A stretch of 64,000 bases of DNA from Candidatus Bathyarchaeia archaeon (GTDB lineage Archaea; Thermoproteota; Bathyarchaeia; Bathyarchaeales; Bathycorpusculaceae): positions 1 through 64,000 of the forward strand of contig JAVYWL010000002.1 in the NCBI GenBank assembly GCA_038727135.1, in the 5' to 3' direction. Both the position numbers and the translations under genes were made by a program. The stretch's first letter is position 1. Each line of letters starts with the position of its first letter. Positions 1-64,000 of this stretch are shown here, in pieces. The notes under the pieces were generated by a model, which saw only the letters and a list, made by a program, of their open reading frames with translations, was not told the origin of the DNA and searched no databases.

Positions 1-11085: not shown

Positions 11086-11490
11086 TTAATCTCTTTCCCT
11101 TATTTGCTCAATCTCTTCTTGGCTTACACCATCAGTAGCATATTTGTCTCTATCAACTGCATCCGCAATAAAGATTAGGTGCAAAATCCAAGCCAAAAGC
11201 ATCAGAACTCCAACTCCAATAACATTTATTAGATTGAAAAAGGTGTCCGGAGAAAATATGCCTATTAAAAGCAGTGGTATTCCGCAAGCTAGTAAAACTT
11301 TGCCCTTAAATGCGACATGCTCCACTCTCTCCTTAGCGCTTCTTATGTAAGGTCCACTACTGAACCAAAACCAATAATGCACAGGGCTTTCTTTGCTGGC
11401 TTTCTCTTTGTTAACCCAGTAATATGATCCAATAGCGATTTGGGACAAACCATCTAAGATGAAAAGCAATCTAATTACTAAAGCTAGCAA
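11086..11490 (-). CDS. Hypothetical 3-TM membrane protein
   Basis: 134-aa ORF, three hydrophobic segments, GAGG SD-like motif upstream; AT-rich. Confidence 0.6.
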   Translation of the reverse strand: MLALVIRLLFILDGLSQIAIGSYYWVNKEKASKESPVHYWFWFSSGPYIRSAKERVEHVAFKGKVLLACGIPLLLIGIFSPDTFFNLINVIGVGVLMLLAWILHLIFIADAVDRDKYATDGVSQEEIEQIRERD

Positions 11491-11835
11491 CTGTCTATCC
11501 TCAGACTGTTTTTAAAAGTTTGCTTAAAATTTTAAACCTTTCTCCCTCAAACCCTCTCTCCCCAACTCACTTAAATACAGAGACGTATCAATCAGCCAAA
11601 CAAACAGACAATCAAACAACAAGCCACAAAAATGGACGCATTGGGCACGCCTAAAAACAAAGAAAAAGATAAAATTTAATACCAAACCCAAAACTCGACT
11701 CAATCTGTTTACTTTCTTTTTCTAATATCTCCAAATAATACATGGTAGTCTTTATTCTGAAAAACCTTTTGTTAGTCGTATGCTATTAAGCTCGGCAACT
11801 TTCATAACGGTTTAACTTTTAAAACTATTGAACAA

Positions 11836-12270
11836 CTATTTTGAGACTGATAACTTGTTTGGAAAAACTGTTTTTAATATACTTTCATAATCCTCAATTT
11901 TTGCATCTTTCTTTCCTGGAATGCCTCGAACATACCATTCATATTTCTTTTCGTCTGTGATTAAACGAATTTTTGCTCCCAACCCATGCTTCTTTAATTC
12001 CACACTTCTAACTTCTGAATAGTAAATTGCAAAATTGTTCTGGTTGGCTTTCAAAAGTTCTTCTGCGGAAAATCCGACAAACTCTTGTTTCGCCGTTTTG
12101 GGCCATCTTACCAGAACACCTACTGGACTGATTAGATAACTGCCACTACCAATTTTCGCTACAATCACCCTATTTGTTGTAAAATACAAATCCTCGAAAA
12201 GGGTCCTCCATCTAAGGTAACTTGTTCTAAATGAATTGATAACTCCCAGAATCACTTCATCAGCGCTCAT
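11836..12270 (-). CDS. Hypothetical protein, PH-like beta fold
   Basis: LYFTTNRVIV and NFAIYYSEVRSVELKK resemble bacterial/archaeal PH-like domains; start placed at ATG 12270 behind GGTGG. Confidence 0.6.
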   Translation of the reverse strand: MSADEVILGVINSFRTSYLRWRTLFEDLYFTTNRVIVAKIGSGSYLISPVGVLVRWPKTAKQEFVGFSAEELLKANQNNFAIYYSEVRSVELKKHGLGAKIRLITDEKKYEWYVRGIPGKKDAKIEDYESILKTVFPNKLSVSK

Positions 12271-12398
12271 TTCCCACCACTTTTCATGAAATTTAGCTCG
12301 GTAAGGCTTTAAGCTTTTAGAGGCTTTTGCCCACAACTGTTAAAACAGCACAAGTTCTTTAAGACGTAAATGGTATAAATAGAAAGCGAGGAATCCGC

Positions 12399-13091
12399 AT
12401 GGCAATTGAAAAAACGCCTGGAAAAAATGAGATTCTTTTTGTTTGGTTTAACCGCTATGCCGGAGTAACCATAAAAACCCCCTCGAAAACCTTTGTAGTG
12501 GACCCTGTTGATGTGAAGCCCAAAGTTTTCCAGAAGGTTGACGCCATCCTCATAAGCCACGAACATTACGACCACCTAGACCCGTCACTTGTCTTAGAAG
12601 TCCATAAGCTGACCGACTGCAAGGTCATAGCAGACCCAACATCTGCAAGGAGGCTTCGCAATGCCATACCGGCTGAAAAGTTGCACGAGGTTCAACCGGG
12701 CTCTGAGGTCAAATTTGGCGAAGTCTCTGTGAAAGCCGAAAAATGTAATCATCCACCAGCAGCCACACCTATATCCTTCATAATAACAAGCGAGGACGGC
12801 GTAAAAGTCTTCCATACAGCGGACAGCCTGCCCTTCCCAGAAATGGCAAGCATAGGTGAGAGAGAAAAATTCGACTTGGTCTTCTGCACCGTCGGCATTG
12901 CGCCTGGAACTTCGCCGGAAACAGGCGTTGAGATAGCCAGACTTACAAAGCCTAAGGTGGCTGTTCCTTATCATACAGGCTCTTCCGCAGACCTTAAAAG
13001 GTTCGGCGAACTTTTGAAGAGGGAAATGCCAAAGGTCACATGCCTAATCCCAGAGGTTGGAAAGATTTACCAAGTTTCAAAAAAGGTGTAG
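12399..13091 (+). CDS. MBL-fold metallo-hydrolase (UlaG/UPF0173-like)
   Basis: VVDP, SHEHYDH, FHTAD, VPYH. Confidence 0.85.
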   Translation: MAIEKTPGKNEILFVWFNRYAGVTIKTPSKTFVVDPVDVKPKVFQKVDAILISHEHYDHLDPSLVLEVHKLTDCKVIADPTSARRLRNAIPAEKLHEVQPGSEVKFGEVSVKAEKCNHPPAATPISFIITSEDGVKVFHTADSLPFPEMASIGEREKFDLVFCTVGIAPGTSPETGVEIARLTKPKVAVPYHTGSSADLKRFGELLKREMPKVTCLIPEVGKIYQVSKKV

Positions 13092-13094
13092 AGC

Positions 13095-13724
13095 ATGCTT
13101 AAGGAAAAGGGCGGCGGAGACATTAAAGCCGAAGTCTGCAAGATACTAAACAAGATTGGCGCCCTACAATTTGGAACCTTCAAGCTTACAAGCGGAAAAA
13201 TAAGCCCATACTACATAGACCTACGCATAGTTCCAAGCTTCCCAGACGCCTTCCAGAAAATCTGCGGCCTCTACACAAACTTTGTCAGGGAGAAAATAGG
13301 CGTTGAAAACTTCGAAAGAGTGGCCGGAATCCCCGTGGCAGGCATACCCTTCGCCTCGCTGGTGGCCTACAACCTCAAAAAGCCATTCCTATACATACGC
13401 AAAGGCGTGCGCCTCCATGGAAGACAAAGAAGAGTTGAAGGAATCCTCACACCTGGAGACCGAGTTCTCCTGGTGGACGACCTAATCACCACTGGACTAT
13501 CGCTTAGGAGGGCGGCAAAAGCCATAACAGCTGAAGGTGGAATAGTAAACGACGCAGTGGTCTTATTAGACAGAGAGGAAGGCGGCGAGGAAAAATTAAA
13601 GAAAAGCGGTATTAGGCTTCACGCCCTCCTCAACATCAGCGAAGTGGCAAAAATGCTTTACGAGACAGGCGCAATAAACGAGGAACAGTTGAAGACTATT
13701 TTGAAGCAAGTTAAAAAGGAATAA
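13095..13724 (+). CDS. pyrE: Orotate phosphoribosyltransferase
   Basis: GTFKLTSGKISPYYIDLR, YIRK, PRPP loop LLVDDLITTG. Confidence 0.93.
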   Translation: MLKEKGGGDIKAEVCKILNKIGALQFGTFKLTSGKISPYYIDLRIVPSFPDAFQKICGLYTNFVREKIGVENFERVAGIPVAGIPFASLVAYNLKKPFLYIRKGVRLHGRQRRVEGILTPGDRVLLVDDLITTGLSLRRAAKAITAEGGIVNDAVVLLDREEGGEEKLKKSGIRLHALLNISEVAKMLYETGAINEEQLKTILKQVKKE

Positions 13725-13754
13725 AAAGAAAGCGTTAGAAGATGCTGGAAAGGC

Positions 13755-14315
13755 TTACTCGTAGAATATTAATTCCTTCTCCTCCAACATCTCATGAAGC
13801 TTGTGGACGGCATCATAAACGTCTTGCTCTCTTTTGGCTCCTGTGCAGACAAGCTTGCCACTTGCAAAAAGCAGTATAACAACTTTAGGATTATCCATTC
13901 TATAGATTAGCCCTGGAAACTGCTCAGGCTCATACATGGTTTTTCCAAGAGTGTAGGCTGCCTTCTCCAGGTCTATCATACCGCCAAGACTCGCAGAAGC
14001 CACAATGTTCTGAATTTTCAATTCAGGCTTGCTTATGATTATTATCCCGCCCCGCTTCAGCTCTTTAATAACCTTCATGACAGCCCTACGCGCTTCCTTT
14101 TCAGATTTGGCGCCAGTACAGACCATCTTACCAGAATTGAAGATTAAAGTAGCTGTTTTAGGCCTTTTAAGCCTAAAAACAAGCCCTGGAAACTGTTCAG
14201 GACGGTATTCGACTCCAGGATATCCCTTAACAACAGCGTTCAAGTCCACCTTCTGGTTCAGGGTTGCCGAAGCTACAACATTTTCTATGCTTATCATGGC
14301 TTTAACTTTAGGCAT
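13755..14315 (-). CDS. tbp: TATA-box binding protein
   Basis: Two direct repeats NVVAS..YRPEQFPGL..LIFNSGKMVCTGAK / NIVAS..YEPEQFPGL..LLFASGKLVCTGAK. Confidence 0.98.
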   Translation of the reverse strand: MPKVKAMISIENVVASATLNQKVDLNAVVKGYPGVEYRPEQFPGLVFRLKRPKTATLIFNSGKMVCTGAKSEKEARRAVMKVIKELKRGGIIIISKPELKIQNIVASASLGGMIDLEKAAYTLGKTMYEPEQFPGLIYRMDNPKVVILLFASGKLVCTGAKREQDVYDAVHKLHEMLEEKELIFYE

Positions 14316-14459
14316 GGAAACACCACTTCTACATATCAAGTCTTTAAATATCCTTTATAAAGCATTAGGTTTAAAAACTCTGTTAAAATTTGAGCATTAA
14401 TTTGGGAAAAACTTAAATCAGTCAACCGTAACCTTACGACTCTATAAAAGGGTGAAGAA

Positions 14460-15410
14460 TTGGGGAAAACATTAAAGTCGGGATACACATTTCTTCCACC
14501 CGCAGTTTTTGCATCGTTTCTTTTAGCTTTCTACTTGACCTTCAAAATTCTCCCGGGACCAGAATTCATTTTTCTATGCCTGTTTGTGTACGCTTCTTAC
14601 ACCAAAAGCGACAACCGCTTTATAAGAGCTTTCACGCCATTCATTCTATCCTTTTTATCTTATGAGGCGTTGAATAGGCTCATAAGCAGCATCCCAAGAT
14701 ACATCTTCGTCAAGGAGCCAATAGCCGCTGACTCGTGGATTTTTAACACCGTCCCAACCATCGTGCTTCAAAAGTCCATTAGAATGCCGATTTTAGATTA
14801 CATCGGAGCCGCCGTCTACTCTCTGCATTTCATAGCGCCAACAATATTCGCCTTCATATTGTGGAAGTATAAGCCAAAACAATACCGAGAATATGTTCTG
14901 GCCTTTATGATATGTACTTACAGCGCCCTTATAACTTTCCTTGTTTTTCCGGTGGCACCTCCATGGTATGGAGTTGGGGCCACAAGAATACTTTTCCAAG
15001 TTGACGATAACTTAGGTGTTCCCATGTACAGGGCACTCTATGACTATATTGGAATAAACCCATTTGCGGCATTTCCAAGCCTTCATTCGGCGATTCCGTG
15101 GTTGATAGCCCTCTTCGCCCTTAAAGCGTGGAAGAAAAAAGCTCTGCCAATCATAATTTTCCCGATGATGGTCTGGTTTAGCGCTGTTTACCTCGGAGAA
15201 CATTACGTGATTGATGTGGTAGGTGGAATTGTTTATGCAACTTTAGCCTCTATCGCAGTATACAACAAGGATAGGATTACTAAGATCAGATTCACCTTCG
15301 GCAGAAATATTGCCGACTCGGTACTGAATAGTTTAGGGAAGATTCAGCTTCCAATATATCGAAGAAGTGAGCAAATGTATGTATCCATGATTCGGCGCAC
15401 CTTGTGGTAG
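14460..15410 (+). CDS. PAP2-superfamily membrane enzyme, Aur1/IPC-synthase-like
   Basis: Multi-TM; Y..HF, FPVAPPW, AAFPSLH, YLGEHYVID. Confidence 0.8.
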   Translation: MGKTLKSGYTFLPPAVFASFLLAFYLTFKILPGPEFIFLCLFVYASYTKSDNRFIRAFTPFILSFLSYEALNRLISSIPRYIFVKEPIAADSWIFNTVPTIVLQKSIRMPILDYIGAAVYSLHFIAPTIFAFILWKYKPKQYREYVLAFMICTYSALITFLVFPVAPPWYGVGATRILFQVDDNLGVPMYRALYDYIGINPFAAFPSLHSAIPWLIALFALKAWKKKALPIIIFPMMVWFSAVYLGEHYVIDVVGGIVYATLASIAVYNKDRITKIRFTFGRNIADSVLNSLGKIQLPIYRRSEQMYVSMIRRTLW

Positions 15411-15426
15411 ATGCGTAATTTATGAA

Positions 15427-15630
15427 TTATGGTTTTCGCCAAAGATCTGAAACGCGTCCAACCTTTACGAGTTTCCATTTGCCGAAAAAGTCCTTTTTAT
15501 AAAAGTGGTATAAGCCACATTGGGGACACTGCATGATTCGCCGGTTCTTCTCGTAGTCCATTTCATAAAGTTTCAACTCCGCGCCACATTCAACACATTT
15601 CGGCTGCGCTTTAACAGTTTCCTTAAACAT
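15427..15630 (-). CDS. Small zinc-ribbon protein
   Basis: CVECG and CPQCG knuckles; overlaps the signal peptidase stop. Confidence 0.7.
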   Translation of the reverse strand: MFKETVKAQPKCVECGAELKLYEMDYEKNRRIMQCPQCGLYHFYKKDFFGKWKLVKVGRVSDLWRKP

Positions 15631-16588
15631 TAACTTCCAACCCTCTCTGCCTTTTTCCTTTCCAAGCTTTAAGGAAATTGTAGAGCTTCCATAGGTTGTA
15701 GGCTGCCAGTATTATGAGGAAGAACTGGAACCATGAAAATGTTGGAACGCCAAGACGCAGGCCACCATCTACTTCATAGTTAATTTGATAGGTTAAGAAG
15801 CCTTGGCATGGAGGATAAACGTTACTATTTAACTCTTCTTTATGAAACTCAAAATCTGAGAGCATTCCGTGAATTGTTACCATTCTTCCCTCTCCATGCG
15901 TTCCGGCGCCAGGTTGCCAGAAGGTTAAGGAGCCCCATAGGTTGAAGATTACAAGTCCAACGAGTATAGCGTTAATGATTATGTAAAAAATTGTGTTCAA
16001 GCTAATTTTCGAAAATAGCTTTTTCTCCTCAACTTTTTCCTCCTTTTTTGCTGGTTCTTCTTCGCTTTTTGAACCAAAGGGTAGCATTAAGATTATAAGG
16101 ATTATTATTAGAGCTATGAATAGAATATACATGTTTTTTTCTGAGTGGAGGAATAAGGGCAGGTTGCCGATAGCTGGAATTCTCCCTATCACCTTGCCAA
16201 CCAGCTTTTTTGAGTCCCATGTTTCACCAGAACCTGTTGGATATCTATCCCCACGTGTTGTAATACGCCAGATACCGTTACCTACGTATTCTTTATTGAT
16301 GGCTCTGTGGACTATTAGGTCTTCCCCGCTTTTATAAACGAGAATATCTCCGTTGATGGGCTCGGCATTTATTTGAGCTGGGTCTATTTTTTGGACTATT
16401 ATTAGGTCTCCTATGTTTAGAGTTGGAAACATGCTTTCTGACGCTACTGCGAGGAGCGGATATTCGGCTCCTAGAGCTGCTTGTGCGCCGTAATAGAGGC
16501 CGAAAACTATTATGAGGATTAGGATGATGGTTATTGCTGTTTGGAAGTATTCGTTTTTCCAAAGCCTTTTTAGTGTCTGCGTTGCCAA
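15623..16588 (-). CDS. Signal peptidase I (Sec11/SipW type) with extra C-terminal TM region
   Basis: TM, then VASESMFPTLNIGD (Ser), IVHR (His), TRGD; three further TMs. Confidence 0.88.
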   Translation of the reverse strand: MATQTLKRLWKNEYFQTAITIILILIIVFGLYYGAQAALGAEYPLLAVASESMFPTLNIGDLIIVQKIDPAQINAEPINGDILVYKSGEDLIVHRAINKEYVGNGIWRITTRGDRYPTGSGETWDSKKLVGKVIGRIPAIGNLPLFLHSEKNMYILFIALIIILIILMLPFGSKSEEEPAKKEEKVEEKKLFSKISLNTIFYIIINAILVGLVIFNLWGSLTFWQPGAGTHGEGRMVTIHGMLSDFEFHKEELNSNVYPPCQGFLTYQINYEVDGGLRLGVPTFSWFQFFLIILAAYNLWKLYNFLKAWKGKRQRGLEVNV

Positions 16589-16697
16589 GTTTTTGCCTTC
16601 TTAGAGGTTTAGTTTGTCTTGTTGAATTAGCCTTCCATGTTTTAAAACTTAACGCTTTGTTTAGGGGAAAATAAAAATGAGGGGGTTGCGGGATGCT

Positions 16698-16907
16698 TTA
16701 GATTTCTATGCCTTCTGCGCCCAGTTTGACTTTGCTTACTATTCCCTTAAACTTTTTTCCACATTTTGGGCATTCATACATGCCGAAGACTGTCATGGTT
16801 ATCCTCATTTTCTTGTCTGGGAAGGGGGCGATTAGCTCCCATGTCTTGTAGGGGTCTTTAACTTCTGTTCCGCATTCGGGACACGTGTTCTGTTTAGCCT
16901 TTGGCAT
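16698..16907 (-). CDS. Cren7-like small basic zinc-ribbon protein (paralog 2)
   Basis: CPECG..PYKTWEL..P...FGMYECPKCGKKF matches the Cren7 P.K.W.L.P...IGLF..P..GK.FR pattern. Confidence 0.7.
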   Translation of the reverse strand: MPKAKQNTCPECGTEVKDPYKTWELIAPFPDKKMRITMTVFGMYECPKCGKKFKGIVSKVKLGAEGIEI

Positions 16908-16949
16908 GTTTGGTCGCCGGTTTAGCCTCGCTCTCTTAATGAAAGGGGT

Positions 16950-17120
16950 TTAAACCTTCTTCTTGCTTAGGACTTCTCGGAAAGCCTTCTTGCATTTTGG
17001 ACAGTCAAACAGTCCTATTTCGAGTTGCATCCTTTTACCTGACTTGTCGGGGCGTCCAGCCATCGTCCACTTCTTCTTAGGTGTTGCAACTTGGGTTCCG
17101 CATTTTGGACATTTAGCCAT
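16950..17120 (-). CDS. Cren7-like small basic zinc-ribbon protein (paralog 1)
   Basis: MAKCPKCG..PKKKWTM..IGLFDCPKCKKAFR; ATG at 17120 behind GGAGG; 56 aa, very Lys-rich. Confidence 0.75.
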   Translation of the reverse strand: MAKCPKCGTQVATPKKKWTMAGRPDKSGKRMQLEIGLFDCPKCKKAFREVLSKKKV

Positions 17121-17258
17121 TATTTTTCCTCCAAACGTCCTCGATAACCATGGTTTTCTCATGATGATAGATAAATAATTTTCCATTGCCTCCGAGTATG
17201 ACATCTGCCTTGGCATGGAACAATGGGCTTTTAAAATGCTGTGAATGAATTTTTAGCT

Positions 17259-17522
17259 TCATTTCTGGTTTTTGTGGTGTAAGCCCACCACAATTTTTAG
17301 CCCTAAGCCTTTTTCCCTTTTCTTCATGTATCTTGTTTCCGTTTTTATGATTTTTATGTCGTTTCTGGCATTTAAGTAGCCTAAAACTTCGTATTTGACT
17401 TTTCCAAGGGCTAGGAGGGTTATTGGATTTTCTAGTGCTTTTAAGCGTTTTTCCAGCTCTTCTTTCCATCTGCCGTCTTTACCACAGAAAATTGGTCCCT
17501 TTCGCTCCAATTCGCTCGTCAC
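17259..17522 (-). CDS. Small basic protein, possible divergent Alba fold
   Basis: IFCGK..helix..ITLLALGK..helix..IKIIK..LKIVV pattern; co-oriented upstream of the Cren7-like genes. Confidence 0.5.
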   Translation of the reverse strand: MTSELERKGPIFCGKDGRWKEELEKRLKALENPITLLALGKVKYEVLGYLNARNDIKIIKTETRYMKKREKGLGLKIVVGLHHKNQK

Positions 17523-17775
17523 TCTTCTCTTTAGAGTCGAAAGTTTCCAATTTTGTGGCTTACAATTTTCGGGTTTTCGTTGCAGTTAAGGTTTGTGGAA
17601 GATAATTCTGGAAGAATCTTCTATTTTATCATAATCACCAAAATTTTTGTTTACTAGTCCATGTTTTTGCGTTAATTTCGTATATGGTTTTCTTCCGTGT
17701 CAAGCTGAAAACTGTTAAATTTGACACTCCTCTATAATTTTGGAGAAAAATAATAAAAGGCTGAGGATTTAGTTT

Positions 17776-18732
17776 TTGCCGCCTAGAAGGGTTTGGTGTA
17801 AAATTGCGTTTTTAACAGTTTGCTATTCGCTATTCCTTTTTGGTAGTGTTCAAGCAGTTTTATGTGAAAACCAGCCCTTGGTAAGGGTTTACTTCTTCGA
17901 TGTGGGGCAAGGAGACGCCATATTTATAGAAACGGGTGGGCATGACGTGCTTATTGATGGTGGACCCCGTAGCGCCGGTTCAATGCTCATGGGCTATTTG
18001 TCTGATTTAGGTGTTTCGGAAATAGCCTACGTGGTTGCTACGCACCCCCATGAAGACCATATAGGAGGGCTCATATCGGTTTTAGAGTCAAGCATTTCCG
18101 TTGGTGTAGTCCTATATAATGGCGAAAGCGTCACTTCACAAGTGTACCAAAATTTTATGAGCCTTGCCCAAGGCAGAATCACCATTGTCTATAGAGGACA
18201 AACATATGTTCTAAATGAAAATGTTAATTTCACAATTCTGAATCCTGTGCAGCCCCTTGAATTCGCAGAGGTAAACAGCAACAGCATAGTCCTACGGCTC
18301 CAGGTGGGAGACGTGGCTTTTCTTTTCACTGGTGATGCCACTTTCGAGGTTGAGGAAAGCATGATGGATGCTGGCTTAAACCTTTCAAGTCAGGTTTTGA
18401 AGGTCGCCCATCACGGAAGCAGATACGCAACTTCAGAAGCCTTTTTAGACGTTGTTAATCCATCATACGCCGTAATCAGCGCTGGAATAGGTAACCCTTA
18501 TGGGCACCCACACAACGAGACCGTTCAAAGGCTCCTAAGCAAGGGAGTAACGGTCTATGGAACATATGTTTCCGGAACAATAGTCATGGGCACCGACGGA
18601 CAAAAAGTGTACGTTTATGGAAACCCAACGCCGATTCCAGAATTCTCACAGCATATAGTTTTATGCTACCTTTTGATTCTATTCGCTTTAGTTATGTTAT
18701 GGCAAAGCGCTATACAAGTTAAGCTAGGCTAG
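17776..18732 (+). CDS. Secreted ComEC/Rec2-type MBL hydrolase with PEF-CTERM-like anchor
   Basis: Signal peptide, FDVGQGDA, LIDGG, THPHEDHIGG, FTGD, KVAHHGS, NPYGHP; C-terminal PIPEFS followed by a TM. Confidence 0.85.
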   Translation: MPPRRVWCKIAFLTVCYSLFLFGSVQAVLCENQPLVRVYFFDVGQGDAIFIETGGHDVLIDGGPRSAGSMLMGYLSDLGVSEIAYVVATHPHEDHIGGLISVLESSISVGVVLYNGESVTSQVYQNFMSLAQGRITIVYRGQTYVLNENVNFTILNPVQPLEFAEVNSNSIVLRLQVGDVAFLFTGDATFEVEESMMDAGLNLSSQVLKVAHHGSRYATSEAFLDVVNPSYAVISAGIGNPYGHPHNETVQRLLSKGVTVYGTYVSGTIVMGTDGQKVYVYGNPTPIPEFSQHIVLCYLLILFALVMLWQSAIQVKLG

Positions 18733-19209
18733 CCGCTTTATTAGGCGTCCTTCCCGGTCTATTTCGCCCCTTCGAATTCGCGTTGTAGATATGGGTGCAT
18801 GATTCTCCGATGGAACCATGTCTATGACTATTATATTTAGGGGTTCCAGTCCGCGTTTGGCTCTCTCCTCGTTTATTTTCCTTGCTGTTGGTTCTGTTTC
18901 CCTGCTGACTATTAGGGCTTCTAGGCAGCCCCTTTGCAACGTAACTCCATAAGCGTCATTTAGCGGGATTATTTTTGCCCTTTCCATTAAGCCGTGCTCT
19001 TGCAGGAAAGCCTTCAGCTCTTTTAAGCGTTCTTCGTAGGAGGCCACTATGTGGGGCTTGTTCATTTTGGCTACAAAATCGTCTGTGCATAAGCCTATCA
19101 ATACTTGTTCGCCCACCTCAAAAGCCTTCAACAATAGCGCCTTATGTCCCTTGTGGAGTTCGTCGAAGGTTCCGCCAACAGCCACAACTCTAAACCTTGT
19201 AGCCTCCAA
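18724..19209 (-). CDS. coaD: Archaeal phosphopantetheine adenylyltransferase
   Basis: VGGTFDELHKGH, IVSRET, ISTTRIRRGEIDREG. Confidence 0.92.
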   Translation of the reverse strand: MEATRFRVVAVGGTFDELHKGHKALLLKAFEVGEQVLIGLCTDDFVAKMNKPHIVASYEERLKELKAFLQEHGLMERAKIIPLNDAYGVTLQRGCLEALIVSRETEPTARKINEERAKRGLEPLNIIVIDMVPSENHAPISTTRIRRGEIDREGRLIKRLA

Positions 19210-19212
19210 TCC

Positions 19213-20145
19213 CTATCCCAGCAGCCTCGCCCCGTAGAGCTCCACATTTGCCACGAGGATCTTCTCTTCTGGAAGAACTCGTTTAAAAGCTTGAGCCACT
19301 TTATCGGCGTTTTCCGATGTTGTTAATGCGTGGACAGCCTCCCCAACCATGTTTTGAGCCGCGCCGATGGCGCCAGCCTCGTCAGCAGCCCTAAACAGTT
19401 TGCGAATTCGCTCTGTGGCGAAGCCTGTTTTCTCGGCGAAATCGCGGCAGCACGCCAAAAAATTTTCAAGGGATGGTTCAGCCAAAATCTTTTCAAGGGT
19501 AAGCTTACCCCACCTATTGACGGCTAGACGCTTTTCAGGCGAGGATAAAACTTCCCTCGTCGGTATTGGACCAAAAACTCCAGCGACAATCACATGATCC
19601 TCTGATATGGGAATGTGGTCAATTATGGCTGTTCCAGGCGCTCCGGGCTCAACGGTAACCACGCAGCCCCCACCAATTGTTAATGGGGCAACGGTGCCGA
19701 GTCCCGTCTTGCATTTTATTTCTGCTATGTGGGCTGTTCTGCCAAGCTGGTTAAGGGTTAGCTTTAAGCCCAAAGCCTTTGACAAAGCCAAGGCGGTGGT
19801 CAAGGCTCCACCGGCACTTGTGCCAAAGCCAGCCCCTATGGGGACATCAACCCAATGGCTGACTTCAACATCATAAAAGCCATCAGCCCTTTCAAGAAGC
19901 ATCTCAACAACAGTCCGCGTTGTTTCTGCCTCCGGAGCATCCCGCCCATTAATGTATATGTTAATGCTGTTCTGTTCAGCCTCTGAAACGCGCACCTCTG
20001 TTGTTACTCCCTTCTTGATTCCAAAACCACCGCCTCTAGCGCCGACTTTTTCAAGGTCTGTTATGGGTTTTCCATCTGGCAGTGTGTCACATATCTCAAA
20101 AAAGCTGGAGATGCCGGCTGGGCTAAAGGCTCTTGCACTTTTCAA
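19213..20145 (-). CDS. pok: Pantoate kinase (GHMP family)
   Basis: AFSPAGISSFF, GARGGG, PIGAGFGTS, AHIAEI..TGLGTV, QNMVGE; start set at TTG 20145, just after the upstream gene's stop. Confidence 0.88.
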   Translation of the reverse strand: MKSARAFSPAGISSFFEICDTLPDGKPITDLEKVGARGGGFGIKKGVTTEVRVSEAEQNSINIYINGRDAPEAETTRTVVEMLLERADGFYDVEVSHWVDVPIGAGFGTSAGGALTTALALSKALGLKLTLNQLGRTAHIAEIKCKTGLGTVAPLTIGGGCVVTVEPGAPGTAIIDHIPISEDHVIVAGVFGPIPTREVLSSPEKRLAVNRWGKLTLEKILAEPSLENFLACCRDFAEKTGFATERIRKLFRAADEAGAIGAAQNMVGEAVHALTTSENADKVAQAFKRVLPEEKILVANVELYGARLLG

Positions 20146-20147
20146 TT

Positions 20148-20903
20148 TTATTCGCTCTTTCCGGTTTGGGTTAGCGATGGGAAGGCGTTGCGGCAAGCCT
20201 TGATAATAGGTGGACCTATTAGAAGGACGAAGGGAATTTCTGTGGCAAAGGTCCAAACAAATATTAGCGGCATAAACTCTGGCGGAAGGGGCGCCTTAAA
20301 GTATCCTTCCGGAGAGAAAAACACTTGGCTGTAAGCCCAAACCACTGGAGCTATTATTGCGGCTGCAACCCCCAACCCTATTATGGAGCCGACCGTGTAG
20401 CTTTTCCACTCTGGCCAAAACTTTGTAACAGCCAACATAATGGCTAGGCTTGCAATAACCGCCACTGCAAAAACTGCTACGCTGATGTATGCAGACCAGC
20501 CTCCAGTGAAGGCTTCAGACTCAGCGGGCAATAGAACTGTTGGCAATAGCAAACCAGCAATTATGGTAACGCCGCCTATACACATGCTTGTGCCTATCCT
20601 CCTCCAGCTTAAGCCTGTACGGGCAAAATAGCCTATCAAAAAGCCCCCAACGAAATTGGCGGTCACACCTGCAGAAAGGCTCAGCAATGGGTCACCGTGG
20701 AAAAGCATGTCGCGGATGAATATCCCTATGGCTGCCCCGGTCCCGCCAACCCATGGCCCGAAAAGAACTGAGAAAACTGCTGGTATCACGGCTGCCGGCC
20801 AGAAGGCTACCCCTCCAAAGGTTATGCCCAAATCTGTTAGACGGCCGATTAGGGCGTATAGGGCTGCGCAGATTGCAGCCATGGCAACATGCAGTGTTTT
20901 CAT
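20148..20903 (-). CDS. ECF-type transporter S component (QueT-like)
   Basis: AAICAALYA, FGPWVGGTGAAIG, multiple TMs; co-oriented with pok and coaD. Confidence 0.75.
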   Translation of the reverse strand: MKTLHVAMAAICAALYALIGRLTDLGITFGGVAFWPAAVIPAVFSVLFGPWVGGTGAAIGIFIRDMLFHGDPLLSLSAGVTANFVGGFLIGYFARTGLSWRRIGTSMCIGGVTIIAGLLLPTVLLPAESEAFTGGWSAYISVAVFAVAVIASLAIMLAVTKFWPEWKSYTVGSIIGLGVAAAIIAPVVWAYSQVFFSPEGYFKAPLPPEFMPLIFVWTFATEIPFVLLIGPPIIKACRNAFPSLTQTGKSE

Positions 20904-21031
20904 CTAGTCATGCTCCTTTAAGAGTTCTTGAGCGAAGTTGAAGGCCTCTTTCTAAATAAGAATTTCCTATGAATTCTTTAAACATGTTTAAACTTGATTT
21001 TGGCGGATGTTTTGTTGAACTGTTGAACGAG

Positions 21032-21056
21032 TATGTGTAGCTCTGTTCTACGCACA
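21032..21056. promoter_or_regulatory. Palindromic operator, copy 1 (upstream of major pilins)
   Basis: TATGTGTAGCTCTGTTCTACGCACA, upstream of TATA-like TATTTAAA; 22/25 identical to the copy at 22320. Confidence 0.7.
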
Positions 21057-21107
21057 AACCATCATATTTAAACAACGTTGAATTTTTGGCACGGAGCGAA
21101 AAAGAAA

Positions 21108-21665
21108 ATGAAGATGTTAAGGAATAAAAGGGCATTGAGCACAGTAGTAACCACATTGATTATTCTAGTGGTTTCGGTGCTTTTGGCAACTGTTGTAACG
21201 TTCTACGCCATAAACGTAACAACCACGAGGGTGCAAGAAGAGTCGTTATTCCTAACGAAGCCGCACGTTTGGTGTCCTGCCTCTTCTGGGAACGCGCAAG
21301 CAGCATTAGTTATAATTAACACTGGTGGGCGAGATGTGGTTATAGACAAGATAACAGTCAGAGGACAAGAATCTGATTGGTCAAATGTTTACTATAACAT
21401 CACGTCTGGCGGGATATCTGCCGACCTACCCTACAACTCAACACTCAAAGACAACGGCAAAATCAACATAGGCGGCAAAGACTACACGTTTGTAAAAGGT
21501 ACTTCTGGCAAAGATATCACGTTGAAATCTGGCATGACCTTGATAATCTACATCGACCAGCCAGACAGCATATCATTGAATGACATAGGCACTACTGTAG
21601 GCATTACAGTGTTCACATCAAACGCCCAATACTACAAAGAGACAAATGTCCAAGCTGTCGAGTAG
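21108..21665 (+). CDS. Type IV pilin-like protein 1 (class III signal peptide)
   Basis: Basic leader KRA|LSTVV plus hydrophobic helix; IINTGG..VIDKITVRGQ. Confidence 0.85.
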   Translation: MKMLRNKRALSTVVTTLIILVVSVLLATVVTFYAINVTTTRVQEESLFLTKPHVWCPASSGNAQAALVIINTGGRDVVIDKITVRGQESDWSNVYYNITSGGISADLPYNSTLKDNGKINIGGKDYTFVKGTSGKDITLKSGMTLIIYIDQPDSISLNDIGTTVGITVFTSNAQYYKETNVQAVE

Positions 21666-21677
21666 GGAGGCAGTGAC

Positions 21678-22247
21678 ATGAGGCTTTTAAAGGGTAAGAA
21701 AGCGTTAAGCACCGTTGTGACAACGCTGATTATTCTAGTGGTTTCAGTGCTTCTAGCCACCGTAGTTACGTTTTACGCCATAAACGTGACAACAACGCGT
21801 GTACAAGAAGAATCATTGCATCTAACAAAATTCCATGTGTGGTATAATCCAACAGGGGAATGGTCAGAGGCAGCCTTCGTAATAATCAACACTGGCGGAA
21901 AAGATGTTGTCATAGACAAGATAACAGTTAGAGGACAAGAGTGCCCATGGAATAACGTCTATTACTGGAAGACGTCAGGTGCCATAACATCGGATTTGAA
22001 ACCAACGTCAACAAAGCCCAGCGGCAATTCTGTCAATATAGTTGTAGATGGTCAACCAAGATCTTTCAGCAACGCAACCGTTGCCCTCAATGGAAATGAT
22101 TTAACTTTGATGTCGGGTCAAACCGTTGTAATATACATCGTTAATCCAGACAGCATTTCCGTAAACGACATAGGCGTAACCGTAGGCTTGACGGTGTTCA
22201 CATCAAACGCCCAATACTACAAAGAGGCAAACGTTGAATCAACTTAA
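21678..22247 (+). CDS. Type IV pilin-like protein 2 (class III signal peptide)
   Basis: KKA|LSTVV; N-helix identical to pilin 1, divergent centre. Confidence 0.85.
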   Translation: MRLLKGKKALSTVVTTLIILVVSVLLATVVTFYAINVTTTRVQEESLHLTKFHVWYNPTGEWSEAAFVIINTGGKDVVIDKITVRGQECPWNNVYYWKTSGAITSDLKPTSTKPSGNSVNIVVDGQPRSFSNATVALNGNDLTLMSGQTVVIYIVNPDSISVNDIGVTVGLTVFTSNAQYYKEANVEST

Positions 22248-22249
22248 AA

Positions 22250-22276
22250 CCCTCCCTTTTTCTTCCCTTTTTATTT
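22250..22276 (+). terminator. Pyrimidine/oligo-T terminator after the pilin pair
   Basis: CCCTCCCTTTTTCTTCCCTTTTTATTT immediately after the stop. Confidence 0.55.
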
Positions 22277-22319
22277 AAGGCAAACACTTTCTTATCGGGT
22301 ATTAGCAATATGAATTTTC

Positions 22320-22344
22320 TATGTGTAGTTTTGTTCTACACACA
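22320..22344. promoter_or_regulatory. Palindromic operator, copy 2 (upstream of pilus assembly operon)
   Basis: TATGTGTAGTTTTGTTCTACACACA with perfect inverted repeat TGTGTAG-N7-CTACACA, upstream of TATA-like CTTAATA. Confidence 0.7.
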
Positions 22345-22415
22345 TTATCTTATCTTAATATAGCCTTCAAAGGTTTTCCATGCTGGCGGTTTGCAAGAGA
22401 GGAGACTGTTAAAGG

Positions 22416-23243
22416 TTGCGTGTGAAAGGCTTTGGAAGGCTTGCGTGTTCGAGGAAGGCTTTGGCTATTCCAGTCACCTACCTTATACTTTTTGCCTCGC
22501 TTATCGTCATAATATCCGCCACCTATGGCTTTGCAGTAACCCGCATAAGCGCAAAAAGCGTCCAGCTAAGGGCTTCGGTTGCCAAACAGAACATGCAAAC
22601 TTTGGATGAGGCTGTGCGTTCTGTGGCTTGGTCTGCTGGAAGCTCAAAAACCATTTACATGGAGAATTGTGGAGGAGCCTTTCAAATGCAGCCGAAAGCC
22701 AAAAGTCTCGTTATAAATTTGACGGATGGGCGGACGTTTTCCTATGTGGTTTTTAATGGTTCTGTTGGAAAAGCCCTATACATGCTTGATGGCGTGGCTG
22801 AAAGCCAAAAAGGCACATATGTTAGTGGTGACGGCCGAACAATAATAGATCAGGGCGCCTTCACGGTTACGCAGCTTTACTTTGAAAGAGGCGAGAGTGC
22901 ACAACAACTTGTCCTATGCTACCGACCAATGGCAACAGCCTTGGCGGCCGGCACAAGCAACGGAAAACCGCTCAACATTATACGTGTTTACATAATAAGC
23001 TTAGCCTCTTCCCAGACGCTTTCGCTTTATGGAAGCTTCCACTTAAAGGTTTCAGCGTTGAACACCACTTCAACGGTTAAGCTTTTAATGTTCAACAGTT
23101 CGGTCTCCTCTCTTGCTTTGGAAGCCCTTTCAGAAGGCACTAAAACGACTGTTTGGCTTCCGATAGAAAGCACTAGCGAAGGCGCTGTTGTAAGCCTCGA
23201 AGTTGTCGTCTGCCACATACAAGTTAGGAGGGTTAACGCCTAA
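22416..23243 (+). CDS. Minor pilin-like protein
   Basis: RKA|LAIPV plus hydrophobic helix, beta-rich remainder; in pilus operon. Confidence 0.7.
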   Translation: MRVKGFGRLACSRKALAIPVTYLILFASLIVIISATYGFAVTRISAKSVQLRASVAKQNMQTLDEAVRSVAWSAGSSKTIYMENCGGAFQMQPKAKSLVINLTDGRTFSYVVFNGSVGKALYMLDGVAESQKGTYVSGDGRTIIDQGAFTVTQLYFERGESAQQLVLCYRPMATALAAGTSNGKPLNIIRVYIISLASSQTLSLYGSFHLKVSALNTTSTVKLLMFNSSVSSLALEALSEGTKTTVWLPIESTSEGAVVSLEVVVCHIQVRRVNA

Positions 23244-23710
23244 TGCCAGCCATAACCCCCAGCTACTTGTACACATTCTTCGCCATAATCGCCGTGAGCA
23301 GTATCCTCCTAGTCTCCTTTATGGGCTATGCCAACGCCATACGCCTCTCATCGGAGATGGGTAAACTAAAGGATTTGATGGATTTGGTGGCAGCCAAAGC
23401 CACAGGACTCATAAGCCTTGCAAAGGCGACAAACACAACAGCCGAAGCCTTTATTCAAGCGCCAGCAGCCATAGGCGATAGGCAGTACTGGCTCATGCTC
23501 GGAAATGACTCTTCAATGATTTGGGTTGAAGGCGGATTTGGAAACACACCAATAGCCGAGGCGGGAGTACGCGTTTATCTTCCAAGCACGGCTTTTGCTC
23601 ATGGCTATTATGTTAGTGGTTATGGGGCAATCCTCCTAAAATGCTCTATGAATCAGGAAGCTGGAATCCCCGAGGTTCAGCTTTCTAGCTCAAGCCAAAA
23701 TGGAGGGTGA
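23243..23710 (+). CDS. Pilus-associated membrane-anchored protein
   Basis: N-terminal TM; TAATG translational coupling to the upstream gene. Confidence 0.65.
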   Translation: MPAITPSYLYTFFAIIAVSSILLVSFMGYANAIRLSSEMGKLKDLMDLVAAKATGLISLAKATNTTAEAFIQAPAAIGDRQYWLMLGNDSSMIWVEGGFGNTPIAEAGVRVYLPSTAFAHGYYVSGYGAILLKCSMNQEAGIPEVQLSSSSQNGG

Positions 23711-25316
23711 AAACGGTTTGAAGTTTGCATTAAAACTTAAGAAGGGCGGGGCGGAGGCGGAATTTAAGGATTTAATGAAGGAAGAAGCCGAGCTAACCGG
23801 TTTTATGGAGGTTCAGAAGTGGAGTGTTCCTGAAGGCTATATTGAAGTGGAATACTATCCCTTAAAGCCTCCCTTCTCCTACGCAGCCATAATCCAGAAT
23901 GAAGAAACGCTGGAATACCTATACGTTTTGGACGAGTTGCCCCTAACAAAGGAGGAGAGGGAGGGCTACCATAGGCTTAGAAACATTTTGGAATTTGAAC
24001 TTCAAGCCCCAGAGGGCGAGGAAACCCTAGCAGAGTCTTTTAGGCGGCAAATGCCCGCAATCCTTGCAAAACACCGCAAAGTGCTTGAGGGAATATCTCC
24101 TATAGGCTTGAGGAAAATCCTCTACTACCTTGAAAGGGATGTTGTTGGATATGGCAAAATAGACCCGCTGATGTATGACGATTATGTTGAGGATATTGGA
24201 TGCAGCGGCGTCAACAAACCCATATACCTTTGGCATAGGAAATATGAAAACATTAAAACAAACATCGTTTTCAGAGACGAGCAGGAACTCGAAGACTTTG
24301 TCATGCGGATGGTTCACAAGTCTGGAAAACACGTTAGCATAGCCTTCCCAATAGTGGACGTGACACTGCCGGAAAAACACCGCTTAGCCGTCTCCTTTGG
24401 CAGGGAAACAACGCCCTACGGAACAGCCTTTACCATTCGAAAGTTCCGCAAAGACCCCTTCACAATAATCGACCTTATTGAAAACGAGACCATAAATGAG
24501 AGCATAGCCGCCTACCTATGGCTTTTGATGGAGAACAAAATGTCAGTGATGATTATTGGGGCTACGGGTGCTGGAAAAACAACAGCCCTAAACGCCATTG
24601 CATGCCTCATAAAACCCAGTTACAAAATAATCTCTGTTGAAGAAGTTGCAGAAATAAACTTGCCCCATGAGAACTGGACTTCGACGATTGCGAGGTCTGG
24701 CTTTGGAGCTGAAAGCGAGGGCGAAATAACTCTCTACGACTTGATTAAGTCGGCAGTGCGCCACCGTCCAGACCTAATAATTGTAGGCGAAGTCCGCGGA
24801 GAAGAAGCCTACGTGCTTTTCCAAGCCTTAGCGACTGGACATGGCGGCTTGTGTACGCTTCATGCTGAGGATGTTGATACCGCCATGAAGAGGCTTACCC
24901 AGCCACCCATGAACATCCCAACATCAATAATTCCGCTCATGAACTGTGTAATCACGGTTAAGCACGTCAGAACGCCAGTCTTCCTAGAATCTGGGAGGAG
25001 GCTTTCAAGCCGGAAGTTCATCAGCGTCACGGAAATAAAGGACTATAATAGTTATCAGGAGGTTTTCAGCTGGAATCCGTCCACAGACACTTTTAAGGAG
25101 AATTTGGCTGAAAGCTACTTGCTCAAGAAGATGGCTTCAAGCCTAGACATTCCAGTTGAAAGGCTTATTGACGAGTTAGAATATCGCAAGCGGGTTCTAG
25201 TCCACATGGTGGAGCACGGCATCCGCGACTACAGAAGCGTAAACAAAGTCCTAAGCAAATACTACAACAACCCAGAGCTTTTCCAAAGAGAATTCCTCGG
25301 GAAGGGCGAGTGGTAA
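23700..25316 (+). CDS. Type II/IV secretion (pilus assembly) ATPase
   Basis: GYGKIDPLM.D, FTIRKF, Walker A GATGAGKT, SVEEVAE, RHRPDLIIVGEVRGEE, TGH..TLHA. Confidence 0.93.
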   Translation: MEGENGLKFALKLKKGGAEAEFKDLMKEEAELTGFMEVQKWSVPEGYIEVEYYPLKPPFSYAAIIQNEETLEYLYVLDELPLTKEEREGYHRLRNILEFELQAPEGEETLAESFRRQMPAILAKHRKVLEGISPIGLRKILYYLERDVVGYGKIDPLMYDDYVEDIGCSGVNKPIYLWHRKYENIKTNIVFRDEQELEDFVMRMVHKSGKHVSIAFPIVDVTLPEKHRLAVSFGRETTPYGTAFTIRKFRKDPFTIIDLIENETINESIAAYLWLLMENKMSVMIIGATGAGKTTALNAIACLIKPSYKIISVEEVAEINLPHENWTSTIARSGFGAESEGEITLYDLIKSAVRHRPDLIIVGEVRGEEAYVLFQALATGHGGLCTLHAEDVDTAMKRLTQPPMNIPTSIIPLMNCVITVKHVRTPVFLESGRRLSSRKFISVTEIKDYNSYQEVFSWNPSTDTFKENLAESYLLKKMASSLDIPVERLIDELEYRKRVLVHMVEHGIRDYRSVNKVLSKYYNNPELFQREFLGKGEW

Positions 25317-25319
25317 AAG

Positions 25320-26819
25320 TTGCAGGTTCAAATCGGAAAGCCTAAAATTTTTGGGCGGATGCTAAGTCGCTTCACAGAAGAGGACACAAGCGAAATAAAC
25401 CGGGAACTCCCCTTTGCCGCCTTGCTCTTCACAATATTGGCTGCCAGCGAGGTAACCCTATACGAGAGTTGGAAAAAACTCTGCGCCATAGAGCAACTGC
25501 CCCAATTCAGGAAAGAAGCAAGGGAAGTCGTTAGACAAGTGGAGGTTTTGGGATACGACCCCTTAACGGTCATGCAGAAGCGGGCTGAAAAAACGAAGTC
25601 TAAAAACTACCGTGAATTTCTGTTAGGCTATGTTTCAGCCGTCAGAAGCGGCGGAAACATCGTAAACTTTCTTAAAAGCAAGCTTCGCTCAATATTTGAT
25701 GTTCAAAGCGCCGCCGCCATCCGCTCAATCGAAAGGCTTGGCACCCTTGTGGAAGCCTACGCCGTCATGCTGATCGTAACCCTATGCTCCTACATACTCT
25801 TCATAGTTTTCTCGACAACATCAATATTCGAGCCTACAAGGATTGCTGGAACACCAAGCCTGTCCACCGATGTTGTCTGCCTGCTAATATTTCTCTTAAC
25901 GCCGTTGATTTCGCTTGTCTTTATGATAATCGCTCACTTAGAAAGGAAAAGTAACCTTGTTGGGCTTATGGCTCCATACAAAGTTGCAGCCATCGCCATA
26001 GTCGCCGCCAGCGCCTTCCTAGCATCCACCTTCATGCTACCCCCGCTTCAATTTCTCAGAAACCCACAAATTCTGCCCCTTGTCTTGACTGTCTGCCTAC
26101 TAACGGTTTCGATTCCTCCAGCAATAATCTACATGGAAATTGCCAGAATAAACAATGCTGCTGAAAATGCCATGCCAAGCTTCCTAAGAGACGTCACAGA
26201 AGCCAGAAAAACTGGACTTTCGCCAGAGAAAAGCATAGTTCACGCCACAAAACGCCCGGGCTATGGAAAATTCTCCGAAGTTCTAAGGCTTGTAAGAAGC
26301 CAAATAGAGTGGGGTGTACCCCTCAGGAAAATATTTGCGAGTATAAAGAGGAAGCTTCAGACGTGGCCTGTTTTAGTGAACTTTCTCATCCTTGTCGAAA
26401 CTATAAAGATGGGCGGAGGCTCAAGTGTAGCCCTAGAAATTTTGACGGAGTACAGCGAAAAGCAGAAGGATGTGGAAATCAACAAGAAGTCCTTGCTTAG
26501 GCCTTATGTTATTTTGGCTTTCATATGGAGTGTTCTCATAGCCTTGACAACGACAATGGTTGCTTTAACGGTTTACACTTTGACGAGGCTTTCGCTTCCC
26601 GGTGCTACGCCGGTATCCTTTATTGTTATGCAGGAGCAGATGAACCTTTTCTCTTTGGGTATATTGGTGCAGTGTTGGCTTTCAGGCTTTTTTGTGGGCA
26701 AGGTTAGTGAGGGCACTTTCGCTGCTGGTTTTAAGTATTCAGCCATGCTTGTATTGACGGCACACATTTCGCTGGCGCTTTCGCAGAGCTTGTTGGGTGG
26801 AATGTTCGGGCTTGTTTAA
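25320..26819 (+). CDS. Pilus platform membrane protein (TadC/T2SS-F, two domains)
   Basis: ELPFA and MPSFLRD..TG repeated domains, multiple TMs, SGFFVGKVSEG. Confidence 0.88.
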   Translation: MQVQIGKPKIFGRMLSRFTEEDTSEINRELPFAALLFTILAASEVTLYESWKKLCAIEQLPQFRKEAREVVRQVEVLGYDPLTVMQKRAEKTKSKNYREFLLGYVSAVRSGGNIVNFLKSKLRSIFDVQSAAAIRSIERLGTLVEAYAVMLIVTLCSYILFIVFSTTSIFEPTRIAGTPSLSTDVVCLLIFLLTPLISLVFMIIAHLERKSNLVGLMAPYKVAAIAIVAASAFLASTFMLPPLQFLRNPQILPLVLTVCLLTVSIPPAIIYMEIARINNAAENAMPSFLRDVTEARKTGLSPEKSIVHATKRPGYGKFSEVLRLVRSQIEWGVPLRKIFASIKRKLQTWPVLVNFLILVETIKMGGGSSVALEILTEYSEKQKDVEINKKSLLRPYVILAFIWSVLIALTTTMVALTVYTLTRLSLPGATPVSFIVMQEQMNLFSLGILVQCWLSGFFVGKVSEGTFAAGFKYSAMLVLTAHISLALSQSLLGGMFGLV

Positions 26820-26834
26820 CAAAGCCTCCAAAAG

Positions 26835-27911
26835 GTGAAAGCCGTGCCGGCAATATCCATCGACACCTTTTTCGCGTGTTCCCTAATGGTTTTGCTTGTG
26901 CTATCGGCTATGGCTGCCACCGCCAGCCTCCTTTACCAGCCGATAAGCAATTCTTTTGGAAATGAAGCCTTCACGAGATATGGGGAAATCGCCAAATACA
27001 TGTTATTGAACACTGGAGAGCCAGCCGACTGGGGAAAGAACAGTCAAACGTTTCCGGAAGAGTTTGGCTTGGCAGATGTTGAGGCGGCGAATCCTTACAC
27101 GCTTGACATAGATAAGGTTTCTAGGCTGAATGGCGAAAACCTCCATGCTTTAAGTTATGCCCAAATATACACAAGCCTAAAAATTCCAGACATAGCCTTC
27201 CGAATCGAGATAAAACCGCTATTTGAAACTGTTATAAATCTCACAGCGACTTATGAGGACGAAAATGAAACAACTTACGAGTTTGAAATTGAAACCGTCA
27301 GAAGTGGCGTAAATGTCCCAGCAGAATTAAGGCTCTATACAATTGCTGAAAGCCTTCTGCAAAACTTGGGCGCTTACAGCTCTGATGGTGAAATCCGCTT
27401 AAATGTGACAATCCCAAACAGCGTCAATGGACCAGCACTGCTTGTTGTTTTGGCAAAATCCAAGTACAACGCTAAAATTGTTTCCTTCGCTGTTTACGCC
27501 TTTGCCCACACCCCCCAAAATCCAATGTCAAAGGGCAGTTTTTTGAGGCTTTCCCCGTTAAACCACACACTAACTGTTGTGCCCAATAATCCAGACATAG
27601 TCTTGTTAGACGTTTATGCCTTAACCTTCAACAACTCCTCAACCTTAGAAAAAACGACAAGTCAAAATCAAGCTGTCACATTCAACATTCCAAAATTTTT
27701 GGACGCAAGCCCAATAATGCTAGTTGCCACCGGAAGGAATTCCACGCAATTTTTTGTGGAGTGGACTGTTTACCCGCAGATACCGGTGGCGATTGGCATA
27801 AGCCCAACAGACTCCATAAGCCTAGCAGATGTTTACGCTTACACATACTTGGTCACTATAAACTCCGCATTGTATAAGTGTACGGTTTGGCTTGGAGGAC
27901 CAAAACAGTGA
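26835..27911 (+). CDS. Large minor pilin-like/pilus accessory protein
   Basis: SIDTFF plus TM, TGEPADWG..FGLA motif, many NxT/S sequons. Confidence 0.65.
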   Translation: MKAVPAISIDTFFACSLMVLLVLSAMAATASLLYQPISNSFGNEAFTRYGEIAKYMLLNTGEPADWGKNSQTFPEEFGLADVEAANPYTLDIDKVSRLNGENLHALSYAQIYTSLKIPDIAFRIEIKPLFETVINLTATYEDENETTYEFEIETVRSGVNVPAELRLYTIAESLLQNLGAYSSDGEIRLNVTIPNSVNGPALLVVLAKSKYNAKIVSFAVYAFAHTPQNPMSKGSFLRLSPLNHTLTVVPNNPDIVLLDVYALTFNNSSTLEKTTSQNQAVTFNIPKFLDASPIMLVATGRNSTQFFVEWTVYPQIPVAIGISPTDSISLADVYAYTYLVTINSALYKCTVWLGGPKQ

Positions 27912-28330
27912 AAAACCAGAAGAAAGGGCAAATCAGGATAATTGAGGCTTTTCTAGCCGTCTTAATAGTCTTCTCCTCATTGGCTATTTCTGCAAGCCTA
28001 ACAACAGAGCATAAAACCGCAGAATCCAGAGACTTGACATCTCTTGGAATGCAAGCCCTAATAAAACTTGATTCTGATGGAAGCTTAGACGCCTACATAG
28101 ATTCCGGAGACTGGTTTGGACTGCGGGAAGCGTTAAGCCTTCTCCTTCCAGAGAGCATGTCCTTCAACTTAACCGTCTACGACGAGGAAATGCGGCAAAT
28201 AAACACCGAAGCCATAACAAATGGAAACATCAACGGCCAAGAAGTAGCCTCAATAAAATATGTTTGCGTAAGCCGAAACCCCAACTTCCGATATTATGTG
28301 ATTTACTTGCAGTTGGCTGTGGTTAAATGA
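27908..28330 (+). CDS. Minor pilin-like protein
   Basis: KKG|QIRIIEAFLA class III signal; GTG start overlaps the upstream TGA. Confidence 0.75.
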   Translation: MKNQKKGQIRIIEAFLAVLIVFSSLAISASLTTEHKTAESRDLTSLGMQALIKLDSDGSLDAYIDSGDWFGLREALSLLLPESMSFNLTVYDEEMRQINTEAITNGNINGQEVASIKYVCVSRNPNFRYYVIYLQLAVVK

Positions 28331-29103
28331 AAAGGCTTGGAAGACTTGTGAAAGCAAAAAGTTCCGGTCAGCTTCTGATAGTGGCGGCCCTAGCAATAGC
28401 CATACTCATATCCACAACAACAGCTTACGTCTACGAGGTCAGCAGACAAAAGCCATCCGCCTCTCAAATCTTTCCATTGGCTGATTTCGTTTTAGCTATA
28501 AAGCAAGGCTCAAGAAACGCCATAATAAGCGCACTAGCCAACATCACAAACGGGGGAGAAAAAGCAGTTTTGGCTTCAAACCTTAATGGTTTATCCCAAG
28601 CCTACAGAAGCCTAAACGCTTATGGGCTTTATTACCTATCCTACACAGTTTTAAATGATTCGCGTTATGTGGACGGCTTTCGGCTTTCATGGGAAGAACC
28701 AAGCGGGTTGGGCATATCAAGCGCCTACGCAAACTTCACACTGAAATTTTATGGCCTAACGGAGAAAATCGCGCTAGGCTACGCCATAAACATAACAACA
28801 ATGATAAAGCTGGAAGGCTATTACACGTTAAATGATTCTCAAAAAGTCGTAAACTTAACATGCCAAGTCTTCAATGAGGAGAAGCCAGCACTGGCCGAAA
28901 ACATAACGGTCTATTATGAGCTGGACGGAATTTGGGTTCCAGCCAACTCATCAAATAACCTCTCCATAATAGATTATGGTAATGGAACCTATGCCATATC
29001 TTTCACGGTTAGCACGGACTCCAGCGATGTACGGGTCTTAGTGCGCGTCTATGATTCGCGAGGCATATTTGTTAAGGCAAACTCGACATGTAACCAAGTC
29101 TAA
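28327..29103 (+). CDS. Minor pilin-like protein with Ig-like C-terminus
   Basis: SSG|QLLIV plus hydrophobic helix; DYGNGTY and VYDSRGIFV motifs. Confidence 0.7.
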   Translation: MKRLGRLVKAKSSGQLLIVAALAIAILISTTTAYVYEVSRQKPSASQIFPLADFVLAIKQGSRNAIISALANITNGGEKAVLASNLNGLSQAYRSLNAYGLYYLSYTVLNDSRYVDGFRLSWEEPSGLGISSAYANFTLKFYGLTEKIALGYAINITTMIKLEGYYTLNDSQKVVNLTCQVFNEEKPALAENITVYYELDGIWVPANSSNNLSIIDYGNGTYAISFTVSTDSSDVRVLVRVYDSRGIFVKANSTCNQV

Positions 29104-29188
29104 AGCCAATTTCGGCTAGTTTTCGTGTTCCTTAAATATGGATTATGCCACTTCTAAAGTGAAAAATGAACAGAAGGCTTGTGTTGAG

Positions 29189-29878
29189 ATGAGCGAGGCA
29201 AAGGCTTGGCGTCATATTTTCACGCTTTTAAAGTTGGCGGAGCTTGGGGCCCACAGAAGAACGGCGAAAATTTCAACAGAATACCTTGCGCGGAAGCTTG
29301 GCGTTTCCCAGCAGTCTGCGTCCCGCCATCTAATAGAGCTCGAACATAAGGGTTGGATTAAGAGGACAATGACGCCGGAAGGATGTCTAATAAAAATGAC
29401 GGAGTCTGGCTTAGCAGAGCTTAAGAGGCTTTACTCAGGCTTACGCTTTCTAATGGAAGCCACATATCCGCCGTCAATAACCCTTGAAGGCGTAGTCTTC
29501 ACCGGATTAGGCGAAGGCGCCTACTATGTGACAAGAGACCCGTACAGAAGGCAGTTCATTGAAAAGCTAGGCTTTGACCCTTATCCTGGGACGTTGAACC
29601 TAAAACTTGTAACGGACTACGACGTTAAAACCCGCTCAGAGCTTGAGGCTTACCCAGCAATAGAGATTGAGGGGTTCAAAAACGAGAACCGCACCTTTGG
29701 ACCGGTGAAGTGTTACCCGGCAATAATAGAGAACAAGGTGAAGGGCGCCCTTGTATCAGCCTTAAGAAGCCACTATGACGCGTCAGTTATGGAGCTTATA
29801 GCACCTATATGCCTAAGAAAGCATTTAGCCCTAAAAGACGGCCACAAGGTGAAGGTGGAAGTTTTAACCCTTCCATAA
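29189..29878 (+). CDS. ribK: CTP-dependent riboflavin kinase with N-terminal winged HTH (RbkR type)
   Basis: SQQSASR HTH; GLGEGAYY, LGFDPYPGTLN, ELIAP..LR. Confidence 0.92.
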   Translation: MSEAKAWRHIFTLLKLAELGAHRRTAKISTEYLARKLGVSQQSASRHLIELEHKGWIKRTMTPEGCLIKMTESGLAELKRLYSGLRFLMEATYPPSITLEGVVFTGLGEGAYYVTRDPYRRQFIEKLGFDPYPGTLNLKLVTDYDVKTRSELEAYPAIEIEGFKNENRTFGPVKCYPAIIENKVKGALVSALRSHYDASVMELIAPICLRKHLALKDGHKVKVEVLTLP

Positions 29879-29887
29879 AATTTTACG

Positions 29888-30376
29888 CTATTCGCCTCGC
29901 CTTCTATAATGCTCTATAATTTTCTGCTTAATCTTCGAAGAGCTGTCCAGCTCATCCTCGCCAAACTTGCCAATCCTAACAACCTTAATTTTGAGCCCCT
30001 TCTCCCTCACATAATCCTTAACTGCCTTCTCCATCCCATCCTGGTCGTGGCCGACTGCAATAACGTCTGGCTTAATCTTTTCAATAACCTTGCCTATGTT
30101 AAAGTCTTCATAGCCCAAAATGGCTTCATCCACAACCTTTAAAGACTCTACAAGTGCCCGCCGCTGGTTTTCAGGTATAACCGGCTTTGAGCCCTTACGT
30201 TTTTCAACCGTGCTGTCCCTAGCCACAATGACGATTAGCTCGGCGTTTTTCCCGCCAGCTTTTTTGGCTTCCTCCAGATAACGCACATGCCCGAGATGAA
30301 GGAGGTCGAAAACTCCTGAAGCCAAAACTACCTTCCGCTTTCTTTTCCGCTCTTTTCCTTTTTCCTCTTTGGCCAT
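29888..30376 (-). CDS. ribL: FAD synthase
   Basis: GVFDLLHLGH, VARD, GHDQ, SSSKIK; adjacent to ribK. Confidence 0.88.
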   Translation of the reverse strand: MAKEEKGKERKRKRKVVLASGVFDLLHLGHVRYLEEAKKAGGKNAELIVIVARDSTVEKRKGSKPVIPENQRRALVESLKVVDEAILGYEDFNIGKVIEKIKPDVIAVGHDQDGMEKAVKDYVREKGLKIKVVRIGKFGEDELDSSSKIKQKIIEHYRRRGE

Positions 30377-30627
30377 TCAAACTTCACCATTCCCAACATT
30401 TTTAAGGCGTCGAGCAGTCCCTCACAGTACGCTACAGAAGCGAGGCTGACTTCTAGTTTTCCCTCATCCCTATAATACTTTGCATCTTGCAGATAGGCTT
30501 TTGCAAGCTCCAAAACTTGCTTAACCTTATCCATGGAAAAATCGGCATAACCATCCACAACTGTTATTTCATCAAAAACGTGGTCTGTGGAAGCGATGTA
30601 TTTTGCAACAAGTTCTTCTAGGCTCAT
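30328..30627 (-). CDS. DUF357 family protein
   Basis: AKAYLQDAKYY..G....LASVAYCEGLLDA; follows dph5. Confidence 0.85.
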   Translation of the reverse strand: MSLEELVAKYIASTDHVFDEITVVDGYADFSMDKVKQVLELAKAYLQDAKYYRDEGKLEVSLASVAYCEGLLDALKMLGMVKFEWPKRKKEKSGKESGR

Positions 30628-31421
30628 TCCACCAACTCCAAAACGCTTGAAGGAGCATCAGCAAGCACTATCAAGGCTTCAGCTTCCATAAAATGAAGTT
30701 TTCCAGGAAAAATGAGGCTGTAGGGTGGACCGCCAAAATCATAATGCAAAAGCTCATCGACAAAGCCAGCCTTAACAGTCGGGTTTGGGCTTCCAGCCCT
30801 AGCCACCCCAACAACAAGCGTCCCGCCAGTTACAACACCCATTTTCCGCTTCTCCTCAACCTTCAAAAGGGTTTCAAGGGCTTCCCTAACACTCAAGTGG
30901 CGATTCTTTTCCATATCTATGTCTAATAGGCAGAGCGTGTGAAGCCCAAGCCCTTTGTTTTGGGCAACCACCATGTAAGGGGTTTCTGAAAAGTTTTCGG
31001 GAAAAGGGATGGTCACACTCTTACCGAACTTGTAATTGTGCAAGCCTGACAAGCCTATAGCAGCAGAAATTATAGATGCCCCGTGAATAACACGGGTTTT
31101 TATTCCACGCTTTTCAGCCGCAATTCTTATGGCTACATGCGTAGTGGCAATGAAGGGGTCTCCTGGAACCAGCAAAACGGCTTTCCCGCGCTCAGCAGCT
31201 TTCAATACGACCTCGCCATTCTCCTCCTCTAGCTCCCTTCGAGAAACAACCCTTAAATTCTTACCAGTCAAACCTTCAAAACGTTCTAAAGAAAAGTCAG
31301 GCAACAAGCTAGTGTAAAGTTCGATAAAGACGCTGTCAGCGCTCTTAACCTCCTTTAAACCTTTGAGGCTCATGCTCTCTTCATCATGCAAACCAACACC
31401 AACAAATACAAGCTCGCCCAA
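30624..31421 (-). CDS. dph5: Diphthine synthase
   Basis: FVGVGL, ELYTS, GDPFIATTH, YKFGKSVTI, LHTLCLLD, LHFMEAE. Confidence 0.95.
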   Translation of the reverse strand: MGELVFVGVGLHDEESMSLKGLKEVKSADSVFIELYTSLLPDFSLERFEGLTGKNLRVVSRRELEEENGEVVLKAAERGKAVLLVPGDPFIATTHVAIRIAAEKRGIKTRVIHGASIISAAIGLSGLHNYKFGKSVTIPFPENFSETPYMVVAQNKGLGLHTLCLLDIDMEKNRHLSVREALETLLKVEEKRKMGVVTGGTLVVGVARAGSPNPTVKAGFVDELLHYDFGGPPYSLIFPGKLHFMEAEALIVLADAPSSVLELVE

Positions 31422-31510
31422 AGTTTAAACCCTCGGCAAGCAAACCTTTAAAGCTAAATTTATAAAAGCGTTATCAAATCCATATCACACGATAAATACG
31501 GAAGTAAAAG

Positions 31511-31615
31511 GGGCCCGTAGCTCAGTAAGGTAGAGCGGCGGACCAAACCGCTGCGCGGGGTGGGTTGAGGCTCTTAACCCGTAGGTCCCGGGTTCAATTC
31601 CCGGCGGGCCCGCCA
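31511..31615 (+). tRNA. tRNA-Lys(CUU) with 28-nt non-canonical intron at position 30/31 (31542..31569); CCA encoded
   Basis: Acceptor GGGCCCG/CGGGCCC, D arm GCTC/GAGC, spliced anticodon arm GCGGG-CT CTT AA-CCCGT, T arm CCGGG TTCAATT CCCGG; BHB motif at the splice sites. Confidence 0.92.
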
Positions 31616-31763
31616 AAATTTCTAGCCAGAATTAAGATTTTCAGTTCAGATTGTTGCTTGGCAAAATTTTTGACAGCGCTCCATAAATTGACTATAAAGT
31701 GCGGCGCTAATGTTGGCTGCTTGAAGAGCCTTCCTACACCTAAAAATTCAGATTGGTGATGGC

Positions 31764-32141
31764 TTGGACGAGTTTGACAAGACGCTGTTAGAGGTGATTG
31801 ACGAGACGCTTCGTTACTCGCTTGGGGAAAAGACGGTTGAAATCTTTTACGATTATTTGAGAAGGAAGGGTTTCTCCTTGACAAATGTACCGCAAAACCC
31901 GGAATTCTTCTTCAATGAGTTGAGAAATGTGCTGGAGTTTGAGGGGCAACGCTTCCGCACAGTTTCGCCCCTCGGGATAGTTTCGCTTTTGGAGAGGACA
32001 ATAATAGAAATTCTATGCAAAAAATTTGGGGTTAAATTCGAGGAGAAAGGCCCCATAATCTTTTCGGAATGGGTGGATAAGCTAAGGGAAGCATATCTCT
32101 TCAAGCTTTCAAAGTTAAAGGTTTTAGAGAGGCGGAGGTGA
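31764..32141 (+). CDS. Small helical protein, NitrOD5/DUF3227-like archaeal signalling domain
   Basis: IDETL...LGE....IFYDYL.....PE.F...L...L.....LLE..I pattern; directly upstream of a receiver protein. Confidence 0.55.
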   Translation: MDEFDKTLLEVIDETLRYSLGEKTVEIFYDYLRRKGFSLTNVPQNPEFFFNELRNVLEFEGQRFRTVSPLGIVSLLERTIIEILCKKFGVKFEEKGPIIFSEWVDKLREAYLFKLSKLKVLERRR

Positions 32142-32145
32142 AAAT

Positions 32146-32613
32146 GTGAAGGAAAAGGCAAGCATCCTAATAGTGGACGACGACGTGGACATATGCAAAA
32201 CATTAAGCCTGATCCTTGAAGGCGAAGGTTACAGCGTGGACGTGGCTAACACTGGGGCAGAGGCAATAGGAAAGTCAAAGGAAAAGGCCTACAACGTCGC
32301 TTTGTTGGACATAGTGCTTCCAGACATGACTGGAACAGAACTCCTCAAAAAGCTCCATGAGACAACACCAAAAATGATAAAGATAATGGTGACAGGCTAC
32401 CCAAACCTCCAAAATGCTGTTGAAGCCCTAAATTACAACGCGGACGCATACCTAATAAAGCCAGTAAACTACGAAAAGCTGCTAAAAGTGATCGAGAAAA
32501 AACTGCAAAAACAGAGGGAAGAAGAAACCTTAACGGCAGAGAAAATCGCAGCTTTTGTTAAAATAAGAACCCAAAGGCTACTCCAAAAGTTAGAAAGCGA
32601 GGAAAGCGAATAA
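32146..32613 (+). CDS. Response regulator receiver (REC) protein
   Basis: ILIVDDD, LLDIVLPDMTG (phospho-Asp), VTG, YLIKP. Confidence 0.93.
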   Translation: MKEKASILIVDDDVDICKTLSLILEGEGYSVDVANTGAEAIGKSKEKAYNVALLDIVLPDMTGTELLKKLHETTPKMIKIMVTGYPNLQNAVEALNYNADAYLIKPVNYEKLLKVIEKKLQKQREEETLTAEKIAAFVKIRTQRLLQKLESEESE

Positions 32614-32670
32614 ACCACGGCGCAAACACCTTACGAATGGAAAACTTTTTAGCTAAAATTGGAGGGATGT

Positions 32671-33981
32671 TTATTTCAGTTTCTTTAATGCCTCTCTCGC
32701 TTTTTCAACCGTGTAATGGATGTCATCCTCTGTGTGGGCAGCTGAAATGTGGCATCTCTTGTTAGGTTTCGGCAGGATAAAGACTCCACTTTTCATCATT
32801 TCCCTTTGAAACTTCATGAAAAGCTCATTATTAGAGAATGTGTCCCTATAATTGGTGATTTGCTTCTTCGTAAATACTATTTGGAAGATGGACCCAAAGC
32901 CCACAACTTGAGCTTCAATTTTTAATTGGTCAATGACTTCGTTGAGTTCATTTCTAATTTCCTCTCCAAGCTTAAAGAGATGCTTGTGCGCCTCATTCCT
33001 CTCCAACTCTTCTATCGTTGCAAGGGTGGCAGCCATGGATACGGGATTGCTGTTGAAGGTGCCTCCATAGTCAACATTACCCGTAGGCCTAAAATATTCC
33101 ATGATTTCTTTTCTTCCACAGACTGCCGCCACGGGGAATCCGTTTGCCATGGCTTTAGCGAATGTTGTTAGGTCTGGCGTGACGTTGAAGATTTTTTGGG
33201 CTCCACCCAAGTGATGACGAAAGCCGGTAACCACCTCGTCAAAGATTAATACGATTCCATATTCTTCGGTGATTTCCCTCAAAAATTTTAGGAAACCCTC
33301 CTTTGGAGGAATGCAGGTGGCGCTGCCATGGAGAATCGGCTCAGTTATTAGTGCCGCTATCTCATCGTGGTGCCTCCTTATTGTTTTTTCCACAATTTCT
33401 TGGTCATTAAAGGGGACGACAATTACCTGCTTTGCCGTTTCTGGGGGGATGCCTGCTGTGTCCGGAACTGGATTTGGGTGTTCTACTGGTCCTGCCTCTT
33501 TTAGTGTTGGGTTTGTGCTGAAGGACACTATGTCGTGCCATCCATGGTAGGCACCCTCAAATTTTACAATTTTGCTTCTGCCAGTGTAAGCCCTTGCTAA
33601 TCGTATAGCGTGGTAAGTGGCTTCCGTTCCCGTATTACAAAATCTGATCATTTGGGCTGAGGGGACATGAGCCGCAATTTTCTTGGCAACTTCAACCTCC
33701 AACTCGTTACAGAGACCATAAATCACGCCTTTATCCAACTGCCTTTTAACGGCGGCTGAAACTCTCGGATGGGTGTGTCCCAAGATTACTGGTCCAAAAG
33801 CCAGATGATAATCTATGTACTGGTTGCCGTCCGCATCCCAAATCTTTGAGCCTTTAGCCATTGATATGAAAAGGGGGTAAGGTTCAAAATACCGTAGTGC
33901 GCTGTGGACGCCTCCAGGTGTAAGTTTTCTTGCCTCTTCAAAAAGCATCTTTGACCTTTCTGTCCCTTTCATGCTTATCAT
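32671..33981 (-). CDS. Class III PLP aminotransferase, GSA-aminomutase/3-aminobutyryl-CoA aminotransferase-like
   Basis: WDADGNQYIDY, GTEAT, FEGAYHG, FDEVVTGFR, FAKAMANG, GTFNSNP; overlaps the BKACE gene. Confidence 0.88.
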   Translation of the reverse strand: MISMKGTERSKMLFEEARKLTPGGVHSALRYFEPYPLFISMAKGSKIWDADGNQYIDYHLAFGPVILGHTHPRVSAAVKRQLDKGVIYGLCNELEVEVAKKIAAHVPSAQMIRFCNTGTEATYHAIRLARAYTGRSKIVKFEGAYHGWHDIVSFSTNPTLKEAGPVEHPNPVPDTAGIPPETAKQVIVVPFNDQEIVEKTIRRHHDEIAALITEPILHGSATCIPPKEGFLKFLREITEEYGIVLIFDEVVTGFRHHLGGAQKIFNVTPDLTTFAKAMANGFPVAAVCGRKEIMEYFRPTGNVDYGGTFNSNPVSMAATLATIEELERNEAHKHLFKLGEEIRNELNEVIDQLKIEAQVVGFGSIFQIVFTKKQITNYRDTFSNNELFMKFQREMMKSGVFILPKPNKRCHISAAHTEDDIHYTVEKAREALKKLK

Positions 33982-34811
33982 CTCAAGATTTTTTGGGGGA
34001 GTCCGAGGAGTTTTCTAGCCTCGCTGGGGGTGGCTATTTCTATGCCCAGCTCCTTTGCTATTCTAACAACCTTAGCCACTAATTCGGCATTGCTTTTGGC
34101 TAGGACGCCCTTGGCGAGGTAGATGTTGTCTTCCATTCCAACTCGGACGTCTCCTCCCAAAATCATTCCAAGCGTTAGAAGTTTAAATTGAACTTTGCCA
34201 CCGACGGCTATGACGTTCCACCTACAGTTTTGCGGTAAAGCCTTCACCATATGCATGAGGTTTTCCGGCGTAGCCGGAATCCCGCCCCTAACACCCAAAA
34301 CTAGTCCAAACCTAAGGGGTTCTTTTAATAACCCTTTTTCAAACAATTGAAGTGCCAGGTTTATGTGTCCAACATCATAGCATTCAATTTCTGGTTTTAT
34401 GTTTCTCTCAAGCATCATTTTCGCAATTTTTTCCACAACATCTGGGGGGTTTAGGAATACGCTGTTGCCGAAGGTCATGGTGGCCACGTTAAGCGATGCA
34501 AATTCAGGGTTTAGCTCAAGGGCGCACATCCTTTGCTCCAAAGAAATTCCATAGGGTCCACCGCCTCCTGTGGTAAGTTGAATAATCATGTCACATTTTT
34601 CTCTGATTCTTTCAACAACTTCGCGGTACAAATTAACGTCTGGGTATGGTTCCTTGGTTTTTGGGTTTCTAACGTGTATGTGAGCGACTGCTGCTCCAGC
34701 TTCGTAGGCTTTCACAGCTTCTTCGGCTATTTGCTCTGGGGTTATTGGCAGGTAAGGTGTCTCCTTCCACATTGGACCAGAACCTGTTGGAGCTACCGTT
34801 ATTATCATCAT
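33978..34811 (-). CDS. Beta-keto acid cleavage enzyme (BKACE/DUF849, Kce family)
   Basis: ITVAPTG, LPITPEQIA, HIHVR, TTGG, PEIECYD, RVGMEDN, SNAELV. Confidence 0.93.
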   Translation of the reverse strand: MMIITVAPTGSGPMWKETPYLPITPEQIAEEAVKAYEAGAAVAHIHVRNPKTKEPYPDVNLYREVVERIREKCDMIIQLTTGGGGPYGISLEQRMCALELNPEFASLNVATMTFGNSVFLNPPDVVEKIAKMMLERNIKPEIECYDVGHINLALQLFEKGLLKEPLRFGLVLGVRGGIPATPENLMHMVKALPQNCRWNVIAVGGKVQFKLLTLGMILGGDVRVGMEDNIYLAKGVLAKSNAELVAKVVRIAKELGIEIATPSEARKLLGLPQKILR

Positions 34812-34970
34812 GTTTTATCACAACACTACTCTTTGCCACTAGATGCCATAAACTTTGTCTTTTAGCTAAGGAGTGCAATTTTTATGGTCACTAAAAAATA
34901 AACTATAGGTTGAAAATCAATAACAAAGCTTAAAAAGAAATCCAAATGTAACTGAAGAAAGGGGAAGGTT

Positions 34971-36563
34971 TTGGCTGAAGTTAAGTTCGCCTTCCCAAGA
35001 AAGGCGACAGGGCTTGTCAGAGAATTAGGCTGGTGGTCAGCATTCTCCGTTTCCCTCAGCTACACCATTGGCAGCGGAATAAACTATTGGTCTGTGCAGG
35101 CTGCATATTGGCATCCAGGCTCAATAATCCCACTTGCATACATTATTGGCGCTTTACCAGCGATCTTCTTGGCCTACGTGATTACCGAAATGGGAATAAT
35201 GATGCCTAGGTCCGGAGGAAGTTACATATACGTATCAAGAGTGTTAGATCCTCACGTAGGCTTTCTAGGAGACTGGTTATACTTCGTAGCCAACAACTTT
35301 GCTACCGGAGTGTTGGCTGTAATCGGCGCTGGATTCTGGGTTAAAATGATTAACCTGCTGGGTTATGCCACCAATAATCCTGACTGGATTGCCTTCACGC
35401 TGGACAATGTGGGGTTAGGCATAATAGCCGTAGTAATAGTTACGATTTATACGCTGTTGTCATTGCTGGGCATAAGAGTGTTTAGATGGTACGTAGCGGG
35501 ACTAGTTGCCATAGGCATAGTAGGAAGCTTTCTCGGGGTTGCCGCCACCTTCTATGGAATTATGAATCCGGCTTACGTGAAGGAAGCTTGGAATTTAACG
35601 TATGGTGCAGGTTCATGGGAACAAGTGCAACAAGTAGCCATAGACAATGGTTGGGCTGATTATGTTACAACCGCCACCAAAGAGGCTGGCGGCACCGGGG
35701 GAGCAACCATACTCAATTTCGTGGACACTTTCTGGGCATACTGGGGAACAACAGCGGCATGCTATTTCGGCGGAGAAATGAAATCTCCAAAGACAGGCTT
35801 CATAGTGGGCGTTTTTGCCGCCACACTATTCGTAATGTTCTGGTATGTCTTAACAGTCATCGGCGTATATACAGCCTACGGAGACTTTGTCAGCCAATAC
35901 TGTTACGTCTATGGAGAAGGATACACGGATCAGGTGACAGCGATGACTATGTTGGATCCAAGTTTACCACTATTCACAGTGCCACTAGCGCATGGGCAGG
36001 TTTGGCTTCAAGCAATATTTGCCTTTATTCCAGCCATGTGGATTTCCAACTGCTCAGGGTCAACTCTACTTGTGGGTCCAAGGCAACCTTTCGCATGGGC
36101 CTTTGACAGATTCTTCCCAGAAGCCTTCAACCGCGTGAATGAGCGTTTCCACTCACCCCACTGGGCAATCATATTGACTGCGTTGATCGCCTACTTATTC
36201 ATACCATTAAGCCTCGGCAACGTTTTCGTGGCAACAGTGGATGCAACATTCATCTTCATCCTCAGCCAACTTCTCATAGCCTTTGCAGGTGTAATATTGC
36301 CTTATAGACGCCCGGACATCTGGGAGAGAGGGTTTAAGGCCACCTTTGCCGGCATACCAGTAATAAGCTTATGTGGCGCCTTAGCAATCTTCTTCTGGAC
36401 TTGGGGATTAGCAGTAGCTGCATCTTGGCTAACCGCTTGGGGAATGGCCTACTTGGCCTTATGGGTTTTCGTTGGCTCCCTCATATGGTTTGCTTATGCA
36501 GAGCGCAACAGAAGGATAGGCATTGCACTACAAGACATATATGGTGAAATACCACCAGCGTAA
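34971..36563 (+). CDS. APC-family amino acid/amine permease
   Basis: RKATGLVRELG, MPRSGGSYIYVSR, GGEMK, R..FAWAFDR..P, ~12 TMs. Confidence 0.9.
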   Translation: MAEVKFAFPRKATGLVRELGWWSAFSVSLSYTIGSGINYWSVQAAYWHPGSIIPLAYIIGALPAIFLAYVITEMGIMMPRSGGSYIYVSRVLDPHVGFLGDWLYFVANNFATGVLAVIGAGFWVKMINLLGYATNNPDWIAFTLDNVGLGIIAVVIVTIYTLLSLLGIRVFRWYVAGLVAIGIVGSFLGVAATFYGIMNPAYVKEAWNLTYGAGSWEQVQQVAIDNGWADYVTTATKEAGGTGGATILNFVDTFWAYWGTTAACYFGGEMKSPKTGFIVGVFAATLFVMFWYVLTVIGVYTAYGDFVSQYCYVYGEGYTDQVTAMTMLDPSLPLFTVPLAHGQVWLQAIFAFIPAMWISNCSGSTLLVGPRQPFAWAFDRFFPEAFNRVNERFHSPHWAIILTALIAYLFIPLSLGNVFVATVDATFIFILSQLLIAFAGVILPYRRPDIWERGFKATFAGIPVISLCGALAIFFWTWGLAVAASWLTAWGMAYLALWVFVGSLIWFAYAERNRRIGIALQDIYGEIPPA

Positions 36564-36570
36564 ACTTTAG

Positions 36571-37269
36571 TTACCCACCTTTTTCTTTAATTTTGGCATC
36601 AACTATTGCAAGGTAATACCCATGCAAAATTCCAGGTTTCTTAATCACCCTTATCCCTTCATAATCAATCCTCTGCAGCTTAATCTTATAATCTTCCGGT
36701 TTTAACCCATACTTCTCAATGGTTGATTTCAATTTGTCAATGTGATGTTGAACAGCCTCCTTTAACCTTCTCTTTGTAGCTTCCTCCTCTTTGACGCCGC
36801 CTTCCTCGGCAATTTTTTTAAGCTCATATTTTGTTAAGCTCAACATAAGCAAAGTTACATCCGCTAGGATGAAAAGCAAAATTATGCTTGGGAAGGACAA
36901 GAAAGTCCAATAAATCCATATAAAACCGGGAGGAAAAGTTACGCCCCTCTGCAATAAAATGGCTAAAACAACCACAATCATGAAATAGATTAATGTGACA
37001 AAATTTAAGATCTTGTTTACCCTTATCATTTTTCTAAGCTTGCCAGACTGCCCTATTTTCTTCAAAACTTTTTGGGTTTCTTTACTGAAGTATTTCAGAT
37101 ATGCCGAGTTTAAACTGACCGTTTTGGTTTTCGCCAACAACTCTTTTGGATCGTGAATTGAAGCGCTTCTTAAACCATCAAAGTAGCTAATTACAGAAAC
37201 CAGCTCACTCGATATTTTCTGAGCCTTCTTTACATCCTCCTCAGTCCATTTCACTCTAGCCGACCCCAA
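36571..37269 (-). CDS. Hypothetical 2-TM membrane protein
   Basis: 232-aa ORF, two central TMs; co-oriented downstream of the NTase gene. Confidence 0.7.
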   Translation of the reverse strand: MGSARVKWTEEDVKKAQKISSELVSVISYFDGLRSASIHDPKELLAKTKTVSLNSAYLKYFSKETQKVLKKIGQSGKLRKMIRVNKILNFVTLIYFMIVVVLAILLQRGVTFPPGFIWIYWTFLSFPSIILLFILADVTLLMLSLTKYELKKIAEEGGVKEEEATKRRLKEAVQHHIDKLKSTIEKYGLKPEDYKIKLQRIDYEGIRVIKKPGILHGYYLAIVDAKIKEKGG

Positions 37270-37332
37270 ACCTTACACTAACAACATTAGTACAAATGTG
37301 TAGGATAAGATTATTAAGACTTAGTTGGGAGT

Positions 37333-38121
37333 TTACAACCTAACTTCTTTATACCACTTTTTCTTTGTTCCAACTTGTGCTCTCTTCAACCAATCCTTGG
37401 TTTTGGGCTCCTCATCAATATACTTCAAGATTTGGTCGATCTTTGAGGTCACATCGGCAATATCTTCTGCAGTAAGTTGCTGGTACATGGGGCAGGCAGC
37501 CCTAACCTTTTTCAAGTTGGTTGTGGCTGTGTACCAGAATCCCCAATCGTTTGCAAACAGCTTAGCCATGTATTTGGCATTAATTGTTTCCGGCGCGTCA
37601 GTATCGCCAATTTTGTGGTCCCTCAGGAGGACTATGACGTCTTTGGCGTCTTTCTCTGTGAATTCCACTATTTCCAGTTTGGTTAGCAGCAAGTCGACCA
37701 ATGAGGCTGTTGGATAGTCTAGGTGGAACCTGTTTCGAAAGTCTACCTTGTGGCATAGATCTAACGCGTCATAGAAAATGTCAATGTCAACTTTCCCTCT
37801 ATAAACCTGGCGATTTCTCGTTCCAACACCACTTGTGAAGAAAAAGATGTAGGAGTCGAACTTCCAACCCCTCGTCTCAAAAAACTTTCTGATTTTCGCT
37901 CTTTCTTTATCCGGGGCGACAAAATCTATGTCTGGAAACTCTTGTCCCTCAATTCTCTTCAGCCTTTTGTGAAGGTCAATTGCCATGGGAGACGAGTGAA
38001 TTCTAATCGCTGGGCCGCCTATCAGCCTTAACGTGAGCCCTTCCTTTTTTGCCTCCTCCACTAAGTCTATGGCCAGTTTTACAATTTCCTCGGATGGCAC
38101 TTGCTTCTTTTCCTTCTCCAT
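37333..38121 (-). CDS. Uncharacterised Pol-beta-superfamily nucleotidyltransferase-like protein
   Basis: LRLIGG.A..H, DIDFV, third Asp in DIDIF, DLLLTKL..EKD..D. Confidence 0.75.
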   Translation of the reverse strand: MEKEKKQVPSEEIVKLAIDLVEEAKKEGLTLRLIGGPAIRIHSSPMAIDLHKRLKRIEGQEFPDIDFVAPDKERAKIRKFFETRGWKFDSYIFFFTSGVGTRNRQVYRGKVDIDIFYDALDLCHKVDFRNRFHLDYPTASLVDLLLTKLEIVEFTEKDAKDVIVLLRDHKIGDTDAPETINAKYMAKLFANDWGFWYTATTNLKKVRAACPMYQQLTAEDIADVTSKIDQILKYIDEEPKTKDWLKRAQVGTKKKWYKEVRL

Positions 38122-38124
38122 TAA

Positions 38125-39084
38125 TCATCCCTCCACCTTCCACCATTTCTCAATGCCATCTTTTGTGAGGTCGATGATGAAGCCTCTAAGCACCCCTTCG
38201 CTGTATTCTGAACCGGGGTTTATGGCTAAGGTTTTTCCTATATAGTCTGAAGCATAGGATTCATGGATGTGACCGTGCAAACTTAAGAGGGGCTGATTCT
38301 CCTCAATAAATCTTCGTATGGCTTTGCTGCCTACATTATCATAAATTATTCTTCCTAGGAAGACAACTGGCTTCAAGTTCTTATCCAGTTTTGGAGCCAA
38401 ATCCAGTTTGGTGCAATATGGTGGACAGTGGAAATTTAGGATAACTTTCCTCCAGTCGCCGGAGAACATGTTCTTTATCCTTTCCAGCTTTTTCCATAAC
38501 TCCTCTTCTGGAGCCTCTCGAGGCGTGTCCCATGGTGTAGGGTTAACCCATTCAAAACTTAGCATTTCATAGTCTAGGCATATGTTGACAACCTTTTCCA
38601 GCGGGTATATAACACGGTCCTCGTGGGCCTTTATCAATTCGTCAATTTCAAATGAGTCGTCATTTCCAGGCATCATAACAACGGTGACGTCTTTGGGCAG
38701 TTTTTCATCAATCATGTTAAGCCATCTTTGAAGTCTCTCTTTCATGTAACCGCGGAATAATTCGTCAACCCTTTTTGGATTCTTCATAAGCTCGTCATAC
38801 TCGTCTTGGCTGCAAACATGAGTGTAAAATCCGCTGAAAGTAATCTTATCAATTAGCTTTTTTAGTTCGTCTTCGCCGCTGGCGTTTATCCATCGCCCAT
38901 AAACCATGGTCTTGTATCGGCCGGGGCTTTCCTCAATTATTGGTATTATGAGTTTTCCAGTTAAATCTCCACACAACAATAGAACATTTGCCTTATACAC
39001 TTTGGGGATTGAGAGCCACTTTCGCCAAACCATTTCGCTTCCGTGTATGTCTACGGCATGAAAGAGTCTAACTTTTTCAGCCAT
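38125..39084 (-). CDS. Calcineurin-like metallophosphoesterase (Icc-related)
   Basis: DIHG, GDLTGK, PGNDD, HCPP, HGHIHE, INPGS. Confidence 0.9.
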   Translation of the reverse strand: MAEKVRLFHAVDIHGSEMVWRKWLSIPKVYKANVLLLCGDLTGKLIIPIIEESPGRYKTMVYGRWINASGEDELKKLIDKITFSGFYTHVCSQDEYDELMKNPKRVDELFRGYMKERLQRWLNMIDEKLPKDVTVVMMPGNDDSFEIDELIKAHEDRVIYPLEKVVNICLDYEMLSFEWVNPTPWDTPREAPEEELWKKLERIKNMFSGDWRKVILNFHCPPYCTKLDLAPKLDKNLKPVVFLGRIIYDNVGSKAIRRFIEENQPLLSLHGHIHESYASDYIGKTLAINPGSEYSEGVLRGFIIDLTKDGIEKWWKVEG

Positions 39085-39215
39085 TGCAAGACCTAGGAAA
39101 TGCTTTACCCTTATCGTATATTTACCTTACTCTTTTTAAAGCAACATCAAGGTTCACTTCTGAAAATTTTATATGCAAATACATGCAATTTGATTTGATA
39201 CTCAAGGTGGAATCT

Positions 39216-39866
39216 ATGAAAGAAGAAGTCCTAAATAAACTGATGAACGCGGTCCTAAGCTATGACCCGGAAGCCGCTGTTAAAGCTGCGGAAGAAGCCC
39301 TCCAAAAAGGCGTAGACCCCGTTGAGGCCATTGAAGAAGGTCTAGCCAAAGGGGTAAGAATTGTCGGAGAGCGGTTCGGCGCCGGAGAAGCCTTTTTAAC
39401 AGAGCTTGTAATAGCCGCGGAAGCCATGAAACAAGCCCTAAAAGTTCTCGAACCTGCAATTCTAAAAAGCGCTAGAGAAAAGAAAACTCTAGGCAGGGTT
39501 CTTATAGGCACGGTGGAAGGAGATATCCACGACATTGGAAAGAACATTGTAAGTACGCTTCTCATGGTGGCCGGCTTTGAGGTTATAGACATAGGAGTTG
39601 ACGTTCCAACCGAAAAGTTCGTAGAGAAAGTTAAAGAGGTTAAACCAGACATAGTTGGAATGTCCGCCCTAATGACCACCACTATGGCCAAAATGGCAGA
39701 GGTTATAGAAGCCCTAAAACGTGAAGGACTACGCGAAAAAGTTAAAGTGATAATAGGCGGGGCTCCCACATCCAAGAAGTGGGCCGAAGAAATAGGCGCC
39801 GACGGCCACGGCGGAGACGCCATAGAAGCTGTTGAAGTGGCAAAAAAGCTGGTGAAAGCCGCATAA
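39216..39866 (+). CDS. Corrinoid (cobalamin-binding) methyl-carrier protein, MttC/MtgC type
   Basis: Cap domain F.GEAFLTEL, GDIHDIGKN (DxHxxG), SALMTTT, IGGAP; ATG 39216 behind AGGTGG. Confidence 0.94.
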   Translation: MKEEVLNKLMNAVLSYDPEAAVKAAEEALQKGVDPVEAIEEGLAKGVRIVGERFGAGEAFLTELVIAAEAMKQALKVLEPAILKSAREKKTLGRVLIGTVEGDIHDIGKNIVSTLLMVAGFEVIDIGVDVPTEKFVEKVKEVKPDIVGMSALMTTTMAKMAEVIEALKREGLREKVKVIIGGAPTSKKWAEEIGADGHGGDAIEAVEVAKKLVKAA

Positions 39867-39910
39867 TCCAAGAGGCTGCTCGGTTACGTTTTGAAGGTTG
39901 AGGCTCTAAA

Positions 39911-41368
39911 ATGGTTTTTCCCAGAGAAAATCAGAGGGTAAAATTCTCCGTCCTTTCCAGAGAAGATTTAGAAACGATTCACAAAGCCACCTTAGAAGTT
40001 TTAGAGACAACAGGGCTTAGAATCACTAGCCAAAAGTGCCTCAGGATTCTTGAGGAAGGAGGCTGCAAGGTTGATTATAAAAGGCAGGTGGCATTTATCC
40101 CCTCTTATTTGGTTGAAGAAGCCTTGAGGAAAAAACAGAAGAGCATAACTCTCTGTGCCAGAAATCCAAAATATGATGCAGTTTTGGATGAAAATCATGT
40201 GTATATAACCACTGACGGGAATGGAACCCAAACTTACGACATGGAAACTGGGGAAAGGCGGACTTCAACAAAGGATGATATAGCCAAATCAGCCATAATT
40301 TCAGACGCCATTGACGTGGTGGACATATATTGGCCCATGGTAAGTGCCCAAGACTATCCAGCCCACGTTCGACATCTCCACGATCTTGAGGTTTCTTTAG
40401 CTAACACGGAAAAACATGTAACCTTCGAAACAACCATGTCGCCTAAAGAAGCTAGATATCAGATAGAAATTGCAGCGGCAGTTCTCGGAGACGAAGAGAA
40501 GCTAAGGAAGAGGCCCATAATCTCTTCCCTACACTGCACAAGCGCCCCACTTCAAATGGATGGAAACAGCATGGAAGCCGCCCTAGAATTTTCTAAAGCT
40601 GGCATTCCAGTGATGTTTTTTGGAATGCCCCAGCCGGGAGCCACGGGTCCTGTAACGCTTGCCGGTTCTTTGGTTGTGAATAATGCTGAAGTTTTGGGCT
40701 GTCTCACTCTAACTCAATTGGTTTGTCCAGGGGCTCCTGTCATTTATGGCGCTGGCATAGCGGTTTTTGATATGAAAACCTTAAAACGAGCTGGGGGAGG
40801 CCCGGAACACGGTTTAACCGGCGCCGCTGCCGGTGAGCTAGCAAGGTATTATGGTATGCCCTCTATTGTGGGAGGTTTTGTTTCAACGGCAAAGACTCCG
40901 GGAGCCCAAGCATGTTATGAAAAGTTTGCAAGCGGGTTTCCACCAGTTTTCTCCGGGTGCAGCATGATCGCCGGGGTAGGATTGCTTGATGACTGCACAA
41001 CCCTCGCCTTTGAAGAGATTCTAATAGACGCTGAAATTGTGAAGATAGTTTTCCGAATAGCCCAGGGAATAGAGGTTAACGACAACACATTAGCACTTGA
41101 TATTATCCGCAAAGTTGGTCCAGGCGGCAATTTCCTAGCCGAGAGACACACCCTTCAAAACTTGCGAAGGGAACATTTCATCCCCGAATTAACCGACAGG
41201 CGATCCTTCGAAGCGTGGATCAAGGATGGCGGGAAAGACCTGGTGAGGATAGCCAAGGAAAAGGTTAAGGTAATCCTTCAAACACACCAAGTTCAACCCT
41301 TAGAAAAGGATGTGCAAAAGGAAATCAAACGCATCATTGAAAGGGCTGAAAAGGATTTAGCTACCTAA
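39911..41368 (+). CDS. MttB-family (COG5598) corrinoid methyltransferase, non-pyrrolysine
   Basis: IH..TL.VLE..G, SAPL, GATGPVTLAG, GAPVIYG, AK..AQ..YE, VGPGGNFL; no in-frame TAG. Confidence 0.92.
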   Translation: MVFPRENQRVKFSVLSREDLETIHKATLEVLETTGLRITSQKCLRILEEGGCKVDYKRQVAFIPSYLVEEALRKKQKSITLCARNPKYDAVLDENHVYITTDGNGTQTYDMETGERRTSTKDDIAKSAIISDAIDVVDIYWPMVSAQDYPAHVRHLHDLEVSLANTEKHVTFETTMSPKEARYQIEIAAAVLGDEEKLRKRPIISSLHCTSAPLQMDGNSMEAALEFSKAGIPVMFFGMPQPGATGPVTLAGSLVVNNAEVLGCLTLTQLVCPGAPVIYGAGIAVFDMKTLKRAGGGPEHGLTGAAAGELARYYGMPSIVGGFVSTAKTPGAQACYEKFASGFPPVFSGCSMIAGVGLLDDCTTLAFEEILIDAEIVKIVFRIAQGIEVNDNTLALDIIRKVGPGGNFLAERHTLQNLRREHFIPELTDRRSFEAWIKDGGKDLVRIAKEKVKVILQTHQVQPLEKDVQKEIKRIIERAEKDLAT

Positions 41369-41418
41369 AAAGCTTATTAAAAACTTTGTTTGTTAAACGT
41401 TTCAAAAGGAGGAAAATT

Positions 41419-42861
41419 ATGCCTAAATCCTCTCTTCCAAAATTTCAGCCTTTGTCCGAGGATGAAATCGAGTCAATTCACCTTGCTTCTCTTAGACTCC
41501 TAGAAGAGGTTGGCGTGAAAATATACAGCGAAAACGCATTAAAATTATTAAGCGGCAACGGAGCTGAGGTGGACTTTGATAAGAAAATTGCCTATATCCC
41601 ACAACATTTGGTTAAGGAAGCTCTCAGTAAGGCGCCTTCCACCATCAAACTTTATGGTAGAATTAGGAGACACGACAGAGTTTTAGAAGGAGACACAGTC
41701 ACATTTAATCCTGGATCATCAGCCCTATACATTCTGGATTATGAGACTGGTGAAATTAGGAGACCAATTTCGAAGGATTTGGAGAATCTTGTTAGACTTG
41801 CCGACGCTCTTGAACATATTCAGGCGCAAAGCACAGCCATGGTTGTTTCGGATGTCCCTCAGTCAATAGTGGACCGTTACCGCCTCTACATAGTTCTAAA
41901 AAATTCTTCAAAGCCAATAATAACCGGAGCCTTCAGCATCGATGGACTTTATGACATGAAAAGAATGCTTGAAATTGTGGCTGGCGGCGAGAAAGAATTA
42001 GCCAAAAAGCCCATGGCAATATTTGATGTTTGTCCCTCTTCACCGTTAAAATGGAGCGAAATCGACGTACAAAACCTAGTAGATTGCGCCAAATTCCGTT
42101 TACCTGTTAATATTATTCCAGCAATCCAGTTAGGTGCCACTGGTCCCGCAACGATAGCTGGCTCCCTTGTTCAACACAACGCCGAAGTTTTAAGCGGCTT
42201 GGTGATGGTTCAGCTAGTAAATCCGGGTTCCCCGGTGATTTATGGCGGTTCACCAACGGTTTTCGATCAGAGGTGTGCTACGGCTTGTCTAGGGGCTGTG
42301 GAAGCTATGCTTCTGGGTTGTGCCTACATCCAAATTGCAAAGAGCTATCGATTGCCAACTCACATGTATATTGGACTTAGTGATGCGAAGGTGATAGATG
42401 CACAATGCGGCTTTGAAACTGGAATAGGCTTAGTATTAGGAGCGTTGGCTGGAATAAACGTGATATCCGGACCGGGAATGTTAAACTTTGAAAATTGCCA
42501 AAGTTTAGAAAAACTTGTTATAGACAACGAAATTTGCGGCATGGCACTTAGGCTAGCAAAGGGTGTTAAGGTTGAAGATGAAACAATAGCCTTCGACCTT
42601 ATTAAAAAGGTGGGGCCCGGCGGAACATACTTGGCAGAAAGGCACACTCTGGAATGGATTAGAAAAGAGCAGTTCGTACCATCAGAAATCATTGATCGCA
42701 AAGAATGGAAGGCTTGGAGAGATGCTGGGAAAAAAGACGTAGTGAAACGAGCTCACGAAATTGTCGAGAAAAAACTGAAAGAGCATGTGCCTGAGCCGTT
42801 ACCCAAAGATGTCCAAGAAAACCTTGACAATTTTGCAAAAGACCTATTGAAAAGATGCTGA
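41419..42861 (+). CDS. MttB-family (COG5598) corrinoid methyltransferase, non-pyrrolysine
   Basis: SSPLKW, GATGPATIAG, GLSDAKVIDAQ, VGPGGTYL; ATG 41419 behind AGGAGG. Confidence 0.92.
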   Translation: MPKSSLPKFQPLSEDEIESIHLASLRLLEEVGVKIYSENALKLLSGNGAEVDFDKKIAYIPQHLVKEALSKAPSTIKLYGRIRRHDRVLEGDTVTFNPGSSALYILDYETGEIRRPISKDLENLVRLADALEHIQAQSTAMVVSDVPQSIVDRYRLYIVLKNSSKPIITGAFSIDGLYDMKRMLEIVAGGEKELAKKPMAIFDVCPSSPLKWSEIDVQNLVDCAKFRLPVNIIPAIQLGATGPATIAGSLVQHNAEVLSGLVMVQLVNPGSPVIYGGSPTVFDQRCATACLGAVEAMLLGCAYIQIAKSYRLPTHMYIGLSDAKVIDAQCGFETGIGLVLGALAGINVISGPGMLNFENCQSLEKLVIDNEICGMALRLAKGVKVEDETIAFDLIKKVGPGGTYLAERHTLEWIRKEQFVPSEIIDRKEWKAWRDAGKKDVVKRAHEIVEKKLKEHVPEPLPKDVQENLDNFAKDLLKRC

Positions 42862-42942
42862 AAGAATGGCATACCGCCCTAACTTTTTATGAAAATTTAA
42901 ATAGATTCCCAACGGTAAGACAGATTCCAAGGAGGATTCAAG

Positions 42943-43848
42943 ATGTTCAAGTTTGAAAAGGAGCAGAAAATTTTTGACATTGCAAACGTGAAGGTTGGAG
43001 GGCAACCAGGTCAACTTCCAACGGTGCTCATTGGAAGCATATTTTACCATAAGCACAAGATCGTAAAGGACGAGCGGAAAGGCGAGTTCGACAAGGAGAA
43101 AGCCGAAGAAGCACTGAAAAAGGAGGAGGAAATATCCAATAGAACTGGAAATCCGAGAATTGTGGATGTTTGCTGTTCATGGCCAGAAGCCTTTGAAAAA
43201 TTCATAGAGTTTGTCGCAGACCATATTGATGGACCCTTTACGATTGATGGCGCCACAGCCGATGTTAGGATTGCCGGGGCAAAATATGTTGGGGAAGTAG
43301 GCTTATCCGAAAGGGTTGTTTACAATTCCATAACACCCCATGTTAAAGAGGAAGAAATCACAGCCATTAGAGACGCCAAGATTAAATCTGCCGTACTTTT
43401 AACACTTAACACCAAAAACCCCACAATTTCGGGAAGGTTGCAGGTGCTCGACGAGTTATTAGCCACGGCTCAAAAGGCGGGAATAGAAAAGTTTTTGGTG
43501 GATACTACGGTTCTCGACCTGCCCGATCCGGGACCAGTTAGCAAGGCCATCTACCTAGTTAAGGAAAAATATGGGTTGCCCGCTGGGGCTGGAACACATA
43601 ACGCTGTTGACAGATGGAAAAGTAGGCGCAAGCTTGATGCAACAGAGTATATGCTTGCAACCAGTGTAGCCAACGTTTTCCCCATAATTGCCGGAGCCAA
43701 CTTCATACTGTATGGACCCATTGAAAACGCTTCCCAAGCATACTTTTACTGTGGCTTAGCTGACGCTTATGTCGCTTACGCTGTTTCCCAAGAGTTTGGG
43801 GTAAGACCGTTAACAAGAGATCATCCATTATACAAAATATTCAGGTAA
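42943..43848 (+). CDS. mtrH: MtrH/MtgA-like methylcorrinoid:pterin methyltransferase
   Basis: KVGGQPG..PTVLIGSIFY, VYNSI, GLPAG.G.HN, LYGPIENA, HPL; no other mtr subunits nearby. Confidence 0.9.
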   Translation: MFKFEKEQKIFDIANVKVGGQPGQLPTVLIGSIFYHKHKIVKDERKGEFDKEKAEEALKKEEEISNRTGNPRIVDVCCSWPEAFEKFIEFVADHIDGPFTIDGATADVRIAGAKYVGEVGLSERVVYNSITPHVKEEEITAIRDAKIKSAVLLTLNTKNPTISGRLQVLDELLATAQKAGIEKFLVDTTVLDLPDPGPVSKAIYLVKEKYGLPAGAGTHNAVDRWKSRRKLDATEYMLATSVANVFPIIAGANFILYGPIENASQAYFYCGLADAYVAYAVSQEFGVRPLTRDHPLYKIFR

Positions 43849-43939
43849 AAGTTTAAACATCCTAAAAATTCGTTATAAAACCGCTTTACTATTTTCTTCT
43901 AATTCAAGTTTTTAAGTGTGCTATTGTGGAATATGGCTT

Positions 43940-45115
43940 TCACTTGTTTAACTTTTCTAGGGCTGTCCGCATTCTATTCATTGCTTCCTTTATTTTCTCC
44001 TTTGATGTCGCATAGGAAATTCTTATGTATCCTTCACCGTAATCGCCGAAGGCTGTTCCCGGCACTGTTATAACCTTTGCCTTCTCAAGAAGATACATTG
44101 CAATTTTCTCTGAGGGCATACCTGTTTCCTTTATGCTTGGGAAAACATAGAAGGCTCCCTCAGGTTTTAGACATGTAACTCCGGGCATACTGTTTAACTC
44201 TTTTGTTACGATTTCTCTTCTTTCGGCGTACTCCTTAAGCATTCTTTGCACGTGTTCCTTTGGACCGCGTAAAGCCGCAATGGCAGCCATCTGGGAAATG
44301 GAGCTTGGATGCACAAGGACGTGCTCTTGAAGTTCGAGCATAACCTCTGTAATCTCTTCTGGTGCCACGACAAAGCCTATGCGCCATCCGGTCATGGCAT
44401 AGGTTTTTGAGAATGTGAATATGCTTACTGTTCTCTCTTTCATTTCTGGAAGAGACGCGATGCTCACGTGGTTTACTCCATCATATAAAATATTTTCATA
44501 AGCTTCATCGGAAATCACATAGAGGTCGTGTTCCAACACGATATCCGCTATGCTTTTCAGCTCCTTTTCCCTAAGCACAGCCCCTGTAGGATTGGACGGC
44601 GAATTAATAATGATAGCCTTCGTTTTCGGCGTTATCCTCTCCGCTATATCGTCGGCTTCTGCGTGGAAATTATTCTCCTCTTTGAGGGGATAATAAACCG
44701 GTTTGCCACCAGCAAGAACTGTTTGGGCAGCATAGTTTGGGAAGCCGGGATCTGGAATAAGCACCTCGTCGCCGGGGTCTATTAAAGCTAGCATCGCCAG
44801 AGATAAGCCTCCCATGGCTCCAGCTGTTGCCATAATTTCCTTCTCCGGGTCGGCTTCTATGCGGTTTTCTTTCCGCAGCTTTTCCGAAGCAACCTTCCTA
44901 AACTCTAGGAAACCAGCATTTACGGTGTAGTGGGTGTAGCCCTCCCTCATAGCCTTAAAAGCTGCCTCAATAATGTGCGGCGGCGTGTCAAAATCCGGCT
45001 CCCCTATTGATAAATTCACCAGGCCTTCATATTTTTGAGCCAAGTCAAACATTTTCCGGATTCCGGATTTTGGAATTTTCTTAGAACGCTTTGAAAGTTT
45101 CAATTTTTTACTCAT
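43940..45115 (-). CDS. Class I/II PLP-dependent aminotransferase
   Basis: GEPDF, NSPSNPTG, SDEAY, FSKTYAMTGWRIG, GAFY, RISYA. Confidence 0.93.
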   Translation of the reverse strand: MSKKLKLSKRSKKIPKSGIRKMFDLAQKYEGLVNLSIGEPDFDTPPHIIEAAFKAMREGYTHYTVNAGFLEFRKVASEKLRKENRIEADPEKEIMATAGAMGGLSLAMLALIDPGDEVLIPDPGFPNYAAQTVLAGGKPVYYPLKEENNFHAEADDIAERITPKTKAIIINSPSNPTGAVLREKELKSIADIVLEHDLYVISDEAYENILYDGVNHVSIASLPEMKERTVSIFTFSKTYAMTGWRIGFVVAPEEITEVMLELQEHVLVHPSSISQMAAIAALRGPKEHVQRMLKEYAERREIVTKELNSMPGVTCLKPEGAFYVFPSIKETGMPSEKIAMYLLEKAKVITVPGTAFGDYGEGYIRISYATSKEKIKEAMNRMRTALEKLNK

Positions 45116-45140
45116 AAGGAACCCTACGCTTAACGAAAAT

Positions 45141-45797
45141 TTATTTCGAATATCCTAGAAGCCTTTTAACAACTTCGACTGCCTCTGTGGCGTCTGCTCC
45201 ATAGCCGTCGGCGCCTATTTCTTCAGCCCATTCTCTGCTGGCTGGAGCCCCGCCTATGATTACTTTAACCTTGTCTCTTAGGCCTTCCCTCTTTAAAGCC
45301 TCAATGACTGTTCTTTGCTCTGGCAGGGTTGTGGTTAAGAGGGCTGACAGTCCAACGACGTCTGGCTTTAACTCTTTAATCTTCTCTACAAATTTTTCAG
45401 CTGGCACGTCCTCTCCAATGTCGTAAACTTCAAACCCGTTTGCTGTTAGCATAGAACCAACTATGGTTTTTCCTATGCTGTGGATGTCTCCTGCAACAGT
45501 GCCTAAAAGCACTTTGCCAAGAGCCTTGCGCTCCTTCTTCGCCCGTCTTAGCTCTGGCTCCAAAACTTCTAAAGCTTTTTTCATAGTTTCTGCAGCCATT
45601 ACCAGTTCTGGGAGAAACGCTTCTCCGTTGGCAAATTTTTCTCCAACCTCTCTTATTCCCCTAGCTAAGCCTTCCTCTATAGCCTTAAGAAGGTCAACCC
45701 CAAGCTTTACTGCCTCTTTAGCAGCGGAAACCGCCTCGTCAGCATTGTAGTTCAAAACTGAAAGCCTTAACCTTTCAATAATGTTTTCTGCGCTCAT
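45141..45797 (-). CDS. Corrinoid methyl-carrier protein, second paralog
   Basis: GEAFLPEL, GDIHSIGK, SALLTTT, IGGAP. Confidence 0.94.
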   Translation of the reverse strand: MSAENIIERLRLSVLNYNADEAVSAAKEAVKLGVDLLKAIEEGLARGIREVGEKFANGEAFLPELVMAAETMKKALEVLEPELRRAKKERKALGKVLLGTVAGDIHSIGKTIVGSMLTANGFEVYDIGEDVPAEKFVEKIKELKPDVVGLSALLTTTLPEQRTVIEALKREGLRDKVKVIIGGAPASREWAEEIGADGYGADATEAVEVVKRLLGYSK

Positions 45798-45798
45798 T

Positions 45799-47220
45799 TT
45801 AAGCTCCTCCCCTTCTCTTAATAATGCTTATAATTTTAGCTTTTACATCCTTTGAGAGCGGAAGAACTTGATGCTCTTTTAATATTTTCTCGGCTTCTTC
45901 CTTAGCTTTAACCCATAAATCCCTAGCCCCCGATTTGACCCAAATGTCTGGAAAAGTCCTATCAGTTATTTTCGGTATCCAAATCTCCCTTCTGAAGTGT
46001 TCAAGGGTGTGGCGCTCTTTTATGAAGCTGCCTTTGGGTCCAACATTCTTGATAACGTCAAATGCTAGGGTTTCATCTGTGATTTCGAAGCCGCCTACAA
46101 GTTTCTTTATCATACTGACAATCTCATTGTCTATGATGAGCCCTTCCAGGCTCATGGTGTTTTCTGAGGCGATTAAACCCATTCCGCATATTAGGTTAAG
46201 ACCAGCAAGGGCTGGAAGTACACCTGTTAAAGCCTTTTCATATCCCATCTGAGCGTCCAGAGATTTGGAGTCTGTTAAAACACCGCCGCCAGCGCTTGGA
46301 ATACCGTAATAATGCGCCATGTTGGCAACGCATGAGTGTAGCAGGGCAAATTCTGGTCCTCCAAGCACGGCTGAAGCTTGTCTCACATCCATGGCCCTTG
46401 CCCAACTCCCAATGACGAGCGGAGCGTTCTTGTTAACCACATAACGAATCACTAAGGCACTTATGAACTCAGCCATGTTTAGGGCTAGAGTTCCAGCCAA
46501 AGTCACTGGACTTGTCGCCCCAGCCATGGGACCAGAGTTCACAAAAACCGGGATGCCAAGTTTGCAAGCTTCAACAAAAGCTTCAAGGGTAGCCCTATCA
46601 TAAGTAAGTGGACTCGTTATAGATATCAGCAAAAGCATTATCGGTTTTTTCCTCAACTCCTCAACTCCGCCAACAATAGTTGAAGCCATTTCAATGGCGT
46701 CTTGGGCGCCTTCCTTCCGCATAGCCTCATTAATTATTGGTTTACTTGTGTTTTCGAAGGCTGTTGCCCACATGTACCTATCCACAATCTCATGGGGCAC
46801 ATCCATTGGAGAGCCCATACACATGTAAAACTCAACATTATCTAAGGCGTCGGCAATTCTCGTTGCATTCGCCAAGTCTTGAACTGTAACCCTCCTATAA
46901 GTTCTTGACGCGGCATCATAGAAGTTAGTTGCAAAACCCACGGTGCCGAAACGGGTTTCATCCCCGCCCAGAGTCCTCCTCGTTTTCAAGTCTCTATGGT
47001 AAACGCTAAATCTATGGGGTGTCTTCTGCAGAGCGTCCTCAGCAAGATAATGTGGAATAAACGCTCGCTGACTTTTATGATCAACCTCAGCGCCCGCCTC
47101 CTCAAGCTTTTGAAGAACTTCTTCATAGGGAATTATAACGCCGACCTCTTGAAGGATATCCAAACTTGTCAGATGCACAGCGTACCTTTGTCTCTTGGAA
47201 AGTAAATTAGGGTAGTACAT
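45799..47220 (-). CDS. MttB-family (COG5598) corrinoid methyltransferase, non-pyrrolysine
   Basis: TSPL, AGATSPVTLAG, GGPE, VLTDSKSLDAQ..YEK, VGPKGSF. Confidence 0.92.
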   Translation of the reverse strand: MYYPNLLSKRQRYAVHLTSLDILQEVGVIIPYEEVLQKLEEAGAEVDHKSQRAFIPHYLAEDALQKTPHRFSVYHRDLKTRRTLGGDETRFGTVGFATNFYDAASRTYRRVTVQDLANATRIADALDNVEFYMCMGSPMDVPHEIVDRYMWATAFENTSKPIINEAMRKEGAQDAIEMASTIVGGVEELRKKPIMLLLISITSPLTYDRATLEAFVEACKLGIPVFVNSGPMAGATSPVTLAGTLALNMAEFISALVIRYVVNKNAPLVIGSWARAMDVRQASAVLGGPEFALLHSCVANMAHYYGIPSAGGGVLTDSKSLDAQMGYEKALTGVLPALAGLNLICGMGLIASENTMSLEGLIIDNEIVSMIKKLVGGFEITDETLAFDVIKNVGPKGSFIKERHTLEHFRREIWIPKITDRTFPDIWVKSGARDLWVKAKEEAEKILKEHQVLPLSKDVKAKIISIIKRRGGA

Positions 47221-47329
47221 GGTTTTTTACCTTTTAAATAATATGAGCTTAAAGGTTGTCCTAATAAAATTTATTCTCAATGTACGAAAAATTTTTAGGA
47301 AGCATTTTCAGCTTTTTTAATGAAGTGTC

Positions 47330-48196
47330 ATGAAAGTCAATCTACTCCGTAAATATAATTATTTATTTTTATATTTGCCAGCTCTGGTCCTTTTTTTTGT
47401 ATTTTTCCTAACGCCTTTTGTTCTTATGATCAGAATAAGTTTTTTCATAGGGAAACCATTACATTGTTATATAGAAGGTTTTACGATTGAAAATTATTTG
47501 CGATTTTTAAGAGACTCCTATGTTCACGAACGGTTAATGTTCACACTTCAGTTATCAGCACCAGTAATTTTCCTAACTCTTGCTCTTGCCTATATTATGG
47601 CATATGCAATATCTCGTTCTTCCGGGATTAAGCGGTTGGTACTTATTTGTATTACTATTTTTCCAATTTGGATAAATTTAGTTGTTCTAGCTTTTGGCTG
47701 GCAAGTCGTATTCGCAAGATACGGTCTCATAAACTACTTTCTAATGAATATCGGTCTTATAGATAAACCCACACCACTTGGATATAACTTCATTTCTGTT
47801 GTGATAGGACTAGTCTACGTATGTTTACCTTATACTATTTTAACTTTGTTAAGTGTGCTTGACAATATCGATCCAACATTAGAAGAAGCGGCGAAAGATC
47901 TTGGAGCCTCAAAATTCAAAATCTTTGTCGAAGTAACGTTGCCTCTGTCAATGCCCGGAATAATTACAGGAGCAGCTTTTTGTTTCGTATGGGCTATGAG
48001 TTCTTTTGTTATTCCCTCATTTCTCGGTTCTCCTATGCAAAAAACAATCGGCATGGAAATAGCTAACCAGGTGTTAACGGCGTTAAACTGGCCTTATGGT
48101 TCTGTGTTAAGCATCGTATTATTATGTATAACTAGTTTGACATTACTTACTTCAAACACATTAAGGGAGAGGGCCACAAGATGGGCAAAACAATAA
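47330..48196 (+). CDS. ABC transporter permease (PotB-like)
   Basis: EEAAKDLGA EAA loop, GLINYFL, LPLSMPG; AT-rich. Confidence 0.9.
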   Translation: MKVNLLRKYNYLFLYLPALVLFFVFFLTPFVLMIRISFFIGKPLHCYIEGFTIENYLRFLRDSYVHERLMFTLQLSAPVIFLTLALAYIMAYAISRSSGIKRLVLICITIFPIWINLVVLAFGWQVVFARYGLINYFLMNIGLIDKPTPLGYNFISVVIGLVYVCLPYTILTLLSVLDNIDPTLEEAAKDLGASKFKIFVEVTLPLSMPGIITGAAFCFVWAMSSFVIPSFLGSPMQKTIGMEIANQVLTALNWPYGSVLSIVLLCITSLTLLTSNTLRERATRWAKQ

Positions 48197-48990
48197 TTAA
48201 ATCAAGTAATTTTTTAAACCTTGCCTGTGCCTTAATATCAGCCTTTATGATAACTCCAGTAGCCTTAATTTTTATAACATCTCTTGATCCAGCTAAGTAC
48301 ATACGGTTTCCTCCATCGGGGTTTTCGCTGTTATGGTATGAGTATTTTTTTTCGAACAAAATGTGGCAAGATGCTCTCCTTAATAGTATTTATGTAGCAG
48401 TTTTAAACACCGTTATCTCTGTTCCATGTGGAATTATGGCAGCCTACGCGTACAGAAAATATCCTTTTACCAAGTTGAAAAATATATTTAATACAATTAT
48501 GATAATTCCATATGTAACTCCAAGTTTGTTAATTGGAATTGCACTTTTGATGGCCTTCGGTCAAACAATCCTTAGAGGAACCTATTTTATGGTCGCAATT
48601 GCCCATGCATTATGGTCAACATCCTTTGTTTATATTCTTATGCAAGCTGCTTTAGCAAACTATGACTTTACATATGAAGAAGCAGCGAAAGATCTTGGAG
48701 CTAATCTGGTTCAAGTATTTTCCGAAGTTACATTACCTCTTTTAAAGAGTGCCCTCATAGCGGCAATTCTCTTTGCCTTTATTTCATCATTTGGTGAAGT
48801 AACTATGGCTATTTTTTTGGTAACAAACAAAACAATCACCCTACCAGTTCTTTTATGGACATCACTAAAATATGAATTACATCCAGTAGCAACTGTTGCT
48901 TCAGTGATCTGCATCATTTTCGCAATTGTTATATTTGTATTAATTACTAAATTTTTTGGAACTGGAATATTAACTAAAATCGGGATGTAA
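48181..48990 (+). CDS. ABC transporter permease (PotC-like)
   Basis: FPPSGFSL.WY, EEAAKDLGA, SFGE, TLP. Confidence 0.9.
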   Translation: MGKTIIKSSNFLNLACALISAFMITPVALIFITSLDPAKYIRFPPSGFSLLWYEYFFSNKMWQDALLNSIYVAVLNTVISVPCGIMAAYAYRKYPFTKLKNIFNTIMIIPYVTPSLLIGIALLMAFGQTILRGTYFMVAIAHALWSTSFVYILMQAALANYDFTYEEAAKDLGANLVQVFSEVTLPLLKSALIAAILFAFISSFGEVTMAIFLVTNKTITLPVLLWTSLKYELHPVATVASVICIIFAIVIFVLITKFFGTGILTKIGM

Positions 48991-48992
48991 AA

Positions 48993-50072
48993 ATGGAGAT
49001 AGCAGTTGAGACAAGAAATATAACTAAAAGATTCGAAAAAGGTAAGGTTGTAGCTCTCGACAATGTCTCTATTTACGTTAAAAAAGGTGAAATTTTTACT
49101 TTACTAGGTCCCTCTGGGAGTGGAAAATCTACTCTCTTAAGGATTATTGATGGATTGGAACAGCCCGATAGTGGTGATGTTTTTATAGATGGCAAATGCG
49201 TCACCTATGTTCCTGCACATAAACGAGACGTATGCATGGTTTTCCAAAGACTTGCACTTTTTCCTCACAAAAACGTATTTGAAAACGTAGCTTTTGGTTT
49301 GAAAATGCGTAAATTTGATAAGAATGAAATAAAGAAAAGGGTTGAGGAAACTCTTTGGAAAGTTGAACTTGACCCAGAAATTTACACCTCGCGCTTTCCG
49401 CATCAGTTAAGTGGAGGAGAAATGCAACGCGTTGCGTTGGCAAGAGCAATAGTTTTACGTCCAGCTGTAATACTTTTTGATGAGCCTTTATCCAGCCTTG
49501 ATAGACGTTTGCGCGATAAAATGCGTGTAGAATTAAAACAGTTATTAAAAAAGTTCAATATAACAGCTATTTATGTGACCCATGATCAGGAGGAAGCTTT
49601 CGTTATTTCCGATAGAATGGCTGTAATAAATAAGGGTAAAATCGTTCAAGAGGGAACTCCACTGGAGCTTTATGAGAAACCGCAATCAGCCTTTGTTGCA
49701 AATTTCCTAGGTGATACTAACATTTATAAAGGAGTTATAAAGCAAATAAAAGGCAACTTAGTGATTATAGAACTTCAAGGAGGAACATGTATAACTGCCA
49801 AATATGCGGATGCCCCGTCTATTTCAAGAGATGTTTTGGTATCTTTAAAAGCTGAGAAAATTGTTTTGTCTGATCGGCCTTTATTCGAAAACCATTTAGA
49901 AGCTGTAATAAGGGATGTTATATTCATGGGTGAAAAAATCATGTATATAGTTGAGGTGAGTAAAGAGTTAACGCTAAAAGCATTTGAAAAAAATTTTGGT
50001 AAGATTTGGCGTAAAGGAGGCAAGGTGCTAGTAAATTGGCTTCCAGACGACGTAGCACTTATCCCAGGGTAA
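48993..50072 (+). CDS. ABC transporter ATP-binding protein (PotA-like, TOBE domain)
   Basis: GPSGSGKS, LSGGEMQR, FDEP, VTHDQEEA. Confidence 0.93.
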   Translation: MEIAVETRNITKRFEKGKVVALDNVSIYVKKGEIFTLLGPSGSGKSTLLRIIDGLEQPDSGDVFIDGKCVTYVPAHKRDVCMVFQRLALFPHKNVFENVAFGLKMRKFDKNEIKKRVEETLWKVELDPEIYTSRFPHQLSGGEMQRVALARAIVLRPAVILFDEPLSSLDRRLRDKMRVELKQLLKKFNITAIYVTHDQEEAFVISDRMAVINKGKIVQEGTPLELYEKPQSAFVANFLGDTNIYKGVIKQIKGNLVIIELQGGTCITAKYADAPSISRDVLVSLKAEKIVLSDRPLFENHLEAVIRDVIFMGEKIMYIVEVSKELTLKAFEKNFGKIWRKGGKVLVNWLPDDVALIPG

Positions 50073-50327
50073 TTTCTGTTTTAAGCTTAAAGTTTCAGCA
50101 AAATATCTCACTTTCTTATGTATAACAATTAAATGTTTCATTTATATAATTCTTCAACGCTAAAGCTACGATATCACCTCAAATTCAAACATTTGAATTT
50201 TATTAAGCTTAAATTGTTTAGCGACGCTATTAAGTAAAGCTTTATATTACTTATCTCATTTTAACAGTGGACTAAAGCTGTAGGAGATTCTATACAAGTT
50301 TTTATGTTGATTTTCACAATTTGTTTT

Positions 50328-51353
50328 TTATTCCAATTTTAGTTTTGGATAGTACCCTAAAACTTCTTGGTTAACTACATGTTTAGGTTTGATACATTTG
50401 TAAAACCTTATTATTTCTTCACATGCCATTTTTCGAACATTTATGATTGATTCCTCGCTGTACCATGCTATATGAGGTGTGATGATGACGTTTTTAAGCT
50501 TCAAGAACGGACTATTTTTATCAAGAGGTTCTTTTTCAAAAACATCTAAGGCAGCTGCATAAATGGTGTTGTTTTGCAACGCTTCATATAAAGCTTCTTG
50601 ATCCACTATCGCTCCGCGGGATACATTTATCAACATTGCCGTTTTTTTCATTAAGTTAATTCTTTTTTTGTCTATTAAATGATAGGTCTCTTTCGTGAGT
50701 GGGCAATGGATTGAGATTATATCAGAAGCTTTTAATAGGTTGTCTAAATCAGCTTGCATAACTCCAGAATCTTTGAAGATTACATCTGGCAAATATGGAT
50801 CATAAACAAGAATCCTTAAACCAAGGGACTTAAGTTTTTTGGCTACTTCCATTCCAATTCTTCCAAATCCAATGATTCCAGCCGTCTTCCCGCTTAGTCT
50901 ATAAATCGGACTGAAACGTTTCCAGTCCGTCCTAAAATTCGCCTTTCCTTTTTTTGTATAATAGTCGATCCATGGAATTTTTCTAGCTAAAGCAAAAATT
51001 AAACTTAAAGTATGCTCAGTTACTTCAACTGTGCAATAGTCTGGGATATTGCATACTATTATCCTCTTTTTTGTTGCTGTTTTTAAATCAATATTGTCAT
51101 ATCCAACAGCCAAGCGGACGATTAAGCGTAAATTTTTCAGAGATGATAATATTTTTTTATTTAAAGGTAGCAGGTTGCTGATAATTACATCCGCATCCCT
51201 TGCAACATTCAAAATCTCACTATCGTTTTTACACCTAAAAGATTTTATTTCCGCGTTTATTTCTTTTAAGGCTTCTTTCTCAAGGGAGACGTCATCAAAT
51301 GGATTATCCACCATTACAACTCTAATTCTATCTACATTCATTGTATCAATCAT
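50328..51353 (-). CDS. D-2-hydroxyacid dehydrogenase (CtBP/SerA-like)
   Basis: VGYDNID, GIIGFGRIG, HCPLT, NVSRG, LDVFEKEP, TPHIAW. Confidence 0.92.
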   Translation of the reverse strand: MIDTMNVDRIRVVMVDNPFDDVSLEKEALKEINAEIKSFRCKNDSEILNVARDADVIISNLLPLNKKILSSLKNLRLIVRLAVGYDNIDLKTATKKRIIVCNIPDYCTVEVTEHTLSLIFALARKIPWIDYYTKKGKANFRTDWKRFSPIYRLSGKTAGIIGFGRIGMEVAKKLKSLGLRILVYDPYLPDVIFKDSGVMQADLDNLLKASDIISIHCPLTKETYHLIDKKRINLMKKTAMLINVSRGAIVDQEALYEALQNNTIYAAALDVFEKEPLDKNSPFLKLKNVIITPHIAWYSEESIINVRKMACEEIIRFYKCIKPKHVVNQEVLGYYPKLKLE

Positions 51354-51616
51354 CTAGTTCGTTAAGTGCAACAAAAATATAATTTTTGCTGACCGATTCT
51401 CGCGTACGTAATCGTGTTTTAACTTGGTGGTTACCTTTTCTTATTCGCAAATCTTTAAGGACAGGTTTCCTAACCTATAACCGTAAGCTACAATCTTGTT
51501 TTCCGGATTTTAGACTAAAGGTCACTTGTAATGTTTACATTTTAATCTTACATAGAGGCTCAATTCAGTAAAATTTATATCTTCTTAAAAAAACATAACC
51601 AAAGAATGGTGATACA

Positions 51617-52741
51617 ATGAAATTGGTATTTAAGTATGTGTCGGTCTTTATTTTGGGGATTATAATCGGGGCAGCATCGATATACCTTATCTACCAGCCT
51701 CAAATGGTCAAAACCACCGAGTATAAAGTTGTCAGTGAGTTTGAATACTTACGACAGAAGTTTCAAGGAATGACTTTAAGGGTTACTGCTTGGAGCGGAC
51801 CGTATGCGGAAAACTTTAGGTGGGCAATTGTTGAACCCTTTGAAGATTTAACCGGCGTAAATATTGAATTAGTTATTGGTTGGGCGGAATTTATACCTAT
51901 GTTACAAGCGGCTCCTCCGGACCAGCCACCATTCGACGTTTTTAATCTCGATGATTATAATTTTATTGCTGCAAAAAACCTGGATAAGCTTTTACCATTG
52001 AATTTATCAAGGATTCCTAATGCCCAATATGTATACTCATGTTTAAAACAAAAGAGAGAAGAGTGGAAATCAGGACTCGCCATACCATTTGATGGAGGCT
52101 TGTATACCATAATTGTGAACAGGGAGGTTGTGCCATTTGAAATCACTTCCTGGGCGGATTTAAAGCGCCCAGAACTTAGAGGCTTAATTGCAATGGATCG
52201 AACTTGGTATTATGGGCTCTATGTAGGTGCGTTAATGTTAGGTCATAAGTACTTAAATGATACAAACGTAGATGCAGCGTTTGCAGAAATTGCTAGTTTA
52301 AAAGATAGCGTTCACGTGTGGTACACTTCAGGAGCAGAAGCCCTTCAACTCTTAGAATCAAAGGAGGTGGGTGTAGCGATTTATTACACTGGGGGTGCTT
52401 ATGACGCCATCAAAAGAGGGGAACCGTTAGAAATAGTCATTCCTAGGGAAGGAGCAATAGCCTGGCTTGGATCCCTAAGTATAGTGCGTGGGGTGTCACC
52501 GGAAATTCGGGAACTTGCAGAAGCGTTTATTAACTTCGCGCTAAGTCCCGTTAGTCAATCGAGACATGTCACAAAATCCGGTAATTTTGTGTGCGGGGAG
52601 TACGCAAAGGTTCCGAAAGACCAATACTTTAATCCTGCAAGCAACGAAGAAATGGATAAAATGGTGTTCTTTGACTGGGAGTGGCTCGAGCAACACTGGA
52701 CAGAACTAGAAAATCGATGGAATACAGAAATTTTAGGCTAA
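51617..52741 (+). CDS. ABC transporter substrate-binding protein (PotD/PotF-like)
   Basis: N-terminal anchor TM, WSG, SWADL..PEL.G, IPREGA, FINFALSP, RWN. Confidence 0.85.
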   Translation: MKLVFKYVSVFILGIIIGAASIYLIYQPQMVKTTEYKVVSEFEYLRQKFQGMTLRVTAWSGPYAENFRWAIVEPFEDLTGVNIELVIGWAEFIPMLQAAPPDQPPFDVFNLDDYNFIAAKNLDKLLPLNLSRIPNAQYVYSCLKQKREEWKSGLAIPFDGGLYTIIVNREVVPFEITSWADLKRPELRGLIAMDRTWYYGLYVGALMLGHKYLNDTNVDAAFAEIASLKDSVHVWYTSGAEALQLLESKEVGVAIYYTGGAYDAIKRGEPLEIVIPREGAIAWLGSLSIVRGVSPEIRELAEAFINFALSPVSQSRHVTKSGNFVCGEYAKVPKDQYFNPASNEEMDKMVFFDWEWLEQHWTELENRWNTEILG

Positions 52742-52935
52742 GCTCATTCCTCTTTTCTTTTCCATTTTTAAATTCTTAAAGAAAATCAATTCAAAAACGG
52801 AGCGACCATACTTATCGAGTTTAAAATGCGTAAACTGTGAAAAATACTTCAGTCAAAATTTTTCAATAATAAAGAAAGAATTTTGAAGAAAAGATTTTAA
52901 AGGCTGCATAGTAAAACGACTCAGCGTGGTATATT

Positions 52936-54393
52936 ATGATTGGTTTCTCCAGAGATGATCAAAAAATAAAAATCAGAATTTTTTCTCGATCTGAGTTGGA
53001 AGCTATTCATTGGGCTACGCTGGATATTCTTGAGAGAACTGGTGTTAAGATATACAGTGAAAAATGTCTAAAAATCCTCGAGGAGGCTGGTTGTAAGGTA
53101 GATTACAAAATGGGGTGTGCATTAATTCCCTCCGAGGTCGTTGAAGAGGCTTTAAGAAAGAAAAAAAGTGTATTTAGGTTGTGTGCCAGAAACCCGAAAT
53201 ATGACTTGAAGCTAGATGGCAGACATGTGTACATAACCACGGATGGCAACGCGGTAAACACTCTGGATTTTGAGACTGGGGAAAGAAGGGCTTCAACAAA
53301 AGATGACATTGCTAAGTCAGCCACCATCGCAGACGCGCTTGACTCTGTTGGCGTTTATTGGCCAATGGTCACCTCCTCAGATGTGCCTGCGCCCATTCGA
53401 CATTTGCACGACTTAGAAGCATCTTTAGCCAATACTGAAAAGCACGTTCAACTTGAAACAATAGTCAAACCAAAAGTAGCCCGTTATGCAGTTGAAATTG
53501 CAGCGGCTGTGGTTGGAGACACAAAAAAGCTCAGGGAACGCCCAATAATATCCTCTCTGCATTGCACCATATCGCCCCTCCAACATGAAGGGGGATCCAT
53601 TGAAGCAGCATTAGAATTTGCCAAGGCAGGTATACCCGTATCCTTTTATGGAATGCCACAAGCAGGTGCCACCAGCCCAGTAACGCTTGCAGGAGCAGTC
53701 GTTATTAATAACGCCGAAGTTTTAAGTGGCCTTGTAATAGTGCAACTTGTGCATCCAGGAGCACCAGTGATATATGGCACTGGCGGCGCTGGTTTTGACA
53801 TGAAAGCGGGCACTTGGACAGGGGGATCACCAGAACGGGCGCTAATTTCGGCAGCCGCGGGGGAGCTGGCTAAATACTATAATATGCCATCTCTTGTGGG
53901 AGGTTTTGTTACATCCGCCAAAACTATCGACGCACAAGCATGTTATGAAAAGCTCATCAGCGGCATCCCCCAAGTTCTTTCCGGATGCGACATAATTGCT
54001 GGAATAGGCCTCATCGACAACTGCAATACCCTTTCGTTTGAGCAGCTTCTGATAGATGATGAAATCGTTAACATGACTTTTCGCCTTGTTGAAGGCATAG
54101 AAGTGAAAGAACAGACAATAGCACTCGACCTGATTCAAAAAATTGGTCCCGGGGGCAATTTCTTGGCTGAGAAGCATACACTTGAATATTTGCAGAAAGA
54201 ACACTTCATTCCAAAATTAACTGATAGACGCTCTTATGAGGCCTGGCTTAAAAATGGCGCAAAGGACATCACAAAGAGGGCAAAAGAAAAAGTTAAAACA
54301 ATCCTCCAACAACATCAACCACAACCCCTGCCAAAAGAAACTCGAACGGAAATACAAAATATCATTGGACGTGCAGAAAAAGATATGATTTAA
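52936..54393 (+). CDS. MttB-family (COG5598) corrinoid methyltransferase, non-pyrrolysine; close paralog of 39911..41368
   Basis: Same length (485 aa); shared HVYITTDGN, TKDDIAKSA, YWPMV, RHLHDLE, AQACYEK. Confidence 0.92.
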   Translation: MIGFSRDDQKIKIRIFSRSELEAIHWATLDILERTGVKIYSEKCLKILEEAGCKVDYKMGCALIPSEVVEEALRKKKSVFRLCARNPKYDLKLDGRHVYITTDGNAVNTLDFETGERRASTKDDIAKSATIADALDSVGVYWPMVTSSDVPAPIRHLHDLEASLANTEKHVQLETIVKPKVARYAVEIAAAVVGDTKKLRERPIISSLHCTISPLQHEGGSIEAALEFAKAGIPVSFYGMPQAGATSPVTLAGAVVINNAEVLSGLVIVQLVHPGAPVIYGTGGAGFDMKAGTWTGGSPERALISAAAGELAKYYNMPSLVGGFVTSAKTIDAQACYEKLISGIPQVLSGCDIIAGIGLIDNCNTLSFEQLLIDDEIVNMTFRLVEGIEVKEQTIALDLIQKIGPGGNFLAEKHTLEYLQKEHFIPKLTDRRSYEAWLKNGAKDITKRAKEKVKTILQQHQPQPLPKETRTEIQNIIGRAEKDMI

Positions 54394-54400
54394 AGGTGAA

Positions 54401-55669
54401 GTGTTTATGCTTGTCGAAGGCTTGAAATGTATAAATTGTGGAGAAATATTTCCTCCCGAACCAAAATTTTTTGTCTGTCCAAAATGCGGCGTCGAAAAGG
54501 TTAGAGGGATAACAGTTTTCAAGGGCATAACAGAGGTCGTGTACAACTACGAAGAGATGGGAGAAATCATAAGTAAAAAACTGTTTTCCCAGAGACCTTT
54601 CAATGCCCTAAGATACATGGAACTATTGGGTTTTCGAAAGGAAGAAAGGTTAATAACGTTAGGTGAAGGTGGAACCCCGCTACTGAAAAGCGGGAAGCTA
54701 GCTGAAAGGCTTAAAGTTAAAAATCTACTGTTGAAAATTGAGGCTCAGAATCCAACGGGCTCTTTTAAAGATCGTGAAAGCCTCTTAGCCGTGAATAAAG
54801 CCTTACAGTTTGGAAAAAAGAGCGTGTCGTGCGTTTCATCTGGGAATGCTGCTGCTTCTCTGTCGGCTTATGCAGCCAGAGCTGGACTAGACTGTTTTGT
54901 TTTTATGCCCTCAACTGCTTCGAAGGGGAAGATTTCTCAATGTTCAGTTCACGGAGCCAAAACTTTTCTTGTGGACGGGATTTATGAGGAAATCTTTGAG
55001 GTTTACTTAGAGGCGGTTAAGGACTTGGACATTTTCGAGTCTTGCCCGGGACACAACAGGTTTAGGGTGGAAGGCGACAAGACGATCAGTTATGAAATAT
55101 GTGAACAGTTGGGATGGAAAGCACCCGACTGGGTTATAGACAATGTTGGTAACGGCACCCACTTGTATGGCATGTGGAAAGGCTTCAAAGAGCTAAGGGA
55201 CCTGGGCTTCATAGACAATTTGCCGAAAATGGTTGCCACCGGACCAGTTGGCGGGGCGCCAATAGTTGACGGTTTCAAGAAGGGCGAGGCTGCACCTTTG
55301 GAAAGTTGCGAGGAATCCATAGCTGAGGGTTTGGTTAGCAGGTGGAGTTATGATGCTCCCTTGGCTCTTAAAGCATTAAGAGAGTCCGGAGGAAACGCAG
55401 AGTACGTCTCAGACAATGAGATTTTAAAGGCTATGAGTTTGTTGGCTCGTCTTGAAGGAGTATTTGCAGAACCGTCTGGTTCAGCTTGTATCGCCGTCCT
55501 TCCAAAACTCGTTGAAGCCGGCATTATTGATTGTAAGGACGAGGTTGTATGCCTAATAACTGGAAACGGGCTTAAAGATCCAAAAAGCGGAAGACGAATA
55601 TCCAAAAAGCCAATCGACGTACCGCTTAGCGTCAGGGAAATTAAGGAATTTTTAAGGCGTTTTTCTTGA
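54401..55669 (+). CDS. thrC: Threonine synthase-like fold-type II PLP enzyme
   Basis: N-terminal CxxC..CxxC, LGEGGTPL, NPTGSFKDR, SSGNAAAS, EPSG, ITGNGLKD. Confidence 0.8.
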   Translation: MFMLVEGLKCINCGEIFPPEPKFFVCPKCGVEKVRGITVFKGITEVVYNYEEMGEIISKKLFSQRPFNALRYMELLGFRKEERLITLGEGGTPLLKSGKLAERLKVKNLLLKIEAQNPTGSFKDRESLLAVNKALQFGKKSVSCVSSGNAAASLSAYAARAGLDCFVFMPSTASKGKISQCSVHGAKTFLVDGIYEEIFEVYLEAVKDLDIFESCPGHNRFRVEGDKTISYEICEQLGWKAPDWVIDNVGNGTHLYGMWKGFKELRDLGFIDNLPKMVATGPVGGAPIVDGFKKGEAAPLESCEESIAEGLVSRWSYDAPLALKALRESGGNAEYVSDNEILKAMSLLARLEGVFAEPSGSACIAVLPKLVEAGIIDCKDEVVCLITGNGLKDPKSGRRISKKPIDVPLSVREIKEFLRRFS

Positions 55670-55685
55670 AGCGAAGGGGGAAATT

Positions 55686-56579
55686 ATGAGTTTATTTTTC
55701 GGAGCTGAAACAAAAAACAAAGATGATGCAAACGCCTTTGTTCTTGGTTTATGTTGGGATAAAAGCTCATCCTTTAGGAAAGGCTCCGCTAAAGCCCCAA
55801 AAGCCATCAGAGAATACACAAGCTCAAAAATATACAACCCTTTCACCGAAAACAACGTGAACCTTAAGGATCACTGGAAAATTTACGATTTAGGCGATAT
55901 AGCACCCGCATCAATCATAAAGGCTTTTGAAATGGTGAAAGATGTTGTTAGCAAAAATGCCGATTCCAAATTGCACATTTTCCTAGGAGGAGACCACAGC
56001 ATCACATACGCTACGTTAAAGGCTTTAAAAGAAATCTCAAAAGTTCCTTGGGGTTTGATCTACTTTGACGCCCACCCCGACTTATACGAGAGCTATGATG
56101 GAGATTTATACTCACATGCATGCACCGTGAGGAGGATAGTTGAAGAGGGCATCGTTAATCCTCATTATATAATTCAAGTTGGCATAAGGGCATCCACGGC
56201 CGAGCAGACGGCTTATGCCAAAAAAGCCAAGATAAAAACTGTAACCACATCTGAAGTTTATAAAAATGCAGAGAAAATTTCCTCCTTCATAAACGAAGCC
56301 TTGGGCAAGGTTGAAAACGTGTACGTATCCCTAGACGTTGACGTCCTAGACCCTGCGTTTGCTCCGGGAGTCGGCAACCCTGAAGGTGGAGGAATAACGC
56401 TGCGAAACCTTATAGACATAGTCCATAACCTAAAAAGATTAAACATAAAGGCCTTGGACGTGGTTGAAGCGAATCCAAATTATGATTACGCAGGCGTAAC
56501 CTTCTGCAGCATATCAAAATTCATCAGAGAATTCTTAGGAACCACTATAAAGCCACACGCACGGCAACCATGGCCATAG
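55686..56579 (+). CDS. speB: Agmatinase-like ureohydrolase
   Basis: SFRKGS..AP, GGDHSIT, DAHPD, SHAC, DVDVLDP, PEGGG, DVVE. Confidence 0.85.
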   Translation: MSLFFGAETKNKDDANAFVLGLCWDKSSSFRKGSAKAPKAIREYTSSKIYNPFTENNVNLKDHWKIYDLGDIAPASIIKAFEMVKDVVSKNADSKLHIFLGGDHSITYATLKALKEISKVPWGLIYFDAHPDLYESYDGDLYSHACTVRRIVEEGIVNPHYIIQVGIRASTAEQTAYAKKAKIKTVTTSEVYKNAEKISSFINEALGKVENVYVSLDVDVLDPAFAPGVGNPEGGGITLRNLIDIVHNLKRLNIKALDVVEANPNYDYAGVTFCSISKFIREFLGTTIKPHARQPWP

Positions 56580-56685
56580 CAATGGTTACCCAAGCTTCTG
56601 TAAAAAGAATGGCCTAATGTTTTTTGGGAAGAGGAAATAATGATGAGGTGGAAGAAACCCAAAAAGTGTCAGAACCCCGGAAAGT

Positions 56686-56762
56686 GGCCGAGGTGAGGTA
56701 GCCTGGAAGCCTACGGGCCTGTGGAGCCCGGCGCTCGGGTTCAAATCCCGGCTTCGGCCCCA
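56686..56762 (+). tRNA. tRNA-His(GUG) with genome-encoded G-1 and CCA
   Basis: G-GCCGAGG/CTTCGGC-C-CCA acceptor, anticodon arm CGGGC-CT GTG GA-GCCCG, T loop GGTTCAAATCC. Confidence 0.93.
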
Positions 56763-56779
56763 TAAACCATCGGGGGCTT

Positions 56780-57283
56780 TTGCCTTTGTCCCTAACAATA
56801 GTGGATGCAAGATTTCACATGTTTAAGGACGAGGATTTCTGGATGCTTGCTGAGATTGAGTCCCATCCGGATGTTATGCGTTGGAACATCGAACCATATA
56901 AAGGCGACAAGGCTGAAATGTATCGTGCTTTTAAAGAAGCCATTGAAAGGCTTCAAGTTGAGAAGGATAAAATATTTCTTGTTGGAATATTTGAAGGCCG
57001 AGTTGTTGGTTTTGTCGGAGTGCGTTCCAAAAATGAAGGCCTAGAGCATGTTGGGGAAGTTGGCATTTCTGTTCACCCAAACTATTGGGGAAGAGGATTT
57101 GGAACAAGCCTATTAAAGGCGGCTGTTGAAAAGGTTAAGGTTGAGGGATTTGCCAAACTTGAACTAGAAACTACCGCATCGAATAAGGCTATGTTGAAGG
57201 TGGCTCAAAAAGTTGGGTTTAAAGTTAAAAGTGTTGAAAAGAGAGAGGCTTCAGAAATAGTCTTTATGGAATTAACCTTTTAA
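56780..57283 (+). CDS. GNAT family acetyltransferase (RimL/RimJ-like)
   Basis: GEVGISVHPNYWGRGFGT, SNKAM...KVGF. Confidence 0.85.
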   Translation: MPLSLTIVDARFHMFKDEDFWMLAEIESHPDVMRWNIEPYKGDKAEMYRAFKEAIERLQVEKDKIFLVGIFEGRVVGFVGVRSKNEGLEHVGEVGISVHPNYWGRGFGTSLLKAAVEKVKVEGFAKLELETTASNKAMLKVAQKVGFKVKSVEKREASEIVFMELTF

Positions 57284-57432
57284 ACAGTTACATTGGCGGC
57301 ATTACTGGTTCTTCAAGAAAATGATAAGGGAGAGAAGGGGCTCCGAAAGTAGTCAAAATAAGCGGGAGAGTTATTTCTGTTTTGCAAAAAACTTTTACTT
57401 CTAAGTTGAGTTCTATCTTGTGGTGGTTGTTG

Positions 57433-57582
57433 TTGGATGTTAAGCTTCTTGTTGACGGTGAAGAGATAAGCCTTAACAAGTTTGTTGTTAAGATTTTGGG
57501 CGGCACCATTGTTGGGGCTGTTAGTGCTTTGCGTGGCGTCAAAGAGGATTGGAAGGAAATTAAAGTAGAGATTAGGCGGTAA
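57433..57582 (+). CDS. Small protein resembling the C-terminal extension of MobB
   Basis: VKLLVDGEEISLNKFV..IL..TIVGAVSALRGV; TTG start behind GGTGG. Confidence 0.6.
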   Translation: MDVKLLVDGEEISLNKFVVKILGGTIVGAVSALRGVKEDWKEIKVEIRR

Positions 57583-57601
57583 ATGTTAGGGATGAGCGCG
57601 C

Positions 57602-58258
57602 ATGATCTCCGAAGAGCACAAGAAACACTTGCGGGAAGAGTTTGTTGGAAAGCTTCAAAATCCAGTTAGGCTTGTTGTTTTTACGCAAGAATATGAATGT
57701 CCTTATTGTGCGGAGACGCGGAAGCTCATTGAGGAGTTAGCCACCTTAAGTGATAAGATAGGCGTAGAAGTTTACGATTTTGTGGCTGACACGGATAAGG
57801 CTAGGGCTTATAGCATCGACAAGGTTCCAGCGGTGGCCATTATTGGCGAGAAGGATTTTGGTTTGCGGTTTTATGGTTTGCCCTATGGTTATGAGTTTGG
57901 GACCCTTGTGGAGGGCATAATCGCTGTTTCCCGCGGAAAGTCGGATATTTCTGAAAGTGTTAGAGAGAGGCTTAAAGGCGTTAAGGCGCCGGTGCACATT
58001 CAAGTTTTTGTGACGTTGACTTGTCCCTATTGCCCCTCTGTTGCTAGTCTAGCCTACAAGTTTGCTGTTGAAAGTGACTTTGTTAGGGCTGACGTTATTG
58101 ATGTGAGCGAGTTTCCACATATTGGGCATAAGTACGCTGTTATGGGCGTTCCCAAAACAGTCATAAATGAGAAGGTGGAGTTTGTTGGGGCTGTCCCGGA
58201 AGAAATTTTCTTAGAGCATGTTTTGCTTGCCGCCCGCCGCCCAGAATACGTCTTATAG
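57602..58258 (+). CDS. Protein disulfide oxidoreductase (two thioredoxin folds)
   Basis: Two CPYC sites, GLPYGYEF, VMGVPK. Confidence 0.92.
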   Translation: MISEEHKKHLREEFVGKLQNPVRLVVFTQEYECPYCAETRKLIEELATLSDKIGVEVYDFVADTDKARAYSIDKVPAVAIIGEKDFGLRFYGLPYGYEFGTLVEGIIAVSRGKSDISESVRERLKGVKAPVHIQVFVTLTCPYCPSVASLAYKFAVESDFVRADVIDVSEFPHIGHKYAVMGVPKTVINEKVEFVGAVPEEIFLEHVLLAARRPEYVL

Positions 58259-58304
58259 CATTTAAGTGGTGTGAAATCTGGCTGGCAAAAAAGAGTTTTT
58301 AACT

Positions 58305-59081
58305 TTGGTTTTCGTTTACAGCGGCGAATTTGCAGAGCGTGTGATAAGGAATCTTATAAATGACCCTAGTTTCTGCAATTCTTGCGGCTTGTATTGCGAC
58401 TCTTGTAAGTATGGCGTTTACAGTTATGTGCGGAACATCCGCGCTGCTATAGAGCTTCCGAAGCCTTCGGATTTGCCAGCCTTCATAGACAAGCCAGAAG
58501 AATACATGCCCAGGAGTGTTCCGCGGGCAGATTTGTGTGTGGCTTCCGGCTTACACAAGGACCTGCTTTTGGAACTGCCAACCCACATTACGAAGGCTGG
58601 TGTTAAAGGCTTAATTGTGCCCGTTGAAGATTTTAACGAGGTTCCATCAGGTTTGAGGAAGCAGTTGGAAGAGCGCTGTCTTGAGCTTGGCTTGGAGTGT
58701 GCTTTTCCGAAGCCCTTCTGTTCGCTAGAGCCATCTAAGGATAAGCCTTTCATCTCTCGCTTTGTAGAGGAGTTGGGGGTTGGGCGTCCAAAACTTGAGA
58801 TTTCCACTGCAAGGCGAGGTGGACGTGAGGTTGTGGAGACAGCTATTGTTAGGCGGAGTGCTCCATGCGGCTCAACATGGTATGTGGCGAGAAAGCTCAT
58901 AGGCGTTGAAACAAAACGAGAAATCTTATACGATGCAATTGCGAAGGCTCATCATAGCTATCCATGCACGGCGACAATGAACGTTGATCCAGAGGTTAAG
59001 GAGCCAATTCTCCACATAGGCGGCTACATAATAAGGGAGGAAGTAGAAAAAGCACTGGAAAAGGCTGGATGTACGACTTAA
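58305..59081 (+). CDS. DUF166 family Cys-rich protein
   Basis: CNSCGLYCDSC, FID.PE, LH.DL, PKPFCSL, SAPCGSTW, HHSYPCTATM. Confidence 0.75.
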   Translation: MVFVYSGEFAERVIRNLINDPSFCNSCGLYCDSCKYGVYSYVRNIRAAIELPKPSDLPAFIDKPEEYMPRSVPRADLCVASGLHKDLLLELPTHITKAGVKGLIVPVEDFNEVPSGLRKQLEERCLELGLECAFPKPFCSLEPSKDKPFISRFVEELGVGRPKLEISTARRGGREVVETAIVRRSAPCGSTWYVARKLIGVETKREILYDAIAKAHHSYPCTATMNVDPEVKEPILHIGGYIIREEVEKALEKAGCTT

Positions 59082-59488
59082 CTTTTCTCTAAACGCTCGA
59101 TAAGGTCTAGGACTTTGGCTTTTATGGCATCTCGAATTTTTCTGGCTTCGTCTAGTGGCATTTTGGCTGGGTCTGGCATGTTCCACTCTTCCACGTGCCT
59201 TGCGTAAACTACTGGGCAGAGGGAGCCGCTGCAGACTATTATGGCTACTTCAGCCTTCTCCTGAAGCTCCCTCGTCATAATTTGAGGTTTTTTGTGGCTT
59301 ATGTCTATACCCTCTTCAAGCATGAGTCGGACAGCGTTTGGATGAACCCTTTCAGCTGGTTTTAAGCCAGCACTCACGGCTTTCCAGCCACTTAGCGCAT
59401 ACTTGTTAAAGTAGGCTTCGGCAATCTGGCTCCTAAAACTATTCTCAACACAAACAAACAAGACGGTTTTCAAACTATCCATCTTCAT
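59078..59488 (-). CDS. arsC: Arsenate reductase/low-molecular-weight phosphatase family
   Basis: P-loop FVCVENSFRSQ, SAG, further Cys pair CSGSLCP, W..PDP. Confidence 0.85.
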   Translation of the reverse strand: MKMDSLKTVLFVCVENSFRSQIAEAYFNKYALSGWKAVSAGLKPAERVHPNAVRLMLEEGIDISHKKPQIMTRELQEKAEVAIIVCSGSLCPVVYARHVEEWNMPDPAKMPLDEARKIRDAIKAKVLDLIERLEKS

Positions 59489-59558
59489 GGGCTGATGTTT
59501 TAACACATCTTCATCCACACGATGCGGCAGTGAAGATTTAATTATACCGTAAATTGTC

Positions 59559-60464
59559 CTAGCGATTTGAATATAAGCTTTGGATGATCGCATCACGCAT
59601 CTCCTTAAAATTCCAATCAGAAACTCCATCTAAGAAGTCGCATCCATGAATTCTCCATTCATTTGGGTCGAGCTCAAACTTTCGAACAGAACATCGCTGT
59701 CGGGCGTTAAGCATAGCGTTTATCAATTCATTTAATTCCATTTTGATTTTGTCTTTGCCTTTAAAATCAAGCCAAGGTTTTATGCCGTTAGTAGAAATTT
59801 CTATAAATGTGACTGGCAAAAAATCCTCAATTTTCCTTACACTAGAAATGCGAACGTAAGATAATTTTTCTTGGCATGACTTTAAGCATTCTTTAAGTAT
59901 TGCAATTCTAACTAGAGAACCGAAATCCGTTACTAAGTCACGAAGCTGACCTAGTTGCAAAATCATATTCGAATGAAATTTAGTGCAAGAGTTTTGATTT
60001 ATGTATTGCTCGTATCCTGTTGGAAAATCGTCGTAGCGCGGAATAAATATGAAGGTTATCGAAACCTTTGGAAGGTATCGTAAGTATATGGCAATTAAAA
60101 AAGATAATAGCATTAAGACCAAAGCCAGAAGCATTAACTGTAAATTATTTAAGATTATTGGGACGCCAAAACCTAGATTTACAGCCAAGTTTCCTAACAC
60201 TCCTACCCAAGCAGCGAAAATCCAACCCATTACAGCCTTTTGTTTCTCAGAGAATAACTCTACAAATCTATTAATATCCGCAAGCTCCCTTCGGTAAAAT
60301 TCCATGATTGTTTCTGTTTCTTTACTTAAATCAAGTTTTTGATCATGCTGTTTGAGGATTCCAGAAGGTAAATAGGGCCATGTGTTAATCTGTAAAACAT
60401 CATTCGCCACAAATTCTTGCCAAGTTAACTGTTTTAATGGTTTTCCCATCATGTATAACTTCAT
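59559..60464 (-). CDS. Hypothetical 2-TM protein on AT-rich DNA
   Basis: 301-aa ORF, two TMs, no motif recognised. Confidence 0.6.
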   Translation of the reverse strand: MKLYMMGKPLKQLTWQEFVANDVLQINTWPYLPSGILKQHDQKLDLSKETETIMEFYRRELADINRFVELFSEKQKAVMGWIFAAWVGVLGNLAVNLGFGVPIILNNLQLMLLALVLMLLSFLIAIYLRYLPKVSITFIFIPRYDDFPTGYEQYINQNSCTKFHSNMILQLGQLRDLVTDFGSLVRIAILKECLKSCQEKLSYVRISSVRKIEDFLPVTFIEISTNGIKPWLDFKGKDKIKMELNELINAMLNARQRCSVRKFELDPNEWRIHGCDFLDGVSDWNFKEMRDAIIQSLYSNR

Positions 60465-60562
60465 ATTGAGTAGAAATCAATCTTGGCATAAAAACTTAAT
60501 CTTCACAAATGAGAGTTCCTAAAGGCGGCTAAAATGAAAAATAAGGAAATAAGTTGCTAAAT

Positions 60563-61798
60563 TCAGCCTTCCCAGTCTAAGAGTCTTTTTTCGCCTTCGA
60601 TCTTCTTTATGTCTGTTATGTCTTGGGAAACTTCCATTGTTCCCAAATATTTGCCGTCCTTGTCTCTAACCGCGAAGTATCTTATGTGGATTAGGCGGTC
60701 TCCCATTTGAATCCAGAATTCAGCCACATCTCTTTCGCCTTTCTTGAAGGCTTCTAGGATTCTGTTGACCACGTGGACGCTTTTCTGAGGGTGGCAAAGC
60801 TGAACCTTTCTGCCCAAAATAGCCTTCGTCCTCACGAATATGCGTTTATCCGCCTTGCTAAAGTATTTGACGGCGTCATCCTTATCCACGAAGGTTATGT
60901 CCACTGGCAGCGTGTTCAAAATAGCCTCAATCTCCTCTTTCGTTAAAGAGCCTGTTTCAAATTGTATTGTGCCTTCTGGCATAGGTTTCTCCTCGGCTGC
61001 TGGTTTTTCAAGAGTTTTGGCTGGTTTGGCTATTAAGTGTTCCGGGGTGAAGCAGCAATATCCAATTTCGTCAAAATCCGCCCTTATAGTGGACCATTCT
61101 TGCTCTGTGACAACGCGCTGGGCTGCCGGAAACAGAATGTTGTTCTCCTTGTAAATGTGGCTGTTAAGCATATCGCCCACGGCCTTTGCTAGTTCGCTAA
61201 GCTGCCTCTTAAAATCTGAAAAGTTCATTTTTGCGGCGTTCTCGATTAAGGCTTTGAGCTGCTGCTTCTTTTCCCTAACCTGGTTGTGCTCCATCCACAT
61301 TATTGCAGGGGGCTCACTTATACCATGTCTTTCCAAGACTGGGAATAGCGCGTTTTCCTCCCTCAAATAGTGCTTTTCAGCGTCTAAAAGCTCATCCGCC
61401 ACATGCCTCAGCTGTGACAGTTCTCCAGCCACCGCATCTGGGCTTTCGGCTTTTTGCACTTTTTCAACCAAGACGTTAAGCTTCTCGGCTATTTGCTGAA
61501 TCATTTTATGCTCTTCTAAAAGTATGCCAATGGGACTGGTTGGGGCAACCTCAACCTTCTGTTTTTCTAACTGCTCCCTAAAAATCGCCAAGTGAACATC
61601 GCAAAGTCTCTGAAGCTCCTCTCTTGATACACCTTCGCTTACGAGTTCCTGTTCAATTTTAGCTATTTCAAGCGAGCTCACGCCCTCAAGAAACTGTCTA
61701 AAACGCTCCTTAACCTGTTCGGGTGGGGCGCCAGCATGCAACTGCCTTAAAATTTCTTTTAAAACCTTCTTCCGCTCTTCTTCTGTCACTCCACCCAT
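60563..61798 (-). CDS. DUF438 + hemerythrin + PAS domain protein
   Basis: LCDVH, EEH, HYLREEN.LFP, MWMEH, HIYKENNILFP, PVDITFVD, CHP.KS. Confidence 0.88.
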   Translation of the reverse strand: MGGVTEEERKKVLKEILRQLHAGAPPEQVKERFRQFLEGVSSLEIAKIEQELVSEGVSREELQRLCDVHLAIFREQLEKQKVEVAPTSPIGILLEEHKMIQQIAEKLNVLVEKVQKAESPDAVAGELSQLRHVADELLDAEKHYLREENALFPVLERHGISEPPAIMWMEHNQVREKKQQLKALIENAAKMNFSDFKRQLSELAKAVGDMLNSHIYKENNILFPAAQRVVTEQEWSTIRADFDEIGYCCFTPEHLIAKPAKTLEKPAAEEKPMPEGTIQFETGSLTKEEIEAILNTLPVDITFVDKDDAVKYFSKADKRIFVRTKAILGRKVQLCHPQKSVHVVNRILEAFKKGERDVAEFWIQMGDRLIHIRYFAVRDKDGKYLGTMEVSQDITDIKKIEGEKRLLDWEG

Positions 61799-61799
61799 T

Positions 61800-62990
61800 T
61801 TAGGTGCCTCCTTCTAAAATTTTCTTGGCTAATGCTTTCCCAAGCTCCACTATGCGCTTCATGCTCTCGTCTGTTGGCGGTCCATTAATTTCTAGCGCAC
61901 CGATAACCTCGATTTTAAAGTCGCCAAGTATTTCTTGAATTTGTCGTATTGCGCCTCCACCCCAACCATAAGAGCTTAAGACAACAGCGAATTTTGTTGG
62001 TGGACGCAAAGCCTTGAAAAGGTATGTGGCATAAACAGCCAATGGATGGGCTCCGCCCAAAACTGTTGGTGCACCAAGCACTATGGCTCTTGAATCCACA
62101 AGGTCTTTGGCTAAATCGCCAACATCAGTCACTGCTAAGTTGTGGAAGGCTAATTCGATGCCTTCCGATGCTAGTGTTTCAGCCATCTGCTTAACCATGG
62201 CATCTGTGCTGCTCCACATACTTACATAGGCTATTGTCGCCTTCGCTCGCGTTTCGCCAACCGCCCAACGCCTATAAGCGTTTAAAATAAGCTCTGGCTT
62301 TCTATGGATGGGACCATGGCTAGGCGCTATCATTCTAATTTTTAGGTTGGCGATTTTTTCTAGGGCTTTCTGTGCCATAGCCCTGAAAGGCATCATTATC
62401 TCGCCCCAATAACGCTGGGCGTGGACAAGCAAGTCCTCAATTTCGTCACTGTAGACGCCTCCAGCCATGTGGGCGCCGAAAAAGTCACATGGGAAAAGTA
62501 TTCCATCTTCTTCCAAGTATGTGAACGTTGTTTCTGGCCAATGGAGCATAGGCGCCTCAATAAAGCGCAGGTTTTTGTCGCCTAGACTTATGGCCTCATT
62601 GTCAGCTACAACCTTAATTCGCTCTTGTGGAACGTGATAATAAACTTGAGCCATTTTTGCGCCTCTGCCAGTAGCCACTAGTTTAGCTTTCGATGCGATT
62701 TTCATTATGTGGGGTATGGCGCCAGCGTGGTCTGGCTCCGCATGATTCATGACAACGTAATCAATTTCTTCTGGTTTTGCCATGTTGCGGATTTTATCTT
62801 CCAAATCTTTTTCGAAGCCCGGATTTACAGTGTCTATTAAGGCTTTCCCATCGCTGCCAATGATGAGGTAAGCGTTATAGGATGTGCCTTTTGGAAGCGG
62901 GATTAGGGCGTCGAAAATTCTGCGGTTCCAATCTCTTACGCCTACCCAGTAAACGTTTTCCGCTATTTTCAGAACGTTTCTTTCAGTCAC
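61800..62990 (-). CDS. fprA: Flavodiiron protein (FprA, O2/NO reductase)
   Basis: GTSYNAY, NHAEPDH, LHWPE, CDFFG, PSHG, flavodoxin SMWSST and SYGWGG. Confidence 0.94.
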   Translation of the reverse strand: MTERNVLKIAENVYWVGVRDWNRRIFDALIPLPKGTSYNAYLIIGSDGKALIDTVNPGFEKDLEDKIRNMAKPEEIDYVVMNHAEPDHAGAIPHIMKIASKAKLVATGRGAKMAQVYYHVPQERIKVVADNEAISLGDKNLRFIEAPMLHWPETTFTYLEEDGILFPCDFFGAHMAGGVYSDEIEDLLVHAQRYWGEIMMPFRAMAQKALEKIANLKIRMIAPSHGPIHRKPELILNAYRRWAVGETRAKATIAYVSMWSSTDAMVKQMAETLASEGIELAFHNLAVTDVGDLAKDLVDSRAIVLGAPTVLGGAHPLAVYATYLFKALRPPTKFAVVLSSYGWGGGAIRQIQEILGDFKIEVIGALEINGPPTDESMKRIVELGKALAKKILEGGT

Positions 62991-63000
62991 ACGCGTTCAC

Positions 63001-63022
63001 CTTTATTACAATTGTAATAAAG
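63001..63022. promoter_or_regulatory. Perfect 22-bp palindromic operator between fprA and the divergent regulator
   Basis: CTTTATTACAATTGTAATAAAG is its own reverse complement. Confidence 0.75.
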
Positions 63023-63066
63023 TATATTTATGCCTTTCCCCACAATATAACAAGGAGGAATGAAAA

Positions 63067-63474
63067 ATGCTACTGCCATGCGAGGTCGCCGTGAAAAGCC
63101 TACTCCCACCAGTAAGGGCAGCACTAGCCAAACAACTAATGACAAAACACAACCTAAAACAGATGGAGACAGCAAAACTGCTGGGCGTAAGCCAACCTGC
63201 CATAAGCCTTTACAACAAGAAAATGCGGGGAAAAGCCCTAGACCTGGAAAAAGACAAAGAAATTAAAAGGCTAATTGATGAGTTGGCGGATTCCCTGGCA
63301 AAGGAGGGCTTATCTCACAAGGATTTTACACTAAAGTTTTGTGAAATCTGCAAAGTCGCTCGTGCAAAAGGTTTGTTGTGCAATATGCATAAGGCTTTAG
63401 ATCCAACATTTGAAACTGAAAAATGTGGATTATGCATGTCTACAGAACTAAAATGTCTAACTCAAAACCCTTAA
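63067..63474 (+). CDS. Cys-rich HTH transcriptional regulator
   Basis: PCE..LPPVRA, Q.ETAKLLGVSQPAISLY..RG HTH, C-terminal CEIC..C..H..CGLC. Confidence 0.85.
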   Translation: MLLPCEVAVKSLLPPVRAALAKQLMTKHNLKQMETAKLLGVSQPAISLYNKKMRGKALDLEKDKEIKRLIDELADSLAKEGLSHKDFTLKFCEICKVARAKGLLCNMHKALDPTFETEKCGLCMSTELKCLTQNP

Positions 63475-63491
63475 ATACTAAAGGGCATAAA

Positions 63492-63866
63492 ATGCAGACA
63501 AGTCATGGAAATGACAGTAAAAGAAGCGCTCAAGAATTTTTCAAGCTTTACTTAACTGCTTTAGCCACTACCTTGATACTCTTAACCTCCGGAGCGCTGA
63601 TCTACACCACCATAATGAATAAACCCTTCCTGGAAACTATTCGTGGAGCCTTGATTATCGGGGCGCTTGTTCTGCTCGGCATGGGCTTTGTGAGTTTGCT
63701 TCCATTTTTCGGAATATAGGTACATAAGAGGAGGCGCTTTAAACCCTGTCATCGCTAGGGAAGGAATGAGGCATATAAGGCTGGAAGAGACCCCAAAAGG
63801 ATGGGAATAATACTGGGATTTGTTGGCTTCACCCTTCTCCTAATATACTTCATCGTCTTTCAGTAA
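63492..63866 (+). pseudogene. Small 3-TM membrane protein gene interrupted by two compensating indels (or a 75-aa 2-TM CDS ending at 63719)
   Basis: Frame stops at TAG 63719; the same frame later encodes a third TM (MGIILGFVGFTLLLIYFIVF, stop 63866); the +1 frame bridges the gap without a stop. Confidence 0.45.
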
Positions 63867-63872
63867 AATCGC

Positions 63873-64000
63873 TTATTCTGCTAGGAACTTTATTATTTTC
63901 TCGTAGACATCCTTGTCCCTTAAGTCTTCATGCCCCTTGTATATGCTTGGGTTGTCATTAACCTCAACAACTACATAGTCGCCGTTAACCTCCTTGATGT
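63873..64000 (-). CDS. ATP-grasp ligase, RimK family (C-terminal fragment, runs off the window)
   Basis: Hand translation IKEVNGDYVVVEVNDNPSIY...KFLAE*; EVNxxP ATP-grasp motif. Confidence 0.75.
   Translation of the reverse strand, partial: IKEVNGDYVVVEVNDNPSIYKGHEDLRDKDVYEKIIKFLAE

Follow-up and report, generated by a model that had tools for sequence, protein, structure and literature searches.

A mosaic accessory island of corrinoid methyltransferase genes and linked partner enzymes in a hot-spring Bathyarchaeia genus

Introduction

Clusters of mtrH, mttB and corrinoid protein genes, with or without ramA, have been described from non-methanogenic archaea, namely Culexarchaeia (PMC9723716) and Atabeyarchaeia, Freyarchaeia and their TACK relatives (PMC11291895), and mttB genes have been reported from Bathyarchaeia (PMC10321748, PMC8407382). 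The accounts given of these archaeal clusters propose the H4MPT or H4F branch of the Wood-Ljungdahl pathway as the entry point of the methyl groups. The glycine betaine:tetrahydrofolate system MtgB/MtgC/MtgA of Desulfitobacterium hafniense (PMC13080624; PDB 2qne, 9yce) has Y97, R312, H348 and F356 of MtgB described as the glycine-betaine contacts. In the MthB/MthC/MthA system of Eubacterium limosum, demethylation of phosphocholine is described as preceded by phosphorylation by a cluster-encoded enzyme, the kinase MthK (PMC12155760), while the carnitine catabolism of Pseudomonas, with its dehydrocarnitine cleavage enzyme, provides a precedent for a beta-keto acid cleavage enzyme (BKACE) in quaternary-amine catabolism (PMC12482172). 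Here we describe a 24-kb gene block within a 64,000-nucleotide stretch of Bathyarchaeia DNA (the window) that has in common with the archaeal clusters, as these are presented in their published accounts, non-Pyl MttB homologs, an MtbC-like corrinoid protein, a stand-alone MtrH and no MCR.

Results

Whole-window gene inventory placed the block at approximately 32620-56590 (Table 1). It is an accessory island of a hot-spring Bathyarchaeia genus, at least part of which was found in 5 of the 14 genus genomes: G000, which holds the window (1.55 Mb, 94.7% complete), G001, G002, G003 and G013. In the island-free genome G005 the response-regulator gene is followed after approximately 200 bp by tRNA-His, with an empty spacer between them, and the flanking genes are kept at 74–98% amino-acid identity in G005, G009, G011 and G012, none of which has the island. 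As the preliminary description of this DNA had expected, the block is kept together in the island carriers, the G003 copy at 91–99% amino-acid identity. That description had also called the block tRNA-bounded, which we could not uphold. A distance of 1.06 kb separates the tRNA-Lys from the first gene of the block to its right, and since two genes that intervene (31764-32141 and a response regulator, 32146-32613) are both kept in island-free relatives, it is no boundary. No tRNA-His was found at the right end in G003, and a search of the island ends found neither an integrase nor a flanking repeat.

Table 1. Features of the block and its surroundings. Positions refer to the window; family-model and PDB scores are in bits, with > or < giving the relation to the cut-off of the model.
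Feature	Position	Strand	Evidence or remark
tRNA with intron, loop CUCUUAA fits Lys-CUU	31511-31612		found by Rfam, not ARAGORN
Class III aminotransferase (AT3), HemL-like	32671-33981	-	PF00202 248; NF000818 473>398; TIGR00713 474<527
BKACE	33978-34811	-	PF05853 340.5; Kce equivalog 330<382; PDB Kce 2y7d 208
APC-family permease	34971-36563	+	PF13520 89
232-aa membrane protein, hydrophobic stretch	36571-37269	-	no family match at E<=1e-5
262-aa nucleotidyltransferase-like (NTase-like) protein	37333-38121	-	protein-atlas feature matches 0.97-0.98, AbiEii/NTP_transf_5-like clusters
Metallophosphoesterase (Metallophos)	38125-39084	-	PF00149 30; protein atlas 0.98
Corrinoid protein A (CorrA), MtbC/MtgC-like	39216-39866	+	PF02607+PF02310; GDIHDIGK motif
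MttB1	39911-41368	+	PF06253 333; TIGR02369 537>525; PDB MttB 307, MtgB 246
MttB2	41386-42861	+	PF06253 342
MtrH-like methyl-corrinoid:pterin methyltransferase	42943-43848	+	PF02007 304; NF002142 316>287; MtgA equivalog 281<550
Class I aminotransferase (AT1)	43940-45115	-	PF00155 263
Corrinoid protein B (CorrB)	45141-45797	-	TIGR02370 228>215; GDIHSIGK motif
MttB3	45799-47220	-	PF06253 310
PotB/PotC/PotA-like ABC importer genes	47330-50072	+	
D-2-hydroxyacid dehydrogenase (2-HADH)	50328-51353	-	
PotD-like solute-binding protein	51617-52741	+	
MttB4	52936-54393	+	PF06253 359; TIGR02369 553>525
ThrC-like PLP enzyme	54401-55669	+	PF00291 244; TIGR00260 210>167; NF006050 294<303
Arginase/agmatinase-family ureohydrolase	55686-56579	+	PF00491 238; TIGR01230 193>174
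tRNA-His(GUG)	56687-56762	+	right-hand neighbour, outside island

A single stretch of 15 kb in the island holds 4/5 MttB, 2/2 MtbC-like corrinoid and 1/1 MtrH genes of the 1.55-Mb genome, a clustering that exceeds chance. The genes are arranged as CorrA-MttB1-MttB2-MtrH, MttB3-CorrB-AT1 and MttB4-ThrC-like-ureohydrolase, with operon gaps of 1, 7, 16 and 25 bp (1 and 25 bp within the operon that ends in AT1) and one 4-bp overlap, that of the AT3 and BKACE genes. All genes listed in the preliminary description are present, but three at 36571-39084 had been left out, one of them for the 232-aa membrane protein, which is 87–94% conserved in the island carriers. The island has a mosaic make-up, in which the ABC/2-HADH module, MttB4 and MtrH differ between strains. 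The module that joins the importer, dehydrogenase and binding-protein genes is not present in G003 and has another position in G013; its GC content (47330-52741) is 0.359 against 0.445 for the genome, a value as low in only 0.6% of 5.4-kb windows. MttB4 is missing from G003 and G013 and left as a decayed remnant in G001, which also has no MtrH gene, and in G013 the genes for the ThrC-like enzyme and the ureohydrolase are seemingly broken. This variation, together with the broken genes, is a poor fit to a strictly co-dependent unit.

The four island MttBs belong to three deep clades at 35–40% identity. MttB4 and MttB1 (66% identity) share one clade, and MttB2 stands in a clade of its own with the pocket signature S/H/L/E. 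Across 125 sequences each clade was found to have its own pocket-residue signature, conserved within the clade. That the enzymes are Pyl-free, as had been proposed, was confirmed: all four reading frames are uninterrupted by in-frame UAG, the residue at the Methanosarcina Pyl position is Val, Val, Leu and Leu (Val in MttB1 and MttB4), and no PylS was found above cut-off in the 94.7%-complete genome. An Rfam match to PYLIS_3 in MttB3 (57 bits, 46179-46278) was rejected as spurious, as a UUA (Leu) codon stands where the model has UAG. The Val and Leu residues at the Pyl position argue against trimethylamine enzymes, but both MttB1 and MttB4 score above the "trimethylamine" cut-off of TIGR02369 (525). 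All five MttB paralogs of the genome are about equally far from the PDB entries of MttB and MtgB (245–307 bits). The positions aligned to Y97, R312, H348 and F356 of MtgB, mapped by sequence alignment rather than structure, are substituted in all five paralogs; with all four aligned contact residues replaced, the MttBs are not MtgB-like, and acidic betaines, glycine betaine among them, are improbable substrates. Contigs from RNA libraries match pieces of CorrA, MttB1-4, MtrH, CorrB and the binding-protein gene at ≥90% identity, a weak hint of expression of these genes.

CorrA, which is 63% identical to CorrB, is nested in a longer open reading frame (39084-39866), whose Met45 is the true start of the gene. 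The MtrH-like gene is single in G000, and RamA is encoded approximately 40 kb from the island (G000:C2:96071-97963). With CdhC and Mch also present, and MCR-alpha, FTHFS, Mer and MTHFR looked for in the genome and not found, the genes are those expected of a corrinoid methyl-transfer system, from MttB through a corrinoid protein to MtrH, in a non-methanogen with CODH/ACS, much as previously suggested. The further suggestion that the system feeds the Wood-Ljungdahl methyl branch stands as far as CdhC and Mch go, but the full route is unsupported, neither Mer nor MTHFR having been found in the genome, and the methyl group can be followed only as far as methyl-H4MPT and ACS. CdhC occurs in 13 of the 14 genus genomes, with or without the island, so the island is not needed for ACS.

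The strongest link of any partner gene to the methyltransferases is that of the ThrC-like gene, one of three genes of the ThrC family in this genome. The encoded enzyme has an N-terminal CxxC...CxxC zinc-ribbon, and its best PDB matches are threonine synthases (245 bits); a cysteate synthase model was rejected (63 bits, cut-off 325). A metagenome scan found 42 ThrC-like loci at ≥63% identity. When these were clustered at 85% identity, an MttB, corrinoid, URO-D or MtrH gene lay in the locus in 11 of 12 clusters (22/27 at 95% identity). The gene's coupling to corrinoid methyltransferases spans many lineages; as many of the loci come from few related sample series, they are not independent. Such genes stood beside none of four control loci at 31–35% identity and none of eight paralog loci at 41–47%. 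In the one remaining cluster (5 loci), no gene for a methyltransferase lies within 7 kb; a metallo-beta-lactamase-fold gene follows, DUF362 is nearby and an AOR gene is found in 2/4 scanned loci. MttB2 orthologs at 64–67% adjoin ThrC-like orthologs on metagenome contigs; in the searched genomes, the ThrC-like gene comes after an MttB2-like gene in G102, and G246 has the order URO-D, ThrC-like, corrinoid gene, URO-D. ThrC-like loci often also hold genes for an APC permease, an NTase-like protein and a metallophosphoesterase, which recur together beside MttB and ThrC-like genes; G000 has two further paralogous modules of these three genes, both without MttB.

The enzymes proposed to act on the substrate backbone proved, as supposed, not to be housekeeping orthologs: four of them (AT3, AT1, ThrC-like and ureohydrolase) are paralogs specific to the island, and tblastn found no second copy of BKACE in the genome. 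Among the genus genomes, AT3 orthologs at ≥90% were found only in G003, G013 and G002, AT1 orthologs at ≥91% only in G003, G001 and G013, ThrC-like orthologs only in island carriers, and ureohydrolase orthologs only in G003 and, as two pieces, in G013. Separate copies are widespread: a second HemL-like copy at 45–47% in at least 11 of the 14 genus genomes (G000:C2:112933-114168 in the genome studied, with partial 45–46% matches in two more), another ThrC copy at 38–41% with an open frame of approximately 475 aa in at least 12, and another ureohydrolase at 35–36% in at least 10, including all 7 with ≥90% completeness. AT3, BKACE, MttB and MtrH co-occur again, in different gene order, in G031 and G032, which represent two further genera. 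BKACE is present in 103 of 401 class genomes; among the matches listed for these, with at most three MttB candidates scored per genome, BKACE and MttB lie within 20 kb on one contig only in G000, G013 and G032, and in G134 and G220 they share one large contig at ≥75 kb apart. A general BKACE-MttB coupling was therefore not sustained, being confined to one family among the matches listed. KamA, the upstream enzyme of lysine fermentation, was looked for and not found, and that route was set aside.

Discussion

We consider it reasonably probable that the 24-kb block represents an accessory "methylotrophy island", built as a modular mosaic and not as a single linear pathway, in which the partner enzymes handle demethylated products. 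From family membership, each non-Pyl MttB would bind its own methylated nitrogen compound and methylate the Co(I) form of one of the two MtbC-like corrinoid proteins, and the island MtrH would transfer the methyl group to a pterin, most likely H4MPT. The RamA-type activase encoded outside the island would repair oxidised corrinoid, and methyl-H4MPT could feed CODH/ACS. The demethylated products would be processed by dedicated enzymes encoded beside the methyltransferases: AT1 may be one such enzyme, and the ThrC-like enzyme and ureohydrolase behind MttB4 another product-handling pair. AT3 and BKACE could convert a beta-amino acid to a beta-keto acid and this to acetoacetate and an acyl-CoA, and the ThrC-like enzyme, APC permease, NTase-like protein and metallophosphoesterase recur as a set with MttB2-type or URO-D-type methyltransferases.

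The preliminary description instead read the block as a single complete pathway, in which one N-methylated amino acid or polyamine would be taken up, demethylated stepwise by the four MttBs, deaminated and cleaved. The placement of all genes in one 24-kb block with tight operons, their co-inheritance in G003 at high identity and the island-specific partner enzymes would all suit it. We nevertheless judge it quite unlikely, as the MttBs fall into three deep clades with differing, clade-conserved pockets, orthologs of each clade occur elsewhere in different settings, and the modules vary between strains (G003 and G013 do without MttB4, G003 without the ABC/2-HADH module and G001 without MtrH). 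The failure to find KamA in the genome points the same way, and characterised non-Pyl MttBs are each described as taking one methyl off one quaternary amine (PMC13080624, PMC12155760).

Loss and movement of modules could also mean that function as a unit is limited to the methyltransferase core (CorrA-MttB1-MttB2-MtrH and MttB3-CorrB), and that the genes for the aminotransferases, BKACE, 2-HADH, ureohydrolase and transporters serve amino-acid catabolism, have no relation to that core and gathered in a flexible genome spot. The foreign GC of the ABC/2-HADH module, the many BKACE-bearing genomes in which, among the matches listed, linkage to MttB is confined to one family, and the APC/NTase-like/Metallophos modules found without MttB are in keeping with such an origin; however, all carriers and 8 genus-like metagenome loci have AT1 as a member of the MttB3-CorrB operon, ThrC-like orthologs adjoin methyltransferase genes in nearly all clusters, and AT3 and BKACE again accompany MttB and MtrH in G031 and G032 in another gene order, which makes this reading unlikely. 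ThrC-type homocysteine and cysteate synthases use a phospho-amino acid to make a thiol or an amino acid, and the island could in principle be biosynthetic, with the ThrC-like enzyme making such a product and methyl-corrinoid methylating it. ThrC-like orthologs often directly follow genes of the URO-D family, the family of methylcobamide:thiol methyltransferases, and glycine-betaine demethylation is reported to be tied to methionine synthesis in marine bacteria (PMC12478193). Against this, the cysteate synthase model falls far below its cut-off, importers and catabolic-type enzymes are also on the island, and most genus members do without it, so that we regard a biosynthetic role as highly improbable.

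The favoured reading, a mosaic methylotrophy island, can be set beside the known systems. With MtgB/MtgC/MtgA the island shares the same three-component logic and families (~245–270 bits to MtgB), but the equivalents of Y97, R312, H348 and F356 are replaced, the second methyltransferase is of MtrH type and below the MtgA cut-off, and FTHFS was not found in the genome. Like the Mth system, by description only, the island has accessory genes of phosphate-ester type (metallophosphoesterase, NTase-like and ThrC-like); no MthK-like kinase was identified in it, and the accessory families differ. The trimethylamine methyltransferase MttB/MttC of Methanosarcina (PDB 7xcl) matches the island MttBs at 249–307 bits, yet these have no in-frame UAG and carry Val/Leu at the Pyl position, and neither PylS nor MCR was found in the genome. 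As in Kce and carnitine pathways, BKACE adjoins an enzyme able to generate a beta-keto acid, but here the partner is a HemL-like aminotransferase and not a dehydrogenase, the score is below the Kce cut-off and KamA was not found in the genome. The ThrC-like enzyme has threonine synthases as its best PDB and NCBIfam matches and exceeds the TIGR00260 cut-off, yet its orthogroup is tied to corrinoid methyltransferase genes. Unlike the archaeal clusters as published, the island brings together, in a single locus that varies between strains, four MttBs from three clades, with RamA elsewhere, and AT1, the ThrC-like enzyme, BKACE/AT3 and the APC/NTase-like/Metallophos set are absent from the main-text accounts of those clusters. 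The preliminary description knew of no archaeal pathway with this combination; on the published accounts, the methyltransferase core is of a kind already described (PMC9723716, PMC11291895), and it is the partner set that is new.

Gene content of the island

ORF listing combined with Pfam and NCBIfam scans of the 64-kb window yielded the gene inventory in the table below. Every gene named in the preliminary description was recovered by these scans, which also revealed three genes on the reverse strand that it had missed, encoding a 232-aa membrane protein, a 262-aa nucleotidyltransferase (NTase)-like protein (unk262) and a metallophosphoesterase. The block had also been called tRNA-bounded; tRNA-His does adjoin its right end, but two genes lie between the block and the intron-bearing tRNA. 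The window is C2:1-64000 of the source genome G000 (1.55 Mb, 7 contigs, 94.7% complete). The island, with its METHYLTRANSFER core, holds four of the five MttB genes of this genome, both of its MtbC-like corrinoid genes as determined by tblastn, and its sole MtrH. Four operons are indicated by gene spacing: BKACE-AT3, whose genes overlap by 4 bp; CorrA-MttB1-MttB2-MtrH; MttB3-CorrB-AT1, where 1 and 25 bp separate the genes; and MttB4-ThrC-like-ureohydrolase, where the spacers are 7 and 16 bp.

Features of the window with their positions, strands and supporting models
Feature	Position	Strand	Family, model or remark
Archaeal 16S rRNA gene, 3' part	1-748		Rfam, 803 bits
Intron-bearing tRNA	31511-31612		Rfam match only; loop CUCUUAA fits Lys-CUU
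Class III aminotransferase (AT3)	32671-33981	-	NF000818
Beta-keto acid cleavage enzyme (BKACE)	33978-34811	-	Pfam/NCBIfam scan
APC permease	34971-36563	+	Pfam/NCBIfam scan
232-aa membrane protein, unk262 and metallophosphoesterase	36571-39084 (together)	-	
Corrinoid protein CorrA	39216-39866	+	PF02607+PF02310
MttB1	39911-41368	+	PF06253
MttB2	41386-42861	+	PF06253
MtrH-like gene	42943-43848	+	NF002142, TIGR01114
Class I aminotransferase (AT1)	43940-45115	-	Pfam/NCBIfam scan
Corrinoid protein CorrB	45141-45797	-	PF02607+PF02310
MttB3	45799-47220	-	PF06253
PotBCA-like importer	47330-50072	+	
D-2-hydroxyacid dehydrogenase (2HADH)	50328-51353	-	Pfam/NCBIfam scan
Binding protein of the importer (SBP)	51617-52741	+	
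MttB4	52936-54393	+	PF06253
ThrC-like PLP enzyme	54401-55669	+	TIGR00260
Arginase-family ureohydrolase	55686-56579	+	TIGR01230
tRNA-His	56687-56762		Right-hand neighbour of island

In one study, two RNA-Seq metatranscriptome runs gave contigs that matched pieces of the island at 90-100% identity, covering the genes for the metallophosphoesterase, unk262, CorrA, MttB1, MttB2, MtrH, CorrB, MttB3, the binding protein and MttB4. DNA carry-over is possible, and these contigs are no certain proof of transcription.

The island is a strain-variable addition within one genus

MttB genes are patchily distributed, occurring in 10 of 61 relatives including G000. Matches were found in four of the 13 other genomes of the genus (G001, G003 and G013, plus G011, where the match is a fragment of 41 aa at the edge of its contig) and in 105 of 401 genomes of the class, with only 4 of 103 in the family itself. 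Synteny was assessed by tblastn of the window proteins against fetched regions of relatives; a search of genome contigs with MttB4 returned four loci only, and synteny was therefore drawn from the search across genomes. G003 keeps the gene order from left flank to right flank at 91-99% amino acid identity, without PotBCA-2HADH-SBP-MttB4. In G013, PotBCA-2HADH-SBP is placed between CorrA and the metallophosphoesterase and MttB4 is absent, while G001 lacks MtrH and retains MttB4 as a decayed remnant; in G002 the left part of the island lies on a short contig. The flanking genes are conserved (74-98%) with no island gene adjoining them in G005, G009, G011 and G012, and in G005 tRNA-His follows the response-regulator gene by about 200 bp, constituting an empty site. 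From this synteny with carriers and island-free relatives, the island was delimited to approximately 32620-56590. The block is co-conserved in its carriers, as the preliminary description required, though its module content varies among G003, G013 and G001. Within this one genus the system is a strain-variable add-on.

We rejected the explanation that this is a tRNA-targeting integrative island. Its right end adjoins tRNA-His, but the island lies 5' of that gene, no integrase or transposase family was found among the window ORFs of at least 100 aa that were scanned, and alignment with the empty site of G005 revealed no direct repeat at the junctions. The right end of the island in G003 has no tRNA-His. 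The segment from PotB to SBP has a GC content of 0.359 versus 0.445 for the genome, a value as low as in only 0.6% of windows of the same size; the remainder of the island resembles the genome. The core occurs in hot-spring metagenomes of about 10 studies. Two runs labelled metatranscriptomic WGS, which are probably DNA, have no cover on 47.3-53.9 kb, and one contig carries 45947-47209 and 54407-55780 with approximately 5.3 kb of unlike sequence between. At G013:C40:6711-8586 (L007/L031), the reading frame of the ThrC-like gene is interrupted by two stop codons and that of the ureohydrolase is broken in two, which reflects either decay of both genes or an error of assembly.

The MttB enzymes lack pyrrolysine and the betaine-binding residues of MtgB

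All four island MttBs belong to PF06253/COG5598 (310-359 bits versus a cut-off of 25; 470-491 aa). Their ORFs are uninterrupted, and the residue aligned with the Methanosarcina pyrrolysine site is Val in MttB1 and MttB4 and Leu in MttB2 and MttB3. PylS was not found in the 94.7%-complete genome (best match 30 bits versus a cut-off of 178). The enzymes are accordingly Pyl-free, as first proposed, and the Val and Leu residues, together with the failure to find PylS, rule out a genuine trimethylamine MttB; MttB1 and MttB4 alone exceed the TIGR02369 cut-off, and pyrrolysine is not assessed by that model. An Rfam PYLIS_3 match within MttB3 (46179-46278, reverse strand; 57 bits, gathering score 38) could have indicated a regulatory or pyrrolysine insertion element. 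This was rejected, since the match begins on UUA at the model's UAG position (model position 1) and therefore represents coding-sequence similarity; MttB2 and MttB4 have weaker matches (~23 bits) at the corresponding site. Elsewhere in the class, several genomes of family f24 have MttB matches with exactly one in-frame TAG (e.g. G098:C62, G151:C50, G144:C31, G280:C31 and G309:C28), which may be genuine pyrrolysine-type MttB genes.

Glycine betaine is contacted in MtgB by Y97 and F356 through cation-pi interactions and by R312 and H348 at the carboxylate (PMC13080624). In alignment, three of these contact columns read G/G/S/G/G, C/C/E/E/G and L/I/H/A/D in MttB4/1/2/3/5, and the fourth is a gap in MttB4, the sole paralog aligned directly to MtgB. 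With the contact residues replaced in all five paralogs, identity with the MtgB glycine betaine methyltransferase is ruled out as far as residue mapping by sequence alignment allows. The same paper reports that an arginine equivalent to R312 is conserved among members with known acidic substrates (PMC13080624), the class considered here to take in MtpB, MtcB, MtyB and MthB; it is missing from all 125 aligned sequences, comprising the five paralogs and 120 relatives, these being the ones listed of 1431 homolog matches at E<=1e-30 and bearing generic names only. The clades carry their own signatures: Gly/hydrophobic/Val/Cys for MttB1/4, Ser/His/Leu/Glu for MttB2 (10/10 sequences) and Gly/Asp/Asp/Gly for MttB5 (9/10; the tenth has Ala as its final residue). 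The only MttB-family matches in the PDB were MttB, MtgB and 4yyc, and every paralog scored alike against solved MttB and MtgB (245-307 bits). MttB1 and MttB4 are 66% identical, and other pairs 34-40%. Among the matches listed, metagenome relatives of MttB4 are 83-86% identical and hence closer to it than MttB1, so MttB4 is not a recent local duplicate.

The fifth MttB lies outside the island (G000:C4:104681-117999; L018) and lacks its own corrinoid protein. With it lie an M20 peptidase, an Amidohydro_3 enzyme and a Dpp/Opp-type peptide ABC importer, a trio that recurs at 80-87% identity in G031, a genome of another genus. This setting suggests that the substrate is a peptide-like or acylated methylamine and that the enzyme depends on the island's carriers.

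Corrinoid carriers and the probable fate of the methyl groups

CorrA and CorrB are both of the MtbC/MtgC type, joining a B12-binding_2 cap to a B12-binding domain with a DxHxxG motif (GDIHDIGK and GDIHSIGK), and CorrB passes TIGR02370 (228 versus 215). The MtrH-like gene passed NF002142 (316 versus 287) and TIGR01114 (285 versus 271) and fell below the cut-off of the MtgA equivalog (281 versus 550). A RamA-type activase is encoded outside the island at C2:96071-97963; in three metagenome relatives RamA lies inside it, between MttB2 and MtrH. CdhC and Mch are present in G000, while MCR-alpha, FTHFS, Mer (TIGR03555) and MTHFR (PF02219) were not found in this 94.7%-complete genome. Since Mch is present and FTHFS was not found, gene presence indicates H4MPT as the most likely methyl acceptor, and CODH/ACS is the likely sink. 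CdhC occurs in 13 of the 14 genomes of the genus; ACS is therefore independent of the island, and we rejected CdhC as an island-dependent trait. The step from methylene- to methyl-pterin has no recognised enzyme in G000, where neither Mer nor MTHFR was found.

The partner enzymes are distinct from housekeeping copies

AT3 resembles HemL and ThrC-like and the ureohydrolase pass the models TIGR00260 and TIGR01230 (193 versus 174 for the latter), yet in each case the genus-wide copy is another gene. AT3 scores below the equivalog cut-off of TIGR00713 (474 versus 527) and above that of the subfamily NF000818 (473 versus 398); its orthologs of at least 90% identity were found in the genus only in G003, G013 and G002, all island carriers, while for 11 of the 14 genomes another HemL-like gene is listed that shares 45-47% identity with it, and two further genomes have partial matches of 45-46%. 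ThrC-like orthologs of at least 88% are limited in the genus to G003 and G013, and for 12/14 genomes a 38-41% identical ThrC copy is listed whose open frame spans ~475 aa, which argues against a housekeeping threonine synthase. Similarly, G003 and G013 alone have orthologs of the ureohydrolase, and a 35-36% identical copy is listed in 10/14 genomes, including all seven that are at least 90% complete, so this gene is not the housekeeping SpeB. AT1 orthologs were found in the genus only in G003, G001 and G013. Orthologs of AT3, ThrC-like, AT1 and the ureohydrolase are thus confined to carriers, in keeping with the preliminary description. BKACE is single-copy in G000; an origin of its substrate in Kce-type lysine fermentation was rejected, as it scores below the Kce equivalog cut-off (NF052387, 330 versus 382) and KamA (TIGR00238) was not found in G000, where controls worked.

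Linkage of the partner genes beyond the genus

The distribution of BKACE in the genus was taken from tblastn on fetched loci and a class-wide search. In G031 and G032, which belong to two further genera of the same family, no more than 15 kb contains BKACE (45-47%), MttBs, RamA, a corrinoid protein and MtrH, arranged otherwise than in the island. M20 peptidase, amidohydrolase and saccharopine-dehydrogenase-like genes are found with them; an AT3 ortholog (72%) accompanies them in the G031 stretch only. BKACE is present in 103/401 class genomes, but among the matches listed it lies within 20 kb of an MttB on a shared contig only in G000, G013 and G032. Class-wide BKACE-MttB linkage was rejected, as no genome beyond family f1 shows it among the matches listed; this comparison scored up to three MttB candidates per genome, with 9 and 41 further matches beyond those listed.

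ThrC-like is linked more widely. In the class sample, only two genomes outside the genus have orthologs above 60%: G102, where the gene immediately follows an MttB2 ortholog, and G246, where a URO-D-family methyltransferase lies on one side of it and a corrinoid protein on the other. A metagenome scan recovered 42 ThrC-like loci of at least 63% identity, and in 30 of these an MttB, corrinoid, URO-D or MtrH gene was present. When the loci are collapsed at 85% identity, such genes are found in 11 of 12 clusters, and at 95% in 22 of 27; counting the APC/NTase-like/Metallophos module as an alternative brings the latter to 24 of 27. Recurrent orders were unk262-Metallophos-APC-MttB-MttB2-like followed by ThrC-like; ThrC-like followed by (corrinoid)-unk262-Metallophos-APC-MttB; URO-D then ThrC-like, once with glycine-cleavage genes after; and a genus-like arrangement. 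Methyltransferase genes are missing from one cluster, made up of five loci; four of these were scanned, and in them a metallo-beta-lactamase-fold gene comes after ThrC-like and DUF362 is nearby, with an AOR gene in two. Among controls, methyltransferase-system genes were present in 0/4 distant-relative loci and 0/8 paralog loci, the latter with 1.5-kb flanks only.

In G001 a second MttB cluster is likewise bordered by the APC/NTase-like/Metallophos module, and two further paralogous copies without MttB exist in G000 (G000:C1:80716-86384 and G000:C2:122977-126384), one of which adjoins a 2-hydroxyacid dehydrogenase paralog. One variant locus, on a metagenome contig (L064:1-9024), reads URO-D, URO-D, ThrC-like, glycine-cleavage P1, P2 and T proteins, and a phosphoglycerate-mutase-like enzyme, which hints at glycine or a phospho-acid as product.

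Discussion

Non-pyrrolysine MttB genes are common across uncultured archaea, and to our knowledge substrates have been established for a few bacterial and methanogen enzymes only. The best-supported reading of our data is a strain-variable methylotrophy island, in which several substrate-specific MttBs would have two corrinoid carriers and a single MtrH in common, and the demethylated products would be processed by dedicated enzymes whose genes lie next to those of the MttBs. Judged by alignment, these archaeal MttBs lack the betaine-binding residues of characterised members, and the recurrent partner set of ThrC-like, NTase-like protein, metallophosphoesterase and APC permease narrows the chemical search space. 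The outcome is a short protein list for substrate discovery, which makes non-methanogenic methylotrophy in Bathyarchaeia directly testable.

Earlier papers already describe mttB in Bathyarchaeia (PMC10321748, PMC8407382) and mtrH-mttB-corrinoid clusters of non-methanogenic archaea with the same proposed role (PMC9723716, PMC11291895), so the island's core is of an already known type. The partner set was not found in print in a limited search of main texts, where the paper that covers both BKACE and corrinoid systems treats them as separate pathways. These clades may already have names in supplementary MttB trees or gene tables of the cited work.

We regard as unlikely, though worth stating, a more specific scheme in which MttB2-type (in other lineages URO-D-type) methyltransferases of Bathyarchaeia have a dedicated and hitherto unnoticed set of partners, namely the APC importer, the NTase-like protein as activator, the metallophosphoesterase and the zinc-ribbon ThrC-like enzyme, and act jointly with them on a new substrate class without the carboxylate found in known betaines. 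One candidate class would be methylated amino-alcohols or hydroxy-amino acids that carry a phosphate or some other activating group, for example lipid head groups or osmolytes, with ThrC-like eliminating the activating group from the demethylated product; if true, this would be a new catabolic pathway linking such compounds to acetyl-CoA synthesis in non-methanogenic archaea. A theme of phosphate-ester chemistry, which we offer as a lead only, may be read from the metallophosphoesterase, the NTase-like protein, the ThrC-family enzyme and the PGDH-like dehydrogenase; by analogy, its precedent would be the phosphocholine/MthK system of E. limosum (PMC12155760).
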